Of a DNA stretch of 64,000 bases, positions 1 through 64,000 are shown piece after piece (the first letter of the stretch is position 1; the number at the start of each line of letters is the position of its first letter). The notes beneath the pieces are model-generated. The model saw nothing but the letters and a program-made list of their open reading frames with translations, was not told where the DNA came from and searched no databases. The position numbers and the translations under genes were made by a program. The DNA lies in the IMG/VR virus record IMGVR_UViG_2834631226_000004, positions 1 to 64,000 of that record, one strand, 5' to 3'. Origin of the DNA: a virus. Taxonomy: Duplodnaviria; Caudoviricetes.

Positions 1-288
1 ATGACGTCTGAAGTTACGCGCCTGCTCGCAGAAATTCGAGAGGATGTAGCAACGAGGAAGGCCGAAGTCTTAGCCAACCCCGTTGCCGCTGTATTCGAAG
101 CAACCACCCATAAGCACCGAACAGCCGAACAGATCGCTGCGCATCGCGATCTATACCGGCAAGCAAAGCGGCACGTCGTCGAAATCGACACATGGAATGC
201 CGCCAACACAGACAAACCCGCACGAACGTATCTGCCGCACATGCTGGCCTACCTCGGCGCGTTCTCCTATGTCGAAAAGGACACCTGA
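1..288 (+). CDS. Hypothetical protein (may be 5'-truncated by the window edge)
   Basis: 95-aa ORF whose TGA directly abuts the capsid ATG; no motif recognised. Confidence 0.55.
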   Translation: MTSEVTRLLAEIREDVATRKAEVLANPVAAVFEATTHKHRTAEQIAAHRDLYRQAKRHVVEIDTWNAANTDKPARTYLPHMLAYLGAFSYVEKDT

Positions 289-1386
289 ATGACTGACAAT
301 ATCGCTACCAAAATCGAGCAGCTTGGTTCTGCTTTCAACACCGCCACAACCGACCTGTCTGAGAGAATTTCCGGACTTGAAAAGAGCTTCGCCCGTATGG
401 ACGGCCACGCCAACGACAACTTCGCCACCGGCGAAAGCCTGGCAACTGCTCTGGTCAACACGCCTGCGTTCAAGGAGCTCAATGGCGGCGCCAATCGCGG
501 CCGCGCTTATGTCGAATCTGCCGCCATTACCTCTGGCAACACCACCGTCGGCACTGGTCGCTCTCAGGGCACGTCTCTGGTCCCCGCCGATCGACGCCCG
601 GGCATTGTCACTCCCGCCCAGCGCGTTCTCACCGTCCGCGACCTCATTGCGCCAGGCAAGACCACTGCGGGCTCTATCGAATTCGTGCAGGAAACTGGCT
701 TCACCAACAACGCGGCACCTGTCGCCGAGACTACGCAGAAGCCCTACTCGGACATCACCTTCGACCTCAAGACTGCATCGGTTCGGACCATTGCGCACCT
801 CTTCAAACTCTCCAAGCAGATGCTTGATGACGTCGTCGGGTTGGTCTCCTATCTGGATCTGCGCGGCACAACCGGCTTGAAGCTGGTCGAGGAGCAGCAG
901 CTGCTCTTTGGTAGCGGCACTGGCCAGAATATCCTTGGCCTTATCCCGCAGGCGACCGAATTCGACGACAGCCTGCGCCAGACAGGCGATACTCGCGTTG
1001 ACACCATTCGCAGAGCCATCCAGCAGGTTCGCCGCGCGGAGTACACCGCGACTGGCATTGTCATGAACCCGGACGACTTGGCCGAGCTTGAGCTCACCAA
1101 GGATGCTGGTGGTAACTACATCATCGTCGACCCAGTAGAGGGCGGACAGGGCCGCATCTGGCGCCTGCCCATCGTTGATACCACGGCGATGCCAGCAGGC
1201 CAGTTCCTCGTTGGCGCACTGGCTACGGCTGCGCAGATCTTCGATCGGCAGCAGGTCACGTTCGAACTCAGCACAGAGAACGACAAAGACTTTGAGCTCA
1301 ATATGGCGACGGCCCGGATCGAGGAGCGTCTTGCCCTTGCGGTCTATCGTCCTGAGTCTCTGGTCACCGGTGGCTTCGAAGCCTAA
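289..1386 (+). CDS. HK97-family major capsid protein (satellite copy)
   Basis: ETGFTNNAAPVAE, RTIAHLFK, R.EERLALAVYRPE motifs; visibly paralogous to 36596..37804 with a shorter N-terminal delta region. Confidence 0.92.
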   Translation: MTDNIATKIEQLGSAFNTATTDLSERISGLEKSFARMDGHANDNFATGESLATALVNTPAFKELNGGANRGRAYVESAAITSGNTTVGTGRSQGTSLVPADRRPGIVTPAQRVLTVRDLIAPGKTTAGSIEFVQETGFTNNAAPVAETTQKPYSDITFDLKTASVRTIAHLFKLSKQMLDDVVGLVSYLDLRGTTGLKLVEEQQLLFGSGTGQNILGLIPQATEFDDSLRQTGDTRVDTIRRAIQQVRRAEYTATGIVMNPDDLAELELTKDAGGNYIIVDPVEGGQGRIWRLPIVDTTAMPAGQFLVGALATAAQIFDRQQVTFELSTENDKDFELNMATARIEERLALAVYRPESLVTGGFEA

Positions 1387-1489
1387 GCGCCATCTACCTA
1401 GGTAGCGTGGGTGTGAGTGGCCACGCTACCAACGGCCTGCTGCTGAGCCCCGGCGGCAGGCCACCCTTTCCACATATAAGGACTAACCA

Positions 1490-1723
1490 ATGCCATCAGG
1501 CAAGATCATCAAGTGGATGACCGATCGCGGTTTCGGTTTCATCCAAGAAGACGGAGCGCGCGGTAGCGCCGGTGACTTCGTACACATCACCGCAATGCCA
1601 GATACTGAGGCACCACGTATTGGACAGCGCTTCGACTACGACCGCGTGACCGGCATGGATGGCCGCACCAAAGCGGTGAACGTCCGCGAGGTTACGACGT
1701 GGGGCGAGGCAGCGTACCTTTAG
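1490..1723 (+). CDS. Cold-shock domain protein
   Basis: GKIIKW..DRGFGFI (RNP1) and DFVHIT (RNP2), ending TKAVNV; RBS AAGGA upstream. Confidence 0.85.
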   Translation: MPSGKIIKWMTDRGFGFIQEDGARGSAGDFVHITAMPDTEAPRIGQRFDYDRVTGMDGRTKAVNVREVTTWGEAAYL

Positions 1724-2047
1724 GTGGCAGGTATGTGGCGCAGTAACAACCGCGCTAAGAGTGCCGATTGGCAACACCTCTATAAGCGCAAGCGCTGGCT
1801 CGACCTACGAGAACGGCAGTTGATGCAAGAGCCCCTGTGTCGGTTTTGCCTCGCAACCGAAGAGGTGACCGCCGCCGAGGTCGTCGACCACATCACGAAG
1901 CATGAGGGAAACGAAGACCTATTCTTCGACCCCGACAATCTTCAAAGCCTTTGTCGCCATCATCATGACAGTGCCAAGCAGGCAATGGAACGAGGGCGCA
2001 AGGTTTTCGCTTGCGGTGTGGACGGATACCCCATCGAGCTAGGCTAG
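1724..2047 (+). CDS. Packaging-associated HNH endonuclease (HK97 gp74-like)
   Basis: EPLCRFC..VVDHITKH..NLQSLC..HH..K..GVDGYP; paralogue of 42450..42770. Confidence 0.85.
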   Translation: MAGMWRSNNRAKSADWQHLYKRKRWLDLRERQLMQEPLCRFCLATEEVTAAEVVDHITKHEGNEDLFFDPDNLQSLCRHHHDSAKQAMERGRKVFACGVDGYPIELG

Positions 2048-2150
2048 GGGGTGGAATTGAAGTGACCGTTCGCTCAGCCACGGAGCGGCGCGGGAAGGCA
2101 CTTTTAATGCAAACACAGATTTTTGCCTCGCGCGTGCGCAAGCGCGCGCG
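2048..2150 (+). other. Putative cos packaging region of the satellite
   Basis: Immediately downstream of the HNH stop; 2106-2148 matches 42349-42391 (minus strand) at 42 of 43 nt. Confidence 0.7.
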
Positions 2151-2251
2151 TGAGAAAACATTGGATTTTTTCGCCTGATACGGGGCTTATCGAAACTCTG
2201 AAAGTCGCCTTTTTCAGGGACCGGCCGGGGTCATTCGCGTGCATATTACCC

Positions 2252-2389
2252 CTAGTTTTCGCTTGGGCTTTCCTCATCCTCGTCAGGGACCGTTTCCAGG
2301 TCTTTGCAAAGCGCCCTCGCCTGTTCTGCCAATGCGGCCAGCTGCGCCGTAATCTCTGCCAGCGGCAGGCCCTCAACCCGTTCTTCCAT
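2252..2389 (-). CDS. Small acidic protein, 45 aa (MEERVEGLPLAEITAQLAALAEQARALCKDLETVPDEDEESPSEN)
   Basis: Translated by hand (below the ORF-track cutoff); GGAGG upstream of the ATG; helical then acidic composition. Confidence 0.5.
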   Translation of the reverse strand: MEERVEGLPLAEITAQLAALAEQARALCKDLETVPDEDEESPSEN

Positions 2390-2447
2390 TGCATCCCTCC
2401 TGCATTTCGTCGGTGACGAACGCAAATTGGTGCAGCCTGGTTCCCTG

Positions 2448-3239
2448 CTAGATTTTCATGCGTTGCTGCGCGAGCTCCTCGTACAGGTTACAACGCTCCG
2501 CAATTTCTTGGTAGAGTCGGCTGTATATGCCAACATTGTGTATCGCAGCAGAGAGCACGCCTGGAGGCAACGTTTCAGGGACCAGTTCTGCCTCGAACCT
2601 TGCGTAGTCAAAAAGACAGGAACAGCGGGCATAAACCTCTAGGGCATCTATTAGGTGAGATTCCATCGTGCTTTTGGACGGCGATTGCCCGCCAGCTTTA
2701 TCTCGCGCTGTGCCGCGCAACCTCGCGCTCTGAACCTGAAGCTTCGACGCGAGTTTTGCGAAAACCATACCTGCGGCATGATCGCTCAACTCAACCATCT
2801 CCTTCAATACAGCAACCGGCGTGTCTGGAACTGAAGGGTACACGGGAAGCACAACGTCTTGTGGCAATCGATCTTCACCGCATCGGAGAAGCAGACCGTG
2901 GGTCAGCTGGGCGCACGTGGTCGAGTAGTCACATAAATTGCTCAAGGAAAGCGACAAAACGGAACGAGCTGCCTGCAATTTTGCGAGCCGCCTCTCGTCT
3001 TCTAGCGACCGCTCCTGCTCAATCTGATCTCTCACCGCCCTAACGCTGACATAGGCAGCCGCCACTGCCGCCAGACCGGTGACAAGGGTTGTATCGATCC
3101 AACCCAAGCGGCCTACTTTGCTCATCGCATCGCCAATCATAACCGGCCATGATCGCTCATCTAGCGCGATCTCGCGCCCGACAGCGAACAGCAGCAATCC
3201 AACAAGAAACCCAACAGCAGCGGCGACCGATTTTTTCAT
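2448..3239 (-). CDS. Hypothetical membrane-anchored protein
   Basis: 263-aa ORF with two N-terminal hydrophobic segments followed by a soluble helical region. Confidence 0.65.
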   Translation of the reverse strand: MKKSVAAAVGFLVGLLLFAVGREIALDERSWPVMIGDAMSKVGRLGWIDTTLVTGLAAVAAAYVSVRAVRDQIEQERSLEDERRLAKLQAARSVLSLSLSNLCDYSTTCAQLTHGLLLRCGEDRLPQDVVLPVYPSVPDTPVAVLKEMVELSDHAAGMVFAKLASKLQVQSARLRGTARDKAGGQSPSKSTMESHLIDALEVYARCSCLFDYARFEAELVPETLPPGVLSAAIHNVGIYSRLYQEIAERCNLYEELAQQRMKI

Positions 3240-3308
3240 CCTCCCATGAAGCGCTCAATCCTGAGTCGCGTCGATGCAACCCGCCTAAAATCCACAAGGA
3301 AAATCAAA

Positions 3309-3686
3309 ATGACCACAGCACAGCCCTTTGCCATCATCGAAGAAGACTTCGCCGACGGCACTTACAAATTCGCACTGACCTGGGACTTGGCGAGCGAATG
3401 GGAAAAAACCACGGACCGATCGCTCTATGCCACTCTGCTCCAAGCAATGCGCACTGGCATCGTCGGCCTGAACGACACGCGCGAGCTGGTACGCTTGGGT
3501 TTGATTGGCGGAGGCACGGCACCGAAAGAGGCGCTGAGGCTGGTGCGCACCTACGTTGAAGAACGTCCGGCCGCGGAGAACTTCGGTCTGGTGATCAATC
3601 TGGTGGACGCACTCTACCACGGCAAGGGTGTGGCCGATCCGGATGAAGGAAAGCCAGCCGAAAGCGCCGGCGACGTCGATGGCTAA
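3309..3686 (+). CDS. Tail assembly chaperone (GTA-gp10-like family)
   Basis: DGTYKFALTW..LASEWEK..RELVRLGLIGGG...ALRLVRTYVEERP pattern typical of alphaproteobacterial tail chaperones; upstream of the tape measure gene. Confidence 0.7.
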   Translation: MTTAQPFAIIEEDFADGTYKFALTWDLASEWEKTTDRSLYATLLQAMRTGIVGLNDTRELVRLGLIGGGTAPKEALRLVRTYVEERPAAENFGLVINLVDALYHGKGVADPDEGKPAESAGDVDG

Positions 3687-4140
3687 AGTCCAAGGCTGGG
3701 ACCGCCTAAAGCGCCGTCTCGAAAAGATACCCAAGGCCGTGCGCGAGCAGACGCAGCCGTCAATCACTTCCGCTGCCGATGATGTGGCGGAAGTGATCAG
3801 GGCTTTAGCCCCGAAAGACGATGGCGATTTGCGGGACAGCATCGAAGTCACCGGCGGCGGGCAGTCAACTCCGCCCTATAGTCTGCCTGGACGATCTATG
3901 GTCGTTCCAGAGAACGCCGCCATGATCACGGCGGGTAATTCCAAGGTCAGGTACGCGCACCTCATCGAGTTTGGCACCCGCGCGCATATCGCCGGCGGCC
4001 AGTTCGAAGGCGCAGAGATACCCGCCATACCCGCGCACCCATTCTTTTTTTCGGGTTTTCGCACAGCAAAGAAAAAGGCTGGCCAGAAAATCAAGCGCGC
4101 GATGTCGAAGGCGATAAGGAGCAAAAAGAATGGCAATTGA
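3679..4140 (+). CDS. HK97-gp10-like tail completion/neck protein
   Basis: LAPKDDGDLRDSI, YAHLIEFGT, PAHPFF motifs; paralogue of 33841..34335. Confidence 0.8.
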   Translation: MAKVQGWDRLKRRLEKIPKAVREQTQPSITSAADDVAEVIRALAPKDDGDLRDSIEVTGGGQSTPPYSLPGRSMVVPENAAMITAGNSKVRYAHLIEFGTRAHIAGGQFEGAEIPAIPAHPFFFSGFRTAKKKAGQKIKRAMSKAIRSKKNGN

Positions 4141-6472
4141 GTATGAACGACTTGCCGTCATGCTCGAGGCCCGCGTTGCGGATTTCGAGAAGAAAATTGC
4201 TGGCGCCACGCGCAATGCCGAGCGCAATTTCAAGCGGATCGAAACCACTTCTGCCAGAATGCAGGCCCGCCTGAATTCGACCTATTCGGGGATCGCCGCC
4301 AGTGCGGCGAAAGCCTTCGCCCTTATCGGTGGTGCCCAAGGCTTTCGCCAGCTATCGGACAGCGGAACGCGCATCACCAACTCCCTGAAGGTAGCGGGCC
4401 TCGCCGGCGAAGAACTTGAAGGCGTGTATCAGAAGCTTTTCACGGCGGCGCAGAAGAATGCCGCGCCGCTAGAAACGTTGGTGCAGCTCTACGGCCGCGT
4501 GTCATTGGTGCAAAAAGAGCTGGGCGTCTCGTCGGACGAGATTATCAGCCTGTCCAGCAACGTTGCACTTGCGCTGCGCGCGTCTGGCCAGTCCAGCCAA
4601 GAAGCATCCGGCGCGCTATTGCAGCTTTCGCAGGCCCTAGGCGCCGGCGTAGTTCGCGCTGAGGAATTCAATTCGATCCTCGAAGGTGCGCCTACTATCC
4701 TGCAGGCCGCTGCCGCTGGTATCAAGCAGGCCGAGGGCTCAGTGGCGAAACTTCGGCAGATCATGCTCGAAGGCAAGCTTTCCTCAAAGGCGTTCTTCGA
4801 CGGTATCAATGCTGGCGCACCAGTGCTTGAACAAAAGGTTGCCGGTGCCGTCCTGACGGTTGACCAGCGTCTTGAGAACCTTCGCACGGCCCTGACGAAC
4901 TCTGTCCGCAGGTTCAACGAATCCACGCAGGCAGCAAACACGTTCGGCTCGGCCATCGACAACATGGCGAACTTCGTCAACAGCGTCGACATGGATGGCC
5001 TGGCTTCCGATATTCAGTACGTTATCGAGAAGCTGAACGCTGGTGCGAAAGCAGCTCAGGACTTCGCCGAATGGGTAGGAAAGGCGAGCGGCCTTCAGAA
5101 CATTGGTCAAGGTGCTATTAGCGCGTTAGACAGCGATGGCGATGGCAAGCTATCAGTTCTCGGTGGCGCGCTGACAGTCAATTCAACCGTTAAAGCCAGC
5201 GACAAGCTCGTCGACAACACCCAGAAGCGGCTAGACCTCGAAAAGCAGATTGCTGAGATCAAGGCCAATCCGGCCAACGTTCTCGGCCAGGCTGAAATCA
5301 GGCAGCTTGAGGGGCAGATCAAGGCCCTACAAGAAGCGCAGACCAGAACCGCGTCCAGCATCATTCAAGACGTGCTGAATGACAAGCCGCTGAAATATCC
5401 CACCAGTGCGCCCTCTATTGTGGGAGGCGGCGGAGAGACCAAAACCGTCAACGGCAAGAAATTCACGCCGATCGACATCACGGACAAGCAGTACCAGGTC
5501 ACAGCCGACAAAGACGGCAAATCCAGCAGGAAGCGTGCTGATGAGTATGCCCGCGAGGTTGAGCAGATCACGAAGCGAACCGCGGCTCTGAACGCTGAGA
5601 CGGCAGCGCAGGCTGGTCTTAATCCCCTCCTCAATGACTACGGGCATTCCATCGAGTTCGCCCGCGCCAAACAGGAACTCCTAACCGCTGCCCAAGAGGC
5701 GGGCGTAAAGATCACGCCTGAACTTACGGCCAGTATCGAGGATCTAGCAGCAGGCTACGCGAACGCTGTCGTCGAGTCCGAGCGGCTTTCCGAAAAGCAG
5801 GATGAGATCCGCCAGCGCGCTGAAGAGGCGATGGAAACCGCCAAGGATGTTACGCGAGGCATGATTGACGGCTTCATCGAGGGCGCCAGTGCGGCAGACA
5901 TTTTGGCCGACAGCCTGAAGAAGATTGGCAACGCCCTTATCAACGACGTCTTGAACAACATCTTCAAGATCAACAACGCCGGCGGCGGTGGAGGCGGCCT
6001 GTTCAGTCTGTTCAGCGGCCTGTTTAGTGGTGGCAAGAGCAGCTTTCCTTCGGCTCCTGGCGGCCTTTATTCTGAAGGCGGATACACCGGCGACGGCGGC
6101 AAGTACCAGCCTGCCGGGCTCGTGCATAAAGGTGAGTATGTCTTCGACAAGGCTGCGGTCAAAGCTGCGGGCGGTCCTGCCGCACTGGAAGCAATGCGCC
6201 GCAATCTAAAAGGCTACGCCAACGGCGGCTACGTCGGCACGATGCCTTCGGTGCCGGCGCTGCGCGTGCCATCCATACCGGATATGAAATCCATCGCTGG
6301 TGGCGGTGTGGGCGGCGCGGTTAACGTGAATTTCTCTCCCGTTTATAACGTGCAGGGCACCGGCCCCGAGATCGCACAGCTTCGTGCGCAAATGGCCAAG
6401 GACAAAGCAGAAATACCGCTTAGAGTGGAAGCGGCAGTTAGAGACGCTCGGAAAAGGAACGTGAAACTATGA
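4130..6472 (+). CDS. Tape measure protein (satellite copy), 780 aa
   Basis: Tape-measure domain (ALLQLSQALGAG..RAEEFNSILE) and C-terminal GGYTGDGGKYQPAGLVHKGE..GYANGG..RVEAAVRDARKRNVKL shared with 29547..31907. Confidence 0.9.
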   Translation: MAIEYERLAVMLEARVADFEKKIAGATRNAERNFKRIETTSARMQARLNSTYSGIAASAAKAFALIGGAQGFRQLSDSGTRITNSLKVAGLAGEELEGVYQKLFTAAQKNAAPLETLVQLYGRVSLVQKELGVSSDEIISLSSNVALALRASGQSSQEASGALLQLSQALGAGVVRAEEFNSILEGAPTILQAAAAGIKQAEGSVAKLRQIMLEGKLSSKAFFDGINAGAPVLEQKVAGAVLTVDQRLENLRTALTNSVRRFNESTQAANTFGSAIDNMANFVNSVDMDGLASDIQYVIEKLNAGAKAAQDFAEWVGKASGLQNIGQGAISALDSDGDGKLSVLGGALTVNSTVKASDKLVDNTQKRLDLEKQIAEIKANPANVLGQAEIRQLEGQIKALQEAQTRTASSIIQDVLNDKPLKYPTSAPSIVGGGGETKTVNGKKFTPIDITDKQYQVTADKDGKSSRKRADEYAREVEQITKRTAALNAETAAQAGLNPLLNDYGHSIEFARAKQELLTAAQEAGVKITPELTASIEDLAAGYANAVVESERLSEKQDEIRQRAEEAMETAKDVTRGMIDGFIEGASAADILADSLKKIGNALINDVLNNIFKINNAGGGGGGLFSLFSGLFSGGKSSFPSAPGGLYSEGGYTGDGGKYQPAGLVHKGEYVFDKAAVKAAGGPAALEAMRRNLKGYANGGYVGTMPSVPALRVPSIPDMKSIAGGGVGGAVNVNFSPVYNVQGTGPEIAQLRAQMAKDKAEIPLRVEAAVRDARKRNVKL

Positions 6473-6759
6473 TTGACGAATACAACAGACGACTTTTGAC
6501 GGTTGAGGGAGAAATGTTCGCCCTCAGAAACGCGACGCATCTTATCGCATCGATTTTGCGCGAAACATTGCCTGATCAGGGCGTGATATTCGATGAGTTT
6601 CTGGAAACGGCAATAAGCTCCTACCGCAACGAGCTGCCATCTGATGAAAGAACGACCGTGTATCTTGAGGCTGCAATAAAGGCCACACGCGGCCTAATGG
6701 GCGCCCCAAGTGTGACGCCGACTCTCTCCGTGATCGAGGGCGGCAAAAAGGAAGAATGA
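6469..6759 (+). CDS. Hypothetical protein
   Basis: 96 aa, ATGA-coupled to the tape measure gene; ends LSVIEGGKKEE. Confidence 0.65.
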   Translation: MIDEYNRRLLTVEGEMFALRNATHLIASILRETLPDQGVIFDEFLETAISSYRNELPSDERTTVYLEAAIKATRGLMGAPSVTPTLSVIEGGKKEE

Positions 6760-6762
6760 GCC

Positions 6763-7356
6763 TTGGGGCAGCTGAAATGCGGGTGTCAGGTCCGCGCAGA
6801 AGCGAAACGTGAAGCTGTGACGGCAGAGCTTCAGAAACTTGTTGATGACCGATTGATCTCGCAAATCTTCTCCACGCCCTTAGGGCGTGGATTTTCTAGG
6901 CGAGTTTTCGCTTCGTCGGATTGGCCGGATTATGTGCTGAAAATGCCACTGAACAGCGATGGCTCAAACGCACGGGAATGGAACAACTGGACCATTTGCA
7001 AGGACGGCAGTCTAAGCAAATGGCTGGCGCCTTGCGTTGCTTATTGCCCAGACCAGGATCTCTTGCTGATGGGGAAAACAAAACCGATTCCTCGCCACTT
7101 CTGGCCCCAGTTCATTCCGGCCTTCTTTGGTGACGACCACAAAGGAAACTTTGGTTTCTTCCGGGGAATATTTGTATGTCACGACTATAGTGAGCTCGAT
7201 CTTACTGGCTTTGGTTGGCGGCAAGCACCATGGCGTGGACGACGTGACGGCCTCTCTAAAAGGTGGCGCGTTGAAATGCATCAGCCAAAAATTGAAGTCT
7301 ATGAGACTTACTTTGACAACTACGCTCGTGCAGTTCGGGAAAGCGGGATTGCCTAA
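6763..7356 (+). CDS. Minimal protein-kinase-like fold protein
   Basis: LGRGFSRRVF (Gly loop), YVLK (beta3 Lys), AREW (alphaC Glu), DDHKGNFG (catalytic loop), VCHDY (DFG-like). Confidence 0.6.
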   Translation: MGQLKCGCQVRAEAKREAVTAELQKLVDDRLISQIFSTPLGRGFSRRVFASSDWPDYVLKMPLNSDGSNAREWNNWTICKDGSLSKWLAPCVAYCPDQDLLLMGKTKPIPRHFWPQFIPAFFGDDHKGNFGFFRGIFVCHDYSELDLTGFGWRQAPWRGRRDGLSKRWRVEMHQPKIEVYETYFDNYARAVRESGIA

Positions 7357-7579
7357 AGCGTCGCCCCACTCCACCGGTAAAGCGCCTCGCTGAAAGGTAG
7401 GCGCAGCAGTGATTCTGCCGCAACACCCCATCCGCAAGCGGATGACTGTCCTAGGCAATAGAACGCGCCAACGTGACTAGATTTTTTTGCGGATTTTTGA
7501 CCGTTAACAGCATCTCTTCCAGCGAAGAAGCTGCTAAGCTGTATCACGAAAAACGGACTAAGTCAACCGATTGTTGATA

Positions 7580-7607
7580 TTGACGGCGCCGTCAAGTTGA
7601 CCATATT
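7580..7607 (+). promoter_or_regulatory. Sigma70-like promoter overlapping a perfect 16-bp palindrome
   Basis: TTGACG-N16-CATATT; TTGACGGCGCCGTCAA (7580-7595) is a perfect palindrome; the predicted +1 falls at the start of the structured RNA. Confidence 0.5.
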
Positions 7608-7612
7608 CGAAG

Positions 7613-7697
7613 TGTACGCGAGACGCGGTAATTAGCCAAGGCCGTCCTCCCCGCAAGGGTGTAGAGCATTTCTGGGTGTTTGGCGCCCAGGCGTACA
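7613..7697 (+). ncRNA. Candidate four-helix (cloverleaf-like) small RNA
   Basis: Hand-folded: TGTACGC/GCGTACA closing stem, GACG/CGTC arm, CTC-CCC-GCAA-GGG-GAG arm, CTGGGTG/CGCCCAG arm stacked on the closing stem; flanked by a promoter and terminator. Confidence 0.55.
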
Positions 7698-7698
7698 A

Positions 7699-7726
7699 AG
7701 ACCCCGCTCCGGCGGGGTTTACTTTA
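7699..7726. terminator. Probable bidirectional intrinsic terminator
   Basis: GACCCCGC-TCCG-GCGGGGTT hairpin with T-rich flanks on both strands, between the ncRNA and the stop codon of 7719..8111. Confidence 0.65.
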
Positions 7727-8111
7727 TCCGGCGAGCCCTTTTCGCGCGCCGTCGATACTCACTCGCGTGGACGGGGTGAAACGTGCTCACCCATATTTCA
7801 TTTTTCAACTGAACTCCTTTGAGAACCAGCCGATAAAGCCGGTTCTCGATCTGGGAGAAGAACTGGATGCAGTTCGGCTCTCGGTCGGTGTATGCTTCCC
7901 CATATTCCAGAATGGTGGGAATGTGGGCAAACGCCATTTCGGCCGTCCGGTGCTTAAATCTGATCTTCTTTACATAATCGGGACTGATCCAGATCGAAAC
8001 AGTGGACACGCCGATCAAAACCGAAAGCGTAGGGTTCAGCCCACATATACGCACCGGCCTATCGAATGCTCCTATTGCAAGAAGGTGCCATTCATCTTCA
8101 TTTAAGCTCAA
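7719..8111 (-). CDS. Putative PBECR (phage-Barnase-EndoU-Colicin E5/D-RelE-like) ribonuclease
   Basis: 130 aa; KIRFKH..IPTILEYGE..LYRLVLK..EIWVSTFH..YRRR pattern resembles PBECR/RelE-like folds. Recognised by eye only. Confidence 0.5.
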   Translation of the reverse strand: MSLNEDEWHLLAIGAFDRPVRICGLNPTLSVLIGVSTVSIWISPDYVKKIRFKHRTAEMAFAHIPTILEYGEAYTDREPNCIQFFSQIENRLYRLVLKGVQLKNEIWVSTFHPVHASEYRRRAKRARRIK

Positions 8112-8301
8112 TATTATCCCGCCAAAGCCAGCCGTGATTATGGATACGCGTGAGCCGGAATAATAATACAGGAATCAGGCCGGCAACGTGCAATGGAATC
8201 ACAATCCACAAAGCTTTGGCAACTACCGCGGGATACTGCCAGTTTGTTCGCGTTAGGTTCTTTTATGTGGAGCGAGAGCCTAGCTGTCCGGCCACCAATG
8301 A

Positions 8302-8613
8302 CTAATTATCTCGAAACGGGCCGCCGGTGAACCGAAACAGTGTTTCGCTATAGGGTAGTCGCAGCAGGATTTTACCATTCTCAGCTATCGCGCCGAGGGC
8401 TGCAGCTCGACAAAGAAGGCTTACTCCGCCTTGTTGCCTGTTGCACATGGCATCTGGGCTATCAATCAATCGAACGTTGGCCAGGCCAGCAACCACTATT
8501 GTTGTGCCTTCGGGAAGCGCGCCGATCGGCTGAACAACAATAATCCTAACGCCACCCAGCCATACGCCTATTGATGCGATAAACACTACCGCGAGCGCCA
8601 ACAGCAATTTCAT
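8302..8613 (-). CDS. Hypothetical exported/membrane protein
   Basis: N-terminal signal or TM segment (MKLLLALAVVFIASIGVWLGG); two Cys. Confidence 0.65.
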   Translation of the reverse strand: MKLLLALAVVFIASIGVWLGGVRIIVVQPIGALPEGTTIVVAGLANVRLIDSPDAMCNRQQGGVSLLCRAAALGAIAENGKILLRLPYSETLFRFTGGPFRDN

Positions 8614-8663
8614 TCTTGCCCCCCAGACCTATGGGAGCAAGATGGTTTAGCCTGCCAAGATGG

Positions 8664-8900
8664 TCAAGGCTTAATGGTCACCCCGTAGCCTTGGGCAGTA
8701 TCTCCGGTAGCGATGAACATGACGCCGGCATCTTCAAGGGCCGACTGGATATCGCGCAAAGTCCTGTCGTACGGCGTGGATTTTTCACTTTCGAAGTTTG
8801 CCAGCGTGGCTCGGCCCACTGCTGACGCCTTGGATAAGTCATCTTGCGACCAGTTAATTAGGGCACGCGCTGCCCGGCATTGTGACGCCGTAATAGACAT
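8664..8900 (-). CDS. XRE-family helix-turn-helix repressor
   Basis: QCRAARALINWSQDDLSKASAVGRATLANFE..L..IQSALEDAGVMF; divergent from 9007. Confidence 0.85.
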   Translation of the reverse strand: MSITASQCRAARALINWSQDDLSKASAVGRATLANFESEKSTPYDRTLRDIQSALEDAGVMFIATGDTAQGYGVTIKP

Positions 8901-9006
8901 TTTGTATAACTCTATCATTTTTGTGTTGACTTACGACCAACTCGATGTATTTTGTATCGTGTTATAGCGAAACAATCGCTTCGCAGCAACCGAGGAGAAC
9001 GTTGAA

Positions 9007-9450
9007 ATGACGCATGCCAGCAGAAGACACGAACCTGCGCGGAGCAATGCCAGAGAGCAGTTGCCGCGCGCGCTTGTCGGAAGAAGACGACCAACCTTCC
9101 TTGAGCATGATATTGCCGCCGCTCCCCAGGCGGCACACTACTACAGACCATCCCAAGGCCAGAACCGCTGCGCCATGGAGATTGATGGTGAGCGCGTTTT
9201 GGTGGATGTCAGCACGTTCACAAACATGAAGAACGAACGGGCTGTCGTCCTGCGCCATGATGGCAGCATCGGTATTGAGCTGGTCTCTACTGAAGACGAC
9301 TACCCTCGCCCTTACGGAACAAGATCTGCTTTCGGCCAGAGCTATAGAAGCCCTCACGGCGGAACCATGCGCGATTGTTTAACGGTCGTTGGTAAGGTTA
9401 TCGATCCTGAAATCTTTCATGGCGTCACGATCGACGGAGAGCCGTCATGA
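9007..9450 (+). CDS. Hypothetical protein (first gene of the divergent early operon)
   Basis: GAGGAG RBS; divergent from the XRE gene; ATGA-coupled to the next gene. Confidence 0.6.
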   Translation: MTHASRRHEPARSNAREQLPRALVGRRRPTFLEHDIAAAPQAAHYYRPSQGQNRCAMEIDGERVLVDVSTFTNMKNERAVVLRHDGSIGIELVSTEDDYPRPYGTRSAFGQSYRSPHGGTMRDCLTVVGKVIDPEIFHGVTIDGEPS

Positions 9451-9635
9451 CGTGGCAGCAAACCTACCCTGAAGGCTCGACCGTATTGATCGGTCGCGAC
9501 AGTTACACGGCCAAGCACAATCCCCACTTTCCCGGCATAGATCTATATCAGGGGCGCTTGCGCGTCATGACGGTTTGCCCCGATTATTTGCCGCAGGTCG
9601 CGACTGGAGTGATGATCGAGGGAGAAGCACGATGA
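9447..9635 (+). CDS. Hypothetical protein
   Basis: 62 aa with ATGA overlaps on both sides. Confidence 0.6.
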   Translation: MTWQQTYPEGSTVLIGRDSYTAKHNPHFPGIDLYQGRLRVMTVCPDYLPQVATGVMIEGEAR

Positions 9636-9997
9636 CCGGCGCTGCCCGAGAAGCTTCCGAAAGATCATTCCTGCGAAGGATGACTTCGCTATACGCAGAA
9701 CTTGATACCGTCTGGAGCCGGCACGGTGAATTGCCTGACGAAGTTAGTGACGCCATCGTCGACGCTGCAGGGCTGCTGTGTGACGCGATTATCAATGCCC
9801 CGATCAAAAGCGAGGAGGACATTGCTCGCAAGCTTCGGTTCGCCGCGGACCTCGTGTCCAGCAAAGACGGGGTAATGTTAGCCGAGCGCCCAGCCGTCGA
9901 GCGAGCGCTGCACGACCTGATAGCATTTCGGGAGGCAGAACTGCGCGTTGACGAGCGCCTCCTCGATCGACTTCAGTTAGCATCCGCACACCACTAG
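9632..9997 (+). CDS. Hypothetical protein
   Basis: GGGAG RBS, ATGA overlap; helical AP..S..D...KLR pattern common in rhizobial phage proteins. Confidence 0.6.
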   Translation: MTGAAREASERSFLRRMTSLYAELDTVWSRHGELPDEVSDAIVDAAGLLCDAIINAPIKSEEDIARKLRFAADLVSSKDGVMLAERPAVERALHDLIAFREAELRVDERLLDRLQLASAHH

Positions 9998-10174
9998 TTC
10001 CCTGTGCCAGCCTTGCATTCGGGCTGGCCAATTTGCCGCAGCGCGCCTTCGGGTTGCGCGCGGTCTTTTATTCCAGTTGCCGATACCCCCGGCCTAAGAG
10101 GCCTCACCAGCTGCACCACGCGCTCCACCACTGCGCGGGCCGGGGGTGGTAATCAATCGACCGAGGAGACCTTC

Positions 10175-10372
10175 ATGATTTCAGCGATCCTATGCGTGAC
10201 AATAGCGCTGGTTGTCGCAGCCTCAATCTTGATGATGATATTGATGGTTGCCGACGAGCACCCGAACGGCGCAACGGTTAAGTCAAGCATGTGGACAATG
10301 ATGGGAGCGGCGACGGTATTAGGCGGCCTATTGATTGGAATGATGCTTGTGCAGGCCGCGAGCGCTATCTGA
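10175..10372 (+). CDS. Small two-TM membrane protein (65 aa)
   Basis: GAGGAG RBS; two strongly hydrophobic segments; followed by a terminator at ~10400-10430. Confidence 0.6.
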   Translation: MISAILCVTIALVVAASILMMILMVADEHPNGATVKSSMWTMMGAATVLGGLLIGMMLVQAASAI

Positions 10373-10523
10373 TTTCCACGTCACCACGCGCCTACGATGC
10401 CCGCCAGAATCACCAACTGGCGGGTTTTCGCTATCTGGACGACATATCCACAACGGAAAACTCGCCGGCCAAGTTATGGCAAGCGGCGAAAAAATCAAAA
10501 TTATGCAATGAAAACAAGGGTTG

Positions 10524-10614
10524 TGGCGGAGAGGATGGGATTCGAACCCACGATACGCTTTTGACGTATACTCCCTTAGCAGGGGAGCGCCTTCGACCAC
10601 TCGGCCACCTCTCC
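10524..10614 (-). tRNA. tRNA-Ser(GCT), host gene with encoded CCA
   Basis: Reverse complement GGAGAGGTGGCCGAGTGGTCGAAGGCGCTCCCCTGCTAAGGGAG...GGGTTCGAATCCCATCCTCTCCGCCA; long variable arm; GCT anticodon. Confidence 0.97.
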
Positions 10615-10624
10615 GGTAGAGGGG

Positions 10625-10653
10625 TTACTAACCGCAAAGCCCTTGTCCTGCAA
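10625..10653 (-). promoter_or_regulatory. Promoter of tRNA-Ser
   Basis: TTGCAG-N17-TAGTAA followed by a C-rich discriminator just upstream of the tRNA. Confidence 0.6.
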
Positions 10654-10898
10654 GGGCTTTTTTTCATGTCTATTCGTTTGTTCTCCTATTTTCTTCGATA
10701 CGTGAAAATGCGGCTTGTGACGTGAACAAACAACGATTTACGCCAAAAAACATCCCATATTTAGACCATAGGCGTTTTCCATATGTGCTTATTTCGTTCA
10801 CACTACCTAAAAACGGACCATAATTACCGTACCGACGTGTATATATAATGAGAGACGGTTTTTGGCATGAATCCTGTTTGCGACATCGCGAATCAAAC

Positions 10899-10932
10899 AA
10901 AAAACCCCGCCGTGGTTAGTGGCGGGGTTTTT
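10899..10932. terminator. Intrinsic terminator closing the leftward prophage operon
   Basis: AAAAAACCCCGCC-loop-GGCGGGGTTTTT. Confidence 0.8.
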
Positions 10933-10935
10933 GTG

Positions 10936-11175
10936 TTATAGCGGCGGCGGTTCCCATTTCGGATCCATGATGGCAGCCGCGATCTTTTCTGGCTCATCTT
11001 CATTCAAGTTGCAGCCGGAAATGTCCTCCAAATAGCGGCGGGCAACATCGGCGCATCGTTCACGCTCGGCGAGGATGGCTGCCGCAAATACCTTGCGAGC
11101 ATGGCTGTCTGTTATTCCCGCGTTGGCGCAGATCGATGCCGCTACCGCAGTGATGTCATCTGGAATACCTCTCAC
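10936..11175 (-). CDS. Hypothetical phage protein
   Basis: GTG start with GGAGG RBS overlapping the upstream stop; AAILAERERCA..A motif common in phage proteins. Confidence 0.6.
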   Translation of the reverse strand: MRGIPDDITAVAASICANAGITDSHARKVFAAAILAERERCADVARRYLEDISGCNLNEDEPEKIAAAIMDPKWEPPPL

Positions 11176-11924
11176 GCCGCATCCTCCATGCGCCAATCCA
11201 AGAAGATACCCAACTGGCGATGAAGATCGACAATATCACCAATGTTGTGAATCTCGATATCCGGGCGACCACACCCCGCCTCGCTCTCGTGGCTGCCCGC
11301 GATGCCACCACGACCGACAAGTCGCCAAACCACACCACCCAGCTTGCGCACCTCATCCGCTTCATTCGGGAAACGGCAGTCATCGACGACAACACGGCCG
11401 CCAAAGGCAAGCACGCCGTCTACGCGTGAGCGCCAGAGATTGGTCCAGAAGTCCTCTCCCATGCACTTGCGTCCCCACTCAGTGCCGAGCGTCTGCATGG
11501 CATGCCTTGGCGTGTATCCAGATAGCATTGCAAGGTCGGTCTCTTTGTGAGCGCCCTCGATGTGACCTTCGCTCAGACCGATCGCCCGCAGCATGTCTTT
11601 CAACGGGCCTGCGAACTTCACCAGTTGGTAGCCGTGCTTCTCGACCAGGTACTTGCTGGCCGTGCTCTTACCGCTGCCGGCAAGGCCGGTGAGCGCAATG
11701 ACGGGCGGCAAGATAGATGTGCTCGCCTTTCCGATTGCCGCGCCGAGTGCGCGCAGCTCGATAGGAACGTTATCATTCGCCGGTACGGCTGTGAGGCAGC
11801 CTGTGTCTTTGGATGTCAGGGTCTCGCCGAGAGTAAAAGACGCACGGAAATCCACCAAAGCTGAAGCATAGGCAGCGCGGTTCTTTTCAGCGAGTTCGTC
11901 GAGCTTGTCCAGAATGTTGGTCAT
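11172..11924 (-). CDS. Deoxynucleoside monophosphate kinase (T4 gp1-like) with N-terminal extension
   Basis: IALTGLAGSGKST P-loop, FAGPLK, TPRHAMQTLGTEWGR, VVVDDCRFPNEA..GG.VW.L, HESE. Confidence 0.85.
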   Translation of the reverse strand: MTNILDKLDELAEKNRAAYASALVDFRASFTLGETLTSKDTGCLTAVPANDNVPIELRALGAAIGKASTSILPPVIALTGLAGSGKSTASKYLVEKHGYQLVKFAGPLKDMLRAIGLSEGHIEGAHKETDLAMLSGYTPRHAMQTLGTEWGRKCMGEDFWTNLWRSRVDGVLAFGGRVVVDDCRFPNEADEVRKLGGVVWRLVGRGGIAGSHESEAGCGRPDIEIHNIGDIVDLHRQLGIFLDWRMEDAA

Positions 11925-12199
11925 AACGTTTCCTCGATCTTCTTCTCTTCCTCGACTTTCGGCTTCACCACCGGCCTGAACCGGCGCAGCGCGAACGGTG
12001 GATCCTCATCGCCGAACTGCGGACACACGCCACGGTTCACGCCCGCCAGCCTGATGCCAGCGTAGTCACCGCCGAGATACGAGCGGCACATGCCGACCCA
12101 AGTTGCTGTGTAGGTCTCCCCGGCACGAATGCCGAGGTATTGCTCTGGAAGGGTAGTGTCGTCGATGCAGATTACTTCGTCGCCGGGTTTGATGGTCAT
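11921..12199 (-). CDS. Hypothetical phage protein
   Basis: 92 aa; KPGDEVICID start; overlapping stop/start coupling. Confidence 0.6.
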   Translation of the reverse strand: MTIKPGDEVICIDDTTLPEQYLGIRAGETYTATWVGMCRSYLGGDYAGIRLAGVNRGVCPQFGDEDPPFALRRFRPVVKPKVEEEKKIEETL

Positions 12200-12438
12200 G
12201 GTGCCAACGCTCCGATGATTTTGATTGCCTCACGTAGGTCAGCGGCATACTGCCGATCGCGCTTAGCCCCGTTGTGGTGGTCGAGGAACATGCGAACCGC
12301 GAAGGTGTTGTGGTTGCCCTGCCCGGCGTTGAATAGGTCCATCTGCGGCTTCAAGGCGTCGGCCACAGCATCGTTGTTTGCGGCACATGCCTCGTCCTCG
12401 GCGAGTCGTTTTCTTAGCCGCTCGATAAGGTCGGTCAC
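12196..12438 (-). CDS. Hypothetical phage protein
   Basis: MTDLIERLR start typical of phage ORFs; coupled to neighbours. Confidence 0.6.
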   Translation of the reverse strand: MTDLIERLRKRLAEDEACAANNDAVADALKPQMDLFNAGQGNHNTFAVRMFLDHHNGAKRDRQYAADLREAIKIIGALAP

Positions 12439-13163
12439 GCAGCCCTCCCCGCCATAAGCGCATCAAACGTCGCCAGGAATTCCAACTCCGCTTCCTCCGG
12501 TGACCAGTACCGCATCTTCACGCCCAGCTCTTTGCCGGCGTACCGCGCATGCCACGGCATTTCACGCAGGTTGACCAGCTCGTCCGCAATGATTCGGTTG
12601 TCAGCGTCATGCACTTCGCGCGGCAGCTCCCGGTCCAACTGAAATCGCGCCGCGATAGCCAGCCAGTTGTCCTGCTCAATCGCCCGGTAGTTGATAAGGT
12701 ACGGCTTGAGCGGTCGCGGAATGTCCACGCAGTATGCTTCAGGGGCATCGTGGAGAAGGCCAGCCAAAGCCACCTCCGGCGCGTGCTTGGCTGCAAGATG
12801 ACGGGCAATCAGGACAGAATGTTCGGCGACGCTGTAGAACTTGATGCAGTGACCAGCGTATCGGCATTGCAGGCCGAGCGAATGCGCGATGTCTTCGATG
12901 TGGACTTCGTGCGGTCTCGGAGACATCGGCCAGTATTTGCGGCCGGTGAACGTTTGCATGAAATCGCCGGTGCGGGGTGGCTCGGCTGGTGTGTTGCGGG
13001 TTAGGCCGATGTATTGTCCGTTGTCCTGGGACTGAGGACGGTTGTCGTTGGCGGCAACTGGGGTACACCTTGTGCGCTCTTCGCGCAGCGCCACTGCAGC
13101 CTTAAAGGTGGCGATCTTTTTATCTGCGATCTCTCTAGCGTCTATCACTGCAGCGTATGGCAT
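12435..13163 (-). CDS. HD-domain 5'-deoxynucleotidase-like protein (YfbR family)
   Basis: IEDIAHSL..CRYAGH..FYSVAEHS..LLHDAPEAY..DIPRPLK..D. Confidence 0.85.
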   Translation of the reverse strand: MPYAAVIDAREIADKKIATFKAAVALREERTRCTPVAANDNRPQSQDNGQYIGLTRNTPAEPPRTGDFMQTFTGRKYWPMSPRPHEVHIEDIAHSLGLQCRYAGHCIKFYSVAEHSVLIARHLAAKHAPEVALAGLLHDAPEAYCVDIPRPLKPYLINYRAIEQDNWLAIAARFQLDRELPREVHDADNRIIADELVNLREMPWHARYAGKELGVKMRYWSPEEAELEFLATFDALMAGRAA

Positions 13164-13591
13164 CAAAACGCCTTCCCACCAGCCATAAGCCGGTTTTCGA
13201 TTTTGTGGTCAGGGCGGTTGGCGTTGAATGCCATCTTCTCGACGACGGCGCCGCCGAGGTCATAGCCGAGGAATGCCGCCAGATCGCCGATCCGGATCAT
13301 GGCGTCGGCCAGCTCCACCTCAGCCATAGGTCGGTGCGGCAGCTTGTCGTCCATCAGCACTTTACCGGGCCTGGACTTGCGATAGCCCTCCATCGCTTCG
13401 CTGATCTCGCTGTGAATCAGGCAAAGCATCTCAGGCACGTTGCGGTCCAGCGCCCTGCCTGTGGCGAGGTCAGTGTACCAGCCTGCTCTACGGCTTGCTG
13501 CGTGGCAGTCGGCTGCAAACAGGTTGATCGCTGCGGCGTGGTGGAATTCCACCTCCGCAGCGATTTTTAAAGTCACGACGTTGTCACTCAT
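13163..13591 (-). CDS. MazG-like NTP pyrophosphohydrolase
   Basis: LCLIHSEISEAMEGYRK..EVELADAMIRIGDLA..KMAFNANR. Confidence 0.8.
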   Translation of the reverse strand: MSDNVVTLKIAAEVEFHHAAAINLFAADCHAASRRAGWYTDLATGRALDRNVPEMLCLIHSEISEAMEGYRKSRPGKVLMDDKLPHRPMAEVELADAMIRIGDLAAFLGYDLGGAVVEKMAFNANRPDHKIENRLMAGGKAF

Positions 13592-13798
13592 TCTTGTCTC
13601 CTCAGTGGCGGTGGTTGACCGCCAGTTGGTGGCTGGCGGCTGGTTGGGGATTGCTGGGGAAGTCGCTGTATAAATGCTAAAAAAAACCCGAATTTGCCGG
13701 TTGTTTCGGTGGTTATCCCCCATTGGCAATTGACCTTCGGCCCGTAGGGAGTCCTTATTGCCATTGTGGTGCCAGCGAATCTTTCACTGGAGCACCAA

Positions 13799-13948
13799 AT
13801 GAAGACCTTCCTTAAGTTCAGGCACGGTAAAACCGAAGGTGAAGCGAACAACACTCTCGGAATGTTGCTGCTAACGATCATTGCCGTAACCTACAGGCTT
13901 GCACCGTTCATCGCGCTGGGCGCTGGCGGATACTGGCATGTTCGCTAG
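13799..13948 (+). CDS. Small membrane protein, antisense to the operon
   Basis: GGAG RBS; 49 aa with one hydrophobic segment. Confidence 0.45.
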   Translation: MKTFLKFRHGKTEGEANNTLGMLLLTIIAVTYRLAPFIALGAGGYWHVR

Positions 13949-13952
13949 GGCG

Positions 13953-15188
13953 TCACGCCACTGCCCTCGCCGACTCATTATCATTGGCGGCATCCATCAT
14001 CGCAACGCGAACGCGCGAAACTTCGCCATATTCCTTGTGGTAGCTGATCGACTGCATAGACCGGCCAGACAGGAAGCCCGAGCCAAAGTGCCACGCATCC
14101 TGCGGCGTCGGCGTCTGGTGAGATTCCGAAATCACCCCGCCGCCCTCAGAAGCGAACTTGCTCGAGTGGTGGATGTGAAAGCCATGGACGAAGCGGTGGC
14201 GAGTTGCGCCCCAGTCTTCGGCACGGCGGTGTGCCATGATGCTCGCCATGTCCTTGAGCTTGACCGTGTGGCCATGCGTGGCGCCGATCATCACCTTGCC
14301 GAAACGGAACCAGAAGAACAGCGACGGGTCTACGTCGACAGTCACTCTCGGCTCATTGCGATACCAGGCGAGCAGGAAGTATGCGACTGCAACAGACGCG
14401 TGCTCATCGTGATTGCCTGGCAAGATGCGGACGGTGACGTGCCCATGCCGCTTAAGGCTGGCGTCGATCGATCGAACGACAAGCCGGCATGCGGTCATCA
14501 GCACCTTTTGATACCTGCCGTCGACCTGCAGAACGTTGCCCGAGCGTGCAGTCTTGTTCTCGTTGTTGTCAGAGTGGAGCAAGTCACCGCCACCCAAGAC
14601 AATCGCATTGGCGGATGGCGGAGTGCGCGCAATCAGGTCTTCAATTGCTGAGCCAATGACATGCTCCGCAATCTTTAAATCCCAATTCGTGTCTGTCTCG
14701 CGATGCCATGAGAAGAGTCCGATATGCCAGTCGGCCAATGGCGTCAGCGTCAGCAGATCGTCATAGACGTGCGTCGGCGCGGCGATAGGTTCGGCGGGCT
14801 GAACATCACGGAATGCCTCTTTGAGGACGGCGGCGATATCGACTGGTGAGTGTTCCACCGCCGTCTTCTGCCACTGCTGGATAACGCGTCCCTCAGCATC
14901 GACGAGCGCGGACACACCTTTGACGACGTGACCGGTCGGGACTTCGAAACGCTCGCCGCGCTCCTGCGTCTGCTGGATATATGTGCCGCTCGGCGTGTTG
15001 CTGATACGGCTTATGCGAAAGCCAGGAAGGACAGGCTCTGTGCCCAGAAGGCCAGCTTCGGCAGCGCGTTTGATGCTCTCGGCAAGAGCGGACTTGCCGA
15101 TGCCAAGCGCGGCGGCAGCCTTCACGAGCGTGCCGTGCTCTCTGTAGGCGTCGGCTCTTCGACGTAGTTCTTCTATGGGTAGAGGCAT
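13953..15188 (-). CDS. N-terminal HTH plus calcineurin-like metallophosphoesterase
   Basis: PLADWHIG, GGGDLLH, ILPGNHD, ATHGH, HGFHIHH motifs. Confidence 0.8.
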   Translation of the reverse strand: MPLPIEELRRRADAYREHGTLVKAAAALGIGKSALAESIKRAAEAGLLGTEPVLPGFRISRISNTPSGTYIQQTQERGERFEVPTGHVVKGVSALVDAEGRVIQQWQKTAVEHSPVDIAAVLKEAFRDVQPAEPIAAPTHVYDDLLTLTPLADWHIGLFSWHRETDTNWDLKIAEHVIGSAIEDLIARTPPSANAIVLGGGDLLHSDNNENKTARSGNVLQVDGRYQKVLMTACRLVVRSIDASLKRHGHVTVRILPGNHDEHASVAVAYFLLAWYRNEPRVTVDVDPSLFFWFRFGKVMIGATHGHTVKLKDMASIMAHRRAEDWGATRHRFVHGFHIHHSSKFASEGGGVISESHQTPTPQDAWHFGSGFLSGRSMQSISYHKEYGEVSRVRVAMMDAANDNESARAVA

Positions 15189-15269
15189 GCAGTCTCCTCG
15201 ATGTGGTGGTGAAGGCCGCTTGGTGGGCGGCCTGATGTCACTCTGACAAAGCCGGTGGGTTGGTGGGGG

Positions 15270-15608
15270 TCACTTCATCTCGTCGTAATCGAGGAAGTAT
15301 GATTTGCCGCAGACGTCACAGCGGTAGCGCTCGCCATCCATGCCGCCGCCGACTTCCTTCATGTTTGGACAGTCGCGAGTTGATGGATCGGCTATGCCGC
15401 AAGGCCGTGGACCTGAAGCCTGCTGCTCTGGTGCGCCCTTAAGACCACGCATCAGGAAAGCTGTTCGCTGTGCGGTCTCGTAAAAGAATTGCCATTCCTC
15501 TTGCGTCAGAGGGCGATTGAACCCAATCACGCACTCGGAGCTTTCGGGCTTGTTCCATCCGCGTTCGGCCAAAAGGTCTAGCTTTTTAAGAGACACGACG
15601 TTGCTCAT
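15270..15608 (-). CDS. Hypothetical protein with C-terminal Zn-ribbon
   Basis: CPNM..YRCDVCGKSYFLD. Confidence 0.55.
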   Translation of the reverse strand: MSNVVSLKKLDLLAERGWNKPESSECVIGFNRPLTQEEWQFFYETAQRTAFLMRGLKGAPEQQASGPRPCGIADPSTRDCPNMKEVGGGMDGERYRCDVCGKSYFLDYDEMK

Positions 15609-15645
15609 CTGCTTCTTCCGCTGTGCTGTGGTTACTTGGTGGGGG

Positions 15646-15888
15646 TCAGGCGACGAACTGCGCGTCGAGCTTTCGGAGCGTCTGCTTTGCCGCGACCGCT
15701 TGCAGATCACCGCCGACGCGGAAATCCATGGCGCTGGTAATCCGCTGGCGAACCTGTTCGCGCGACGGCGTGCCGTTCATGAAGCCGATGCTGTGGTTGA
15801 AAACTTCGTTCTCAATCGTTTCGACCTCGACGCAGAAATCGATTGCCGGGTCTGGATGGTGGTCAAATTTTCCGAGTTTCTCTGTCAT
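15646..15888 (-). CDS. Hypothetical protein
   Basis: 80-aa ORF with AGGG RBS inside the operon. Confidence 0.55.
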   Translation of the reverse strand: MTEKLGKFDHHPDPAIDFCVEVETIENEVFNHSIGFMNGTPSREQVRQRITSAMDFRVGGDLQAVAAKQTLRKLDAQFVA

Positions 15889-15912
15889 GTTCCCTATCCT
15901 TTGTCTGAAGCC

Positions 15913-16584
15913 CTATGCGGGGCGGCGCGCCAGTAACTCACAAACCTCAGTCGAAGGCACAACATAGCCATAGCCAACCAGCGAGCCTGAGAAGCCAATC
16001 GGTGCGGCCATAACCCCGACTGTGATGCCAATCAGATCGCCGTTCTCTGCAAAGGTTCCGCCGCCTGAGTGGCCCATCACAGTTGTGATGTCTGTCACAT
16101 AGACCGATTTCCACGGACCTGTTTCGCGTGGCTCGCCGGCGATCTTGCCGTATGCGGCAACGAACTCGATTTTCAGGGGATTGCCGTAAGCAACGATAGG
16201 ATCGCCCACCTTCACAGCGTGGCAGGCCAGTTTCGCGACGCCGAGGCCGTCCGACGACGTGCGCAGCAGTGCAATGTCATTGGCTTTGTTGACCCAGAGG
16301 ACATCGGCTTTGCGAAGAGCGCCACCCTTCTCCTTCAACTGGACTTCCTTCGCGTCGCCGACGACGTGCGCAGCAGTGACTATGAAGCCATCGCCGATAT
16401 GAACGCCGGAGCCGTGGCCGTTTTCAAGCTGGATTTTAACGGTTGCCGTTTCGGTTGCGGCAGATGTTGGCGGAGGAAGGAGCGCGTAGGCGGCCGCAGA
16501 GGTCGCGGCAATGACGAGGAATAAGGCAACCAGGAATGCTGTTGGCGTACGCCGCGACGCGGCACGCAGGAATCGTCTGAGCAT
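15913..16584 (-). CDS. Exported trypsin-like serine protease
   Basis: Signal/TM segment, GSG, TAAHVV (His), DIALL (Asp), GHSGGG (Ser). Confidence 0.85.
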   Translation of the reverse strand: MLRRFLRAASRRTPTAFLVALFLVIAATSAAAYALLPPPTSAATETATVKIQLENGHGSGVHIGDGFIVTAAHVVGDAKEVQLKEKGGALRKADVLWVNKANDIALLRTSSDGLGVAKLACHAVKVGDPIVAYGNPLKIEFVAAYGKIAGEPRETGPWKSVYVTDITTVMGHSGGGTFAENGDLIGITVGVMAAPIGFSGSLVGYGYVVPSTEVCELLARRPA

Positions 16585-16664
16585 GATTATCCCCTCTTTC
16601 TGGCGACCGTGCGCCGATGTGGTGGTCTCGGTTGGTTGCCGAGCGGCTGGTGAGGCCGACAATC

Positions 16665-16695
16665 AAGCTATACTGTTTTTACAAATTTGTCAAGA
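16665..16695 (-). promoter_or_regulatory. Phage promoter/operator, copy 1 of an identical 31-bp repeat
   Basis: Minus strand TTGACA-N17-TAGCTT containing the palindrome ACAAATTTGT; identical to 56157..56187. Confidence 0.7.
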
Positions 16696-16719
16696 TTTAC
16701 GGTCGCCTCAGAATCCCGA

Positions 16720-16753
16720 TTGACTCTTTAGAGTATGAGAACATAATAAGAAC
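16720..16753 (+). promoter_or_regulatory. Promoter with an alphaproteobacterial LexA (SOS) box
   Basis: TTGACT at 16720; GAAC-ATAATAA-GAAC at 16739-16753 matches GAAC-N7-GAAC and overlaps the -10 region. Confidence 0.75.
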
Positions 16754-16756
16754 ATT

Positions 16757-16960
16757 ATGTCTCACAAGATGCGAACACAAGCAATGAAACAGTACAGATT
16801 TCAGGCTGGGCGCTGGATCGTAACAGTGCGCGCGCCGACCTTTGCCCACGCTAAAATAGCCGCCGCAGCAAAGCTGGATCAACGGGCAGCGAAGCTTTTT
16901 GCTAGTCCGCCTGCATGCGGCTGGAAGCTTGAACGACTAGCAGACACCACCAGAGGATAG
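16757..16960 (+). CDS. Hypothetical protein (SOS operon)
   Basis: First ORF after the LexA box. Confidence 0.55.
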   Translation: MSHKMRTQAMKQYRFQAGRWIVTVRAPTFAHAKIAAAAKLDQRAAKLFASPPACGWKLERLADTTRG

Positions 16961-16964
16961 TCCT

Positions 16965-17171
16965 GTGCGCCCAGAAAGGCGAGAGCCGGAAGCCGACCCG
17001 GTTGACCACATCATTGCCTGGCACGACGGCGACAGCCGTGCCGCGATAGAGACCCTGATGGAGGACATCCAGCATTTGCGGATGCAGCTTGCGCTGGCGA
17101 CCGCCGCGATGGGCAGAGGTTTTACGAGAGGCTGGCTACCGAATGAAGACCGGGATGACAGCAAACGATAA
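16965..17171 (+). CDS. Conserved small rhizobial protein
   Basis: DPVDHIIAWHDGDSRAAIETL..MGRGFTRG pattern typical of Rhizobiales SOS-linked loci. Confidence 0.7.
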   Translation: MRPERREPEADPVDHIIAWHDGDSRAAIETLMEDIQHLRMQLALATAAMGRGFTRGWLPNEDRDDSKR

Positions 17172-17637
17172 CGCATACGATTACAAGGAACTTGATCGGA
17201 AGAGAATATGGGTCATCTGCGAGGACTGTGAACTTCTTCGATCATTTGATGGCAACGCAGTAAAAACGGAATTTGCAGCGACACCGGCCCCAAGCCCTCT
17301 CCGTATGATCGCACAGAAGCTTATAGGCTGCCCGAAATCGAAGGAGGACTTCGGGCCGCGATGCAGGATGAGCTACTATTGGACCTCCGAGGAACGATCA
17401 GCGAAGGCGGTGCAGGAAGAAGAGTCTGCCGGTGTGCGAGTGTTCGATCTTCGCTCTTGGGAGGTTGTTGTGGCAGGTTGTGGATCGTGCAAGCATGTTA
17501 CGGAGTTACCACGGTGGAAGCTCTTAAAGATGGTCGAGGGTAACACGCCCCTAAAGGAATTACAGCCCCGTCTGAAGTGCCGGAAGTGCGGCGAGAAGGG
17601 CGGCTCCTACATCACAATTGCAAAATTGCCGAGGTGA
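17155..17637 (+). CDS. Double Zn-ribbon protein
   Basis: CEDC..GC..C and CGSC..CRKCG; begins MTANDN. Confidence 0.7.
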   Translation: MTANDNAYDYKELDRKRIWVICEDCELLRSFDGNAVKTEFAATPAPSPLRMIAQKLIGCPKSKEDFGPRCRMSYYWTSEERSAKAVQEEESAGVRVFDLRSWEVVVAGCGSCKHVTELPRWKLLKMVEGNTPLKELQPRLKCRKCGEKGGSYITIAKLPR

Positions 17638-17639
17638 GT

Positions 17640-18302
17640 ATGTGTAATCTGTATCGCGTGAAGACCAATCAGGAATCTATCCGCGACATCGCTGGGATTA
17701 TGCAAGAGCGGCTTAACCTGGAGCCAGACGTTGAAGTCTATCCAGACCGTCCGGCGCCAGTAGTGCGCAATGGAGAGAAAGGCCGGGAGCTGGTCGGGCT
17801 GACGTGGGGCATGCCCTCGCCGCAGTTCGTCACACAAGGCAAGCCAGATACCGGCGTGACCAACATCCGCAATGTCACCTCCCCGCATTGGCGCCGGTGG
17901 CTGAGGCCAGAGAACCGTTGCGTGGTGCCGTGGACGACCTTCTGCGAATGGGAAGACACCAAGCCTCGTAAGACGAAGCGTTGGTTTGCGCTGAATGAGG
18001 AAGCGCCCCTAGCCTTCTTCGCCGGCATCTGGACGGAATGGCATGGAGTTCGCGGATCGATGAAGAACCCACGCGAGGGAGACCACCAGCTTTTTGCATT
18101 CCTGACGACGGAGCCAAACAGCGTCGTCAAACCGATCCACCCGAAGGCTATGCCGGTCATCCTGACAAACAAGGATGAGGTGGAGATGTGGCTGACCGCG
18201 CCATGGGAGGAAGCAAAGGAACTTCAGCGGCCATTGCCTGATGATGGGCTAGTGCTGCTACCGGTCGAAGATGAGACCAAGACAGCCGATCTATTCGGAT
18301 AG
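17640..18302 (+). CDS. SOS response-associated peptidase (SRAP/HMCES/YedK family)
   Basis: N-terminal MCNLY, TNIR, RC.VP..FCEW, FAFLTTEPN..V.PIH.KAMPVIL. Confidence 0.9.
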   Translation: MCNLYRVKTNQESIRDIAGIMQERLNLEPDVEVYPDRPAPVVRNGEKGRELVGLTWGMPSPQFVTQGKPDTGVTNIRNVTSPHWRRWLRPENRCVVPWTTFCEWEDTKPRKTKRWFALNEEAPLAFFAGIWTEWHGVRGSMKNPREGDHQLFAFLTTEPNSVVKPIHPKAMPVILTNKDEVEMWLTAPWEEAKELQRPLPDDGLVLLPVEDETKTADLFG

Positions 18303-18311
18303 GAGACTAAT

Positions 18312-18725
18312 ATGCATATCCGTCCTTACATTCTGGAAAATCACGGTGTCTACCCCAAGGCGCTACTGGAAGATGGTGACTTCTTTGGAGTGCAGAAAGC
18401 CATCCACGAGGACATCGACGCGCGACTGCTCGCGGAGGTGGATCGGGAATCGGACCTCACCGCTTATTCCGGATATGTCGCCATGGAACTTTGGGCCGAT
18501 GACGACGACATACCGACCGGTGCGAGGATGGAGATTTTGTTCAGCGAGCGAAAAAGCGTTGCTGCCCTTCTCTATGACCACCCCAAGATTTCCGACGCGT
18601 TCATAGAGTGGGTGTTTTGCACCTCACCCGACGATGCCTTGACCGAGTGGAAGAGGAAGGTTCGCTGGCCGCTGATTGAAACGTCGCGGGGACCAGTAGA
18701 GATTATCGGGGATACCCATCCATGA
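18312..18725 (+). CDS. Hypothetical protein
   Basis: AGGAG RBS; 137 aa within the operon. Confidence 0.65.
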   Translation: MHIRPYILENHGVYPKALLEDGDFFGVQKAIHEDIDARLLAEVDRESDLTAYSGYVAMELWADDDDIPTGARMEILFSERKSVAALLYDHPKISDAFIEWVFCTSPDDALTEWKRKVRWPLIETSRGPVEIIGDTHP

Positions 18726-18910
18726 GCGACCAGACCGATAAGGCCGGCGACGGCATTCATGAAAACCACTGGTGCGAGCATCCCGCCTGCAAAAAGTGGG
18801 GCGGGTTCGGGTATTCTCGATCAAAGGCCGAGAAATCCACCTGGCATTGCTGGGAGCATTATCCGCATAAACAAATAAAAAACCCGCCCACCTCTCGGCA
18901 AGCGGGTTGA
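18722..18910 (+). CDS. Small Cys/His-rich protein
   Basis: HWCEHPACKKWGGFG..WHCWEH; ATGA overlap. Confidence 0.65.
   Translation: MSDQTDKAGDGIHENHWCEHPACKKWGGFGYSRSKAEKSTWHCWEHYPHKQIKNPPTSRQAG
18877..18910. terminator. Terminator-like hairpin where the SOS and lysis operons converge
   Basis: AAAAACCCGC...GCGGGTT hairpin. Confidence 0.5.
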
Positions 18911-18911
18911 T

Positions 18912-19256
18912 TTACGAAGACCGCGTCGCGCGTGGCTTCGACTGATTCTCCACGATGCGGTCGACGCGCAGTGTCATCTTGTCGACAGCGTCTTTGACTG
19001 CGCCGATCGCGCCCATGATCTGCTCAGTCTGCTCGCGAAGACCCGACTTGGAAACGTAGGTTTCCGCGACATGCAGACGGTGCGCTGCGAGTTCCTCTCT
19101 CGCCAAAGATGCCATCGCCGATGCAGCTGACGCCGCCGCAGACGCCTCGGTCTTGGCAGCGCCGATTTTGGCGTCGACGTACTTCCACAGGCCGAAGATG
19201 AAGCCGAAGACCAGTACGAAGAAGCCGACGGCCCCCATGATCTCGGCGCCGGTCAT
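18912..19256 (-). CDS. Phage membrane protein of the lysis cassette (holin/antiholin-like)
   Basis: N-terminal TM followed by coiled coil; last gene of the lysis module. Confidence 0.6.
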   Translation of the reverse strand: MTGAEIMGAVGFFVLVFGFIFGLWKYVDAKIGAAKTEASAAASAASAMASLAREELAAHRLHVAETYVSKSGLREQTEQIMGAIGAVKDAVDKMTLRVDRIVENQSKPRATRSS

Positions 19257-19444
19257 GGCTTCACCCCGCACAGTTTCTGCAGCTTCTCGTTTTCAGTGAG
19301 GATTTGCCGCTTTGTCTCTGACGTCATCTGGTCCTCGACAGAGGGCCGTACTGGACGCGCGATGTCGCAGTAGCTACCGTTTGTCGCGCATCCACTTGCC
19401 AAGAGCGTCATCAACGCCAGCGTCATCCAGATTCCTGATTTCAT
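19253..19444 (-). CDS. Putative o-spanin (Rz1-like lipoprotein)
   Basis: Lipobox LASGC after a hydrophobic signal; overlaps the upstream TM gene. Confidence 0.65.
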   Translation of the reverse strand: MKSGIWMTLALMTLLASGCATNGSYCDIARPVRPSVEDQMTSETKRQILTENEKLQKLCGVKP

Positions 19445-19613
19445 TTTCGACATCCCCGGCCTTCTTGATGGCCTTGGCATTCGCCGCGGCCTGTTCGTCT
19501 TTTGCCGCGGAGCGTCCTGCCCTCTGGCCATACAAAAAGACGCCCGCGAGGATCGCGAGCGCCGTACCGATTGCGGCTAGATAGCCTTTGAGTTTTGCCC
19601 ACAAGAGGATCAA
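19374..19613 (-). CDS. Putative i-spanin (Rz-like)
   Basis: N-terminal TM plus periplasmic helix, between the endolysin and the lipoprotein. Confidence 0.6.
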   Translation of the reverse strand: MILLWAKLKGYLAAIGTALAILAGVFLYGQRAGRSAAKDEQAAANAKAIKKAGDVENEIRNLDDAGVDDALGKWMRDKR

Positions 19614-20536
19614 ACCACCACCTCCTTCCCGCGCCAGCTATTCCACCGGCGAGCGATGACATCTCGATTGCGATAGGCGACATAGGCCACGACCGCCACG
19701 GCAACACCGGCGACGATCCAGCCCCAAGGAAGGCCAGCCACAAAAGCGAGCAAGCCTGAGCTTGCAGCTGAGCCGACACCCTTCGTGACGGCTTCCCTTG
19801 CCGCAGATGCGTCGCGCCGAAGCTGTGCAAGCGTGGCCGGACCGATGATACCATCAGCTATCAAATGTGGATGCGCCTTCTGATAAGCGATCACCGCGGC
19901 CTTTGTCTTCTCGCCCATCCAGCCATCGATGGCGCCGGGATTGAGGCCAGCCGCCGTCAGCAGCTCCTGCGCTTCCTTCACAACCGGATCAGGCTGGGCG
20001 GGCGGCTCGGCGGTAGCCTCCTTAGTCGCGCTCGCTTCGCCGGTGTAGATGCCCTTCTCAAATAGCAGGGCCTCCTCCTTGCGTCGGCGCACGAGGCCCG
20101 GCAGCTTCTTGCCTTTCGCGGTGTTGTAGTTGGCGGCAAGATGAGCGGCGGCCTTCCCGATCTGGCCTCTGCGCCAGTAGTCGGCCCACGTCCAGTTCAT
20201 GGCGCCGACGCCGAGATTGAAGGTGACAGAAGTGGCCGCGTCGAGCTCGTGCTGCTTGCGGTCGACGGGAGAACCGGCAACGACAGCGGGCACGTATTCG
20301 GCGGCAAGCACGGCATCGAGTATCGCGTCGCTCTGTGCGGCCGTGATCTTAGTCTTGCCTGGCACGAGCTTCGTGATGCCAATCTTGGCCAGCTCGCGCC
20401 GCACGGAATCGCTGCGCATCGTGAAACCGGTCCCGATAGTCGGCACCCCGACAGGATCGAGATAGGCGGTGAGCGGATTGCCCTCATGCAGGCGCACGAA
20501 AGCCCTCCCCTGTGTGGAGATTTTGGTGATTGGCAT
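19610..20536 (-). CDS. Endolysin: GH24 lysozyme, peptidoglycan-binding domain and C-terminal TM
   Basis: HEG..AYLDPVGVPTIGTGFT, LPGLVRRRKEE, DGWMG.KT..AV.AYQ..L.ADGIIGPAT. Confidence 0.9.
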   Translation of the reverse strand: MPITKISTQGRAFVRLHEGNPLTAYLDPVGVPTIGTGFTMRSDSVRRELAKIGITKLVPGKTKITAAQSDAILDAVLAAEYVPAVVAGSPVDRKQHELDAATSVTFNLGVGAMNWTWADYWRRGQIGKAAAHLAANYNTAKGKKLPGLVRRRKEEALLFEKGIYTGEASATKEATAEPPAQPDPVVKEAQELLTAAGLNPGAIDGWMGEKTKAAVIAYQKAHPHLIADGIIGPATLAQLRRDASAAREAVTKGVGSAASSGLLAFVAGLPWGWIVAGVAVAVVAYVAYRNRDVIARRWNSWRGKEVVV

Positions 20537-20620
20537 TTGGTTTCCTTTTGAGGGGTAGGGCTGGGAACGTTCGGTCTGTCGGCGCGTTTAGACGGCGCCA
20601 TGTCCCCAATTCCATGGCCT

Positions 20621-20660
20621 AAAGACCCGCGCACGCATCCCCCCGCTGCGCGGGTCTTTT
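20621..20660. terminator. Intrinsic terminator-like hairpin
   Basis: AAAGACCCGCGCA...TGCGCGGGTCTTTT. Confidence 0.65.
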
Positions 20661-20897
20661 GCTACTATTGATACAGCCGAAACTTGCAGATATGGAGAAG
20701 CGCCGCGCTCATAACAGGCCGAGGCACGGAGGCTTGGCGCTTGGCGGAGCGTCGGGCCTCTTTTGTTTTGCTTTCGGATCGCGCCCGAGGAAAGCGTGCT
20801 CGATCACAAAAATTGATCAACGCTAAGTCGTGCGCAAACTTCGGGGGTTAATTAGAAGATTCTGACTTGCGCCGGTCTGCAGGCTGAGCAATAACCC

Positions 20898-21953
20898 TTG
20901 ACAACAGTAAATCAACCGGGCGTTGATGCGACCGGCGCATGTGTTGGGGGAGGAGCCATGCCAAGCTTGAAACAATTGAAACGCGCGATCCGAAATATGT
21001 CTACGATCGACGTGGACAGTATTTCCAAAATCAGCGGAATGTCGACTTCAGTGCGCTCAATCGAACACGGGCAAGTCGCGCTGAACGACGGCATGACGAC
21101 TCTAATTGATAACGTCACCAACTTGGCCGACGTTTTGAAAGCGCCAAAGTCATCCGTACTGGATGGTCATGTTGTGTTCGACTACACCTACAAACCCGAA
21201 CGCCGTGAGCTGCATAAAGGCAGTGCCGGCAAGAAGCTAATAGATATTCTTGATCAGGGTCGTAGCTTGTATCAGTCTCACTTGGCTGGAATAAATGACC
21301 TCTCAGAATGGCTAAAGAAGATCCCGACCCATGGGTCGCCAGAGGATATCACACCATATTGGACAAACGGCTGGTTTGAAGGGCTGGATGGCGCGTCCCT
21401 CTATTACCTGATCGCTAAAAATAATCCGTCGATCTACATGGAAGTCGGATCAGGCAATTCTACTAAATTTGTCCGCAAGGCCATAGAAGATCACGGGCTG
21501 AGGACAAAGATCGTCTCGATAGACCCTCAACCTCGCGCAGATATCGACAAGCTATGCGACCAAGTTATTCGTCAGAAATGCGAGGACGTTGATCCTTCGA
21601 TTTTTACCAGATTAGGGCCTGATGATATCCTTTTCATAGACAACAGCCATCGGAGCTTTCAGGGGTCCGATGTGACTGTATTCTTTGCAGAAATACTTCC
21701 AGCGCTGCCGCGAGGAATATTGTTCGGAATTCATGATATATTCATTCCGTACGATTATCCGCCCAGCTGGTCTGATCGCTTTTATAACGAGCAGTATCTG
21801 CTGCTGGCGTATATCCACGGCGGCATGGGCGGCGGGTCAATCGAGCTCCCTGTCTGCCATCTAAGCATTTCAGGCGAAGCAGCAGAAATTCTCACTGATT
21901 CACTTGTGTCTCATACGGGTATCGATGGCGGGGCATTCTGGATGCGCCGCTAA
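20898..21953 (+). CDS. Class I SAM-dependent methyltransferase (Methyltransf_24-like) moron; true start may be downstream
   Basis: YMEVGSGNST, SIDPQP, DILFIDNSH, HDIFIPYDYP..W..YNEQYLL; opposite strand and lower GC than the tail genes. Confidence 0.8.
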   Translation: MTTVNQPGVDATGACVGGGAMPSLKQLKRAIRNMSTIDVDSISKISGMSTSVRSIEHGQVALNDGMTTLIDNVTNLADVLKAPKSSVLDGHVVFDYTYKPERRELHKGSAGKKLIDILDQGRSLYQSHLAGINDLSEWLKKIPTHGSPEDITPYWTNGWFEGLDGASLYYLIAKNNPSIYMEVGSGNSTKFVRKAIEDHGLRTKIVSIDPQPRADIDKLCDQVIRQKCEDVDPSIFTRLGPDDILFIDNSHRSFQGSDVTVFFAEILPALPRGILFGIHDIFIPYDYPPSWSDRFYNEQYLLLAYIHGGMGGGSIELPVCHLSISGEAAEILTDSLVSHTGIDGGAFWMRR

Positions 21954-22098
21954 TCGGGTTGTGAGATCAAGGAAACCAGCGATCTTTACCGCCCTCCTTT
22001 TTTGGATCTTGGCGCGGCGCGAACACCGCGCCGCTTCCTCAGGCGATTGCTGCCACCATACCAAATAGCGCTACCGGTCAATCAAAAAGCAGCTTAAT

Positions 22099-24012
22099 TC
22101 AAACATACTGCCCGCCTGTTGCAGCAGTTCCCGCAACAGTGCCAGGGAAGTAATTCGCCCCGGCACCTTCGACAATTACGCATCCGTTTCTGTGAACGAG
22201 ATACGTTGCTCCTGCAACATTTGCCTTGTTTGTAAACGTACATCCGGTGGAAGTCAGGAGGCCTGTCGCCACCCCGCACCATCTCGTAACGCCAATTGGC
22301 GCAGAAATAGTGATCGTTACATTTTGGCAGATGACCTGACCAAACCCGTAGGCGTGCCAGTGGTTTACGCAGCCGCCGGCAACCGTATAATTTGCGGTTA
22401 TAGAAATCGTGCCACCATTGATGGCGATAAAATGATCACCACCAAGAGCACCAGCAAAGAGACAATTTGCGCCAAGCTGAATATCCCCGCCGTTTGCAAA
22501 CAAGCAACTCCCAACGTTAAGCGCCGAAAATCTAACTCCGCCCACGTTCACGGTGAAGCCGGGACAAGAATTTACGATGCAATTGTTGTTCGTCACTTCA
22601 AGGAAACAGTTCGCTGGATTAGCCACATTTCCGCGTATAAAGACACGGTTGTTTCCAAGCAGTCTTTTAGCGACTGTTAATGACGCCGAGTGGTAACCAT
22701 CCGCCATGTTGATAGTTACATCAAAACCGTTCAGGTCGAGCTTGTTTGCAATAAAATCATACGCGTATTGCAGCGTGGCCCAAGCGCCAGCATCAGTGTT
22801 TTCAGTGCCTGCATTTGCATTATTGCCCCCTGTTCGGACATAGTAGTTCCGGTTTTCAGTCAGTATGTCGCGGATGCCGATGGCGGCTCGAACTTGAGCC
22901 ACCGTCAACCGCTCAACCGGGCCTACCCCGGCGGAAACTCGACCAACAAGAGCGGGCGAGCCCATTTGTGCCGTACCGATTTCTTTACCGGTATCGCCAG
23001 AAAACTGAACGAAATCGCCAGCGATGGCATTTTCTGGGCCGACCACATCACCTACACCAGTTCCATCCGTCCCCTTGCGGGCCAGCAGCCGCCAATAGGC
23101 ATTACTCTCGGTCGGCAGGGTCGGAGGCGCATTGCCCGTGGCCGGCTGAAGTGCGATCCACGTCGACCCGTTATTGAGAACAATGTCGTTCGTCTCATAG
23201 GCCGTAGCGCCGCTATATGTGCCGCGGTCAACCACGCCAGCCGTGCCAGAGCGCGCGAACAGTAGCCACTGCGTGTTCTCGGTCGTCGGAAGCGTCGGCG
23301 GCGCATTACCGGTTGTGGCTACCTTGGCGATCCACGTAGAGCCGCCGTACTGCACGATATCGCGGATCGCATAGGCCGTGCCTGCGCTGTAGTTGCCTCT
23401 CTGGTTGACACCAGCAGGGCCGACAGGACCGGTCACATATGACGGCGCGCTCCAGTCGCCCGACGTTGCCGAGTTCTTGAAATAGAGCGCAGACCGGCCA
23501 TCTCCAATGTCGATGACAAGGACAGAAAAACCAGCAGCGGCGCCATTATAAGCCGCCCTTCCCGCAAGGTTCGCCACCCATGCATCATACTGCACACCCT
23601 GAACAAGAGCCGCCTTGTTGATCGTGCTGAAGACGCCCGGGCCGATACCAATCGGAATATCGTCAGTGCCGACCGAGATTTCAGACAGGCTGTCGAGGTT
23701 GCCATTCGACAACGAAGCCAGCAGCCGGCGCATAGCCTCGACTGCCGCAATCGTTGGCGAGGTCAGCTCGACCTTGTAGGGCGCATCTGTCTGCGCAGGA
23801 CCGGGCCAATCATCGGCAAGCAGCAGTTCCGTATCGCTGATGATCTGATCGATGACGATCGGACGGCCAACATGAATTCCGAACTTGTCACCGGCCTTGA
23901 TCGGGGTCAGGCCAGCAACTTCCGTCAGCCAGCCGGTGTCCGTGCCGGTGACAGTGCGAGAGCCGACAGCGACGGTTGCCGTGCCGTCGCCGTACCAGGT
24001 GGTGTTAGCCAT
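22099..24012 (-). CDS. Tail fibre / receptor-binding protein
   Basis: Conserved N-terminal attachment region, two tandem RG.YS..TAY..DIV..GSTWIA..W.LLAR.G repeats, beta-rich C-terminus. Confidence 0.8.
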   Translation of the reverse strand: MANTTWYGDGTATVAVGSRTVTGTDTGWLTEVAGLTPIKAGDKFGIHVGRPIVIDQIISDTELLLADDWPGPAQTDAPYKVELTSPTIAAVEAMRRLLASLSNGNLDSLSEISVGTDDIPIGIGPGVFSTINKAALVQGVQYDAWVANLAGRAAYNGAAAGFSVLVIDIGDGRSALYFKNSATSGDWSAPSYVTGPVGPAGVNQRGNYSAGTAYAIRDIVQYGGSTWIAKVATTGNAPPTLPTTENTQWLLFARSGTAGVVDRGTYSGATAYETNDIVLNNGSTWIALQPATGNAPPTLPTESNAYWRLLARKGTDGTGVGDVVGPENAIAGDFVQFSGDTGKEIGTAQMGSPALVGRVSAGVGPVERLTVAQVRAAIGIRDILTENRNYYVRTGGNNANAGTENTDAGAWATLQYAYDFIANKLDLNGFDVTINMADGYHSASLTVAKRLLGNNRVFIRGNVANPANCFLEVTNNNCIVNSCPGFTVNVGGVRFSALNVGSCLFANGGDIQLGANCLFAGALGGDHFIAINGGTISITANYTVAGGCVNHWHAYGFGQVICQNVTITISAPIGVTRWCGVATGLLTSTGCTFTNKANVAGATYLVHRNGCVIVEGAGANYFPGTVAGTAATGGQYV

Positions 24013-24239
24013 TATTCGGATGCTCCGTTACCGTTATCGACTGGATCGCCCGCGCCTTTTGCAAGGCGCAGATCGGCTTCAAGGCCGTTGATCTTGTCGA
24101 GGAGGGTTTTGTTTTCCTGCTTCTGCATCACGAGATGCTGACCGAGCAGCAAGGTCCGCTGCTTCAGAAATTCTTCGCGCACTTCTGCTTCCTGCAAGGC
24201 GACGAGAGCGTCGACCTGCATCTGATTGCCGGAGGCCAT
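24012..24239 (-). CDS. Small coiled-coil tail-associated protein
   Basis: 75 aa, between the tail tip and fibre genes. Confidence 0.65.
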   Translation of the reverse strand: MASGNQMQVDALVALQEAEVREEFLKQRTLLLGQHLVMQKQENKTLLDKINGLEADLRLAKGAGDPVDNGNGASE

Positions 24240-24242
24240 GGA

Positions 24243-27122
24243 TTACCTCTTGAATGCTTGAGCAACGATTGTGGAATTGACAGGGGTTGCCCCCTGCGGC
24301 GTTGCGGTCAGCCTGAACGTGGTTTGAGTGCGGCCGCTTGGCGGGTTGAACAGGTACGTCGTAGAGCCAAGGAGGCGCGCTGCACCGGCTGGTGGCGTCG
24401 TTTTCGAGAACACCAGGAAGGTTTCAACATCGACGGCGTCAGTGACGTTTCGAAGCGTGAAGGTCACATAAGCACCATCGGTGGATGTGCCCGAATACAC
24501 CTTCCCGACCACCTCCACCTGAACTCGGGGAGAACCTGCGCCGTGAGTGAGCGTAATATCGACAGACCCGTTTCCTGGAAGAACATCAGACGCAGCCGCG
24601 GTGATTGCTCCGGGATCGATATTCGACGTACCGACAGTTAGCGTGCCGATGTAAGCGCTCGAAATATCGACATTGCCAAGAACGGCCGAGAACGCAGAAA
24701 GGGTGTTAGCCCTGATGTCATTCGCGTAGAGGACGCCATCCTGCACCGTGAAGGGCCGCTTGATAGTTGCCCCATCGTCGCTCGCTACAACAAATTGGCC
24801 GGCCTGAACGATCACGCGCGTTGGCAGTGCGGGGTTAGCGGGAACATCCAACAGCAACGACGCGGCACGATATGCGCCGTCATTGGCAGCGGCCGTCACG
24901 CCATACCGCGCTGCGTATCCTGATGGAGCAGCGATGGCAGCCCATGCGACATTGACGAACGCCGAACTGCCGCCCAGTGCTGCCGTTAGCGTTTCGACCT
25001 TGCCCGCGACAGCCATGGTTTCATTCACGGCAAGCTGGATATCCTCACGATATTCAGCGCGGGCCGCGCCCAACTCGACAGACAGTTCTCTGGCAAGCTT
25101 CCGCGTGTCTTTGTACGCGACCGTTGCCAGCTCCATCTGGGCGGCGATGAGGCCGTCGATGGCATCCTGCGCTGTTCGCGTGCTATTTCGCAGCCAGCCG
25201 AGGGCCTCTTCAACGCCGGTAAGGTCGACATCAACGAACACATCCTTATCAGAAAGCAGGATATTCGGCGTGATGACGGGAATAAACCCGGACCACAACA
25301 CCGGCCTGTCGCCGCCAGGAATGTATCGACCGCGGACAACGTAGCTTTCAGCCGGAAGGAGGCTTTGCGAGATGAGCATCGAGCCAACCTGCGGCTGGTC
25401 GGTTCGGCCTTCGGAGACCTTCTCCAGCGTCGCCTGTAGTCTCACCTCGTATTCGATGCCGATCACGTCATCGAGGCGCCCATCGCTGTTATCCCAGGTC
25501 AGCCGAATAGCCGGTCGCCGATCTTCACCGGAGCTATCCTTGACAGTGGCAGGTTCCGCAAACCAGTCGACAATAGGCTGTGGCGTTGGACGAATGACGC
25601 CAAGCTGGCCGTCAACCGGCGGCTTGAACTCGGTATCGCTGCTCCAGTCGTAATCGGCCGGATCCACCTCAGTGATGTCGATCATCACATCGAGGTTCGC
25701 ACGATCAGCAACGCCGTCGATCCGCATCAGCTTGGCGATGTAGCCGTTGCGTTCTGACGTCCACGAGAACACCGTTCCCGGCGTGGCGTAGGCCCAGAAC
25801 TTTGGCGGCAACACAATAGTATGCCTGCGAAAGCGCCGAGCCTCCTCAAGCGCCGATTTCATCAAGCGCTGAACCTGTTCCGGATAGGGAACGAAGTTCA
25901 GGTCGACGTCAGCCATCAGTCGGCGGTTGCCGTCGATCGCTTCAAGGTCAGTTCGATAGAGCGGCGGGGCTGTCTTGGCGACCCAGCCATCTGCCGGCGA
26001 GGGATAGTTTGCCGAAACCCCGTTGATGGTGTCAGCCAGTCCGAGGAACGGCGTGAACTCCTGCTCTTCCGTCGACAGGATATCGTCGTCCGTGAAGGCG
26101 ATAACAGGAGCGTCAGGTGCACCGGAGTGGAGATAGTAGACGCCACCGACTTCCGAAATCCTGCCCTGGCAAGCCGTCAGCAACGCTTCGACGGCGGAGG
26201 TCAGAGGTGCGTCGACCTGTATTTCTCCGCCGCTGCGGTAGGTGTTCACCCAGCCGGTCGACTCCAATGTGCCGGCGCGATGCTTCTCGATCTGCGCAAT
26301 CCATGCCGCGGCAGGCAGGCGTGAAGAGGAAAGGTTCTGGAGACCATAGAACCACTGGCCGTTATAGGTGATGCCGCGCAGCAGATTGTAGATCTGCACT
26401 GCAGGCAGGAAGTCACCGTCCCCGCCCCATGTCGCTGGATCTGCAAATCGCTGCGGACCGACACCGCCTTGAGTGCTGTCACGCGAGATATCGTAGAGGC
26501 GCAGCCCTTCGAGCACGAACTTGAAGGACGGCACGCCCGAAAACATGTTCTTCGAGACGCGAGCGGTGACGATGGCATAAGCAACGCCGCGCCCTATACG
26601 ATCCGGGTTCCACCACCTGTTGCCGTTCGACACGGACGTGAACAGGAAGCTATCCGCCGTCGTCTGCGTGCCGTCGTAGAACTTGACCCAGAGACTGTCC
26701 GGATACTCGTTGACCGAATAGCCGCGATCAGTCAGGCCGCCGAGCGTCACCAGCTCGCCATTGACCCAGACTTCAGCAAGGCCACGCACCGGCAAGTCCG
26801 ACAGCGCAATGACCTGCGTCAGATAGGCGTTCGGCGTGTCACCGTCCTGCCCCCAGGTGTTGACGAACACGAGAGAGCCAGCGGTAGCCGTGCGGCCCAT
26901 TATGAATGAGCGAGGAACATCGCCGCCGCCTTGCAGTGTGCCGTTAATCGAGAACGTCGGGTCTTTCGGCTTGCCCGCAAGAGACTGGGCGAGAAGGCTA
27001 AGGCCAACGCCAACGGCGGTCTTCAGCAGGAACGCACCGACTGCGCCAAGGCCGCCAATAAATCCAGAGACAGCCGAAATCGCGCCGCCGATCGCAGCCG
27101 CGATGCCAGAAAAGATAGCCAT
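24243..27122 (-). CDS. Central tail tip / host-specificity protein (J-like)
   Basis: 959 aa; PRSFIMGRTATAG, GVAYAIVT, LL.ACQGRI.EVGG.Y; position after the distal tail genes. Confidence 0.85.
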   Translation of the reverse strand: MAIFSGIAAAIGGAISAVSGFIGGLGAVGAFLLKTAVGVGLSLLAQSLAGKPKDPTFSINGTLQGGGDVPRSFIMGRTATAGSLVFVNTWGQDGDTPNAYLTQVIALSDLPVRGLAEVWVNGELVTLGGLTDRGYSVNEYPDSLWVKFYDGTQTTADSFLFTSVSNGNRWWNPDRIGRGVAYAIVTARVSKNMFSGVPSFKFVLEGLRLYDISRDSTQGGVGPQRFADPATWGGDGDFLPAVQIYNLLRGITYNGQWFYGLQNLSSSRLPAAAWIAQIEKHRAGTLESTGWVNTYRSGGEIQVDAPLTSAVEALLTACQGRISEVGGVYYLHSGAPDAPVIAFTDDDILSTEEQEFTPFLGLADTINGVSANYPSPADGWVAKTAPPLYRTDLEAIDGNRRLMADVDLNFVPYPEQVQRLMKSALEEARRFRRHTIVLPPKFWAYATPGTVFSWTSERNGYIAKLMRIDGVADRANLDVMIDITEVDPADYDWSSDTEFKPPVDGQLGVIRPTPQPIVDWFAEPATVKDSSGEDRRPAIRLTWDNSDGRLDDVIGIEYEVRLQATLEKVSEGRTDQPQVGSMLISQSLLPAESYVVRGRYIPGGDRPVLWSGFIPVITPNILLSDKDVFVDVDLTGVEEALGWLRNSTRTAQDAIDGLIAAQMELATVAYKDTRKLARELSVELGAARAEYREDIQLAVNETMAVAGKVETLTAALGGSSAFVNVAWAAIAAPSGYAARYGVTAAANDGAYRAASLLLDVPANPALPTRVIVQAGQFVVASDDGATIKRPFTVQDGVLYANDIRANTLSAFSAVLGNVDISSAYIGTLTVGTSNIDPGAITAAASDVLPGNGSVDITLTHGAGSPRVQVEVVGKVYSGTSTDGAYVTFTLRNVTDAVDVETFLVFSKTTPPAGAARLLGSTTYLFNPPSGRTQTTFRLTATPQGATPVNSTIVAQAFKR

Positions 27123-27180
27123 CGATTTTCCTTGGGATGCGCGTTGCGCGCGGGGCGCGGATGGCGCCGAAGGAATGCCG

Positions 27181-27609
27181 CTAGAGCGGCTTCATGAAAT
27201 GAGTTTCGACAGCGCTGTAGCCGCGCCGCTCGTAAAGGCTGGAGACGTCATTAGTTGCCAGCGAAGCCATTCCGGCCGAGACGCATCCGACCGACCGCGC
27301 CCACGTCTCATATGCGTCTAGCATCTGAATCGCGCCCCGACCGCGTGCCGCTGGCGTGACGTACCAGACCGTCTCCTTGGCAATTCGACCAGCGCCAAAG
27401 GGATGTTCAAAGGCACAGGCCATCAGGACGCCTTGTGCGGGCTTGCCTGCGACGAGAACGCAGGCCTTGTCCGACGCCAGATGCTGCTGAAACAGCCGAT
27501 CGGCGTAGGCTGCCTGAAATGGGAACGTAAACCCGGCGGCTTCATGGCTCTCACGCAGGAGCGCCACAACGCGGTCGCGGTCCTCAGCGGTAGCGAAGCG
27601 GACGTCCAT
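27181..27609 (-). CDS. GNAT-family N-acetyltransferase within the tail operon
   Basis: VRFATAED, VWYVTPAARGRGA..ML.A.E.WA..GC, LYERRGY. Confidence 0.8.
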   Translation of the reverse strand: MDVRFATAEDRDRVVALLRESHEAAGFTFPFQAAYADRLFQQHLASDKACVLVAGKPAQGVLMACAFEHPFGAGRIAKETVWYVTPAARGRGAIQMLDAYETWARSVGCVSAGMASLATNDVSSLYERRGYSAVETHFMKPL

Positions 27610-28274
27610 CAGAAGATTCCTAAAAACTTTTTCCGCTTCGGCTGCGTGGCGACCTTGCCCTTTTCCGAGCCCCAGAAGAATTCCCACTCCGAAGACGTGT
27701 CAGCATCGGTGTAGAATGCATCTCCGGCCTGTCGCAGTACCTGCATGGCATGACTGCGCGTCGACGGGTTGGATCGCGTCATTTCCTGCGTATGGCTCGC
27801 GCAAACCATCGTAACGCTACCCTCCTCATCCTCAGAAGGTGTGTTGATCGTGATGGTGTCGACAAACCCCACGAAGCGGCACTCCGCAGGCGCCACCATC
27901 TGGCGACTGTCCGGGTCGAAAAGTCCTCGGTAAATCTCGACGCGGGCCTGACGGCAATCGTATTGCCGCACCAGCGTCTGGACGTGTTCACTCACCTGCG
28001 ACAGGCGGATACTGACGTTCTGCACCGAAAGGTTGGCGACGAGCGGAATGTCATCGATCTGCACCAGCGTGCCGGAGCCGTACCAATCACGGGTGACTGG
28101 CAAGCCTGTATCCGGATGGACGATGGTGGCCGACACGTTGCCTACATCCGACCACATGCCATCAGTGACAGGCGCACCGGTTGCCCGATCGCGCGCGACA
28201 AACCAGAGGAAGTCGCGCGCCACCAGTTGCCGCACCTCAAGCGCAGCAAGGTTTTCTGCTGATATGTTTCTCAT
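27609..28274 (-). CDS. Tail tip/hub protein
   Basis: ARVEIYRGLFDP..RFVGFVDTITI..SH.Q..R..GD.F; tail operon position. Confidence 0.7.
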   Translation of the reverse strand: MRNISAENLAALEVRQLVARDFLWFVARDRATGAPVTDGMWSDVGNVSATIVHPDTGLPVTRDWYGSGTLVQIDDIPLVANLSVQNVSIRLSQVSEHVQTLVRQYDCRQARVEIYRGLFDPDSRQMVAPAECRFVGFVDTITINTPSEDEEGSVTMVCASHTQEMTRSNPSTRSHAMQVLRQAGDAFYTDADTSSEWEFFWGSEKGKVATQPKRKKFLGIF

Positions 28275-28282
28275 GATACCCC

Positions 28283-28927
28283 TTAGCGGGCTTCAATCGC
28301 CTGAAACGTGACTGTGCCGCGACCCGTCGCCGTGTCAGCAGTCGTCGAGATCGAGCCTGGCACGATCGCCATGATGCAGGACGGCTTGACCAGCGTAGCG
28401 GCGACAGGGGCCACCACACCCGGCCACAGATGCGGGCGGACCTCAAACTGCGTTGTCACGCCGCCTGCGCCGGCCGTCACAGGCTCCATCACCATATGCA
28501 GGTCTTTGTCGCCGATCTGGATGTAATCGCCGACCGTGACCTTGTAGCCAGCAGGCAAGCCCGAGAGCGAAACTGCCTTGCGATTGGCGGCGATAGTTGC
28601 CACCTGCCCCACCCCGGCGAATGCGCCGCCGGTTGGCCAACTGCCGTTCGGATACGCCACCGGGAAACAGCGAGATTTCGGAAAGGCGCGGAACGTCTTG
28701 AGCCCGTTTTCCAAGCTCGTGAGCCGCGCGCGCCAGTAATCCAGTTCGTTCGGCTTCATCGAGCGCGATTGCGCTGTCATCTGCCAGAGTGGCGAACCCA
28801 TATCCTTGACGACCGTTTGGCCGCCGACAGTGCGCGACTGTTCTTGCCGCCAGAGCAGGCTGAACTCGGTCGACCAGCCTGGGAACTCGTCGAAAAACGA
28901 AGTTGGGAGCGGGTATGAAATTGTCAT
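28283..28927 (-). CDS. Distal tail protein-like
   Basis: First gene after the tape measure; GSPLWQM..W.A.L.SL.NG pattern. Confidence 0.65.
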   Translation of the reverse strand: MTISYPLPTSFFDEFPGWSTEFSLLWRQEQSRTVGGQTVVKDMGSPLWQMTAQSRSMKPNELDYWRARLTSLENGLKTFRAFPKSRCFPVAYPNGSWPTGGAFAGVGQVATIAANRKAVSLSGLPAGYKVTVGDYIQIGDKDLHMVMEPVTAGAGGVTTQFEVRPHLWPGVVAPVAATLVKPSCIMAIVPGSISTTADTATGRGTVTFQAIEAR

Positions 28928-29014
28928 TGTGTCTCCGCCGTTGGGTGGCCGCAAAGGAACAAAGCTCGCAACCGCGCATTTCCCCCGGCGCAATCAACAA
29001 CCGGAGGAAATCCC

Positions 29015-29509
29015 ATGAAATCGCTTGCAGACATTTTCGAGCACACGCTGCAGGACGTCTACTACGCAGAGAACGCCATTACGAAGGCGCTGCCGAAGGT
29101 AGCGAAGGCCGCCCAAAGCGCCGAATTGAAGAAGGCCGCCGAGGATCATCTCGCGGAGACAAAGGACCAGATCAAAAAACTCGATCAGGTCTTTAAATCC
29201 ATTGGCAAGAAAGCCTCCGGTGAAAAGTGCGACGCGATTGAAGGCTTGATCAAGGAAGCCGACAGTCTCATGAAAGAGGCAGAAGGTACCGCGCTAGACG
29301 CCGGCCTTCTTGCTGCGTGCCAGGCAGTAGAGCACTACGAGATCGCCCGCTACGGTTCGCTGCGCGAATGGGCCAAGGATCTCGGCCACGACGAAGCGCA
29401 CAAGATACTGAGCGAAATCCTCGACCAGGAAAAGGCTACGAACAACAAGCTGACTAACCTCGCCGTCACGTCAATCAATAAGACGTCGGCTGCAAAGAAA
29501 GCTGCCTAA
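29015..29509 (+). CDS. Ferritin-like DUF892 (YciE/YciF family) moron
   Basis: LQDVYYAE..I.KALPK..HLAET..Q..L..VF..KCDAIEGLIKE..AAC QAVEHYEIARYGSL..E..T..L. Confidence 0.9.
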   Translation: MKSLADIFEHTLQDVYYAENAITKALPKVAKAAQSAELKKAAEDHLAETKDQIKKLDQVFKSIGKKASGEKCDAIEGLIKEADSLMKEAEGTALDAGLLAACQAVEHYEIARYGSLREWAKDLGHDEAHKILSEILDQEKATNNKLTNLAVTSINKTSAAKKAA

Positions 29510-29520
29510 AGCAGGTTGCC

Positions 29521-29546
29521 AAGGCCTCCCCAATCGGGAGGCCTTT
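29521..29546. terminator. Intrinsic terminator-like hairpin
   Basis: AAGGCCTCCC-CAATC-GGGAGGCCTTT. Confidence 0.7.
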
Positions 29547-31907
29547 CTACCCCAACTTCACGTTTCGCTTCTGAGCCGACCGAACTGCCGCTTCAACACG
29601 GCTCTGCAGTTCGCCTTGCATTTTGGCCAACGCCTTTTCCTGTCTTGCGACGGCTTCAACAGATGCGCCGCGATTGTCTACGACAGGATTGAAGTTGACG
29701 ACGACACCCGCCGACTGCGCGGACATGGATCGCAAACTCGGCACACTCGGGACCGAAATCCCGACCGGGCCGCCGTTGGCGTAGCCTTTGCGGAGCGCTT
29801 CAACTGCCCCTACTCCACCGGCCCGCGCCACGTCAGCTTGCGACCACACGACTTCGCCTTTGTGAACGATGCCGGCAGGCTGATATTTGCCGCCCGGACC
29901 AGTAAAGCCGCCCTCGGAGAATAGGCCTCCCGAGATCGCCCCTGATTGAATGCCAGCCCACTGTGAGCCACCGCCGAACAAGCTCAGCAGTCCGCCCAGA
30001 AGCCCGCCACCGCCGCCACCAGCAGCGTTGTTGACCTTGAAGATGCTATTGAGCACATCGTCCAGAAGCGCATCTGCAATGCGGCTGAGCGCGCCAGCAA
30101 ATGCATCCGCGGCACTCTCGCCATGGATTAAATCATCGATAAAGCCGCGCGTTGCGTCTCTCGCAACGTTGTTCCACTCATTCAGCTTCTGCTGTTCCTC
30201 TTGCGCTTTCCTAAGCGCCTCAGATTGCCGAGCATATGCAGCAGACTCCTGCTCGATTGCGGCAATCTTGTCGGGCGAAAGCGTGATGCTCTCGAGGTCT
30301 TTTTCGCCCTTCTTGCGCGCCTCTTCGCGAAGGTCTGCCAGCGCCTTTTGCTCCAGGTCTAGCGCTGTACGGCGCTTAACTTGAGCCTCGTTGGACAAGC
30401 CAATAAGGTTCATTTCCTGGCGCAACGCCTCAGTCCTATCTCGGACAGCCTGAAGGTCTTCCGCGAAGCGGTCAGATGCCGTCTTCTTTGGAGCCCTTGC
30501 TCGCTTCGGCGCACCGAAACCTCTGTTTTTGTCAGTGTCCAGATCTGACGGTCGGCGTTCTGGTGTGGGGCCGTTGTCCGGTAGGGGAAACTGCGTTCCT
30601 TGGATTGTGGCGTCAGCGCCAAATTGGGAATCCTGCTGGCCTGCTCCGCGCCACGTCCTCGGATCATTGATCTTGGAGGTCGCAACAGAGGTGACCTCAT
30701 TGACCTTTTGGACGCTATCCGCTGCAGTCAGCGCTGCCGCCGACAGTGTGGAGAAGTATTTGGCGAACTCAGCGAGTGCAGGAATACCAGTGCTGTTGAT
30801 CGCCGCGCTTAGAGCGGCCTGCACTCGGTCGACATCTTCAGTCTGTGCCTTGCCTTCTTCGGCAGCCTTCGCGAAGTCATTGAATGCTGACTGGAGGTTC
30901 TTGATAACGTCAGCTTCTTCACCTGCAGACTGAAGTTGCGAAACCAGATCGGCAATGGTGGCGCGCGTACTTTCGACCTCTTGGCGGACGTCAGCGAGCG
31001 TATTGGTATTTACAATGTCGGCGCCCTTGGTGAGATCGGCATTGTCCTGCGCTCGTTTCAGTTGGTCGGCGTAGTCGCGCAAAGCGGGAACGGCATCGCC
31101 CCAGCGTTCGGCGACCGCAGCAATCAGCGCAGCCTGCTGTTTGAGCACTTCGGCGGACTTATCGCCTTCGCTCATAATCGTCGAAAAGTACTGAAATGCC
31201 GCCGTGCCTGCGGCGATGACGCCAATCGTTACCAGCGACAACGGAGAGATCACCGACGCGAAAGCAGCCGCAAGACCTTGGCCGACACCCTGCCCGCTAT
31301 CTTTTATCTGCTGCAGGACGGCCGAAAGCTGGGTGCCCTGCTGCAGGGCGATCTGGATGGGAGACATCCCCATCGCTGCGGTAACGCCGATGTCCTGGAA
31401 CTGGGCGGCAATGTTTGCGGTATTGAAGCTGTTGCCGCTACTTGTAGTGACCGTAGCCTTTAGTGCGGCGTTGCGACCCTTAATGGCCGCGGTCGACGCA
31501 AGTGCCGCCTGTCGCTCTCTCTGAATCGCAGACGCCATCTCGTTGGCAGAAATTGCGCCGGCGGCATGGGCCTGCCGAATTTCGGCGACCACGTTCTTAT
31601 AATTCGAAATTGTTGCGAACAACGGGCTGTATTTGGCGCGGAGGCGATCAAGCTCTTTCTGCTGATCAGCGAGAACCCCGTTCCATTCTTTTGCTGCCGT
31701 CGTACCGATGCCGACCATGCTGTTGATGCGATCCTGCATCGAGGTGGTGAGCGAGTTGTTGATCGACTTGCCGGTAGCGGCAAAACGTTTCTCAATGCCG
31801 TTGGATGCCGCGCCTACGTCCGATACCAGCCGATTTAGCGCACGCTTTACGGTTGCAAGATCGGTGCTGATTGAGATAATCAGATCATCACTGTTGTTGC
31901 CGGCCAA
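29547..31907 (-). CDS. Tape measure protein (prophage), 786 aa
   Basis: NIAAQFQDIGV..SP.QIALQQG.QL motif and C-terminus shared with 4130..6472. Confidence 0.92.
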   Translation of the reverse strand: MAGNNSDDLIISISTDLATVKRALNRLVSDVGAASNGIEKRFAATGKSINNSLTTSMQDRINSMVGIGTTAAKEWNGVLADQQKELDRLRAKYSPLFATISNYKNVVAEIRQAHAAGAISANEMASAIQRERQAALASTAAIKGRNAALKATVTTSSGNSFNTANIAAQFQDIGVTAAMGMSPIQIALQQGTQLSAVLQQIKDSGQGVGQGLAAAFASVISPLSLVTIGVIAAGTAAFQYFSTIMSEGDKSAEVLKQQAALIAAVAERWGDAVPALRDYADQLKRAQDNADLTKGADIVNTNTLADVRQEVESTRATIADLVSQLQSAGEEADVIKNLQSAFNDFAKAAEEGKAQTEDVDRVQAALSAAINSTGIPALAEFAKYFSTLSAAALTAADSVQKVNEVTSVATSKINDPRTWRGAGQQDSQFGADATIQGTQFPLPDNGPTPERRPSDLDTDKNRGFGAPKRARAPKKTASDRFAEDLQAVRDRTEALRQEMNLIGLSNEAQVKRRTALDLEQKALADLREEARKKGEKDLESITLSPDKIAAIEQESAAYARQSEALRKAQEEQQKLNEWNNVARDATRGFIDDLIHGESAADAFAGALSRIADALLDDVLNSIFKVNNAAGGGGGGLLGGLLSLFGGGSQWAGIQSGAISGGLFSEGGFTGPGGKYQPAGIVHKGEVVWSQADVARAGGVGAVEALRKGYANGGPVGISVPSVPSLRSMSAQSAGVVVNFNPVVDNRGASVEAVARQEKALAKMQGELQSRVEAAVRSAQKRNVKLG

Positions 31908-31954
31908 GTCGGTGTCCTAACGTGAAAAAGCCCGCCAATGGCGAGCCGAGAAGG

Positions 31955-32407
31955 ATGGATATGCCCAAGTGCAAACGATGCGGGACAGACTATTATCTGG
32001 GCGGGAAGGACGGCCACTGCGTTGACTGTGAAGAAGCGGTCGCGAAAATCGACGGAGACGCCAAAAAGGAGTCGATCATCATGACGACTTCGATTGACGT
32101 GCCCAACCGTGAAGTAGATAGCGTCATATCGATCGTCGCGTCCGAAGCTGCTCTCGGCATGAACATTTTCAAAGACGTGGCCAACAATTGGCGCGATTTC
32201 GTTGGTGGTCGGGCAAATTCATCTCAAGCCTCGCTCAAGGAGGCACGTCTCGCGTGTTTGGATGGCCTCAGGTCAGAGGCCTACGCGGTAGGAGCTGACG
32301 CCGTGATATCCGTCGACCTAGATTACAACCAACTTGCTACGGGCGGCACCGGTGGCATCCTTTTCGTCGCCGCCACGGGTACAGCGGTCAAGCTGAAGCC
32401 AGCCTAA
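31955..32407 (+). CDS. YbjQ/UPF0145-like protein with N-terminal Zn finger (moron)
   Basis: CKRC..CVDC then MNIFKD..RDFVGGR..L..AR..L..A..GADAVISVDLDY..FV.ATGTAVK. Confidence 0.85.
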   Translation: MDMPKCKRCGTDYYLGGKDGHCVDCEEAVAKIDGDAKKESIIMTTSIDVPNREVDSVISIVASEAALGMNIFKDVANNWRDFVGGRANSSQASLKEARLACLDGLRSEAYAVGADAVISVDLDYNQLATGGTGGILFVAATGTAVKLKPA

Positions 32408-32963
32408 CCACCGTACTTCTTGATCAATTCGTCCATCTCTTCGTCAGACGGCGGCGCCACGGACTTTTTGGCTCCGTTCGCTTCGGCCTTGCCCTTCACC
32501 GCAAGGGTGAACTCGGTCAAGCTTGACGACCAGAATATTACTGGGGTCCAGCCGAGGCCGCCGAATGCGATCTTTTGCCAATCGCGCCAAGGGAAGGGTT
32601 CTTCTATGCCGCCTTTAGAGCGGCTTCCCCGTTTCCCTCGTCGTCCTCATCAAAATGATGAGACAGCGCCTCGGAAATCGCCTTGGCAACGGCGCCGAAG
32701 TGCTTCAGCTTCAGCGCACCAATTGCCGCGACTTTGTCGCCGCGGACGGTAAGCAGGTCGAGTGCGGCCACAGTAGCGGCCGGCTCGACGCCTGAAAGGC
32801 GAAGAAACAGATCAGACATGCTCTTGCAGGAAAGGCGCGAAGACACAGCCGCAAGACCGCCCATCTCGGCAACGATAACCAGCGGCACCTTGCCCACGAA
32901 CAGGCCGACTTCGCCCCGCGCGCCATTCACTTCAAGCGGGAACGGCTTTTCAGCATCAGCCAA
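32404..32963 (-). CDS. Tail chaperone gpGT made by -1 frameshift at G GGA AAC (32631-32637)
   Basis: The -1 frame reads GKRGSRSKGGIEEPFPWRDWQKIAFGGLGWTP..FW..SL.EF..KKYGG* and has no start codon of its own. Confidence 0.75.
32604..32963 (-). CDS. Tail assembly chaperone gpG
   Basis: TTG start with GGAGG RBS; between the tail tube and tape measure genes. Confidence 0.75.
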   Translation of the reverse strand: MADAEKPFPLEVNGARGEVGLFVGKVPLVIVAEMGGLAAVSSRLSCKSMSDLFLRLSGVEPAATVAALDLLTVRGDKVAAIGALKLKHFGAVAKAISEALSHHFDEDDEGNGEAALKAA

Positions 32964-32964
32964 A

Positions 32965-33396
32965 TTACACCTCCGCAACGAACGTCAGAACGCCGGCAGC
33001 AACGAACGTGGCCGTGAATTCCATGTTGCCCTCCATCTCGCCGCTGAACTCGAATTCAGAAACGAACCAAGGGCCGGTGTAAGTACCCAGGCCAGGAACG
33101 ATCACCTTGGCATTGAATTTGGTCGCGTCGTTGACGTGCGTCATGAACGCGGTGTTCGAAGCGCTCTTAATGAACTTGCCGGAACCAGAGAACGTGCGAT
33201 TCTTGATGCCCGGCTCTGCTGTTTTCTGCGGCGTATTCTCTGGATTAACGCAGTCCGTGATGGTCGTGTCGACCTCATTGGCGGACATATTGAAACTGCG
33301 GGTCGTGAGACCGCACAGGTTCGAAAAGACTTCAGGAGTTTCGCCGTCACCGATCTGGATGAGCAGCGTACGACCAATCTGTTGACCGTCGGCCAT
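32965..33396 (-). CDS. Major tail tube protein
   Basis: LCGLTTRSFNMSANEVDTT..C, FSGSG.F, F.VSEFEFSGE.EG..F.ATF.AG. Confidence 0.85.
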   Translation of the reverse strand: MADGQQIGRTLLIQIGDGETPEVFSNLCGLTTRSFNMSANEVDTTITDCVNPENTPQKTAEPGIKNRTFSGSGKFIKSASNTAFMTHVNDATKFNAKVIVPGLGTYTGPWFVSEFEFSGEMEGNMEFTATFVAAGVLTFVAEV

Positions 33397-33430
33397 TTGT
33401 AAACCTCAAAAAGTAGGAGTTGATGGCCAA

Positions 33431-33841
33431 TCAGGCCGGTGTCTCGACACGCGCGACAAACTCGGCGACACCGTGGGTCGTGACTTCGTCCGGGTCTTTG
33501 AAATGACGGGTGTCTTGCCGCGTGATCGATATCAATCGATGTGAGGGCAGCACTAATGGCGCTTCATCAAGAGCCTCGACGACCTCGTGAATGATTTCCT
33601 TTAGCTCCTTGAAGCCTCCGGAGTATTGCGACCAAACGTGGATCGTCACGTAGATGAGGTTCGACTTTAAACAGTCGACGTCATCCCTGATGACTTGGCT
33701 TTCGCCGTATTCGACGTATGGGAACGGTGCGTTGGTCGGCGGTCTATCATAAATTCTTTGCGCCACCTTCGCCGTCAGACCTGCTCGCGCCTTTAGCCTC
33801 GCAACGATGGCACCTTGGAGTTCTAGATCTAGGTTAGCCAT
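33431..33841 (-). CDS. Tail terminator (DUF3168 family)
   Basis: LQGAIVARLK..RIYDRPP..FPYV.YG..VTIHVWS..HGV..F.A. Confidence 0.85.
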   Translation of the reverse strand: MANLDLELQGAIVARLKARAGLTAKVAQRIYDRPPTNAPFPYVEYGESQVIRDDVDCLKSNLIYVTIHVWSQYSGGFKELKEIIHEVVEALDEAPLVLPSHRLISITRQDTRHFKDPDEVTTHGVAEFVARVETPA

Positions 33842-34335
33842 TACTTTTTCATGGCCTCCCTTACGCCACGCCAGACGGCGTCGTTGATGCGCTTCTTCGC
33901 TTTTGCCCTAAATGCTCGCCACGTCGGGAAAATATGCGGTTGCGCCCGCGTGCCAGGGTGCATCTTTGCGCCGGCCGCCTGCTTCTTGCCTGCAACCGTA
34001 CCGCCACCCTTCGCAACGTTATGCGGCCGTGTGCCGAACTCCAAAAAATGCCAAATCCACGCAGCGAAAACGCCAGTCGCATCCGGATCCTTGCTGGTCG
34101 ATGCACCGACAAGCGCTTTCGCAGTCGGTCTGTCAGAAATCTTGCCGCCCTGTATCGAGGCGGCGTAATCACCAGCCGTTGCGCTGTTACTTATCGGCGC
34201 CCGGTCGGAGATTTTATCGGCGGCCTCGGTAGCGATCTGTAGCTTCGCTTCTGCGGCGTATTTGTTGGCGAGCGGAGCGACCTGATTGAGCTTTTTCGTT
34301 AGCGCCTCGCGGCCCAGAACCTTTGCTTTAATCAC
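33841..34335 (-). CDS. HK97-gp10-like protein
   Basis: AP..GDYAASI, WHFLEFGTRPH, HPGTRAQPHIFP. Confidence 0.85.
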   Translation of the reverse strand: MIKAKVLGREALTKKLNQVAPLANKYAAEAKLQIATEAADKISDRAPISNSATAGDYAASIQGGKISDRPTAKALVGASTSKDPDATGVFAAWIWHFLEFGTRPHNVAKGGGTVAGKKQAAGAKMHPGTRAQPHIFPTWRAFRAKAKKRINDAVWRGVREAMKK

Positions 34336-34688
34336 GAAGCCTCCCCCTGCACCACAAGCAGCTCGATCCACTGGTTGCGCTCGTCGATGTTGACCGCAGC
34401 CTTGATCGCGTAAACCACGCCAGATCGCTTATTCCGCGCCCGCCATGCTGGCGTGATTGTGCGCGTGCGTTCGTTGCTGCGTACAGTCATGGTGAAGGGC
34501 TGCAAGCCTTGCAGGCGGTTGGCTATGACCGTTTCAGATCCTGCGCGCGGTTCAAGGCGGGCTGGCTCCACGAATTGCTCAGCGAAGCCGACCACCACAC
34601 CGCCATACCCATCGTCACCCTCGACCTCGGCCTCAAAGGCGATGCGCTCACTCAGCGAGCCTGCGCCCACCCTCTTGCGTTTTGGCAT
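34332..34688 (-). CDS. Head-tail adaptor / head closure protein
   Basis: AGSLSERIAF..DDGYGG..E..ANRLQG.QP..TVR..W.A. Confidence 0.8.
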   Translation of the reverse strand: MPKRKRVGAGSLSERIAFEAEVEGDDGYGGVVVGFAEQFVEPARLEPRAGSETVIANRLQGLQPFTMTVRSNERTRTITPAWRARNKRSGVVYAIKAAVNIDERNQWIELLVVQGEAS

Positions 34689-34833
34689 TCGGTCGATCCT
34701 TGGTGGGTTCAGCAGCCTTAGCCGCTATTGCAGCCGCAGCGCACTTGCGCGTGACGTTGTAGAGGCCGACCGGATACGCGACGGTGAAGCCTGGCTGACG
34801 CCAATCGAACGGTTCATGGAAGCGGAGCCACAT
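34648..34833 (-). CDS. Small neck-region protein
   Basis: MW.RF..FDW..VAY..G..V.R.CA..A pattern typical of this position in rhizobial siphophages. Confidence 0.55.
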   Translation of the reverse strand: MWLRFHEPFDWRQPGFTVAYPVGLYNVTRKCAAAAIAAKAAEPTKDRPNAKTQEGGRRLAE

Positions 34834-35161
34834 AGTCGTCCGCCACTGTTCGCCAGACACGCCACGGTGCCAGAAGCATCCGCACTGCGCGCGGAAGGAC
34901 CGCGTCGCCAGTTGCCTTCGGGTCGGGCTCGCGCACCTCGTAAAGATCGCCGGTCACAAGAAGTATCGCCGACACGATCGCGGGCGTTGCTGCAATGCCG
35001 TCGACAGCAGAAGGCGTTTCACCGACGGCTACAACTTCGCGATCTAGATGCTGCGTAACGATGCTTTCTGCAGCATCACGGTAAAGGCCGATCTCCACAT
35101 CTTCATCTTCATGAAAGACACGGAGATGCTTTTTGACGGTTTCGAGATCGACGATTGCCAT
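34814..35161 (-). CDS. Head-tail connector (HK97 gp6-like)
   Basis: VDLETVKKHLRV..EDVEI..Y..AAE..AILL..GDLYE.RE. Confidence 0.85.
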   Translation of the reverse strand: MAIVDLETVKKHLRVFHEDEDVEIGLYRDAAESIVTQHLDREVVAVGETPSAVDGIAATPAIVSAILLVTGDLYEVREPDPKATGDAVLPRAVRMLLAPWRVWRTVADDYVAPLP

Positions 35162-35162
35162 A

Positions 35163-35504
35163 TCAAGCCGCCACTACTGCGGACGTCGGCGCGCTTGTGA
35201 CGGGCACACTGCCCTTGTCATTCGCGGCCGTGACGCGGACCGTGATGGCCTTTCCAACGTCGCCGGTGGCCGGCACATAGGTAGCCGCAGTGGCGCCAGA
35301 AATCGCGACGCCAGCAGCGAACCACTGCCGCGCGTAAGTCGGCGAGCCGGACCATGTGCCGGTTGTCGACGTCAGCGTCTGGCCAACCTGCGCAGTGCCC
35401 GTGATGGCAGGTGCAACAGAATTCACCGGGGAGCCGATACCGTTGACGATACCGGCGCCGATATAGGACGCGACCCTGCGCTTACGAACCTTCGTTGACA
35501 GCAT
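35163..35504 (-). CDS. Ig-like beta-sandwich protein (possible virion decoration)
   Basis: PVNSVAPAITGTAQVGQTLT..GTW..YARQW..GATAATY..D.G.AITVRVTA.N..G. Confidence 0.65.
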   Translation of the reverse strand: MLSTKVRKRRVASYIGAGIVNGIGSPVNSVAPAITGTAQVGQTLTSTTGTWSGSPTYARQWFAAGVAISGATAATYVPATGDVGKAITVRVTAANDKGSVPVTSAPTSAVVAA

Positions 35505-35748
35505 CGGGTTTGTCCTTCTTCTTCGTCGAGCGAGCAGAGGAGATCACCGGCTTGTCACCGGCTTCATCCGCGTCGTCGTATTCAGCAGAGGTTTCAGCCT
35601 TTGCCTCGCCGATGATGTCGACCAGACCCTGCGCCTCAAGCTGCTTCGCCTCGCCTGCCTCGACTTTGAACGGATCGCTCTTTTTGGTCTTCAGGTCTTT
35701 GCCGACGGCGAACGTGCGCTTCGCCTTTACTTCCAGAAAATCGGTCAT
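35482..35748 (-). CDS. Small head-associated protein
   Basis: GGGAG RBS; usual position immediately after the capsid gene. Confidence 0.6.
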   Translation of the reverse strand: MTDFLEVKAKRTFAVGKDLKTKKSDPFKVEAGEAKQLEAQGLVDIIGEAKAETSAEYDDADEAGDKPVISSARSTKKKDKPDAVNEGS

Positions 35749-35782
35749 GTTCACTCCCTAAGAAAAAGGCCCCTTAAGGGGC

Positions 35783-36493
35783 CTAGATCAGGTAAATTTG
35801 TTTCGCTTGCTTTCGGACATTGTCTGACGCCCAAAGTGGCCGCAGATTGGTCAGCGCCCAAGCCGCCTTAAAGCCTTTGCAATCGGCTGTACTGAATTCG
35901 AAACTCGACTTAGGCACGATATGATCGATGTGCCACTCACTGCGATTTTCCCAAGACATGCCGGGGAGAAACTGCCGCTCAAGATGCCGTACAAGATCCT
36001 CGAGCGAGTAGTCGACAAGGTCACGCCAGCTTTTGCCAGACTTTCCTGCTGCCAAACCTCGCGAAATCATCGTGCTCATATGCCGAGATACAGCGATTTC
36101 TGGTCGCCTACGTTGGTCTCTGTACCAAGCGTTGAACTTTTCCTTGCGGTGCGGATCGCCGCTTCGGGATTTCGATCTTTCCCGAGCCCTGGCTCTGTCT
36201 GCATCTGGCCTGCATGGCTCGCAATAAAGCGCTCGGCTTTTCGATGTAGCTACGAAATACGAGCCGCAAAGCTGGCAACAAAAGGTCTCCCCTTTTACCT
36301 TGGGGACGCCATTTTTGCGCCGTCTGCGTTCCGATGCCTCTACATCTTTTGCACGCTTTCGAGAGGCTTTGCAGGCCTCGCAGTATTGTGCGTGCAGCGT
36401 TTTACCAAAAACAGCAGAACTGCAACCTGGGCATGACTTAGTGCGCAAACTTTGAGCGGTGCCATTACCGGAGGTACCGTTAGGCACAAGCAT
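35783..36493 (-). CDS. Free-standing HNH-like homing endonuclease with N-terminal Zn fingers
   Basis: Three CxxC groups; WHIDHIVPKS..W.LTNLRPLWA.DN..K. Confidence 0.75.
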   Translation of the reverse strand: MLVPNGTSGNGTAQSLRTKSCPGCSSAVFGKTLHAQYCEACKASRKRAKDVEASERRRRKNGVPKVKGETFCCQLCGSYFVATSKSRALYCEPCRPDADRARARERSKSRSGDPHRKEKFNAWYRDQRRRPEIAVSRHMSTMISRGLAAGKSGKSWRDLVDYSLEDLVRHLERQFLPGMSWENRSEWHIDHIVPKSSFEFSTADCKGFKAAWALTNLRPLWASDNVRKQAKQIYLI

Positions 36494-36595
36494 CTTTGAA
36501 CCCTTACGTTCTCAGGTGTTTGCGTAACGGTGAGACTGCAATCCCGCCGTTACGCTCCTCTAAGGAGATAAGAGTTTCAGCTGTTTTTATCCAGC

Positions 36596-37804
36596 TTACG
36601 CGCCTTCAACATCGCCAGTAACAAACGCCTCAGGACGATAGACGGCGAACGCCAATCGTTCTTCAGCGCGGATCGACACGAGGTTGTTCTCGAAGTCTTT
36701 GTCGTTCTCGGTCGACAGCAGAACCTCGATATCCATGCGGTCGAAGATCTGAGCCGCGAAGCTGAACGCGCCGGTAAGGAATTCACCTGCGGCCATGGCC
36801 TGCGTCGAAACGACCGGCAGGTTCCAGAGCGTCGGAGTAAGCGAGCCCTGCGGATTGCCGATGATGTAGTTGCCGCCGGCATCCTTGGTCAGCTCGATCT
36901 TCGCCCAGTCGATCGGGTTCAGGACGAACGCGGTTGCCGGATACTCGGCGAGAACGACCTGCAGAACAGCCAGACGGAGACGGTCGATGCCCGTTTCGTC
37001 AGCGGCAGCAAACGCCGGATTGAATGCAGTCGCCTGCGGGACGAGACCGTGAATGTTCTGGCCGGTGCCAGAGCCGTTCAGCAGCTGGTTTTCCTCGACA
37101 AAACGGAGACCGTAGCGCGCACGACCGTCGATCATCGAGCGAAGACCGGGTGCGTCGTCCATGATCTGGCGAGAAGCCTTGAAGAGGTGAGCGATCGTGC
37201 GGACAGGTGCCGACGCGAGATCGTAAGTCAGATCAGAATAAGGCTTCGCGGCACCTTCTGCGACAGGCGCTGCGTTATTGGTGAAGCCGGTTTCCTTGAC
37301 ATACTCCACGTTGCCGGAAGAGGTCTGACCAGGAAGCACGAGATCACGGATCGTCAGCTGACGATCGGGAAGCGCAATGATGCCAGGCCTGCGGTCACCT
37401 GGGACAAGCGAAGTGCCAGGGGAGCGGCCTGCGCCGACGGTCGTATTTGCCGTGGTGATCGCGGCTCGATCGGCCTTCACACGGATAGAACCGCGGGCGC
37501 CGCCCTGCAGGTCACCATTGGTAAATCCGACCGATTCAACGACCAGCTCACCGAGCGACTTATGCTCATTTTCGCCGCTTTCGGTTTCTCGAGCGGCACG
37601 CTTTTCAAGGTCGCCAAGGCGGGTCGTAACGTCGCCTAGCTCAGACAGCGCCTTGTCGGTCTTTTCCTTCAGCTCCGCCGAAACTTCGCCGTTGGCGGCA
37701 AGCTTCGTGGTAAAGTCGGTTGCGAGATTGCCCACCTGCTCCTTGATGGACGCAAGCGAAGTACCGAGCTCGCCGATCTTATCGGCAAGTTGATTATCAG
37801 CCAT
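36596..37804 (-). CDS. HK97-family major capsid protein (prophage)
   Basis: ETGFTNNAAPVAEG.AKP.SDL, IRAEERLAFAVYRPEAF; after portal and protease. Confidence 0.95.
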   Translation of the reverse strand: MADNQLADKIGELGTSLASIKEQVGNLATDFTTKLAANGEVSAELKEKTDKALSELGDVTTRLGDLEKRAARETESGENEHKSLGELVVESVGFTNGDLQGGARGSIRVKADRAAITTANTTVGAGRSPGTSLVPGDRRPGIIALPDRQLTIRDLVLPGQTSSGNVEYVKETGFTNNAAPVAEGAAKPYSDLTYDLASAPVRTIAHLFKASRQIMDDAPGLRSMIDGRARYGLRFVEENQLLNGSGTGQNIHGLVPQATAFNPAFAAADETGIDRLRLAVLQVVLAEYPATAFVLNPIDWAKIELTKDAGGNYIIGNPQGSLTPTLWNLPVVSTQAMAAGEFLTGAFSFAAQIFDRMDIEVLLSTENDKDFENNLVSIRAEERLAFAVYRPEAFVTGDVEGA

Positions 37805-37816
37805 GAGTGGCTCCTT

Positions 37817-38935
37817 TTATCGAATGAGTGGTGATTTTGCTTCGGCGATAAGCCGTTCAATGGCTGCCAAAGCAGCAGCATCCGCATCGATGTCAGGAGC
37901 CCCCTGACCATCCTTGAGGTAGAGCCGAGCGGCCCGCTCTGCCTCAGAGCCCGACAACCCCATCAGTCCCCTGATGCCGTTTTCAAACTCGCGTTTTGTG
38001 ATTTGCTCGCCAGCCGTCATCTTCGCGACCAGCGTTTGTGCGGCTTCAGCCTTTGCGGCGTTCGCAGCCTTGATACGCCTCACCGGAGCAGGCTCGACGT
38101 CGGCGCCGTAGCGGGCCAAAGTCTCGTCAAGCGTCGCAATCCGGTCGACCATGCCGCGGTCCATTAGCGCTTCTGCGTAGAAAACGCGCCCCTGACCATA
38201 GCCATCCTCAACCTTGCTGACAGTCACGCCGCGCCCTTCAGCGACGGCTGCGACAAAGCGATTGTACGAGCGGTTCACGCCGTCCTGCACATGTGCGAGG
38301 GCATCCTTGCCAAGCGGCTCGGTTTCGTTACCTTCGACCTTGTGCTTACCAGCAGAGATGTAGGTGCGCTTGATGCCGCGCTGCTCAAGAGCTGCGGATA
38401 GGTCATCGTGTGCAGTGTAGACGCCTATCGAACCAGCGCGGCCGGAAGGCGTGACGACGATTTCGTCCGTCGACGCCGCGATCCAGTAAGCCGCACTTGC
38501 AGCCAGGCTGTTGACCTGAGCAATGATCGGCTTCTCGCCGCCACGTAGCTTGCGGATCTCGGTGGCTAGTTCGTCGGTGCCTGGAACCGTGCCGCCAGGG
38601 CTGTCGATGTCGAGCACGACAGCCTTGATGTCGGCGTTAGATAGCGCCTTGTGCAGCGCTTTCTTGATGCCGGCATAGGAAGTGCCGCCGCTCATCGCGG
38701 AAAACAGGTCCATCTTGTCAGCCAAGACCCCGTAAACCGGGATAATGGCCACGCTGCCGGTCGATTCCGCGATTTCCTTCGCTCGGGCCTCGTCGATTGA
38801 GGCGGCGAACTCGGACGAAAACAGCTTCTCACCTTCGGCCCGCGCCACCAAAACATCAGCCAAAACGCCCAGTTTTTCGCGCTGAATAGCCCAAGGCTCG
38901 GCCAAAAAGACCGAAATCAGGTGTTCAAACTTCAT
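37817..38935 (-). CDS. S49-family prohead protease
   Basis: LDIDSPGG, AASAAYWIA, GSIGV, K.EGN..EPL. Confidence 0.92.
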   Translation of the reverse strand: MKFEHLISVFLAEPWAIQREKLGVLADVLVARAEGEKLFSSEFAASIDEARAKEIAESTGSVAIIPVYGVLADKMDLFSAMSGGTSYAGIKKALHKALSNADIKAVVLDIDSPGGTVPGTDELATEIRKLRGGEKPIIAQVNSLAASAAYWIAASTDEIVVTPSGRAGSIGVYTAHDDLSAALEQRGIKRTYISAGKHKVEGNETEPLGKDALAHVQDGVNRSYNRFVAAVAEGRGVTVSKVEDGYGQGRVFYAEALMDRGMVDRIATLDETLARYGADVEPAPVRRIKAANAAKAEAAQTLVAKMTAGEQITKREFENGIRGLMGLSGSEAERAARLYLKDGQGAPDIDADAAALAAIERLIAEAKSPLIR

Positions 38936-38944
38936 GATTTTCCC

Positions 38945-40174
38945 TTATGCAGCGCGCGCTGCTGGCGTTGGCGCCGGAGTTTCGGTCTTCCCGAGCGTAT
39001 CGAGGCGCGTCATCGTGCCGTTCACGATGGCCTTGTTGCCGCCGTCCACTGGCGCCTTGTCTTCGTAAGAGCGAGCCTCATCGACGAGGTAGATGCCGTT
39101 CGTGACCATCTTCGACAGGAATTCTGCTCGCGCCGTGCTGTCGCCGCGCAAGAGTTCTTCCATGTTGAACTTCACCTTCGTGGTCTTCCTCGTCTTTGCG
39201 TCCAGCAAGTCACGATAAATTGCCGCTTCGATGCGCTTGAGCATCGGCCGCATGCAGGTTTTGGTGAATTGGAGGATCAGCTGCTCGATGCCGCTGCCCC
39301 AAGTCGTAGTGCCGTTTGCTGCGTGCCCGATCATAACGGGCGGCACACCGAAGATGCGGCAAATTTGCTCTACACTGTACTGCCTCGCCTCAAGGAACTG
39401 TGCGTCCTTGGGGTTGATCGACATTGGATACGGCTTGAAACCGGCCTCCAATACCGTCACCCCGCCAGCCTTCTCGGCGCCGGCGAACTGCGTCAGCGTG
39501 TCGGATATCTGCTTTCGCTGCTCAGGCTTCAGGATTTGATCCGAGCTGACAATGAGCGACGAAAGCAGGCCGTTCTTGAACATCCGGCCGGCGACTTTCT
39601 CGCCCGCCAATGCGCTCCCGACTGTATTGCGCACAACGGCAATCGGCGACATGCCGCGATCACAGCCAGGCAGCCGCACGCCGCGGACGTGAAACATCTT
39701 ACCTTCGGGCACTCGACGCTTTTTGCCGTCTTCCGTCACCTCGTAGTATCGCGTGTTCCTGCCGTCTTTCGACCGGCACACATCGACGCTCAAGGGGTGA
39801 AGCGGGTTAAGCGCCACCAGGCGCTCGCCGTTCATCTTCTTTTCGGCGAAAAAGTTGCCGTCCAACAGCAAGCACATCGCCGCCATCGACCAGAACTCTG
39901 GCGCCGTGTCGTCCATGTTCGGCATGTCGTGCAGAAGCTCGTAAAGCGGAGCGTTCTTATCGACCGTCACGCCGTCCTTGCCGTAAACGATGCAAGGAAG
40001 GGTGCCGGCCGCGTTCTGCACGAGGTTGACGCATGCCCAGACCGCATCAAGCGAAAGGGCGCTCTCAATCGTGACTGTCTCCCCGGACGTGGTGCCAAGG
40101 CCAAAGAAGCCTCGCCAGAACTCGCCGTCGGTGAGCTTGATAGGCCTTCCGACCCATCTCTCAAAAAAGCCCAT
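38945..40174 (-). CDS. HK97-family portal protein
   Basis: SLDAVWACV..LP, GNFFA..G.SPI, DAQFLEARQ..ICRIFGVPP..G, F.M..LLRGD..R. Confidence 0.95.
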   Translation of the reverse strand: MGFFERWVGRPIKLTDGEFWRGFFGLGTTSGETVTIESALSLDAVWACVNLVQNAAGTLPCIVYGKDGVTVDKNAPLYELLHDMPNMDDTAPEFWSMAAMCLLLDGNFFAEKKMNGERLVALNPLHPLSVDVCRSKDGRNTRYYEVTEDGKKRRVPEGKMFHVRGVRLPGCDRGMSPIAVVRNTVGSALAGEKVAGRMFKNGLLSSLIVSSDQILKPEQRKQISDTLTQFAGAEKAGGVTVLEAGFKPYPMSINPKDAQFLEARQYSVEQICRIFGVPPVMIGHAANGTTTWGSGIEQLILQFTKTCMRPMLKRIEAAIYRDLLDAKTRKTTKVKFNMEELLRGDSTARAEFLSKMVTNGIYLVDEARSYEDKAPVDGGNKAIVNGTMTRLDTLGKTETPAPTPAARAA

Positions 40175-40198
40175 CAGGCCTCACCACTAGGTTGCCCG

Positions 40199-41860
40199 TC
40201 ACCAGGTGACAGAGATGATATTGTTGACGAAGTCGTCCAGGTTGCCGCTATCGCCGCCCTCGTAGGTTCCGGCCATCGCCGTTGCCATTGCCAAGGCGAC
40301 TGCGCCGTCGATGCGGCGTTCGCGATTGTGTTTGACGAGCTTTCGATTGCCGGCAGGATCCGCTTTGACGGTGGCGTTCATCATGCACATCGTCAGAACC
40401 GGGTGGTCGCCGTGGGCCAGATTGCCGTTCAGGATGATGCTCTCAAGCTCGCGAAGTGCCGGAGACATCGACTGGAAGCCCTGCCCGAAAGGCTGGAAAA
40501 CAGCATCATCGCCCTCAAGCTGATCGTCCGTGAAGCCGGCCTTCTGCAGCCATGGCTTCAGATGCCTGAAATTCCAGCGGTCAAACGCGATCTTGCGGAT
40601 ATCCATCTCTTCGAAACGGTCGCGCAGATAATGCGCAACGAACTCGTAGTCGACGGTTCTGCCTGGGGCGGCCTCGAGATGCCCATCCTTGTGCCACACA
40701 TCGTACGGCACACGGTCGGCCTTAGCTTTCGCGCGTATGCCGTCGCCGGGCAGCCAGAACGTCGGCTTCACGTGCCAGATGGTTTTGCCTTCCTGCTCCT
40801 TCGGCGCCATGAGCATCAGAGCAGTCAGGTCGCTCACCTCAGAAAGGTCGAGCCCACCAAATACAGGGAGACCATCAAAGTCCACAACTCGAGCGTTGCA
40901 CGCTCGCCAAATAGCCGGCGACACAAACGGAGCATTGGCATCGATCCTTTGATTGAGATGGAGCCAGCGAAAGCTGGCCTCCTCGGTCGGCATTCGTGCC
41001 GCGCGCTCCGCGTCGTCGCGAACCGATGAAACGGACTTGAACTTACCAAGCGCAGGGTTCGCGGCCTTCCACGCTTCCTCGTCGAGGACGTCGCAATCAG
41101 CAGGAGCCGTGTAGAGGTGCGAAACCGTTCGTGGTGCTTGTGACGTCTCGGCATCGTCCAGCCACCGCGAGAACAAGTCGCCGTCAGTTGCCGCTTGCGT
41201 CGAGATGGCGAAGATCATTGCCTTGTCGCCGTAAGCGCCTTGCGACGTCACGATCGCTTCGACGAAGTCGTCGTGCGGGCCTTTGATCTGGCCGACCTCA
41301 TCGAGGATAGCGACCAGTGGCGAACCGCCGTGCGCGCTCTTGGCTTCTGCAGAGCTGGCCTGGTATTCTACTGCTTTACTCAGGCCAACAATTGTTTTGC
41401 TGGAGGGCACAAGTCTGTATTTTTTGTTGAGCTCAGGAGACAGCAGAAGCATCTTGCTGGCGTAATTGTAGACCTCTGCCGCTTGTTTGCGCGACCGAGC
41501 GCCCGACATCATACGGCTGTTTGGAAACGCCTCAGGCCCCACGATATGAGCCAACAGAAGACATGCTATTGTTGCCGTCTTCGAATTCTTGCGTGCAATC
41601 GACAGGTACGCCCTGCCCGTTCCATGAGGGTTGTCGTAAACCGCCAGGATAAAGCACTCTTGGAAGTCAAGAAGTCTGATAGGTTGGCCGACAAGATCCC
41701 CCTCCGGGACAACCAAAAAACCCTCGATAAATCGGCATACCTTCTCACCTCGCGTAAGCTCGCCGACCGGAAGTCTGCGCCAGTCCCGCCTTACGGGGAT
41801 GGGACCGCTCTTAATCGCCTCCAAAACACTTGGCGGCCAACTCAGATTTTGGCCGGTCAT
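40199..41860 (-). CDS. terL: Terminase large subunit
   Basis: SIARKNSKT (Walker A), AILDEV (Walker B), GGLDLS..DLTA, IAFDRW, RIDGAVALAMA. Confidence 0.95.
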   Translation of the reverse strand: MTGQNLSWPPSVLEAIKSGPIPVRRDWRRLPVGELTRGEKVCRFIEGFLVVPEGDLVGQPIRLLDFQECFILAVYDNPHGTGRAYLSIARKNSKTATIACLLLAHIVGPEAFPNSRMMSGARSRKQAAEVYNYASKMLLLSPELNKKYRLVPSSKTIVGLSKAVEYQASSAEAKSAHGGSPLVAILDEVGQIKGPHDDFVEAIVTSQGAYGDKAMIFAISTQAATDGDLFSRWLDDAETSQAPRTVSHLYTAPADCDVLDEEAWKAANPALGKFKSVSSVRDDAERAARMPTEEASFRWLHLNQRIDANAPFVSPAIWRACNARVVDFDGLPVFGGLDLSEVSDLTALMLMAPKEQEGKTIWHVKPTFWLPGDGIRAKAKADRVPYDVWHKDGHLEAAPGRTVDYEFVAHYLRDRFEEMDIRKIAFDRWNFRHLKPWLQKAGFTDDQLEGDDAVFQPFGQGFQSMSPALRELESIILNGNLAHGDHPVLTMCMMNATVKADPAGNRKLVKHNRERRIDGAVALAMATAMAGTYEGGDSGNLDDFVNNIISVTW

Positions 41861-41874
41861 GCATTAGGCTCCAA

Positions 41875-42330
41875 TCACGCAAGCAAATCGCTGTCTGATC
41901 TAACTCCCGCCTCAATCTCCTTGGCCTGGTCTCGACGCTTGGCAGCGTCCCTCGCCTCGCCCTGTACGGCTCGCGCATGCAGCGCCAGCGATCGGCGGAA
42001 CGAAAGAATGGAAGAAGCGTGCATCTGGACCACGGACTTGCGCGGATTGGCCACGGGCGTGCCTTTCTCGGTGACTGCGACCGAACCTTCGGTGCGGAGC
42101 ATGTCCTGCTCCCTCACAAGGTCGGCCATTGTGCGAGCAAGCATCGCGGCAATCTCAAGCTGGTGCGCCGACCAATCGGCGCGGGCGTATTCTGCGATGA
42201 CGTTCTTGAAAAACGGGACGTCACAGTCGTCGAGCGGCACGTTTTCGGGAAACTGGATATCCTCAGATGCCGCCGAAGCAATCCTTATGGCCTCATCAAC
42301 GCTGTCGACGCGGCTTTTCTTCTCAGACAT
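41875..42330 (-). CDS. terS: Terminase small subunit (P27-like)
   Basis: EG.VAVT.KGTPVANP..; directly upstream of terL; GGGGA RBS before MSEKK. Confidence 0.8.
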   Translation of the reverse strand: MSEKKSRVDSVDEAIRIASAASEDIQFPENVPLDDCDVPFFKNVIAEYARADWSAHQLEIAAMLARTMADLVREQDMLRTEGSVAVTEKGTPVANPRKSVVQMHASSILSFRRSLALHARAVQGEARDAAKRRDQAKEIEAGVRSDSDLLA

Positions 42331-42449
42331 GCGGAATCCCCTCGCGCACGCGCGCTTGCGCACGCGCTAGGCAAAAATCTGTGTTTGCATTTGAATTGCG
42401 TTACCCCGCCGGTCCTGCGGTGGGCGGTCGGCCACTTTCGAGGCACCCC
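42331..42449 (-). other. Putative cos region of the prophage
   Basis: Between HNH and terS, the usual cos position in HK97-like phages; contains the 43-bp block shared with 2106-2148. Confidence 0.7.
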
Positions 42450-42770
42450 CTAGCCACCGACATCGACAGGATATCCATCGACACCAATGACCACGGCCTG
42501 CTGGCCTCGCTCGATGCGAGCCTTCAGCTTGTCGTGGCATGGAGCGCAAAGTGATTGGAGGTTCGATGGGTCGTAAAACAAAGCCTCGTCGCCCTTGTGC
42601 GGCTCGATATGGTCACACACCGTAGCTTCAGTGACATCCTCAATGGCCAGGCAGAACCGACACAAGGGCTCGGCAGCAAGCTGAGCCTCGCGCAGTCGCG
42701 CCCATCGTGCCGTCTTGTAGAGGCGACGGTAAAGTGCAGCTTCTGCTGAGCGCCCGTAGGGTTTGAACAT
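42450..42770 (-). CDS. Packaging HNH endonuclease (gp74-like)
   Basis: EPLCRFC..VCDHIEPHKGD..LF.D.SNLQSLC..CHD; upstream of cos and terS. Confidence 0.9.
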   Translation of the reverse strand: MFKPYGRSAEAALYRRLYKTARWARLREAQLAAEPLCRFCLAIEDVTEATVCDHIEPHKGDEALFYDPSNLQSLCAPCHDKLKARIERGQQAVVIGVDGYPVDVGG

Positions 42771-42834
42771 TGCACTACACCCTTATGACGTGCAATGTTC
42801 AATGCTGGGTAGACATTGAGCTGGGGCAAGCAAG

Positions 42835-43044
42835 ATGGGTGTCTTTACAGAAGAAGAGATTGCAGCAGAACTTAGTCGGCGCAGTAACGAAACGGCCAAG
42901 ATCGAAGCGGACCGAGCCGAAAAGGCGCGCCAGGATGAATTAAGCCGATGCGACACCGTATGCTTGATGTGCTGCACGCCGGTTGTCTCGTACCTGACGA
43001 CCGACCCAGAGAACCCTCTGTGCGACGTCTGCCTTGGTGACTAG
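42835..43044 (+). CDS. Small Zn-finger protein, antisense to the late operon
   Basis: CDTVCLMC..LCDVC; 69 aa. Confidence 0.5.
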   Translation: MGVFTEEEIAAELSRRSNETAKIEADRAEKARQDELSRCDTVCLMCCTPVVSYLTTDPENPLCDVCLGD

Positions 43045-43062
43045 CTGAACCAAGCAGAAAGC

Positions 43063-43100
43063 AAAAGCGGCCCGCTCAACCAGCAAAGGGAACGGGCCGC
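43063..43100 (-). terminator. Terminator after the tRNA-Met
   Basis: Minus strand GCGGCCCGTT...AGCGGGCCGC-TTTT. Confidence 0.6.
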
Positions 43101-43249
43101 ACGATCACCATGCAAGCGGAGGAGAACGCGCATGGGATTGGGAAGGAACGTGCACCCGCAGATGCACGCGTTGCGCCAAGGACGCGAAGCAAGGAACGAC
43201 CGGAAAGCCCCAATCTTCTCAGGAGTTACAATTTCCTGCCTTGCTGAGT

Positions 43250-43326
43250 TGGTTGCGGAGGTGAGATTTGAACTCACGGCCTTCAGGTTATGAGCCTGAC
43301 GAGCTACCATACTGCTCTACTCCACG
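43250..43326 (-). tRNA. Phage-encoded initiator-type tRNA-Met(CAT)
   Basis: CGTGGAGTAGAGCAGTATGGTAGCTCGTCAGGCTCATAACCTGAAGGCCGTGAGTTCAAATCTCACCTCCGCAACCA; C1:A72 mismatch and TCAGG-CTCATAA-CCTGA arm as in alphaproteobacterial fMet tRNA; encoded CCA. Confidence 0.93.
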
Positions 43327-43421
43327 TGATAGTTACCCGCCCACCACTGCGCGTCCACAGCGGATGCCTGTCAATTCAGGGCCAAGCTTGCAAGCAGAGG
43401 GTTGGGGCGTGATAGTTACCC
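43325..43421 (-). repeat. 14-bp direct repeat (43325-43338 and 43408-43421) framing a 72-nt structured unit
   Basis: CGTGATAGTTACCC occurs twice, 83 nt apart. Confidence 0.75.
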
Positions 43422-43551
43422 AAAGCTCAGAGGCTGCAGCGAATGCAGCATGGCGATGGGTCCGACGCATAGCGCTCGGAATGTTGTGGGGTTCGCAACT
43501 ACGTTGCGCCACCCCTTCACATTACTCTCTCCGAGATCGCGGAAAGGGACG

Positions 43552-44457
43552 TTACGAAGCCGCCTTTCGCAGTGCTGCCATCAGATTATCGTTTGCGGCC
43601 ATCAGTCGGCGCTTCCCTTGCCGTTCCGCTTGTTTGCCTTGGTGGCCAGCCTTCAAGCCGATATCAGCCATGTTTCTCGCAGTCCTTGCCGCTTCCAGGG
43701 TCGCCCTGTCTTCGTCCTTCAGCTCGTCAACCGCATCGAACCACTCCTTGCGATCAGCCATCGCAGTGACGATGTCCTGCCACATCATTGAGCCGCCGCC
43801 AGCGCATGTGGTCTTTTGCATTCCCAGAAAGCTATCTGAGATCCTGGCTGAGCCACACGGAAGACCATCGGGGCATCGGGTGAACGTAACCTTGCTCATG
43901 TCGGTGTTGGCGTAAGCCTTGGCTAGCTCCGCTCGCGCCTCGTCCGCCGTCATCCTCACACGCGGACCTTTGTGCTTTTTTCCGGTAAGGTATCTGGCCT
44001 TCTTCGTGTCGAGCATGTCGGCGAAGTATTGGTTGCTGTCGGTGACCTCTTGCGGATTGTCGTCTCCGCCTAACGCAACATCCACCTTGTCGCGAGATCC
44101 AAGCATGGCACCGGCCGGCATCCTTGCCGCGTACTCCTCAACGCCACCGTCGATGGTGAGACGGTACGCTTTCTCCGTCTGAGTGCCATCGCTAAACCGC
44201 AGCCGTCCGATACGTACCACCTGCCCCGCTTCGTTGCGCTCAACCTCGCCTGTTGCCACGTTCTTCATGATCTCGGCGACCGATGGGGTAACCAGCCTTT
44301 TGCGATCGTGCTTCAGGTCTTCGATTTCATCCGGGTTGTTGTCATTCGCTGGAACGACAGACCAATTGGTCTGTAGCGGCTCGGGCTGATGATCTGGTTC
44401 GGTGGCGAAGCGTCGCACCGCCGCGAGCTGCTCTGCAAGTGATCCGTGTCTGGTCAT
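43552..44457 (-). CDS. Hypothetical protein, possible late-gene regulator
   Basis: Last gene before the late leader; C-terminal helical HTH-like region; two ANDN motifs. Confidence 0.7.
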   Translation of the reverse strand: MTRHGSLAEQLAAVRRFATEPDHQPEPLQTNWSVVPANDNNPDEIEDLKHDRKRLVTPSVAEIMKNVATGEVERNEAGQVVRIGRLRFSDGTQTEKAYRLTIDGGVEEYAARMPAGAMLGSRDKVDVALGGDDNPQEVTDSNQYFADMLDTKKARYLTGKKHKGPRVRMTADEARAELAKAYANTDMSKVTFTRCPDGLPCGSARISDSFLGMQKTTCAGGGSMMWQDIVTAMADRKEWFDAVDELKDEDRATLEAARTARNMADIGLKAGHQGKQAERQGKRRLMAANDNLMAALRKAAS

Positions 44458-44498
44458 ATCGTCTCCCCTTCTGTGGTGATGGCGCTTGGTAGGCGCCA

Positions 44499-44963
44499 TT
44501 ACTGCTGCTTGGTGTTGTCGTTATCGGCCAGCCATCCTTTGACGAGCGTCACCGCTTTGCTGGCCGCTTCTGTCGTGGATGTGAACCGCACCACCTCCAC
44601 TGGGTGCCCGAGCCGCGCCAGCGACGTATGCCGCTCAACCTGAGCCGGCGACAGCCTGCCTTTGCCGACCTTGTTTTCGATCATCCGCAGCGCGCCGCCA
44701 TTGAGGTAAATCCGCAGGTCAGCTTCGCCCGGCGTCATGCCGGTTGCGATCGCGTCGGCCTGAGCACGTGGGCCGCGCTTCGCGCTGTTCATGTCGCCAG
44801 CAAGCAGGAACTGGCGGCCGTACTCCGGCAGCGACCGCAGGGCGCGAACCTGGGCCGCCTGCCCCTCGCTTTCCTTGATGGGTGCGTCTGCGACGGTGAC
44901 TTTGCCTGTCGCGGTCGTACGGATGACGACGCGCTTGCCGTTGATGCGGGTGGTTTGCTGCAT
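44499..44963 (-). CDS. VRR-NUC-like (PD-(D/E)XK) nuclease
   Basis: G...GEADL.I...IENK..GRLSPAQ..H..L..LG..V.V. Confidence 0.75.
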   Translation of the reverse strand: MQQTTRINGKRVVIRTTATGKVTVADAPIKESEGQAAQVRALRSLPEYGRQFLLAGDMNSAKRGPRAQADAIATGMTPGEADLRIYLNGGALRMIENKVGKGRLSPAQVERHTSLARLGHPVEVVRFTSTTEAASKAVTLVKGWLADNDNTKQQ

Positions 44964-45059
44964 ACTGGCCTCCTGGTGGTGCGGTGTCGTGGTGGCGACA
45001 CACATACTTTCCGAGAGAGGAGCGAAAACGGGTAGTGGATTTTGAGAAATATTTTTGGG

Positions 45060-45290
45060 TGAGCATCAGGTTGCACTCGGACCGCCCTTCTGCCCGGTGC
45101 ACGTTGCCCGAATAAATCATCTTGAGAACCGTGCGCGCGGCACACCGCCCTGCACGGTTGCACGTGTAGGGGTATATATAAATATATACCCTACTAAACG
45201 TGCACTAACCGGGCAGCGCTGTGCGGGTGTCTCCGCCCGGATGTGCACAGTTACTGCACGGATAGAATTTTGGTATCCGTGCAAACTTTA
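45060..45290. other. Putative replication origin (AT-rich palindrome plus TGCAC repeats)
   Basis: GGGTATATAT-AA-ATATATACCC (45170-45191) with multiple TGCAC/GTGCA repeats in a non-coding gap downstream of the primase-helicase block. Confidence 0.55.
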
Positions 45291-45299
45291 ACGCGAATT

Positions 45300-45710
45300 T
45301 TATGATGCGTCTTGGTTGTATTGCTGATTGTCGTTTGCGGCCTCGGTCTCGTACCAAAACTCGTGTAGATCGACGCCATCGAAGATGTTGAAGTTGTGAT
45401 GGATGAGCCAAGAAATTTGCTTAACGGTGAAATGCGGCGCAGCGCCCTGCGCCGTCAGGCGCGTTATAGTTTTTTGATATCGCCACTCGTCGATAGTCTT
45501 ATCGCTCTTTTCAGAATTGCATTGTGCGCACGAGGGTACGAGGTTTTCCAGCCTGTTCGAGCCGCCGCGTGACGAAGGAATCGCATGGTCAATGTGATAC
45601 TTCTCGCCGAAATTCACCCCGCAATAATAGCAAAAACCACCCGTTTTTCTAAGCACCGCCTCCTGTACCAGAGGTCTAACGGCGTGCCACGGCATAGTTG
45701 CGTAAGTCAT
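45300..45710 (-). CDS. HNH endonuclease
   Basis: CYYCG..HIDHAIPSSRGGSN..NLV.SC..CN..K. Confidence 0.88.
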   Translation of the reverse strand: MTYATMPWHAVRPLVQEAVLRKTGGFCYYCGVNFGEKYHIDHAIPSSRGGSNRLENLVPSCAQCNSEKSDKTIDEWRYQKTITRLTAQGAAPHFTVKQISWLIHHNFNIFDGVDLHEFWYETEAANDNQQYNQDAS

Positions 45711-45922
45711 TAAGCCTCCTTCGGCCAATCTTTCGGCCTATATCCTTCATCGTAAGCCATCATCAGCAGAGCGACGTGCGTTGGTATTTGGCGTGGGTTC
45801 TTTTCGCGCTCATAAGTGCTGACTGTGAGCGCTGTGGCGTACTGTAGAACACGCGAAAGCTGGGCCTGCGTGAGGCCCAGTCTCTGTCGGATTGCGCGGA
45901 ATTCGGTGTTGGTCATTGTCAT
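45710..45922 (-). CDS. Small XRE-like HTH protein (paralogue of 56859..57059)
   Basis: EFRAIRQRLGLTQAQL..VL.Y..ALLM.AYDEGYRP.DWP. Confidence 0.8.
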   Translation of the reverse strand: MTMTNTEFRAIRQRLGLTQAQLSRVLQYATALTVSTYEREKNPRQIPTHVALLMMAYDEGYRPKDWPKEA

Positions 45923-46554
45923 GAAGGTACAGCGTTCGCAAAGTCATATACTGCGGTTCGCCTGCTTCTTTCCATCCATACGTCGAGATCAGCGACCATG
46001 TATCGTACGTTTCCGCCTATCTTGTGGTAAACTGGGCCGCTGCCATTAAGGCGAGTTTTGTCAAGCCAAGATTTTGATTTACCTAGATATTTTGCCGCAT
46101 CGGAAGTGGTCATTGTTGACGACTTATCTTGTTTTAGTCGAACCATTCCTGTGATGCTTGATTGATCTGCAGGTTCGGCAAATGCACTTTCTTCGACAAG
46201 CCTTCTTCGCTTCATGGCCACGACCAAAGCGTCAACCTCTTTGGCAAAATCACCCCGAGTGAAGAAAGCCTCGTAGAGTTCATCTATCATTTCTACAGTA
46301 ACGGAGAACCACTCAAGCATCACATTTTCAGATCTGAACTCCTGATGGCAAGCTCTCTCGAAATCTCTCGCGTCATCTTCTGATAAGAACTTCCATTTCT
46401 TTTTTATATGCAAGCGATACGGGTTGCCGGTCTGTAGACCATTAAGGCGCGACTCCGCGTTTCTCGCTATGCCGATCTTGATTATTTTCTCGAACCCAGG
46501 GTGGCTGGCGTGCATACCAATGGCGTAAACATAACACGTTTGACCAATTGTCAT
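45919..46554 (-). CDS. GIY-YIG-like (T5orf172) domain fused to an excisionase-type HTH
   Basis: YVYAI..IKIGIA..R..GLQTGNP..E..EWF, then TSDAAKYLG..SWL.K.R..G.GP.Y.KIG..VRY..DLD.W. Confidence 0.75.
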   Translation of the reverse strand: MTIGQTCYVYAIGMHASHPGFEKIIKIGIARNAESRLNGLQTGNPYRLHIKKKWKFLSEDDARDFERACHQEFRSENVMLEWFSVTVEMIDELYEAFFTRGDFAKEVDALVVAMKRRRLVEESAFAEPADQSSITGMVRLKQDKSSTMTTSDAAKYLGKSKSWLDKTRLNGSGPVYHKIGGNVRYMVADLDVWMERSRRTAVYDFANAVPS

Positions 46555-46850
46555 TCAAGTCTCCTCTTGTGGCGTGGTGTTGGTAAATACACATATAGGC
46601 TTATACGCCTAGTAAGTCAATACGCCTACAAAAGAAAAAGAGACAGAAGCCCCGCTTATTCACCTGGATGTTTGCACGTCATGATGTTTTCTCTCTATTG
46701 AAAAATTCCATAACCGCCGGGCGACCGAACCCAACAAAAAAAGGCCGGTGCATCGCTGCCCCAGCCTTCCTGTAGCTATCGCCCCTGCCAGTACATCCGT
46801 GGTCGACGATAAAGCCGACGCGCTCAACGCGCTGCCATGGAAGTCCTAAC

Positions 46851-48281
46851 TCAGATGGTGGCGTCTGGTTCCTTATCATCGCTGGTCGCGGGCTTCCGCC
46901 AAGACGGCTTCTTGCCCTTTTCCTTCGGGGTCTGCTCGAGTTGACCCCGCTCTCTCAGTCTATAAAACACAGACTTCATTGAGTTTTCTGACTTGATGCC
47001 GGTTAGTTCGCGCGCGATCAGGTTCGTGATCTCAGGTTCATCTTTTAGGTAGTCCATTACCATTTGCTCTGGCGACGCCAGGCTCTCATGCCGCAAAACA
47101 ACCAACACAGACTGATCAGTCTCGCTGATTTGAGGCGGTTTGAGCCTTAGTTTTCCCATAGCTTCAAAGGCGGTTTTTACTCCCTCACCGACATCTTTGT
47201 TGGGCGGGTTTTTGAACTTGTTTATAAGGCGAACAAGCTTTGCGTTTCGCGCGAACTGCGTTTTTGTAATGTTCGCGGGAGTGACGTGTCCAGGAAGTCG
47301 CCCGGGGCTCTCGATTTCGACCCGATTGTCGAAGATTCGGATCTGCACGTCGGATGCGACGCTGTAGTCCCTGTGAAGTACGGCGTTGGTAACTATTTCA
47401 TGGAGAGCTTCTTCCGGATAGGAGACTTTTTCCATCTTCTCCTCTCCAAGCTTCTCCATGCCTTCAACGATCTGCTTAACCTGATCAACAGCATCATATA
47501 TTAAGCTGTATATCGGCCCCTCGATCGTTACAGGATCAAAGGCTAAGAAGTCCCTCTCCGCTTCTTTTTTTGTTTGGTACCTCAGTATTTTTATCGCAGA
47601 TCTTTTTGGCAGTATCGACTGTGGGTTATCCGAGAACAGAAGTATACCAGCCACGGTGGGTCGATCACCGGTGATAACTCTCTGCTTTGTCAACCACTCA
47701 AGTGGCTCACCGGTGGGGATTGCGTCCAACAGGAACTCAAGGATTGCAACCGAATTGGTTATCTCTTCAACTTCAATATTTACGGGCTCATCCTCGAAAG
47801 ACCTAACGCCCTTGTCATACTTTAGGCGATCAACGGCCTCTGCCCCAGAAAGAGGGAGACTCTGGGCGTTTCGTCTAACGTAAATTTTGCCATCCGTAGC
47901 TGAGATGATTTCTTGTGACTTGAAAATGTTTATGTGAAGCACAAGGCCCGAGTGATCTTTCGCTCGAAAGAATTCCGCTGTGTAATTGTTGGCAAGCGGC
48001 CCTAAAGACTCCATTACCTGAAAGATCGGGTTACAGGCCTCCTGATCGGCAAACCCCTTCCACAAGCGCTCTTTGCCGTCGGCGCTGATTACTTCCTCAA
48101 TCCCGATATACACGTCTCCTCCACCGGTGTTGGCGAATGCAGAAAAGGTTTTTGTTAATTTAGAGGGTAAAATTTCTGCACTTTTAAGATCGGCGAAATG
48201 GCCCTCACTCATTTGTAAAAGGTCGGACACCCTGTCCGGATCAATATCAACAATTTCGAATGTCATTCCCATTTGCCCCAC
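46851..48281 (-). CDS. Schlafen/AlbA_2 domain plus RecG-C-like ATP-binding domain (moron)
   Basis: E..DLK..SAFANTGGG..IGI, YPEEALHEIVTNAVLHRDY, DNRVEIESPG.LP, RN..L; lower GC than its neighbours. Confidence 0.85.
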   Translation of the reverse strand: MGQMGMTFEIVDIDPDRVSDLLQMSEGHFADLKSAEILPSKLTKTFSAFANTGGGDVYIGIEEVISADGKERLWKGFADQEACNPIFQVMESLGPLANNYTAEFFRAKDHSGLVLHINIFKSQEIISATDGKIYVRRNAQSLPLSGAEAVDRLKYDKGVRSFEDEPVNIEVEEITNSVAILEFLLDAIPTGEPLEWLTKQRVITGDRPTVAGILLFSDNPQSILPKRSAIKILRYQTKKEAERDFLAFDPVTIEGPIYSLIYDAVDQVKQIVEGMEKLGEEKMEKVSYPEEALHEIVTNAVLHRDYSVASDVQIRIFDNRVEIESPGRLPGHVTPANITKTQFARNAKLVRLINKFKNPPNKDVGEGVKTAFEAMGKLRLKPPQISETDQSVLVVLRHESLASPEQMVMDYLKDEPEITNLIARELTGIKSENSMKSVFYRLRERGQLEQTPKEKGKKPSWRKPATSDDKEPDATI

Positions 48282-48435
48282 ATCGATTCACCGGTGAAAC
48301 TGCACTAAAGTGAATAACGCAAATTTTTACAACCGGAATTTGACGCAGCGCCACTCAAAGTATACCTCCCGCAATGTTAAAGCCGCCAACCCAAAAAATG
48401 GCCGCGGCTCTATTTTTCGTAACATACGGCAAATC

Positions 48436-50634
48436 CTAAGCCGCCCTCACAAACACCGCTAGCTCGCGCCGCACAGGATCCCGCTCCTCGCGCTCGACAA
48501 GCGCACCTTCACGCATCAGGGCGGTCACAAGGCTGGCCGCGCGCTTGCGCTGCACGTTGTCGTCCAAATCCAGCCCCACAGCGTAAGCTACAGCGCCTCC
48601 AACCCAGTTCTTGGCCTTCGGTGACTTCTTGTAGTCGGACGCGCTCACGGCCGCCAGGATGGACGCGCGCTGGTCTTCTGTCAGGTCTCCCGCCACGTCC
48701 TCGGCGCTCGGCCAATGCCACTCTGTCACGACAGGCGCAAAGTCCTGCGGCTGAGCAAGGCCGGTCCCGTTTCCAAGCGGCGTCGACACCAGATGGCGCC
48801 ACTCCGCCTTATGCGAAAGCGGCGTCAGGTTCGACTTGCCGTAGGTGGTGTAGAAGTAGCTGAAGCGGTCAGCCTTATCGATGCCAGCCTCGCCTGCCTG
48901 CTCTTCTGACATGCGGTTGAGGACTCGTACCGAACGCGCCGCGCCTATCAGTGACACCGCCCCACGCGCATCTTCAACCGTCGCCTCTCGGTCAGCGACC
49001 TTGCGAAGGTGGTGCACGATGTCGATTGAGCAGTTGGTGTAGTCAGCAATCTGGGCCCACAGCTTCGCCACCTTGTCGATCGCGCCGTTGTCGTTCTCAT
49101 TGACGCCATGCGTGGACACAAACGGGTCGACAATCATCACGTCGATGCCATTGCGCTCGATCTGCTCAACCACGGCTTCGACGATCGGCTGCTGGATGCG
49201 CACGCCGGCCTTCTTGTCTTCGATGGCAACGCATAGCTCCTGCTCACGGCCGCTGTCGAGGAACAGATGCCCTTCTAGGTCGGCTGGCTTCAGCTTATAG
49301 TGTATGCAAGCAGCCATGATACGCCGCTCCATTTCGTCACGCGGATCTTCGGCGTTGAATATCCAGGTGCGCAGACGCTTGGGCGGTTTGGTGCCAAGCA
49401 GCGCCCTACCCGACACCATGGCGAGCGCCTCGGCGATGCTGCTCGACGTCTTGCCTAGTCCGCCCGGTGACACCGTGACCGAGACGTACTTGCGGATGAA
49501 GTGAGAGCCGTACGCGAACTCACGGCGCGGCAGTGTTTTGGGGTCGATCCACTTGAAGGCGGTTGCGGTGATTGGTGACAGAGGCGCGTTGTCGTTGGCG
49601 GGCCCGATATCACCAGCGGGTGACTCCTCTTCCGTCGGCACGGCCTCCATCACGACATCCGCTTCTACCGCAGCCGCCTGCTCGCGCAGCCTGCCTTTTT
49701 CAAGGCCTCGCTGTATCATCCGCGTAATGTCCACCAGACGCGTGTTGTCGTGCGCCGGGAAGTCGGGCTCAGGAATGTGGCGCGGGTTCTGGATGCCAGC
49801 CTTAAGACCGTTCTCGATGGTCTTGCAGCAGCGCGACCAGTCCCTGCCCCAGCCGCGAGCAACGTCCTGAAGCAAGGCACGCGCCTCGGCCTCGCTGAGC
49901 GCTCCGGCACCGACGATAGTGCCGATCGAGAACGCCGCGTCGTTGAGCGCATTGTTGCGCGTGCCCATCGGGGCGCCTGCAAGGTCAGCGAGCTCACGGT
50001 CGACGGCCGCATCGACATACGCGTTGTTGGTGGCTGCAGACAGACTGTACTGCGTATGGGCTGGTGCAGACTTCGGCAGCAGCAGGTCGAGCAGCCAAGC
50101 CGGCGCGTCCGCAATCTCGCGCGTGTCCGTCTCCCACTTGTAGGAGCGCCCATTGGCCATCGTGCTGCCAGCGGCCAGCACGTAGCCACCCTCGGACCGG
50201 ATATCGACGCCAGCGCCAAGAGCGCCGCGGTTGCGCGTGCCCACGACGTACTTGAAGTAGATGTGCATCCCGCCGTTCGGGCTCGTCACGCGGGCCGTGT
50301 CGGGCAGCGGTCCGTGCTCGGCTTCCATCTCAGCCAGCCAGTCGAAGCCATTAGCGCCGCCCGGCTTGTTGTCGATGTCGAGTGCGAAGAAGCCGGTCTT
50401 CTCGCCAGTCGGCAGGCCAACGGCGGCATCCGGCCAGTCCGACCACCATCTTTCGATGATGCGCGGAAAACGCGTCGCGCCCTTGAAGCCATTGGGCGTC
50501 AAAGGCGTCTTTTCGCCAAGCGTAATGATCTCGCCTGTTGCCTGGTCGACATGCTCCTCGGCGTGCGAACGGCATGGAAAGACCGGCCAGCCTTGGGCGA
50601 CGTAGTGTTGCGCTAATTCAAGCGGCGTTTGCAA
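48436..50634 (-). CDS. Bifunctional primase-polymerase fused to an AAA_25 (RepA-type) helicase
   Basis: GWPVFPC..W..W..A..GL.TG..LDID, TP.GG.H.YF, GVDIR..GGYV; SPGGLGKT (Walker A), IVDPF (Walker B). Confidence 0.9.
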   Translation of the reverse strand: MQTPLELAQHYVAQGWPVFPCRSHAEEHVDQATGEIITLGEKTPLTPNGFKGATRFPRIIERWWSDWPDAAVGLPTGEKTGFFALDIDNKPGGANGFDWLAEMEAEHGPLPDTARVTSPNGGMHIYFKYVVGTRNRGALGAGVDIRSEGGYVLAAGSTMANGRSYKWETDTREIADAPAWLLDLLLPKSAPAHTQYSLSAATNNAYVDAAVDRELADLAGAPMGTRNNALNDAAFSIGTIVGAGALSEAEARALLQDVARGWGRDWSRCCKTIENGLKAGIQNPRHIPEPDFPAHDNTRLVDITRMIQRGLEKGRLREQAAAVEADVVMEAVPTEEESPAGDIGPANDNAPLSPITATAFKWIDPKTLPRREFAYGSHFIRKYVSVTVSPGGLGKTSSSIAEALAMVSGRALLGTKPPKRLRTWIFNAEDPRDEMERRIMAACIHYKLKPADLEGHLFLDSGREQELCVAIEDKKAGVRIQQPIVEAVVEQIERNGIDVMIVDPFVSTHGVNENDNGAIDKVAKLWAQIADYTNCSIDIVHHLRKVADREATVEDARGAVSLIGAARSVRVLNRMSEEQAGEAGIDKADRFSYFYTTYGKSNLTPLSHKAEWRHLVSTPLGNGTGLAQPQDFAPVVTEWHWPSAEDVAGDLTEDQRASILAAVSASDYKKSPKAKNWVGGAVAYAVGLDLDDNVQRKRAASLVTALMREGALVEREERDPVRRELAVFVRAA

Positions 50635-52336
50635 TTGGGGTCTCCCGATTGTCGTTGGCGACCGTACGAGGAGCATCATCAGCCATTATGGCGCCGACGC
50701 ATGCTTCCATCTTAGCGACCGAGACGGCGTTCCCGATCTGCTTGATTTTATCTGTCTTTGTACCTGCGAATTCGTAGGTATACTCTTCTGTATTGAAGCC
50801 CATTGCCGCGGCAAGTTCATGTGGCTCCAGCATCCGGAAAAGTATGTCATACTGCTGAGCAGGTTCTACCAGCACGCCTTGCCCGAGCGTCGGACCAACC
50901 GGCAGGGGTTGGCCCAGGTCGTGAACGCGCGGCGCCTGACCTTCACGCTCCCCGAACTGTGCCGCGATGAAAGCGAAATCCCCACCCTTTGCCGTGGTCA
51001 TCGTGGGTATTGGATCAACATCGATGTCGCGGGCCTGCGGGCCGCCGTTGCTATTGGTGACTGGAACAACCATCCCAAACCGCCCCTTGCTGGTTATCGT
51101 AGGCAGAGCGTCGTCTACGGTATTGCAGGTTTCGCCAGAGCCGGAGCCGTAATAAGGGGAAATAAGAGCGTGGGACGCGCCGTTGCCGCCTGTGGTTTGC
51201 GTGGGAATAGGATTGCTGACGCCACGCGGTGAACCGCCTGATGCTTGGGACAGGACAAATGGCTCAGCAAGCCAAACGCCGCCTTTCGTATCCAGCGTAG
51301 GGATGAGGCCTTCAGAAACTCCCTCAGCCTTGTTACCTTTTCGACCGTTCATGATGATCGGTTCCGCCGCATACAGATGAGGAGCATGAGCCGTTTGCGT
51401 CGGTAAAGGATCGCCCGATCCTGTTGCTGTCGACTGCCCCTTCATGTTCACAATTACGGGCTCCGCGATCCCGATGTGCATACCGTTGGCGGCTATTGTC
51501 GGTAGCGGTTGATCAATGTCCTGGGCTGACATGTGATTCCGGAGTATGACAAGATACGGTTCCGGCCAGCCAAACTTGACGGAGCCGGCATAGATGCGTG
51601 CAAGCGTCTTTGCTGCAAGTGGCTTCTTTCGGTTGAGAATTGAACGACCTTTGATTTCCCAGTCGATGATCTCGCGAGCTGGACGCCAAGACTTTTTATC
51701 ACCGAACAAATCTGCGTTGACGTTGTCCCGCTTTTGATGAGTTGGAGTCGGCCAATGAATCTTTCGACCGTCAGAGCGTCCCATAAGGATGAATCGCTGC
51801 CTAGTAGTGGCGTCACCATAGTCTGCGGCGTTTAGTTTTCTCCACTCCAGATGAAAGCCAAGTCGCTTGAGGGTGTCGATCCAAGCATGAAAGTACTCGC
51901 CCTTACGGCTCGGAATGGGTCGGCCCGTTCTGATGTTTACCGGACCCCAACCGGTGAACTCCCAGACGTTTTCTATGATGATCCGCTTTACACGAAGCTC
52001 GGTAAGCCAAGTAATGATATGCCAAGGGTCGGATCGTTGCTGATCGCTGGTAGGCTTGCCACCTCTCGCCACAGAATGATGGGTGCAAGTGGGCGAGGCC
52101 ATAAGGAGGTCAAGGTATCCCTCTGGCACCAATAGATGCGGTCGAACGGTCGAAATGTCCTCAACGTAGTGTCTGGCTTCTGGATGATTAATGGTGTGCG
52201 TTTCGATAGCTGTCGGCCAATGGTTCACGCATACCAGGTCCATTTCCAGACCCAGTTTTTTAAGTGCCCTGTAGGCGCCCGTGGACGATCCGCCTGCCCC
52301 GCATAGCAGGTCAGCTACCTTAATCTTGCGCTTCAT
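50618..52336 (-). CDS. C5-cytosine DNA methyltransferase with long repetitive variable region
   Basis: DLLCGAGG, MASPTC, IENV, ADYG..T.R.RF, QIGNAV. Confidence 0.9.
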   Translation of the reverse strand: MKRKIKVADLLCGAGGSSTGAYRALKKLGLEMDLVCVNHWPTAIETHTINHPEARHYVEDISTVRPHLLVPEGYLDLLMASPTCTHHSVARGGKPTSDQQRSDPWHIITWLTELRVKRIIIENVWEFTGWGPVNIRTGRPIPSRKGEYFHAWIDTLKRLGFHLEWRKLNAADYGDATTRQRFILMGRSDGRKIHWPTPTHQKRDNVNADLFGDKKSWRPAREIIDWEIKGRSILNRKKPLAAKTLARIYAGSVKFGWPEPYLVILRNHMSAQDIDQPLPTIAANGMHIGIAEPVIVNMKGQSTATGSGDPLPTQTAHAPHLYAAEPIIMNGRKGNKAEGVSEGLIPTLDTKGGVWLAEPFVLSQASGGSPRGVSNPIPTQTTGGNGASHALISPYYGSGSGETCNTVDDALPTITSKGRFGMVVPVTNSNGGPQARDIDVDPIPTMTTAKGGDFAFIAAQFGEREGQAPRVHDLGQPLPVGPTLGQGVLVEPAQQYDILFRMLEPHELAAAMGFNTEEYTYEFAGTKTDKIKQIGNAVSVAKMEACVGAIMADDAPRTVANDNRETPIANAA

Positions 52337-52381
52337 GTGTTCTCCTCAGAACTTATTTTTTCAGCTGATTACCTGTTGCGA

Positions 52382-52756
52382 CTAAAAAGGCGCCTCGCTC
52401 AACGCCGCCCTTAGCCCCCGAGCGCAGCCCTCCCACGCTGCCTTGACCATCATGCGCTGCATGAGCTCGTCAAAGTGCGCCAGGTCCGTCACGCCATGCT
52501 CGGCGATGTATTCGCCGACGGCATCCACGCCGGCATCCAGGGCGCGCAGCTCGTAATCGTCGAGGCGATCGATCTTCTTGTAGTTGTCGATGCCCACGGC
52601 GCACCTCCGGCAGATGTAGTGAGGGTCTTTGTCGCGACCGTTGGCGTTCACGCCAATACCGAAGGCGTGCATCCCGCAGACAAAGCAGGTGGTGGGGTTA
52701 TGGTCGGCGTCGACCGTCGGCGTGTGCTGGCGTGGGGTGGTTGGGAGTTTGGTCAT
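52382..52756 (-). CDS. Hypothetical Zn-finger protein
   Basis: CFVCG..ICRRC; ends SEAPF. Confidence 0.65.
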   Translation of the reverse strand: MTKLPTTPRQHTPTVDADHNPTTCFVCGMHAFGIGVNANGRDKDPHYICRRCAVGIDNYKKIDRLDDYELRALDAGVDAVGEYIAEHGVTDLAHFDELMQRMMVKAAWEGCARGLRAALSEAPF

Positions 52757-53571
52757 GCTGCCCTCCCGAACAAGTCTGCCTGAACCGGCGACACATTGTC
52801 ATTGTCGGCCTCAACGACGTGCACCTCTTCCAGCCGTTCAAACTCGATGCAAACGATCTCGCACATGGGCGAAACACCCTTCCAATCATTGATATAGAAA
52901 GACGTGTCGATCCCGCAGCCGGCCTCGAAGTGAAGGCCGGTGAGCTCCTGGAATTTTACCGCTTTGCCGTCCTTTTGGCGCTCGTAGCAAGGCCGTCCGC
53001 TGTAGTTGAAGCCCGCTGACATCTGCGGGACGATGAATGCACCAGTGTCGGCCAGATGAGCGGCGATATCGATGACGTGGAATTCGAACTCTGCGCCGGT
53101 GTAGCGAGGAGCGCCGCCGTTGCGCTTGATCTTGCCGAAAGGCGGGTTGCTGATCGCAACGTCAAACCTGCCCAGCCCCATTTCCAGCACGTCCATCACG
53201 TCGGCGAGAATCCATTCCGCCTCCGGCAAAATCGTCTGACCGACGGCGAGATAATCCGGATTGCGCTCCACGCAGGTGATGCGGGCCTTTTGGTGGCTAC
53301 GGTGCCAGCAAGCGTACGACAGCATTCCAATGCCAGCGCACAGATCGATGATCCGCCCGCCGTATCCGCCTTGCCCGATGGCGTCGATCGTGAAATCAAA
53401 CGCCATATCGTACGGTGTGAAAAAAGCGCCAGTAGCGCCGTTGACGTGGGTCGCGCCCTCGTTCCAGTTTTTGAGGACGAAGTCCTTGTCGTCTTCAGTT
53501 AGAGCCGGCTTCGTCAGCAGGTCGCAGGCCTGCGTATGGGCCTTTGCTTGAGCTTTCGTGAGCTTGGCCAT
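52753..53571 (-). CDS. Putative amino (N6/N4) DNA methyltransferase, gamma-like motif order
   Basis: GAFFTP, IIDLCAGIG (SAM motif), ISNPPF (catalytic motif). Confidence 0.8.
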   Translation of the reverse strand: MAKLTKAQAKAHTQACDLLTKPALTEDDKDFVLKNWNEGATHVNGATGAFFTPYDMAFDFTIDAIGQGGYGGRIIDLCAGIGMLSYACWHRSHQKARITCVERNPDYLAVGQTILPEAEWILADVMDVLEMGLGRFDVAISNPPFGKIKRNGGAPRYTGAEFEFHVIDIAAHLADTGAFIVPQMSAGFNYSGRPCYERQKDGKAVKFQELTGLHFEAGCGIDTSFYINDWKGVSPMCEIVCIEFERLEEVHVVEADNDNVSPVQADLFGRAA

Positions 53572-54875
53572 TACGCTGCCTCCGAAAACAAATCAGCAGG
53601 ACGATTGTCATTTGCCGGTACTGCCGCTGGATCGTCATCCTTGCTATTCGCGCCGATAGCCCACGCAATCCGGGCCGTAGCGATGGGCATGTATTCGTCC
53701 TCGCGCTCGCAGCCGATAAACTGAAAGCCCTCGAGAACAGCCGCCTTACCCGTGCTCCCAGAGCCCATGAATGGATCTAGGATGATTCCTCCGGGTGGCG
53801 TGATGAGGCGGCAAAGCCACTGCATAAGGGTCGTCGGCTTGACGGTTGGATGGGTGTTGGCACGAGGTTCAGGCTTGTAGCCCTCGTCGCGTCGTGTCAT
53901 GTGCTGCCCGCTCGTATTAGAGACCATGCCGCCGGCTTTCTTCGGCAGGTGGTCTAGTCCTGCATCACGGTCGGCACGGCTGGCCTTGGCACAATAGAAG
54001 AAGCGTGCTGCGGACTTGTCGAGTTCAATGCGTGGGGCAAAGTGATCGCGAGTACCGAAACCGCCATAAATGCCTCGGCTCTCCTTCTCTCCATGCTCCG
54101 GCCCAACCGCTCTCTGCTGCCCGGGAGCATCAGGAAATGCCGCCAGCACCTCGTCGCTGCCGTCGTGGAGAATATTGGCTGGCCAGCGACCAGTTGGCTG
54201 TTGAAAGTCACCCGCCGCCCCGTTTTCGAAACCAGATCCGTCTTTCCAAGCAGACGATTCCGCTCTGCCGCTAGACTGCGCTGCATAAGCGCCACCGCCT
54301 AGTTTTTCATCGGTTTCAACCCGGCAGCCATCCACATTGATCGCGCCCACGCCCCACTCAGCAAGGTTAGCAGCGACGGTGCCAGTCAAAGGTTTGCGCG
54401 CCAGAGCAATAGGCTCCCATGCTGGCTTGAGCGCGGTACCCCAACCCTCCCAATCGCCATGCTGGTTGTGCGACTTCGGGAAGCCAGAACCATACACCCA
54501 GCCCAGTTGATCACGGATCTCAAAGCCTGCATCCTCGATCGCAACAGCCATGCGATGATACGTGCGCGTGCCAGAGAACGCGACGACATGGCCGCCCGGC
54601 TTGAGAACGCGCAGGACTTCAGCCCAGAACTCCTCTGAGAATGCGACTTCGCCGGTGTCCCACTGCTTGCCCATAAATCCAGCTGCTCCGCGACCATAAA
54701 CGTCTTTGGCCGGTGCAGAACCTGGCTTTCCGAAACGCTTCTGGATCGAGACCAGCGCATAAGGCGGGTCGGTAACGACACTGTCGATCGAGTTGTCGGC
54801 GAGGCCGCGCAACACGTCGCGGCAATCTTTTTGATGCAGCACGACTCTTCCGTCGTGCATCGAGGTGATGCTCAC
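53571..54875 (-). CDS. Site-specific N6/N4 DNA methyltransferase, beta class
   Basis: VTDPPY, LKPGG, HPTVKP..L, LDPFMGSGSTG. Confidence 0.9.
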   Translation of the reverse strand: MSITSMHDGRVVLHQKDCRDVLRGLADNSIDSVVTDPPYALVSIQKRFGKPGSAPAKDVYGRGAAGFMGKQWDTGEVAFSEEFWAEVLRVLKPGGHVVAFSGTRTYHRMAVAIEDAGFEIRDQLGWVYGSGFPKSHNQHGDWEGWGTALKPAWEPIALARKPLTGTVAANLAEWGVGAINVDGCRVETDEKLGGGAYAAQSSGRAESSAWKDGSGFENGAAGDFQQPTGRWPANILHDGSDEVLAAFPDAPGQQRAVGPEHGEKESRGIYGGFGTRDHFAPRIELDKSAARFFYCAKASRADRDAGLDHLPKKAGGMVSNTSGQHMTRRDEGYKPEPRANTHPTVKPTTLMQWLCRLITPPGGIILDPFMGSGSTGKAAVLEGFQFIGCEREDEYMPIATARIAWAIGANSKDDDPAAVPANDNRPADLFSEAA

Positions 54876-54941
54876 GTTGTTTTGTCTCCTCAGACTGTGG
54901 TGTTCCCGCCGAAGCGGAAGCCGCGTTGGTGGCGCGGCGGG

Positions 54942-55226
54942 TTATTCTGCTACGGCGGGCCTTATAAGCGCCGCCGCCGCATTGCGAAGGCCTGCGGCAC
55001 TAGCGCCGTGATGGGTGGCGGCGACGGCGGCCTTCAAGTTGACGTGCGAACCGACGCGAATATCATTGGCAATCTCTCGGCAAGCCTTTTCCTGCTTGTC
55101 ATGCCACTGCGCGGCCAACTCGTAGCCGCGCGCCGTTTCTTCCCGCACCTTTGCATTAGCGGCGATGATGCGCGCAGCCTGAACAGCTGCGCTACCATAG
55201 GCGATCATGTAGGTGGGTTTGGTCAT
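54942..55226 (-). CDS. Hypothetical Ala-rich protein
   Basis: 94 aa; ATGA overlap with the upstream gene. Confidence 0.6.
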   Translation of the reverse strand: MTKPTYMIAYGSAAVQAARIIAANAKVREETARGYELAAQWHDKQEKACREIANDIRVGSHVNLKAAVAATHHGASAAGLRNAAAALIRPAVAE

Positions 55227-55744
55227 GCGACGCGAACCGACAACTGCTCGCCTGCCTCACCCATCCGAGCGCCAGGAACATCGGTGCCAGCCTTTAGACG
55301 GTCGGCGATTTCCTTTTTGTCCGGCGCAGTGGTAATTTTCACAACGTCTGACGGCAACAATGCCTCGTCGACGATCTCGACCGACGCAGCCTTCCTGCCG
55401 ATGGAAATCGTCGCCTCTGCCAGAGGTACACGTGGCAGCCCTGCGGCTTTCAGCAACTTGAACATCAGGCTGCGCATCGCTTCCTTGCGCCGCTCGGCGC
55501 GAGACTTGCGCGCTTGCAGATCGGAGATGCGGAGCGCTACTGACTTTGCCAAGCTGTCGGCGTCGCGTTCGCCGTTCACAAGGCGCGTCAGGACGGCGTG
55601 GAAGTTGGTCTCGCCTTCAAGCATATCAGCGCGCAGTTCTTCGTCGGCTTCGAGCTCCGGATAAGCGGCGAGCATGTCCGAGAACAGCGCTTCGAGGTTG
55701 GCGACGTCGGCGGCCAAATAGTTGTCGTTGGCTGGTTTGGTCAT
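55223..55744 (-). CDS. Siphovirus Gp157-like protein
   Basis: D.LEGETN..I..L.ARK.R.E.R..R, PDKK.I..RLK.G..VPGA. Confidence 0.8.
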   Translation of the reverse strand: MTKPANDNYLAADVANLEALFSDMLAAYPELEADEELRADMLEGETNFHAVLTRLVNGERDADSLAKSVALRISDLQARKSRAERRKEAMRSLMFKLLKAAGLPRVPLAEATISIGRKAASVEIVDEALLPSDVVKITTAPDKKEIADRLKAGTDVPGARMGEAGEQLSVRVA

Positions 55745-56109
55745 GCGGACACCTTCACGAAATCGACCGATTCCGAATAGTATCCGTTCGACGAGCCGTA
55801 CCAACGTATGTCCACGTGGCCCTTGATCGTCGCCAGCTTATAGAAGGTCCACGTTCCGCTTTCGCTAGCCTCTGGGGCGTCTTTGCTGGCAACCTCTGCA
55901 ACAAGGATAGGGTTGCCGACGAGACTATCAAGGTCGCCATCAATGTCTTCGATGTAGACCGACTCACAGCAATCCTGCGAATGGTACATCTTGAAGGTTT
56001 CGCCTTCTTGCGTGGTGAAAAACAGTTCTTCGTCGCCAGATCTTCTGACTTCGGCAAGCGTCTTGCCGACAAGCGTGGAAAGGTCCACGCGGTCGTCCCA
56101 GTAGCTCAT
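55741..56109 (-). CDS. Conserved phage hypothetical protein
   Basis: MYH.QDCCESVYIEDI.GDL..L.G.PI..A, WTFYKL.T.KG.V.IRWYG.SNGYYSE. Confidence 0.8.
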   Translation of the reverse strand: MSYWDDRVDLSTLVGKTLAEVRRSGDEELFFTTQEGETFKMYHSQDCCESVYIEDIDGDLDSLVGNPILVAEVASKDAPEASESGTWTFYKLATIKGHVDIRWYGSSNGYYSESVDFVKVSA

Positions 56110-56156
56110 ATCTATCTCCTCAACGTGGTGACGCCATTGGTGTGGCGTAGAGTTTG

Positions 56157-56187
56157 AAGCTATACTGTTTTTACAAATTTGTCAAGA
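56157..56187 (-). promoter_or_regulatory. Phage promoter/operator, copy 2 of the identical 31-bp repeat
   Basis: Identical to 16665..16695; overlaps the last codons of the HNH gene. Confidence 0.7.
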
Positions 56188-56896
56188 CTTCGGCGATAGC
56201 CTCCGCTGTTGCCAACCTGTACGTTAAGAATTCTTCGTGGGTCTTGTCTTTCTTGCTGCAATTGCATGATCGACAGAGAATTTGCAGGTTGTCTGGCCAA
56301 TTTGTCCCGCCACGCGATATGGGGTGTATATGGTCGATGTGAAATTCTTCTTCTGTGGATGCGCCGCAGTATACGCATTTGAATTCTTGAGATTTGTTGA
56401 TGCGATCGATGTCGTCCGGCGTAAATTTCCCATCGGCACCTCGCTCTAAAGACCTGCGATTTGCACCAATGGACCGCCACCTGTCGTAATTTTCATTGAT
56501 CCAAGATGCGAGCCGCGCGCCAGATCGAATACGATACTGCTCGTCAGTGGCCCAAAGCACCCTGCGCAACAGGTTTATCGATTCACGATGGTCTGGATCC
56601 TCTCGCCGCCGGGCCGCATATATCCGGTTCTTCTCGTTCTTTGAGGCCACATAATTAGGATCATTTGCGCGCCTCTCTGCTGCGTACAGCCTGTTTGCTA
56701 GCCTCTCCTTTTCTGCGTATCCTGGCTTTGACCGTTTCTTCGCAGAACTAGCATTCTCACACGATTTGCATCGAGAAAATGGAACTCGCTCTCCCTTCCT
56801 ATTTTTTCGCAGGCCAAATTTCTCCAGCGACTTCCACTCTCCGCATTTTGTGCAAACCTTACCGAGGCCATTCTCTCGGTCGGTATCCTTCGTCAT
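56171..56896 (-). CDS. HNH endonuclease with N-terminal Zn finger
   Basis: KVCTKC..RCKSC; CVYCG..HIDHIHPISRGGTN..NLQILC.SCN..K. Confidence 0.88.
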   Translation of the reverse strand: MTKDTDRENGLGKVCTKCGEWKSLEKFGLRKNRKGERVPFSRCKSCENASSAKKRSKPGYAEKERLANRLYAAERRANDPNYVASKNEKNRIYAARRREDPDHRESINLLRRVLWATDEQYRIRSGARLASWINENYDRWRSIGANRRSLERGADGKFTPDDIDRINKSQEFKCVYCGASTEEEFHIDHIHPISRGGTNWPDNLQILCRSCNCSKKDKTHEEFLTYRLATAEAIAEVLTNL

Positions 56897-57059
56897 ATGC
56901 CCTCATCAACAACGCGATAGCCCTAGGAACGGGCTTTGGATTTGTTTCGCGCTCTATCTCGGAGACTTGTAAAGGTCTGGAATATCCCAGAACGCCGGCT
57001 AGCTGCGACTGGGTTAGTCCCAGACGCTTACGAATGGATCGAAATTCGTCATTATCCAT
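56859..57059 (-). CDS. Small XRE-like HTH protein (paralogue of 45710..45922)
   Basis: EFRSIRKRLGLTQSQLAGVLGY..ALLMRAYDEGYRPREWP; own TTGACG-N17 promoter just upstream. Confidence 0.8.
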   Translation of the reverse strand: MDNDEFRSIRKRLGLTQSQLAGVLGYSRPLQVSEIERETNPKPVPRAIALLMRAYDEGYRPREWPR

Positions 57060-57118
57060 GCACCACCTATATAAGGAATTTTCATTAGTTTCGTCAAGTT
57101 GAGTATATAGAAAATTCA

Positions 57119-58867
57119 TTAGAATGGTACATCGTCCGCCACTAGCGCCTGCCAATCTTCCTCATCACGGTTGTCGTTCGCCGGCGCCTGTCTGTTGTCA
57201 TTATCTGCCGGCACCCACTGCTTGACGTCCCAATACTTGCCGCGTGGGGCGATCATGACCTCGGCCGTGTCGCGCAGTTCTCGCTGCCGCTCGAGCCATT
57301 CCAGCACTGTCTTGGGAAACGGCATCTTGCCGCCATGCGATCGCCAGTAGCGGTCGGCCTTCGACTTGGGGAATCCTTGGTGCTGAGGGCAGATCCATTC
57401 AGATATTGAGGTCATCCCACACATGTACGTGACCTTCACGCTATCGGGCTTGCCTTCTTTACCGGGGTGGTGGCGGAACGTACGCGAGGTCACCGTGCGG
57501 GGTTCTGGCTCTGCCGTCGACATGATCGGTGTATCAGCAGCCGTGGCCGTAATCTTCGGACTGTCATCGATGTCGAACTCGTAGCCGCAGCATGAGCAGA
57601 CGCGCGCCGAAGCATGCACCTTTTCTCCGCAGCCGAAGCGTCCGTTCTTGTCCTCGACGTCGAACGGGCAGACCTTCACTGGTGCTTCGCCGTCGCCCTT
57701 GTTGGGCGTCTTTGGCTGCACCATGTCGACCGGCCCGTGCTTGTCGACGAGACCGGCGAAGTCCAGCACGAGGCACGACGGTTTCGGACCAGCCTTGATT
57801 GCCGCAATGCGCTCCTGAGGCGTGCCGAGAGGCATGCCAGGCGCGTATATGACGCGAGTGCCGCGGCCCATCATCTGCACGTACAGCGAAACTGACAACG
57901 TCGGGCGAAGGGCAGCAATCAGGTCGACACCCTTGTGATTGAAGCCGGTGGTCAACACCGAGTTATTCGTCAGCGCGCGGATCTTGTAGGACTTGAAGTC
58001 CTCGATAATGCGCCGGCGTTCATCCTTCGGCGTTTCGCCGCTAATCATCTCGCAGGAGATGCCGCGCGAACGGATCTCATCACGCACGTGCTCGGCGTGC
58101 TCCACACCAGAGCAGAAGCAAAGCCAGGACTTGCGGTCGGCGCCCTTTGCGACGATCTCATCGACGGCGGAGCGCGTGACGTCCATCTTGTCCACAGCAG
58201 CCTGCAACGCGGATTGCTTATAGTCGCCGCCCTGCCTTCCTACGCCCTTCATATCGAACGTCGTGGCAGTAGCCTTTGACGAAAGCGGCGCGAGATAGCC
58301 GTCAGCAACACCGTCGGCGATGCCGTAGGTATAGACGATCTGATCGAACAAACGATCGTCGCCTTCATCAAGTCGGCCTGTATCCAGCCGGTAAGGTGTC
58401 GCAGTGAGCCCCAGGATTTTCATATCCGGATTGATGGCACGCAAGGCGGCGATGAAGCGGCCGTACATCGTGTTGCTGTTGGCGGGGATCAGATGGCACT
58501 CGTCCACCATCAGCACGTCGATGTGCCCGATGAGCGCAGCTTTGCTGTGCACGGTCTGAATGCCGGCGAAGATGATCTGGCTGCGCGCGTCACGACGGCC
58601 AAGACCGGCCGAGAATATCCCCGCCGGAGCAAATGGCCAAATGCCGAGCAGCTCTAGGTAATTCTGCTCGATGAGCTCAGCGACATGGGTGGCGACAAGG
58701 ATGCGCATGTCCGGCCAGCCTTCAACCAGCCTCTTGATGAGCGAAGCCATGAGCAGCGACTTGCCGCAGCCAGTCGCGAGGTCAACGAGCGGATTGCCAG
58801 CAGTCGTTGACCAGTAGTCGAAAACAGCGTTTTCTGCGTCTTCTTGGTAGTGGCGAAGTTGGAGCAT
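57119..58867 (-). CDS. SF2 (DEAD/DEAH-like) helicase with C-terminal Zn ribbon
   Basis: LATGCGKS, VDECH, GLTATP, LTTGF, QMMGRG.R; ends DDVPF. Confidence 0.92.
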   Translation of the reverse strand: MLQLRHYQEDAENAVFDYWSTTAGNPLVDLATGCGKSLLMASLIKRLVEGWPDMRILVATHVAELIEQNYLELLGIWPFAPAGIFSAGLGRRDARSQIIFAGIQTVHSKAALIGHIDVLMVDECHLIPANSNTMYGRFIAALRAINPDMKILGLTATPYRLDTGRLDEGDDRLFDQIVYTYGIADGVADGYLAPLSSKATATTFDMKGVGRQGGDYKQSALQAAVDKMDVTRSAVDEIVAKGADRKSWLCFCSGVEHAEHVRDEIRSRGISCEMISGETPKDERRRIIEDFKSYKIRALTNNSVLTTGFNHKGVDLIAALRPTLSVSLYVQMMGRGTRVIYAPGMPLGTPQERIAAIKAGPKPSCLVLDFAGLVDKHGPVDMVQPKTPNKGDGEAPVKVCPFDVEDKNGRFGCGEKVHASARVCSCCGYEFDIDDSPKITATAADTPIMSTAEPEPRTVTSRTFRHHPGKEGKPDSVKVTYMCGMTSISEWICPQHQGFPKSKADRYWRSHGGKMPFPKTVLEWLERQRELRDTAEVMIAPRGKYWDVKQWVPADNDNRQAPANDNRDEEDWQALVADDVPF

Positions 58868-59418
58868 ACGAGATTCCAGACCTTGAGATAAACGATTGGA
58901 TTGCAGGGTTATCTGCGCTCGCCGCAATTCTCGCGGCTGCTTTTGCTTTTTCGTCGGCGCGCCAAGCCAAAAGACAAGCGGACGCGGTTCTCGGAGACGT
59001 GGAGCCTGTATTCAGCGCCTATCAGCTACCAGACGATGGGAAAAACTATCGCCACAGGGTCGCCATCGAGATAGTCAACCACAATCGGCTACCGCTCTAT
59101 GTCCAAAGCATCAGGTTGGAGTACCCTGACTGGGTGCTTATTCACCGTGGAGCGGAAGAAGTTCGCGATCTTGTTGCCGCACTTTACGATGTAGTAATCG
59201 AGAAAAAGCGTGAGCACGTATTTGACGTTCCTTTCCGTCTCGCTGGGCGCTTCTCGAGTGATATGCCTGCAGTATCCACAAGCGTTTTCAATGTGAGATT
59301 TCTCGACCAGAACCAGCAGGGCGGTTTTGTACTAGGCTTCATCGTCCATTATCGCATGCATGGATCGAAGCGGGTTCGAGTTGCGTTTGCCTCGACAGGA
59401 TTCGACGTTTTGGACTAA
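58807..59418 (+). CDS. Hypothetical N-terminally anchored protein, antisense moron (start uncertain, probably near 58883)
   Basis: Hydrophobic WIAGLSALAAILAAAFAF segment; fills the gap between the sigma-like and helicase genes. Confidence 0.55.
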   Translation: MTSSRKQRFLRLLGSGEVGAYEIPDLEINDWIAGLSALAAILAAAFAFSSARQAKRQADAVLGDVEPVFSAYQLPDDGKNYRHRVAIEIVNHNRLPLYVQSIRLEYPDWVLIHRGAEEVRDLVAALYDVVIEKKREHVFDVPFRLAGRFSSDMPAVSTSVFNVRFLDQNQQGGFVLGFIVHYRMHGSKRVRVAFASTGFDVLD

Positions 59419-59951
59419 CCAGCCTCCCGCAGCAGCCCAAGCACCCTCGCCCGCTCCTTGATGACGATTTGGCGAACGCGCTCTTTGGTGAGGCCGTGGT
59501 CATTGCCGATGGCCTCCAGCGTCTCACCCATCGCCCTTCGCATCAGCATCGCGCCATTGCGTCCTTCCAGCAGCGAAACAACGCGAGACAGGTCCGTGCC
59601 ATCCTCCTGATGCGGATCAGTGGAACCCGGCAGTTCCTCAAACGCCGAGAGACTGCAGACCTCAGCGGACCGCGACTTGGTGGAGTTGGTGCGAACGAAC
59701 TCCTTCGCCGTACCCCGAACGCAGAGGACGGCCCACGTCCAGAAGGTCTCAAGGCGGCATTCGCGATGACGGCGCAACATGACGACCATCGCCGACTGAA
59801 ACAGTTCGTCGGCCGCGTCTTCGTTCTTGGTGATCTTTCGCGCCAGTCTTCGCAAAGCCGGCTCATAGGCCAGAAGCTTGCGGTCGAACGCGGGACTGCG
59901 CGGATTATTATCATTCGCAGCGACAAGCGGCGTGCGTGCTACAAGCGGCAT
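59415..59951 (-). CDS. ECF/sigma70-like transcription factor
   Basis: LRRLARKI..DAADELFQ..F.TW (region 2-like) and TLEAIG..GLTKERVRQI (region 4 HTH). Confidence 0.7.
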   Translation of the reverse strand: MPLVARTPLVAANDNNPRSPAFDRKLLAYEPALRRLARKITKNEDAADELFQSAMVVMLRRHRECRLETFWTWAVLCVRGTAKEFVRTNSTKSRSAEVCSLSAFEELPGSTDPHQEDGTDLSRVVSLLEGRNGAMLMRRAMGETLEAIGNDHGLTKERVRQIVIKERARVLGLLREAG

Positions 59952-59973
59952 GGTGGTCTCCTCATGTGGTGGT

Positions 59974-60903
59974 TCAGGCGTTGGTGGCGCCATCAATCCA
60001 TGTCGTGCCGTCTCGCAGCACATAAGTGATTGTCTCGGCTTCCTCGTCGCAATCTGTCTGTTCGCCAGGCACGAGAGCCGGAATCGTCAAATGCGTCGGG
60101 CAGCCTTCCTTCTGCTCGTCGAACGAGATCGGCTTTGCCCAGCGCGCGCAGGACCAATGACCGTCTCCACCCATCTCTGGTGAGGAATGGATGCACGACC
60201 GGCAAGTGACGCGTGGCCAAGCGTTCTCTTTGCAGACAGGCTTGTGCTTGCAGAAGGTGCATTCGAACCAATCAGGCGCATCATTGATGCGCGACGGCGG
60301 CTCAGGTGAATTGATGATGCGTTCAAGCCGCGCCAGTAGACGCAGGCAGAACTCCGGATCGTATTCGATGCGCTCGGCATAGAGCGTGTCGTCATCTTTA
60401 CAGCTGACGAGATACAGGCATCGCGACAGGCCGAAGGCGTGCATTCCCAGCTGACATTGTCCGTAGTGAAGCGGCTTTGCCTTCTCACATCCGTCTTTAA
60501 CTATCAGCCTCATACCTTTGGCATTGCTAGACTTAAATTCGAGCAGGTGCTCTGTCTTAGGCGCCTCGACGACGCCCATGGCCTTGCCGTCGCACTTGCC
60601 GCGGACGTGCCCTTGCACCAGCCTGATCTTGTCCTGCTGGCCATAGACATCGACGCCGATGCGCTCGAGGTCGGCAACTAGCCTGTCCTCTTCAATGTTG
60701 CCGGTTTCGAACAGACGCAGCTGCCGGCCGTGGTGCTTTTCCAGCGGTGAGGCCCATCGGAAGGCGTACCAAAGAGCGCGATCGCATGGGTTGTTGGCTT
60801 CGCCAACTGATATGCCGAGGCTGTCCCATGACGAGGCTGCGGCTTCATAGGCTTGGTAGATCGCTCTGACAGTGCTGGATTCTGGCTTGGGTAGTGGGGC
60901 CAT
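59974..60903 (-). CDS. PD-(D/E)XK exonuclease (Cas4/RecB-like phage recombination nuclease)
   Basis: S..PCDR.LWY.FRW, F.TG..EE, G.CDG, LEFKS, H..Q.Q..M, C.FC..K.VC. Confidence 0.85.
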   Translation of the reverse strand: MAPLPKPESSTVRAIYQAYEAAASSWDSLGISVGEANNPCDRALWYAFRWASPLEKHHGRQLRLFETGNIEEDRLVADLERIGVDVYGQQDKIRLVQGHVRGKCDGKAMGVVEAPKTEHLLEFKSSNAKGMRLIVKDGCEKAKPLHYGQCQLGMHAFGLSRCLYLVSCKDDDTLYAERIEYDPEFCLRLLARLERIINSPEPPSRINDAPDWFECTFCKHKPVCKENAWPRVTCRSCIHSSPEMGGDGHWSCARWAKPISFDEQKEGCPTHLTIPALVPGEQTDCDEEAETITYVLRDGTTWIDGATNA

Positions 60904-61106
60904 TAGACGCCCCACCCCATAAACTTCTTGAGCACGTCACCCATTCGCGCCGCTACGCCGCAATGCTCGACCGTCCTGCCGTAGGTGGTCATGTGCTCGC
61001 CGTGCGGCTCTGGGCTGTCGTGGCAGCGACGGGCATAGATGACGACTTGGTCGTAGCCATAATCGTCGGCGATGCGCTTTGCTGCACTGATTGGGATATC
61101 ACGCAT
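60903..61106 (-). CDS. Hypothetical phage protein
   Basis: IPISAAK.IA..YGYDQVVI.AR..H.TTYG. Confidence 0.65.
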   Translation of the reverse strand: MRDIPISAAKRIADDYGYDQVVIYARRCHDSPEPHGEHMTTYGRTVEHCGVAARMGDVLKKFMGWGV

Positions 61107-61296
61107 CGAGCAGCTTCCTTTCGATAGCGTAGCAATCATCGCCGCCGGTATATCCAGAGCTGTCCTTGATGAAGTGCTTTGTGCCGTCCTGCATAGTGAT
61201 GACAAGTTGGGTGCTGCCGTATCCGCGATCCAAGTGGACGCTGGCGACGTGGTCGGTGTTGACCGAAAGTTCTCGTGTCAATCTGGTCAGCGCCAT
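61099..61296 (-). CDS. Hypothetical phage protein
   Basis: TGATG coupling to the clamp gene; small beta-rich ORF. Confidence 0.55.
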   Translation of the reverse strand: MALTRLTRELSVNTDHVASVHLDRGYGSTQLVITMQDGTKHFIKDSSGYTGGDDCYAIERKLLDA

Positions 61297-62351
61297 CAGC
61301 TGACCCTCATAGGCATGCAAACGAGCGTAAGCCCATCAAAGCCGTCGGACGTGATCAGCCCCGGCGTGCCGCTATCCTGCAAGGCCAGCTTGACCGGACC
61401 CGACGGCAGCACGTTGAGCACGTCGCGGACGTATGCCGCATTAAAACCGATATCCATCGGCTCGCCGCTGTATTCCGCCTCAACTTCGTCATTTGCCGAC
61501 GCCTCGCCAGCTGCAACAGCGAGCGCGATGCTGCCGGGCGCAATGCTGAACTTCACGGCGCGGCCACGCTCAGACGACACCGTTGAAACGCGATCGGATG
61601 CCTTCATCAGCGCATCGCGATCGACAGTCACAACGCATTCGTTCGCCTTCGGAATGACGCGCTCGTAATCAGGGAATGTGCCGTCGATCAGCTTCGACGT
61701 GATGCGCACGTCATCCGACACAATGCGGATTTTCTGCTGGCTTATGGCCACCTGCACTTTGCCCTTTGGAAGCAAGCCGACGGTCTTGCGAGGCACAATA
61801 ACGCCTTCGAAGGCTGGCAGCTCCGGGCCGATGTGACGCCCGAGACGATGGCCGTCCGTGGCAACCGCTTCCGACTTGCTGCCGCCCTTGAAGAACACGC
61901 CGTTCAGATAATATCGCGTCTCCTCGGTCGAGATCGCAAACGACACTGGCGCAAACATCGCTGCCAGATCGATTTCGAATTCTGCGTCGAACTTGTCGTC
62001 GCCGAGCGTTGGGAAGTCTTCTGCATGCAACGTCGCAAGAGAAAACCGCGAGCGTCCGGACTTCACCAGCAGCTTGTCGTCGTCGAGCGTCATGGTGATG
62101 TCGCCGGTCGCCTTGCGCGCGATGTCGTTGATCAGCTTGGCGCTAACGCAGATATTGCCGGGCTTGGTCACCTCTGCAGGAACGCCTGCGGTGGCGCTGA
62201 TGTCGAGGTCGGTGGCCGTTATCGCAAGCCCGTCGCCTGCGGCAGCAAGCTGGACACTCGACAGGATGGAAATGGTGGATCTTGCTTCGACGACCTTCGT
62301 CGTGGCGGCAAGCGCACGCGTGAGGTCTTCCTTGTGGATGACAAGGTGCAT
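61296..62351 (-). CDS. dnaN: DNA polymerase III beta sliding-clamp homologue
   Basis: ITATDLDI, ETRYYLNGV, VATDGHRL, LIDGTFPDYERVIP, IGFNA.Y..DVL, MPMRV. Confidence 0.92.
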   Translation of the reverse strand: MHLVIHKEDLTRALAATTKVVEARSTISILSSVQLAAAGDGLAITATDLDISATAGVPAEVTKPGNICVSAKLINDIARKATGDITMTLDDDKLLVKSGRSRFSLATLHAEDFPTLGDDKFDAEFEIDLAAMFAPVSFAISTEETRYYLNGVFFKGGSKSEAVATDGHRLGRHIGPELPAFEGVIVPRKTVGLLPKGKVQVAISQQKIRIVSDDVRITSKLIDGTFPDYERVIPKANECVVTVDRDALMKASDRVSTVSSERGRAVKFSIAPGSIALAVAAGEASANDEVEAEYSGEPMDIGFNAAYVRDVLNVLPSGPVKLALQDSGTPGLITSDGFDGLTLVCMPMRVS

Positions 62352-62423
62352 GGGTGTCTCCTCTGATCGCGGGTTGTCCCGCGCGATGTGTGGTGGTGCC
62401 AGCCGTGGCGAGCGGCAGGCGGG

Positions 62424-63257
62424 TTAGGCTGCCCAAGGGGCCGGTTGACGCTTCGGCGGCTCGTAGCCGATTGGATAGCCGAGACCATCCTCGCCTTCAT
62501 CGTACCGGCTCTCGTCGAACTGCTCGCCCTTCAACCCAGCGATCTTCTTGAACAAACCGATCGCGCTGCCTGGCTGCTCTTCGTTGTCGTTTGCCACCCA
62601 CGATTCCTTGCCTTCATCATCGACGGTCAGGGCAGATATTGCCGCATCGAGAGAGAAAGGCGTGCCTTCCGTGCCGAGAACAACCTTCTCGCCATAAGCG
62701 CCGCCGATCTGGTCTTTCAGCTCCTCCCACGTGTCGATCTTCACCTTACGTCCTGCCAACACGATCTTGAGGATATCGCCCTTGCCGATCGTGTAGCCGC
62801 GATCCTGATACTTGAGGACGCGCGTCGCCGACGCCAGTGGGTATCGGGTGCCGGAATGGAATCGCAGGAATCGCTGTGAATTGTGCTTCAGGAAGTCGTC
62901 GTGGAATGAGAATTCGTCACTGTCGAAATCCAGCGCACCCATGACGGCCGTGAAGTCGAACGCGTCGAAGATGTCCTGCGCCGTCGGGAAGAAATCGAAG
63001 TGCATGAACTGGATCGGTGTGCCGCCGCTTTCTGCAAACGTCACGGCACGCTTTGTCGTTGAGACGCACCAGAAACCATTTTCGTAAGCGTCTGCGACTG
63101 CATATTCGAAGGCCTCGCGGCTCTTGAAGTAGACATCAACGTCGTTGATATCTCGATTGGTGAACACGCTTGTCACCGCTCCGCCGGCCGCGAATGCGCC
63201 GGGGATCGGGTAGCATTTCTCCGTGATCTTTCTGGCTTCCGCCTTGTAACTGCTCAT
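62424..63257 (-). CDS. Putative Pol-beta-superfamily nucleotidyltransferase (CCA/poly(A) polymerase head-like)
   Basis: AGGAVTS..DINDVDVYF, FDAFDFT, RV.KY..RGY. Confidence 0.6.
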   Translation of the reverse strand: MSSYKAEARKITEKCYPIPGAFAAGGAVTSVFTNRDINDVDVYFKSREAFEYAVADAYENGFWCVSTTKRAVTFAESGGTPIQFMHFDFFPTAQDIFDAFDFTAVMGALDFDSDEFSFHDDFLKHNSQRFLRFHSGTRYPLASATRVLKYQDRGYTIGKGDILKIVLAGRKVKIDTWEELKDQIGGAYGEKVVLGTEGTPFSLDAAISALTVDDEGKESWVANDNEEQPGSAIGLFKKIAGLKGEQFDESRYDEGEDGLGYPIGYEPPKRQPAPWAA

Positions 63258-63317
63258 GCAAATCTCCTCAAACGTGGTGAATTAGCGGGCCGCTGGTGAG
63301 GCAGCCCGCGTTGGTGG

Positions 63318-63875
63318 TTATTTGCTTCCCCAGGGCCGGCGCGTCGTGCCAGCAGCCACAGCGGCAGGCTTGTTGTCGTTGCTGGCGGCAGTTCGGCGGT
63401 TGTCATTGGCGGCGGATGGCTGAGGCGCAGGCTGGTTGGCGTCGATCTCTGGCGCGGGAACATTGCCTTCGTCTTCGAAGAAATAGCGTTTGATCTCGGC
63501 GCGCGCCGGGTAGCCGTTCTGCGCCTTACCAAGGCCGATCTTGGCAGTGAACGCCAGGAAGTGAAGCTCTTCGCTGTCCTCGATCGAAGACACGCCAACG
63601 GCACGGCAAAGGCTGGCGAACTGCTTCTGCCCGATCTCCTGGGCTTGCGGGTTGGAGTTCTCGAGATTGTAGGTCGTGAAGAGCTTGCGGCCCTTTAGGC
63701 TTTCAGGCTCGATGACCACCATCGTCGTCTTGAGGATGGTGCCGTTGCCTGCCTTCGTCGGGCCGACGTCGCTGGCCTCGATTTCCAGCTTGTAAATGCC
63801 GTTTGGAAGTTCGGCGTAGTCGTTCTGCTGTGTGTCGTGTGCGGTCGCATCAAATCTTTGACCAAGTCCTGCCAT
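63318..63875 (-). CDS. DUF669-family protein (putative ssDNA-binding)
   Basis: LPNG.Y..I..S....G..L....GRKLF..N..N..AQEIG..L..A.G..L...I..NEIK-like; AAGGAG RBS. Confidence 0.75.
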   Translation of the reverse strand: MAGLGQRFDATAHDTQQNDYAELPNGIYKLEIEASDVGPTKAGNGTILKTTMVVIEPESLKGRKLFTTYNLENSNPQAQEIGQKQFASLCRAVGVSSIEDSEELHFLAFTAKIGLGKAQNGYPARAEIKRYFFEDEGNVPAPEIDANQPAPQPSAANDNRRTAASNDNKPAAVAAGTTRRPWGSK

Positions 63876-64000
63876 GCGTAGTCTCCTTGTGGTGTGGTGG
63901 TAGTGGTGGTTAGCGAAGGTAGTAGCGGAAAGGCCCGCTACCGAATTGCGTCGATGCGTGGTCACGCCAGACATGAATGAGCCAGACCCAGATTAGTTGG

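Follow-up and report, generated by a model that had tools for sequence, protein, structure and literature searches.

The 64,000-nucleotide stretch of DNA analysed in this work (the window) opens within a phage satellite which, as read from its sequence, is a complete and intact integrative element of 17.4 kb in an Agrobacterium/Rhizobium-type genome. The whole is probably best explained as a complete integrative phage satellite of a Rhizobiaceae and Devosia family, with a mechanism that would depend on a helper phage. Position 1 only marks where an IMG/VR provirus record was cut; this record joins half of the satellite to a prophage. The upstream DNA was taken from the source genome (L003), whose match to the window is identical over 11,386 shared bases, and the satellite spans L003 position 2814 to window position 10537. 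Among public sequencing runs, the best one held about 0.17 of the sampled words. The coordinates of all features are collected in Table 1.

Table 1. Features of the satellite, its attachment gene and the neighbouring prophage (window positions unless L003 is indicated)
Feature	Position	Strand	Remarks
Satellite attL	L003 2799-2813		15-nt duplicate of attR core; outside window, ~100 bp upstream of integrase
Tyrosine integrase	L003 2916-4088		Upstream of window
orf100, small helical protein	1-288	+	Just 5' of capsid gene; second in conserved trio orf164-orf100-MCP
Major capsid protein (MCP), 365 aa	289-1386	+	HK97 fold; phrog_10 2.6e-73; PF05065
77-aa protein	1490-1723	+	phrog_729 1.2e-4; weak cold-shock-domain (CSD) match
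HNH endonuclease	1724-2047	+	phrog_2323 6e-32
cos-like block	2048-2175	.	Directly 3' of HNH stop codon; core 2106-2148
263-aa gene	2448-3239	-	Cargo of about 870 bp, inserted between cos and tail module
Tail assembly chaperone, GTA-gp10 type	3246-3686	+	PF11836 Phage_TAC_11, 1.5e-12
HK97-gp10-like neck/tail-completion protein	3628-4140	+	phrog_5 2.9e-23; PF04883
Tape measure protein (TMP), 780 aa	4130-6472	+	PF20155 TMP_3 N-terminus
96-aa ORF and 197-aa ORF	6469-7356	+	After tape measure; 197-aa ORF phrog_4301
103-aa protein	8302-8613	-	phrog_37309
Xre/C-protein-like HTH_3 regulator	8664-8918	-	PF01381 3.3e-5; PADLOC 'control protein' 2.7e-10
Three small genes (147, 62, about 121-140 aa)	9007-9997	+	Toward attR; 147-aa ORF 40% identical in L011
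Satellite attR core GTGGCGGAGAGGATG	10523-10537	.	tRNA-Ser 3' end; 15-nt direct repeat
tRNA-Ser(GCU)	10524-10614	-	Attachment gene common to satellite and prophage
Prophage attL core	10573-10617	.	5' half of tRNA-Ser plus 3 nt
Candidate helper, HK97-like cos prophage, ~66 kb	10618-64000	-	On to record position about 76,356
Shared promoter/operator AAATCTTGACAAATTTGTAAAAACAGT, prophage copy	16672-16698	-	5' of trypsin-like peptidase operon
Prophage TMP	29547-31907		
Prophage tube	32965-33396		
Prophage gp10-like	33841-34335		
Prophage MCP	36596-37804		
Prophage S49 protease	37817-38935		
Prophage portal	38945-40174		
Prophage TerL	40199-41860		
Prophage TerS	41875-42330		
Prophage cos core	42349-42391	-	In 119-bp gap between HNH and terS
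Prophage HNH	42450-42770		
Shared promoter/operator, prophage copy	56164-56187	-	5' of DUF7448, Gp157 and DNA methylase

The gene order of the satellite, counted from attL, is tyrosine integrase, AlpA, small ORFs, a 269-aa putative initiator and a ThsB-TIR/SLATT cassette, followed by a 265-aa hallmark protein, orf164, orf100, MCP, a CSD-like protein, HNH, cos and the cargo gene, and finally by the chaperone, the gp10-like protein, TMP, accessory genes, an Xre-type switch and attR in tRNA-Ser. Like phage satellites in general, the element thus possesses its own tyrosine integrase and att sites, and its gene content, devoid of essential virion and packaging genes, points to dependence on a helper. 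The initial annotation had seen no terS/terL, portal, protease, tail tube, tail tip or lysis genes in the visible 10.5 kb, and had proposed to search upstream for an integrase, an att duplicate and packaging genes. PHROG and Pfam scans agree: families of terminase, portal, protease, tube, tip and lysis proteins were found neither in positions 1-10523 nor in the 7 kb of the element upstream; this part does contain the integrase and AlpA genes, a replication module and, as an att duplicate, the tRNA-Ser 3' end. The 17.4-kb satellite also holds no unassigned ORF of portal or TerL size; one of orf164, orf100 or the 265-aa protein could nevertheless be an unrecognised packaging protein.

Relatives of the satellite occur in Rhizobiaceae and Devosia. 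With 33-93% identity, the same reduced set of genes is found at five different tRNA genes and also in several IMG/VR contigs of 17-18 kb. One relative (L011) retains the entire gene order at a different tRNA, with 33-76% amino-acid identity, and the head and tail core is kept in L009 and in three IMG/VR contigs (L031, L033 and L034; 16.7-18.3 kb). The minimal relative (L026) consists only of int, xis, rep and the trio of an orf164-like gene, a 117-aa gene and MCP. In Devosia, a second satellite encodes an MCP (59%) and a TMP (51%) paralogous to those of a co-resident prophage, with patches of 85-93% nucleotide identity in TMP. Every structural gene of the satellite exhibits a strong third-position substitution bias against its relatives, which indicates that these genes are under purifying selection; substitutions at codon positions 1/2/3 number 5/2/78 for MCP, 2/1/8 for orf100 (versus L031), 3/4/26 for the CSD-like gene, 10/3/36 for HNH, 19/13/52 for the chaperone and 55/27/208 for TMP.

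These data bear on whether the element is instead a decayed or deleted prophage, immobile after the loss of its terminase, portal and protease genes and of most genes for the tail. Its genes are indeed a subset of those found in an HK97-like siphovirus, in an unusual order: HNH follows the capsid gene, and the gp10-like gene lies between chaperone and TMP. The sign of a complete or decayed prophage that the initial annotation had named, terminase, portal and tube genes upstream of position 1, was not found in the scans. We nonetheless regard a remnant as highly improbable, since the integrase, both att copies and all ORFs are intact, the ORFs appear to be under purifying selection, PICI-like regulatory and replication modules are present, and the same reduced set is found at so many separate sites.

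The capsid, HNH, tail chaperone, gp10-like and tape measure genes and the cos-like site all lie where the initial annotation had put them, and most of the genes, as it had noted, have a counterpart in the prophage. The satellite MCP is 56% identical to that of the prophage (blastp), and in the alignment it is shorter by ~40 residues at the N-terminal (delta/scaffold) end. The HNH proteins, of which that of the prophage precedes cos and terS, share 54% identity (blastp, 2.6e-39). The first ATG of orf100, a protein with no family match in profile scans, lies 15 nt before the window (L003 9698). The CSD-like protein is kept in the relatives (75% identical in L009).

The block that follows HNH, of about 125 bp, resembles the prophage DNA that separates HNH from terS and is placed correspondingly. 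The cos of HK97 occupies this same position between HNH and terS, as does that of the prophage. The cores of the satellite and prophage blocks are identical at 42 of 43 nt (97.7%), and a 21-mer from the core occurs at exactly two places in the window, one in each element (0 expected). A G/C-rich stretch upstream of the satellite core, GGAGCGGCGCGGG, is the candidate nick site; the helper flank reads GGACCGGCGGGG at this point, and cleavage of the satellite cos by the helper enzyme is consequently not guaranteed. In a relative from A. rubi, which lacks HNH, the core is retained.

In the tail module, the gp10-like protein is 28% identical to its prophage counterpart (blastp), and its gene lies between those of the chaperone and the tape measure, as in L009 and L011. 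Residues 447-780 of TMP share 40% identity with the TMP of the prophage (786 aa, TMP_2 type; blastp), whereas the N-terminal half is unrelated to it. The chaperone is 73% identical in L009 and 43% in L011, with no blastp counterpart in the prophage. Its gene also drew the PHROG label 'tail tube', most likely an echo of the PF11836 description, 'Phage tail tube protein, GTA-gp10'. The chaperone, the TMP with its own N-terminal half and the neck protein are conserved together in three lineages.

The satellite sits at the 3' end of the tRNA-Ser gene and the neighbouring prophage in its 5' half; the duplicate of the prophage attL core lies at the far end (L042 7089-7133), where it overlaps the integrase stop codon. 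At the nucleotide level the two elements are most alike in non-coding DNA, namely the cos core and a promoter/operator, while the capsid genes are only 64% identical. The promoter/operator comprises 22-27 nt and is 100% identical at two satellite and three prophage sites. A palindrome, ACAAATTTGT, covers its -35 box and occurs six times in satellite plus prophage, compared to 0.04 expected. In four other host genomes, totalling 19 Mb, the 17-mer has a single copy, which lies within a related satellite. Together with the common tRNA gene and the homologous capsid, HNH and tape-measure genes, the shared cos and promoter/operator strengthen the assignment of this prophage as the likely helper. 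The shared promoter could also stem from common descent or from recombination and need not reflect control by the helper.

Alternatively, the satellite may serve a different, unseen helper, the prophage being a mere relative that shares a tRNA hot spot. Some observations provide grounds for this: a sister prophage with an identical capsid protein differs in its HNH/terS region and is missing the exact cos 21-mer, the cos flanks of our pair differ slightly, and the satellite-bearing A. rubi yielded no second capsid gene with the helper MCP as query, such that a resident helper is not universal. Downstream of the resident HNH paralogue in the L011 genome, the similarity is only loose. An unseen helper is nevertheless quite unlikely, given that the cos core and all five promoter/operator copies match between satellite and prophage, that the promoter motif is absent from the other genomes searched save for the one copy mentioned, and that homologues of the capsid, HNH and TMP C-terminus all reside in the prophage within the same 76-kb record.

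With the neighbouring prophage as helper, the following course can be proposed, in which every step, including packaging, capsid resizing and hybrid tails, is deduced from sequence. Induction of, or infection by, a helper of this type would fire two satellite operons through the promoter/operator that they share with at least three helper promoters. The satellite would then be excised and replicate from its iteron origin, and the resulting concatemer would be cut at the helper-copying cos by the helper TerS/TerL and the satellite's own HNH. Heads with room for 17 kb and not 66 kb would be formed from the satellite MCP, whose scaffold arm is shortened, and from the portal and protease of the helper; in these heads the satellite MCP could make up the whole shell or, like Ccm, only some of the capsomers. 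The tails would be of helper origin except for the chaperone, TMP and gp10-like protein, which the satellite would provide instead, and the conserved C-terminal half of TMP may dock on the helper tail tip. The initial annotation had suggested an element that makes the head shell and the tail ruler itself and borrows motor, portal and tube from the neighbour; the analysis supports this reading at the level of gene content.

In a genuine satellite, the same MCP and TMP may serve chiefly to poison the assembly of helper heads and tails, in defence of the host, rather than to build satellite-specific particles. Interference of this kind is documented for satellite capsid homologues and for tail assembly (PMC5052747, PMC8569155, PMC11364771, PMC12987554), the ThsB-TIR/SLATT cassette is defence-like, and the two TMPs are of the same length (780 versus 786 aa), hence no new tail length is specified. 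We consider such a principal role unlikely, as the conserved trio of chaperone, TMP and neck protein looks more like an assembly pathway than a lone poison subunit, and the same genes are incorporated into satellite virions in PLE (PMC12987554); interference and use are not, moreover, mutually exclusive.

Each part of the proposed system has a published precedent in SaPIbov5 Ccm, PLE chimeric tails or EPIPs. The initial view that the gene combination fits none of the known classes neatly still holds for P4, PICI, cf-PICI and SaPIbov5. Since then, PLEs with TMP plus chaperone (PMC12987554) and EPIPs with MCP plus TMP (PMC12822802) have been described, so that the combination is less unprecedented than assumed. 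In SaPIbov5, Ccm is located in pentameric capsomers of T=4 procapsids (PMC8569155). The satellite resembles SaPIbov5 in that it copies the cos of the helper, encodes no terminase and has a paralogue, with the HK97 fold, of the capsid protein of the helper, whose packaging would likewise be HNH-dependent (PMC5052747, PMC8569155). Unlike SaPIbov5, it has its own HNH, a tail-core module and an MCP 56% identical to the helper's with a shortened N-terminal arm; its host is an alphaproteobacterium, and it has no sequence relationship to SaPIs.

In PLEs, the TMP, chaperone and hub build chimeric tails (PMC12987554). As in PLE11, the satellite encodes a TMP and a chaperone with low to moderate identity to those of the helper, which would provide the other tail parts (PMC12987554; here judged from the genes); its own PF11836 chaperone and TMP_3-type TMP have diverged from the helper's, whose TMP is of the TMP_2 type. 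The candidate helper, however, is a temperate siphovirus-type cos phage as opposed to the lytic myovirus ICP1; in place of the hub, the satellite has a gp10-like neck protein as third component, and it encodes its own MCP, whereas PLEs use the helper capsid protein. No Rta homologue was identified in the satellite. The EPIPs of Mycolicibacterium aichiense are small satellites that likewise encode MCP and TMP and are missing most virion genes, but they possess a serine integrase, TerS, adaptor, stopper and scaffold (PMC12822802), in contrast to the tyrosine integrase, HNH and cos, chaperone and gp10-like protein found here, with no recognisable TerS, adaptor or scaffold.

The backbone of integrase, AlpA and replication genes, with the HK97-type head genes HNH and MCP behind it, recalls the cf-PICIs (10.1101/2022.09.08.507074). 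Of their full head and packaging module, only MCP and HNH are present, without TerS, TerL, portal, protease or head-tail adaptors; cf-PICIs take tails only, whereas the satellite carries chaperone, gp10-like and TMP genes, although some cf-PICIs have been noted with putative tmp genes (PMC12987554, Extended Data Fig. 10). An Ensifer element (L007) is a true cf-PICI-like element with TerL, HNH, MCP, S78 protease and portal, and has the 265-aa hallmark gene in common with the satellite. The classical PICI/SaPI backbone is represented by int, AlpA, five iterons within the 269-aa ORF and an Xre-type regulator with divergent genes; classical PICIs and SaPIs have no virion structural genes, unlike the satellite with its MCP and TMP. 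In P2/P4, satellite and helper operons share regulatory sequences, and the regulators of one can switch on the other. The satellite and its candidate helper likewise have regulatory sequences in common, and a helper protein may control the shared promoter. No sequence or gene homology to P4 was found, and the P4 marker families Psu, Sid, Delta and Alpha were not detected in Pfam/PHROG scans of the satellite ORFs, an absence that in such scans is no proof.

Among the remaining genes, the 269-aa ORF, which contains the iterons within the gene itself, is a putative initiator with weak phage O-like matches (E 0.018 and 0.064). AlpA and the defence-like cassette are both encoded upstream of position 1. 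Upstream of orf164, a MerR-like DNA-binding protein, lies the conserved 265-aa protein. The cargo gene has no family match in profile or PADLOC searches; its frame is supported against L009 (substitutions 29/17/10, in the order third > first > second codon position), and it is absent from L031-L034, in which cos adjoins the chaperone gene. The Xre/C-protein-like regulator, divergent from the three small genes toward attR, is kept in L010-L012 (tblastn).

The window covers the initial 64 kb of an IMG/VR "provirus" record of 76,362 bp, and its position 1 is a boundary of the record, not a biological one. In NCBI assembly GCA_002008205.1, an identical capsid protein is encoded on a contig of 544 kb. 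The corresponding source-genome locus (L003) shows no difference from the window in the 11,386 bases that they share and extends 9,712 bases further upstream, such that window coordinates equal those of L003 minus 9,712. The integrase and the upstream duplicate of the tRNA-Ser 3' end, both of which the initial annotation expected beyond position 1, are indeed present in this added DNA: a tyrosine integrase gene is preceded by the 15-mer GTGGCGGAGAGGATG, the second copy of which lies at the tRNA-Ser 3' end. The two repeats thus give an element size of 17.4 kb. The IMG/VR "provirus", scored as 100% complete, is half of this satellite fused to a prophage: the record begins mid-satellite at a gene boundary, crosses the tRNA and continues into prophage DNA. 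Two elements were joined, and one of them truncated, by automated provirus calling.

The gene content of the satellite is presented in the table below. The capsid, HNH, chaperone, gp10-like and tape measure genes previously proposed for positions 1-10523 were each recovered by PHROG and Pfam scans. PHROG applies the name "tail tube" to the chaperone ORF, which most likely echoes the PF11836 description ("Phage tail tube protein, GTA-gp10"; short name Phage_TAC_11); read in this manner, the label leaves intact the earlier statement that this region contains no tube gene. A frameshift fusion of the chaperone to the gp10-like protein was ruled out, because, relative to the chaperone, the gp10-like ORF is read in the +1 frame and not in -1. 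The initial annotation had also considered that terminase, portal and tube genes upstream of position 1 would make the element a prophage; none was found in L003, and between the att repeats, i.e., in the whole 17.4-kb element, no terminase, portal, protease, tube, tip or lysis family was matched. The only ORFs of the element longer than 250 aa are the integrase, initiator, SLATT, hallmark, major capsid (MCP), 263-aa minus-strand and tape measure (TMP) genes.

Features of the satellite and its surroundings (window coordinates unless L003, the source-genome locus, or L042, the locus at the far prophage end, is indicated)
Feature	Position	Strand	Remarks
Two host porin genes	L003		First in order
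att repeat GTGGCGGAGAGGATG	L003 2799-2813		~100 bp ahead of integrase
Tyrosine integrase	L003		
AlpA-family protein	L003		After integrase
Small ORFs	L003		After AlpA
269-aa ORF	L003		Weak HTH and phage O-like matches; five ~20-nt iterons inside
ThsB-type TIR gene overlapping SLATT-domain gene	L003 6629-8003	opposite	PADLOC ThsB1, 1.6e-53
265-aa hallmark protein	L003 8201-8998		
164-aa protein (orf164)	L003		After hallmark
100-aa ORF (orf100)	L003		Extends into window
Major capsid protein	289-1386		PHROG/Pfam scans
Weak CSD-like ORF	1490-1723		PHROG/Pfam scans
HNH	1724-2047		PHROG/Pfam scans
263-aa ORF	2448-3239	minus	
Tail assembly chaperone, PF11836	3246-3686		PHROG/Pfam scans
HK97-gp10-like protein	3628-4140		PHROG/Pfam scans
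Tape measure, 780 aa	4130-6472		PHROG/Pfam scans
tRNA-Ser(GCU)	10524-10614 (with 3 nt upstream, to 10617)		Satellite takes last 15 nt
Prophage repeat, 45 bp	L042 7089-7133		First 42 nt of tRNA-Ser plus 3 nt upstream

The 263-aa ORF is a real gene: substitutions within its own frame follow the order third>first>second codon position (29/17/10); the plus-strand ORFs at 2123-3043 were discarded in its favour. The gene is an insertion peculiar to the lineage of this satellite. The TIR/SLATT pair, placed between the replication and morphogenesis modules, is likely defence cargo of the satellite. In the circularised form, three plus-strand genes beside an Xre-type regulator (window 8664-9997) would read over attP into the integrase and AlpA genes (L003 2814-4514), and this tRNA-proximal switch could drive the excision genes only after or during circularisation.

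The adjacent prophage, the candidate helper, is an HK97-like cos siphovirus with genes for HNH, a TerS of the Hendrixvirinae type, TerL, portal, S49 protease, MCP and connectors, followed on the tail side by gp10-like, gp17 tail completion, tube, chaperone and TMP genes. In blastp comparisons of the satellite with the rest of the record, the capsid proteins are 56% identical, the HNH proteins 54%, the gp10-like proteins 28% and residues 447-780 of the TMP 40%. The two TMPs (780 aa in the satellite and 786 aa in the helper) have only the C-terminal half in common; the N-terminal half of the satellite protein belongs to a different Pfam family and is accompanied by its own chaperone.

The cis-acting signals are closer. 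The ~125 bp directly after the stop codon of the satellite HNH gene align with the HNH-terS gap of the prophage, with 42 of 43 core positions identical, and a 21-mer from this cos core is confined within the window to these two sites, where none is expected. In a sensitive blastn comparison of satellite and prophage, the matches ranked highest are non-coding, namely the cos core (43 nt, 97.7%) and a promoter/operator, AAATCTTGACAAATTTGTAAAA, of 22-27 nt, which is 100% identical between the two elements; the homologous capsid genes show only 64% DNA identity. The satellite carries the promoter/operator ahead of both the AlpA operon (promoter region L003 4050-4150) and the hallmark/capsid operon (L003 8106-8206). 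In the prophage it precedes three operons, which begin with an HTH-like gene, with Gp157 and a methylase, and with a trypsin-like peptidase, respectively, and record position 67867 has a fourth copy that consists of just the palindrome. The palindrome ACAAATTTGT appears six times across satellite and prophage, compared to 0.04 expected, and this 17-mer occurs once in four other host genomes (19 Mb), inside a related satellite (L012). The genome carrying another relative (L011/G001) was set aside as a second case of cos matching: similarity to its resident paralogue is limited to the coding part of HNH and a loose motif downstream.

The prophage integrase is located at the far end of the record and is unrelated by blastp to the tyrosine integrase of the satellite, and the prophage is bordered on both sides by a 45-bp repeat of the 5' half of tRNA-Ser. 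A single tRNA-Ser gene is thus in use by both elements, by the satellite at its 3' end and by the prophage in its 5' half. With both integrations completed, mobile-element DNA adjoins the 5' half and the 3' tip of an expressed tRNA-Ser, the promoter of which must lie in the prophage end. The prophage also carries TIGR-TasA guides, for which the VIPR guide system was set aside as a model, being a different system. Under a crude target model, in which ten units were parsed into two 9-nt spacers each, the satellite contained one match with at most two mismatches, whereas shuffled spacers gave an expectation of 0.53, and no k-mer pairs reached significance; under this model, targeting of the satellite by the guides, although possible, was not confirmed.

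Gene content, boundaries, conservation, identity of the cis signals and the common tRNA gene are demonstrated. Tentatively, and at somewhat less than an even chance, we propose an undescribed alphaproteobacterial satellite family that forms hybrid virions, in which its own shell protein and tail core (TMP, chaperone and neck protein) replace those of the helper, and motor, portal, protease, tube and tip are provided by the helper; exact copies of the helper cos and early promoter/operator, together with insertion at the other end of the tRNA gene that the helper uses, would let the two elements travel and fire together. Satellite transcription would be coupled to that of the helper via the common promoter/operator. 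HNH proteins have an established role in HK97-type packaging. Given this role and the precedent of cos-type SaPIs (PMC5052747), the satellite cos may be cut by the helper terminase together with the satellite HNH. Head size could be redirected by the satellite MCP, the N-terminal scaffold arm of which is ~40 residues shorter than that of the prophage MCP in all seven aligned satellite copies; in SaPIbov5, Ccm occupies the pentameric capsomers of T=4 procapsids (PMC8569155). At 17.4 kb, the satellite genome is 0.27 times the size of the helper genome (66 kb), which makes a smaller shell plausible on geometric grounds, as a matter of arithmetic and not as evidence. Finally, helper TMP, chaperone and neck protein would be replaced by those of the satellite in hybrid tails, and such replacement of tail components has been demonstrated for PLE11 (PMC12987554).

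The structural genes are conserved among relatives. Capsid homologues elsewhere occur in similarly laid-out elements that end at other tRNAs (Phe, Lys, Asn and Pro). One such element, L011, contains int, AlpA, orf164, orf100, MCP, HNH, chaperone, gp10-like, TMP, HTH regulator and orf147 genes in the same order, with 33-76% aa identity. The Agrobacterium rubi element (L009) is devoid of HNH and retains the trio of MerR-like orf164, orf100 and MCP, as well as the cos core and tail module; a Devosia element (L010) combines the trio with a TMP_3 tape measure, L012 combines it with other cargo, and the minimal element (L026) consists only of int, xis, a DUF3987 replication protein and the trio. The orf164 gene is present in six IMG/VR contigs (76-98% identity), half of which are 16.7-18.3 kb in length and share the same core at 82-95% nt identity. 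The satellite genes compared are maintained and not wreckage: substitutions concentrate at third codon positions in every comparison (positions 1/2/3: MCP 5/2/78, TMP 55/27/208, chaperone 19/13/52, gp10-like 23/18/72, HNH 10/3/36).

Devosia elaeis has a second satellite-prophage pair. The MCP of its satellite (L010) is 59% identical to the present prophage MCP used as query, and the capsid gene on contig C79 (G003) is 82% identical to the same query. Along its entire 535 aa, the satellite TMP shows 51% identity to the TMP of the co-resident prophage on C79, the open frame of which spans ~755 aa; patches at 85-93% nt identity between the two TMP genes point to a recent exchange. Shorter tails would be expected from the shorter satellite TMP.

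The confident AlphaFold model of orf164 (pLDDT 94) gave no Foldseek match in PDB or BFVD at E<=0.001, and its best structural matches by VIA-align are only of the CvkR/MerR type, with Z of 6.0 and below. No profile similarity to the helper TerS and no match among PDB sequences were detected. orf164 is a MerR-like DNA-binding protein that may act as a regulator or as a packaging-specificity factor. The model of the 265-aa hallmark protein (pLDDT 60) is mostly disordered, with a small predicted C-terminal helical domain, and its ESM Atlas search returned unnamed clusters only. With 78 homologue clusters and ~70% identity among otherwise unrelated elements, the protein is a marker for a broader group of elements in Rhizobiaceae. 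Two conserved AANDN motifs in it are similar to the beginning of the ssrA tag of Alphaproteobacteria. One compact hallmark-bearing element, from Ensifer sp. M14 (L007 6401-17220; GCA_003355565.1), codes for an integrase, HTH_17, an AAA_25 replication protein, the hallmark, a 118-aa ORF, TerL, HNH, MCP, S78 protease, a 177-aa ORF and portal, a cf-PICI-like layout which shows that Rhizobiaceae also harbour capsid-forming satellites that carry this hallmark gene. Another carries protease, TMP and tail-tip-sized genes.

Two classes of satellites are usually distinguished: P4, PICI and PLE elements take over entire virions, and cf-PICIs form heads of their own and take tails. The present element and its relatives fall between both classes, with one head gene, no motor and a tail core. 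Unlike cf-PICIs, the element lacks TerS, TerL, portal and protease but has tail genes, and unlike classical PICIs it encodes structural genes. It resembles cos-type SaPIs in its helper cos and capsid paralogue and PLEs in its partial tail pathway, and would work like a mixture of the two. Like the present element, actinobacterial EPIPs encode both MCP and TMP (PMC12822802), and putative tmp genes have already been noted in PLE-like elements and some cf-PICIs (PMC12987554). What is new is the combination of an MCP without portal or protease, an HNH of its own beside a copied cos, and chaperone, gp10-like and TMP genes; a family in Alphaproteobacteria that has a conserved trio and a hallmark gene; the copying of the promoter/operator; and the two-sided use of a single tRNA gene.

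The family forms a graded series, from elements with the MCP-only trio to others that add HNH, cos and the tail-core module, with a cf-PICI-like neighbouring hallmark lineage, and could reveal how satellites acquire or lose virion modules. If the proposal is true, PLE-type chimeric tails and Ccm-type capsid paralogues would extend to temperate siphoviruses of plant-associated Alphaproteobacteria, a group to which the SatelliteFinder survey does not refer. The exactly shared cos and promoter/operator sequences also offer a simple means of pairing satellites with helpers from sequence alone.

Following the tail module, the A. rubi element (L009 15266-17361) carries genes for an NA37 nucleoid-associated protein and a RelA/SpoT-domain protein, and the Ferranicluibacter element (L012 14001-15446) one for an HD/dGTPase-like protein; these are probably defence or accessory genes. 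In public sequencing runs, all of which are stored as contigs, at most 0.17 of the sampled words were present in any run. A wastewater oligo-dT RNA-seq library contains a 6.9-kb contig of a close relative that matches window positions 1-2407 (capsid-HNH-cos) at ~97%, and contig sequence that covers part of the TMP gene (4304-6105) at ~91%, which hints at expression, with DNA carry-over possible.

Follow-up and report, generated by a model that had tools for sequence, protein, structure and literature searches.

The motif ANDN, which recurs in frame throughout the genes of the phage examined here, is most likely a short linear motif on which selection acts at the protein level and which copies the SspB-binding head of the host tmRNA (ssrA) tag. 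Its copies probably serve as docking sites for SspB that are encoded in the genome itself and give rise to ssrA-like ClpXP degrons. The DNA under study is the first 64,000 nt (hereafter the window) of the IMG/VR record IMGVR_UViG_2834631226_000004 (76,362 nt as a whole), and the phage of this record is a temperate Agrobacterium/Rhizobium phage that belongs to the 16-3 group. Enrichment, frame specificity, placement, conservation, the match to the host tag and the association with Ala-Ala ends were all computed here.

Six-frame translation of the window gave exactly 16 ANDN, all of them in frame within ORFs of at least 70 aa and distributed in 15 genes. This agrees with the positions of the original prediction, in which minus-strand copies were given by their low coordinate. 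The related forms reported together with them, that is, ADNDN at 44514, 52795 and 57194 and SNDN at 63372, were all recovered. Past the window, three further copies are located at 66854 and 66962 of the minus strand and 73362 of the plus strand, and the total for the 76-kb provirus is 19. The number predicted for the whole record from the amino-acid composition is 0.18, close to the hand estimate of about 0.1 made previously, and shuffling of residues within proteins produced a mean of 0.185 copies and at most 3 copies in any of 2000 trials. No tetrapeptide of the proteome is more over-represented than ANDN (Poisson P = 3e-24).

The excess is limited to the coding frame, since 25 of the 29 DNA 9-mers capable of encoding NDN are in the frame of a called gene and the remaining four are at chance level (base composition predicts 2.4 NDN-coding 9-mers in any frame). 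Wobble bases differ among the ANDN copies at all four positions, and the DNA flanking the copies shows no similarity. The chance-level occurrence out of frame together with the varying wobble bases is an indication of selection on the peptide, as was originally proposed from the varied synonymous codons. Frame-independent enrichment, by which a nucleic-acid motif was to be recognized, and conserved nucleotides, both typical of a repeat or binding site at the DNA level, are not found in ANDN.

The likely hosts are Agrobacterium and Rhizobium. In four genomes with related prophages, the tmRNA tags determined with ARAGORN all start with ANDN and finish with AA, so that the earlier statement of alphaproteobacterial tags beginning with (A)ANDN and ending with AA holds for these genomes. 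In the same ARAGORN predictions, ANDN is followed by nine residues in Agrobacterium and by eight in Rhizobium esperanzae. The phage motif has the consensus [Ala/Pro]-ANDN-x-Pro, with the head [A/P]ANDN over 98 scored copies. The preceding residue is Ala in 45 of these 98, similarly to the Ala donated by tmRNA itself, but in one third of the copies Pro is found in place of the native Ala. The Pro located two residues past the motif is also absent from the features of native tags. As the motifs are encoded in frame by the genes and not added by tmRNA, they represent a mimic and not a product of trans-translation. In the genome of Agrobacterium pusense, a related prophage of 54 kb accounts for 20 of the 43 matches to the DNA pattern and the tmRNA gene for one more, thus the motif is rare in host proteins. 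The host SspB is encoded by a single-copy gene adjoining ssrA and its structure is solved (2NYS), with Caulobacter relatives in 2QAS and 2QAZ. No phage-encoded SspB was found.

Proteins carrying NDN tend to end in Ala-Ala. In this record, nine out of 20 do so (two more end in Val-Ala) versus four out of 95 other proteins (Fisher P = 1.1e-5), and in 13 related prophage loci, which are a mutually non-independent sample, Ala-Ala ends occur in 36 of 69 NDN proteins versus 36 of 295 others (P = 6.5e-12). About half of the carriers have neither an Ala-Ala nor a Val-Ala end, and SspB docking alone would therefore not degrade them. Of 102 motif copies, 49 are placed 3-20 residues from a C-terminus. 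The commonest distances among the 102 copies are 10, 8 and 9 residues, which is the geometry of the native tag, a comparison that concerns the C-terminal class and not the N-terminal or linker copies.

As predicted for linkers and termini, the copies fall outside Pfam/PHROG domains, that is, in tails, N-terminal extensions and one linker. The carriers are about 18 unrelated non-virion proteins of the phage, mainly of DNA metabolism and regulation; their copies are on the minus strand unless otherwise mentioned. In the DNA-repair exonuclease (13953-15188), the PHROG domain stops at aa 397 and ANDN is found at aa 401 (13977..13988), seven residues ahead of a Val-Ala end. The head-to-end spacing is nine residues in the C5 DNA methyltransferase (50618-52336; aa 560, 50648..50659), which ends in Ala-Ala and has the spacing of the Agrobacterium tag. 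It is ten residues in the N6/N4 methyltransferase of the CcrM Pfam family (53571-54875), where ANDN at aa 421 (53604..53615) is followed by PADLF and Ala-Ala. The tail of a class I methyltransferase (52753-53571) includes the variant ADNDN (52795..52809), followed by the clamp-type motif QADLF and an Ala-Ala end. Hence, in the last two tails, PADLF and QADLF stand between the NDN head and the Ala-Ala end. ANDN itself was considered as a beta-clamp-binding motif (Q-x-x-L-F type) and rejected, as it does not match the consensus.

The HNH endonuclease (45300-45728) carries ANDN at aa 131 (45327..45338), eight residues from its end. ORF 43552-44499 (phrog_36072) has two copies, at aa 51 (44338..44349) and at aa 302 (43585..43596), the second being ten residues from the C-terminus, and ORF 44499-45005 (phrog_824) has ADNDN (44514..44528) four residues from the end. 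In ORF 62424-63257 (phrog_18122), which ends in Ala-Ala, the domain terminates at about aa 212-218 and ANDN is at aa 222 (62583..62594). The tail of the SF2 helicase (57119-58927) contains ADNDN and ANDN in tandem, eight residues apart (57170..57208), and terminates in DDVPF, which resembles an SSB tail. ANDN at aa 189 and SNDN at aa 198 (63372..63410) are both in the tail of a DUF669 ssDNA-binding-type protein (63318-63974).

N-terminal extensions with the motif belong to a dNMP kinase (11172-11924; aa 49, 11769..11780), whose kinase domain begins at about aa 73, to a dNMP phosphatase (12435-13166; aa 39, 13041..13052), both with Ala-Ala ends, and to a sigma-70-family factor (59415-60023; aa 36, 59907..59918). 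The Gam-like Sipho_Gp157 protein (55223-55804), which has a Val-Ala end, also carries ANDN close to its N-terminus (55721..55732, residue 5 from the ATG at 55744). On the plus strand, the motif is close to the N-terminus of ORF 17089-17637 (17161..17172, residue 3 if the start is the ATG at 17155), for which the family search returned no match. The other plus-strand copy of the window, at aa 41 (409..420) of the capsid protein (289-1386) of a satellite-like element, is the only one within 1-10.5 kb, and its function is the least certain of all.

The linker copy is that of the primase-helicase (48436-50679), a protein with an Ala-Ala end, where ANDN at aa 361 (49588..49599) follows the Prim-Pol domain (23-195) and precedes the AAA_25 helicase domain (370-562). 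Residues N362, D363, N364 and P366 are invariant in 13 orthologues, and NDN-x-P forms a constant island inside an indel-rich linker. At the orthologous sites the residues are kept while codons and neighbors change. AlphaFold2 assigned to this linker a pLDDT of 23-44 without secondary structure, in a low-quality model from a shallow alignment. ANDN has the properties of a short linear motif, that is, a conserved island in a variable, unstructured segment, shared by unrelated proteins.

The contrast class is the lysis, tail, head and packaging module (19610..42770, minus strand), whose identity is backed by PHROGs matches to endolysin, tail fibres, tape measure, capsid, protease and portal. As the original prediction stated, no ANDN is located there, nor any in-frame NDN. 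None of the 19 copies in this 23-kb virion and lysis module corresponds to P = 9e-4 under uniform placement.

The trait recurs in related prophages and in the published phages 16-3, NV1.1.1, RHph_TM3_3_14B and RHph_X2_25, with 18-20 ANDN copies each, and 11 other phages tested, PBC5 among them, lack it. In detail, the alphaproteobacterial phages PBC5, RcapMu, phiKX1, Brucella Bk2 and Sulfitobacter M39 have 0-1 ANDN each, and PBC5 infects the same species as 16-3, namely S. meliloti. The trait follows one phage lineage and not the host tag, and it is not general to alphaproteobacterial phages. The idea of an ssrA-tag mimic is partly supported, in that its sequence-level predictions hold (host-tag identity, association with Ala-Ala ends, spacing, flexible placement and absence from the virion module of this phage), but is restricted to a single lineage. 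Three gammaproteobacterial phages that share the helicase-exonuclease(-clamp) module have no ANDN, and the same applies to a Ralstonia phage and an E. coli phage sharing the helicase. The existence of related modules without ANDN shows that the clamp module does not require the motif. In phage 16-3, two copies are located in the structural part of the genome; the proposal that virion proteins are untagged therefore stands for the phage of this record, with its empty module, but not for this relative. The Ala-Ala link is also weak in 16-3 (4 of 13 vs. 8 of 82, P = 0.057). A literature search found no paper describing a phage-wide ANDN motif.

From the above features we infer SspB docking, ClpXP degradation and a biological purpose. 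The substrate-binding domain of the host SspB would dock on the exposed phage motif, and the C-terminal tail of SspB would tether the docked protein to ClpX. In about half of the carriers, the motif and the Ala-Ala or Val-Ala end would constitute a genome-encoded bipartite ssrA-like degron. Some degrons would be complete tag-like tails with the native spacing of 7-10 residues, and others would be split between an N-terminal extension or linker and a distant C-terminus. ClpXP would then degrade the protein bearing the degron. The outcome would be that early, replication, nucleotide-metabolism, methylation and transcription proteins are inherently unstable and would be removed once lysis or lysogeny is decided or when expression leaks in the lysogen, with the virion proteins of this phage carrying no tag. 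SspB would still be occupied by copies that have no Ala-Ala end. In Caulobacter, proteins to which an alpha-type tag is fused genetically become very unstable and deletion of sspB slows their degradation (PMC9393093), and in E. coli SspB binds seven residues at the start of the tag and tethers the substrate to ClpX (PMC9963277). Whether the whole temperate rhizobiophage lineage, 16-3 included, uses SspB as a proteome-wide hub is an evenly balanced question: the copied tag head on one fifth to one third of the proteins would set ClpXP turnover and, at high expression, the motifs would overload SspB/ClpXP, with host proteolysis and the cell cycle rewired as a result. If so, this would be the first proteome-scale degron mimicry by a bacterial virus.

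The half of the carriers that have no ClpX-type end would also fit a decoy, in which the motifs mainly titrate the host SspB, and perhaps ClpX, during lytic growth and the destruction of phage proteins is a side effect. Substrates of ClpXP, tmRNA-tagged or other, would then be stabilized, or the host cell cycle perturbed. The presence of about 18 different carriers, several with two copies eight residues apart, and the single-copy SspB gene are in line with such titration. However, a pure titration needs neither the Ala-Ala association nor the native 8-10-residue spacing, and one abundant protein would suffice instead of many enzymes, so a decoy as the main role seems unlikely. Docking to another partner is rather improbable as well. 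Such a partner could be a hub encoded by phages of the 16-3 lineage, or else a component of the host replisome or nucleotide metabolism, on which enzymes of DNA metabolism are assembled, the likeness to ssrA being coincidental. The trait is indeed lineage-linked, present in 16-3-type phages and absent from PBC5 of the same host, most carriers act on DNA or nucleotides, and the same tails bear further docking motifs (clamp-type QADLF/PADLF and SSB-tail-type DDVPF). On the contrary, it is unlikely to be by coincidence that the motif equals the host tag in its first four to five residues and comes with an enrichment of Ala-Ala ends at tag-like spacing; among the carriers are a sigma factor, an HNH nuclease and proteins without a known function, and phages with the shared helicase-exonuclease(-clamp) module carry no copy.

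Many copies are close to gene ends and nearly all are on the gene strand, which might suggest a nucleic-acid element, either a recombination "boundary" where genes end or a binding site for a protein or RNA, that translates by chance as ANDN. Variation at all four wobble positions, unrelated flanks and orthologous sites that retain residues and not codons or neighbors speak against it, and the frame distribution of the NDN 9-mers (25 of 29 coding, the rest at chance) already contradicts it, which makes such an element extremely improbable.

If the motif binds SspB, phages, like eukaryotic viruses, would evolve host-mimicking short linear motifs proteome-wide, and the recognition of the tmRNA tag would have natural gene-encoded clients well beyond quality control. 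Such binding would offer a simple, general route to timing and lysogen safety, through which nucleases, helicases, orphan methyltransferases and a sigma factor become short-lived. It would also provide a natural set of SspB-alpha ligands that defines adaptor specificity, as well as degrons for Agrobacterium and rhizobia that are tunable and ready-made. A tractable pair for this idea is S. meliloti and phage 16-3, the adaptor structure being known (2NYS).

In eukaryotic viruses, convergent host-like short motifs in disordered regions of unrelated proteins reach a host hub. The phage case differs in its bacterial host, in the putative hub, a protease adaptor, and in its unusual scale (a fifth of the proteome). 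The native alphaproteobacterial ssrA tag (Caulobacter tag AANDNFAEEFAVAA; SspB-alpha 2QAS/2QAZ; Agrobacterium SspB 2NYS) shares with the phage motif the (A)ANDN head and the Ala-Ala end, as well as the distance of 8-9 residues that separates the two, and the same host reader, SspB, is present. The native tag is added by trans-translation, whereas the phage signal is written in phage genes. Furthermore, the middles of the phage tails are unrelated to that of the native tag, many phage copies are internal or N-terminal and thus distant from the C-terminus, and Pro often flanks the motif.

The SspB site of E. coli RseA is not known to resemble the ssrA head. RseA(1-108) is a genome-encoded substrate of ClpXP that has VAA at its C-terminus and binds SspB at a separate site (Flynn et al. 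2004, tabulated in PMC8138137). It resembles the phage proteins as a natural gene-encoded protein that combines SspB docking with an Ala-Ala-type end, adjacency not being required. Nevertheless, RseA is one host protein, and the phage has one tag-identical motif on about 18 unrelated proteins. In temperate phages, lambda CII, N and Xis are controlled by FtsH/Lon. Lambda O and MuA are ClpXP-controlled (PMC8138137). The likeness to lambda and Mu lies in early or regulatory proteins destabilized by host proteases, but each of those proteins has its own degron, with no known adaptor-binding motif shared proteome-wide. CcrM, the alphaproteobacterial cell-cycle DNA methyltransferase, is limited by Lon proteolysis. 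It is comparable as a methyltransferase restricted in time by proteolysis, and one phage enzyme belongs to the same Pfam family (N6_N4_Mtase); both the putative protease and the putative signal differ, as the tail of the phage enzyme would be read by ClpXP/SspB.

Six-frame translation of the window returned exactly the 16 ANDN tetrapeptides of the original prediction and none besides, all of them in frame within ORFs and distributed over 15 genes in total. The full record contains 19 copies. Chance or composition as their cause is rejected, with 0.18 copies expected from composition and a maximum of three in 2000 within-protein shuffles, and ANDN is the top over-represented tetrapeptide of the proteome (P ~3e-24). 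Among the 23 in-frame xNDN tetrapeptides, the residue before NDN is Ala in 17 cases, Asp in three (the ADNDN copies), Ser in two and Glu in one. An excess out of the gene frame had been proposed as a refutation of the claim, which survives this test: 25 of the 29 DNA 9-mers capable of encoding NDN are located in the gene frame, and the four out of frame agree with the 2.4 expected from base composition. The codon variety noted initially is also evident, as every wobble position varies and the flanking sequences are unrelated. Consequently, a motif at the DNA level is rejected, with the excess being confined to the gene frame, and selection acts on the peptide. Apart from ANDN, the tetrapeptides in excess are NLYG, LYGA and ANLY, which are explained by a pentapeptide-repeat protein with 13 LYGA units, located beyond the window at 72383-73126 (+) of the record.

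The IMG/VR provirus record comprises 76,362 nt with a CheckV completeness of 100, and the window covers its first 64 kb. The head genes are similar to those of Sinorhizobium phage NV1.1.1, and the large terminase has counterparts of similar sequence in RHph_X2_25, AP-16-3 and phage 16-3 of Rhizobium. The primase-helicase shows 94-97% identity to prophage genes of Agrobacterium burrii and A. pusense; identity to those of other Rhizobiaceae is 62-87%. Because the relatives of these genes are found there, the host is assigned to the Agrobacterium or Rhizobium group. Genes for lysis, tail, head and packaging form a module at 19.6-42.8 kb, and the remainder of the record carries genes for immunity, nucleotide metabolism, replication, methylation and regulation. 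A block at 1-10523, with a second HK97-type capsid gene (289-1386), looks like a satellite-type element; it adjoins a tRNA-Ser gene (10524-10614, -) and bears the sole ANDN outside the main phage. A tRNA-Met gene at 43250-43326 (-) has 82% likeness to one in the Komagataeibacter phages phiKX1 and phiKX2.

ARAGORN predicts the tmRNA tag ANDNNAKEYALAA for three genomes of Agrobacterium and ANDNYAEARLAA for that of Rhizobium esperanzae, and all four of these genomes carry a related prophage. Including the Ala donated by the tmRNA, the head of the tag is AANDN. Each of the four genomes has a single sspB gene adjoining ssrA. In four Rhizobiaceae genomes (G001-G004, loci L022-L029), sspB is located on the same strand as the permuted tmRNA gene, at a distance of ~100-260 nt or overlapping it. 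The A. pusense SspB matches PDB entry 2NYS at E 9e-105, as well as 2QAS and 2QAZ, which are entries for the SspB-alpha of Caulobacter; no phage-encoded SspB homologue was found in the phage record. In E. coli, SspB binds the tag's initial seven residues and its tail tethers substrates to ClpX (PMC9963277). An alpha-type tag fused genetically to proteins in Caulobacter leads to rapid proteolysis, which is slowed by deletion of sspB (PMC9393093). The SspB of PMC9345386 is unrelated, being a phosphorothioate-defence protein.

A further signal, independent of the first, is that the C-termini of the motif-bearing proteins often resemble the end of the tag. Genes were called by a greedy choice of ORFs followed by six corrections made by hand, and C-termini are independent of start-codon choice. 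Nine of 20 NDN-bearing proteins end in Ala-Ala and two more in Val-Ala, versus Ala-Ala in 4 of 95 other called ORFs, a class swollen by a few spurious ORFs (Fisher P 1.1e-5). Across 13 related loci the figures are 36/69 and 36/295, respectively, with a P of 6.5e-12 that overstates the evidence because orthologues are not independent. Nearly half of the copies (49/102) are located within 3-20 residues of the C-terminus, most commonly at distances of 10, 8 and 9, compared with 9 and 8 residues in the native tags of Agrobacterium and R. esperanzae. Thus, three proteins in the window, namely the exonuclease, a C5 methyltransferase and an N6/N4 methyltransferase, terminate in complete tag-like tails. 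A class I methyltransferase resembles them, its ADNDN head lying 13 residues ahead of the Ala-Ala end. In the dNMP kinase, the phosphatase and the primase-helicase, the motif is N-terminal or in a linker and the Ala-Ala end is far from it, and all remaining carriers have the head alone.

Within the carrier proteins, the motif lies outside recognisable domains. Copies are placed in N-terminal extensions (dNMP kinase, dNMP phosphatase, sigma factor, and Gam-like protein), in C-terminal tails (exonuclease, three methyltransferases, HNH nuclease, SF2 helicase, and DUF669 protein) and, in the primase-helicase, in the linker between the Prim-Pol and helicase domains. This linker is rich in indels, yet N362, D363, N364 and P366 are invariant in 13 orthologues with 42-97% identity to the protein of the window. 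In its AlphaFold2 model, residues 305-397 have pLDDT <50 and no secondary structure surrounds the motif, a result that is no more than supportive because the alignment is shallow and the mean pLDDT is 58. Scoring of 98 copies, drawn from this record plus 13 related loci, gave the consensus [A 46%/P 35%]-ANDN-x-[P 43%]. The absence of the motif from 19610-42770 was borne out: the virion and lysis module, 23 kb long, has zero copies (P 9e-4). The portal protein of the window (38945-40174, -) has an Ala-Ala end without an ANDN head.

In the 5.3-Mb genome of A. pusense, a degenerate DNA pattern for the motif has 43 matches, of which the related prophage of 54 kb accounts for 20 and the tmRNA gene for one, and the reversed-pattern control gave 10. 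The background, surveyed in 60 further alphaproteobacterial genomes (one of them, G044, is unpublished, and no conclusion drawn here depends on it), is noisy, with ~2-3 matches per Mb and occasional outliers. One outlier (G010) has 44 matches versus one in the control and is likely to harbour at least one prophage rich in the motif. Eleven related prophage loci contain 4-12 copies each and two contain 1-2, all but two copies being on the gene strand, and more distant loci have zero or one stray match. The published phages 16-3, NV1.1.1, RHph_TM3_3_14B and RHph_X2_25 show 18-20 matches each versus 0-1 in the control, whereas Sinorhizobium phage PBC5, RcapMu, Komagataeibacter phiKX1, Brucella Bk2, Sulfitobacter M39 and Burkholderia phi1026b have 0-1. 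Thus, the trait is a property of the 16-3-type lineage and not of all phages whose hosts have a tag of the ANDN type. Five phages of gamma- and betaproteobacteria that share the helicase also have 0-1 pattern matches, and in their case neither ANDN nor the host-matched variants AND[D/E]N were found. In phage 16-3 (L045), 14 copies were placed in 13 called ORFs versus 0.12 expected. The ORF that follows terL (2202-3392) is probably the portal and has at its end a complete tag-like tail of ANDN head and Ala-Ala end, and another copy is located in a long ORF of the structural region. The Ala-Ala association is weak in this phage (P 0.057).

The identity with the head bound by SspB, the enrichment of ClpX-type ends, the native spacing, the flexible placement, the rarity in host proteins and, for this phage, the absence from the virion together point to the ANDN copies being genome-encoded ssrA-tag mimics that would be read by SspB and ClpXP. 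In this way, the temperate phage would keep its nucleases, helicases, orphan methyltransferases (one of which belongs to the CcrM Pfam family) and sigma factor short-lived. A recent capture of the ssrA gene is rejected, as the tails match the tag at head and end only and the codons vary. It is possible that ANDN docks on a different, lineage-specific partner, but both tag-like features would then be coincidental. The clamp as this receptor is rejected, given the helicase-sharing phages with a related module without ANDN and the separate clamp-type motifs in the tails. A competitive or decoy component might stand beside the degron role of the tag mimics: copies with the head alone would also occupy SspB, and for this reason the two roles are inseparable with sequence data. 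Full-text searches, with most subscription journals outside their coverage, retrieved no description of the motif or of phage tag mimicry, and the genome paper of AP-16-3/16-3 does not mention the motif.

The carrier tails are modular. In two methyltransferases (52753-53571, - and 53571-54875, -), a QADLF or PADLF sequence of the beta-clamp-binding type separates the NDN head from the terminal Ala-Ala, and the phage carries its own beta-clamp gene nearby (61296-62351, -). The SF2 helicase (57119-58927, -) terminates in DDVPF, similar to the acidic tip at the C-terminus of bacterial SSB, and its orthologues in related loci (L001-L012) in IPF, VPF or IQF; this tail may be an SSB-tail mimic docking on SSB partners. 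Tandem NDN motifs with a constant interval of 8-9 residues recur in the tails of the helicase and the DUF669 protein (57170-57208 and 63372-63410 in the window, and loci L003, L006, L007 and L008), and might occupy the SspB dimer's two sites or provide higher avidity.
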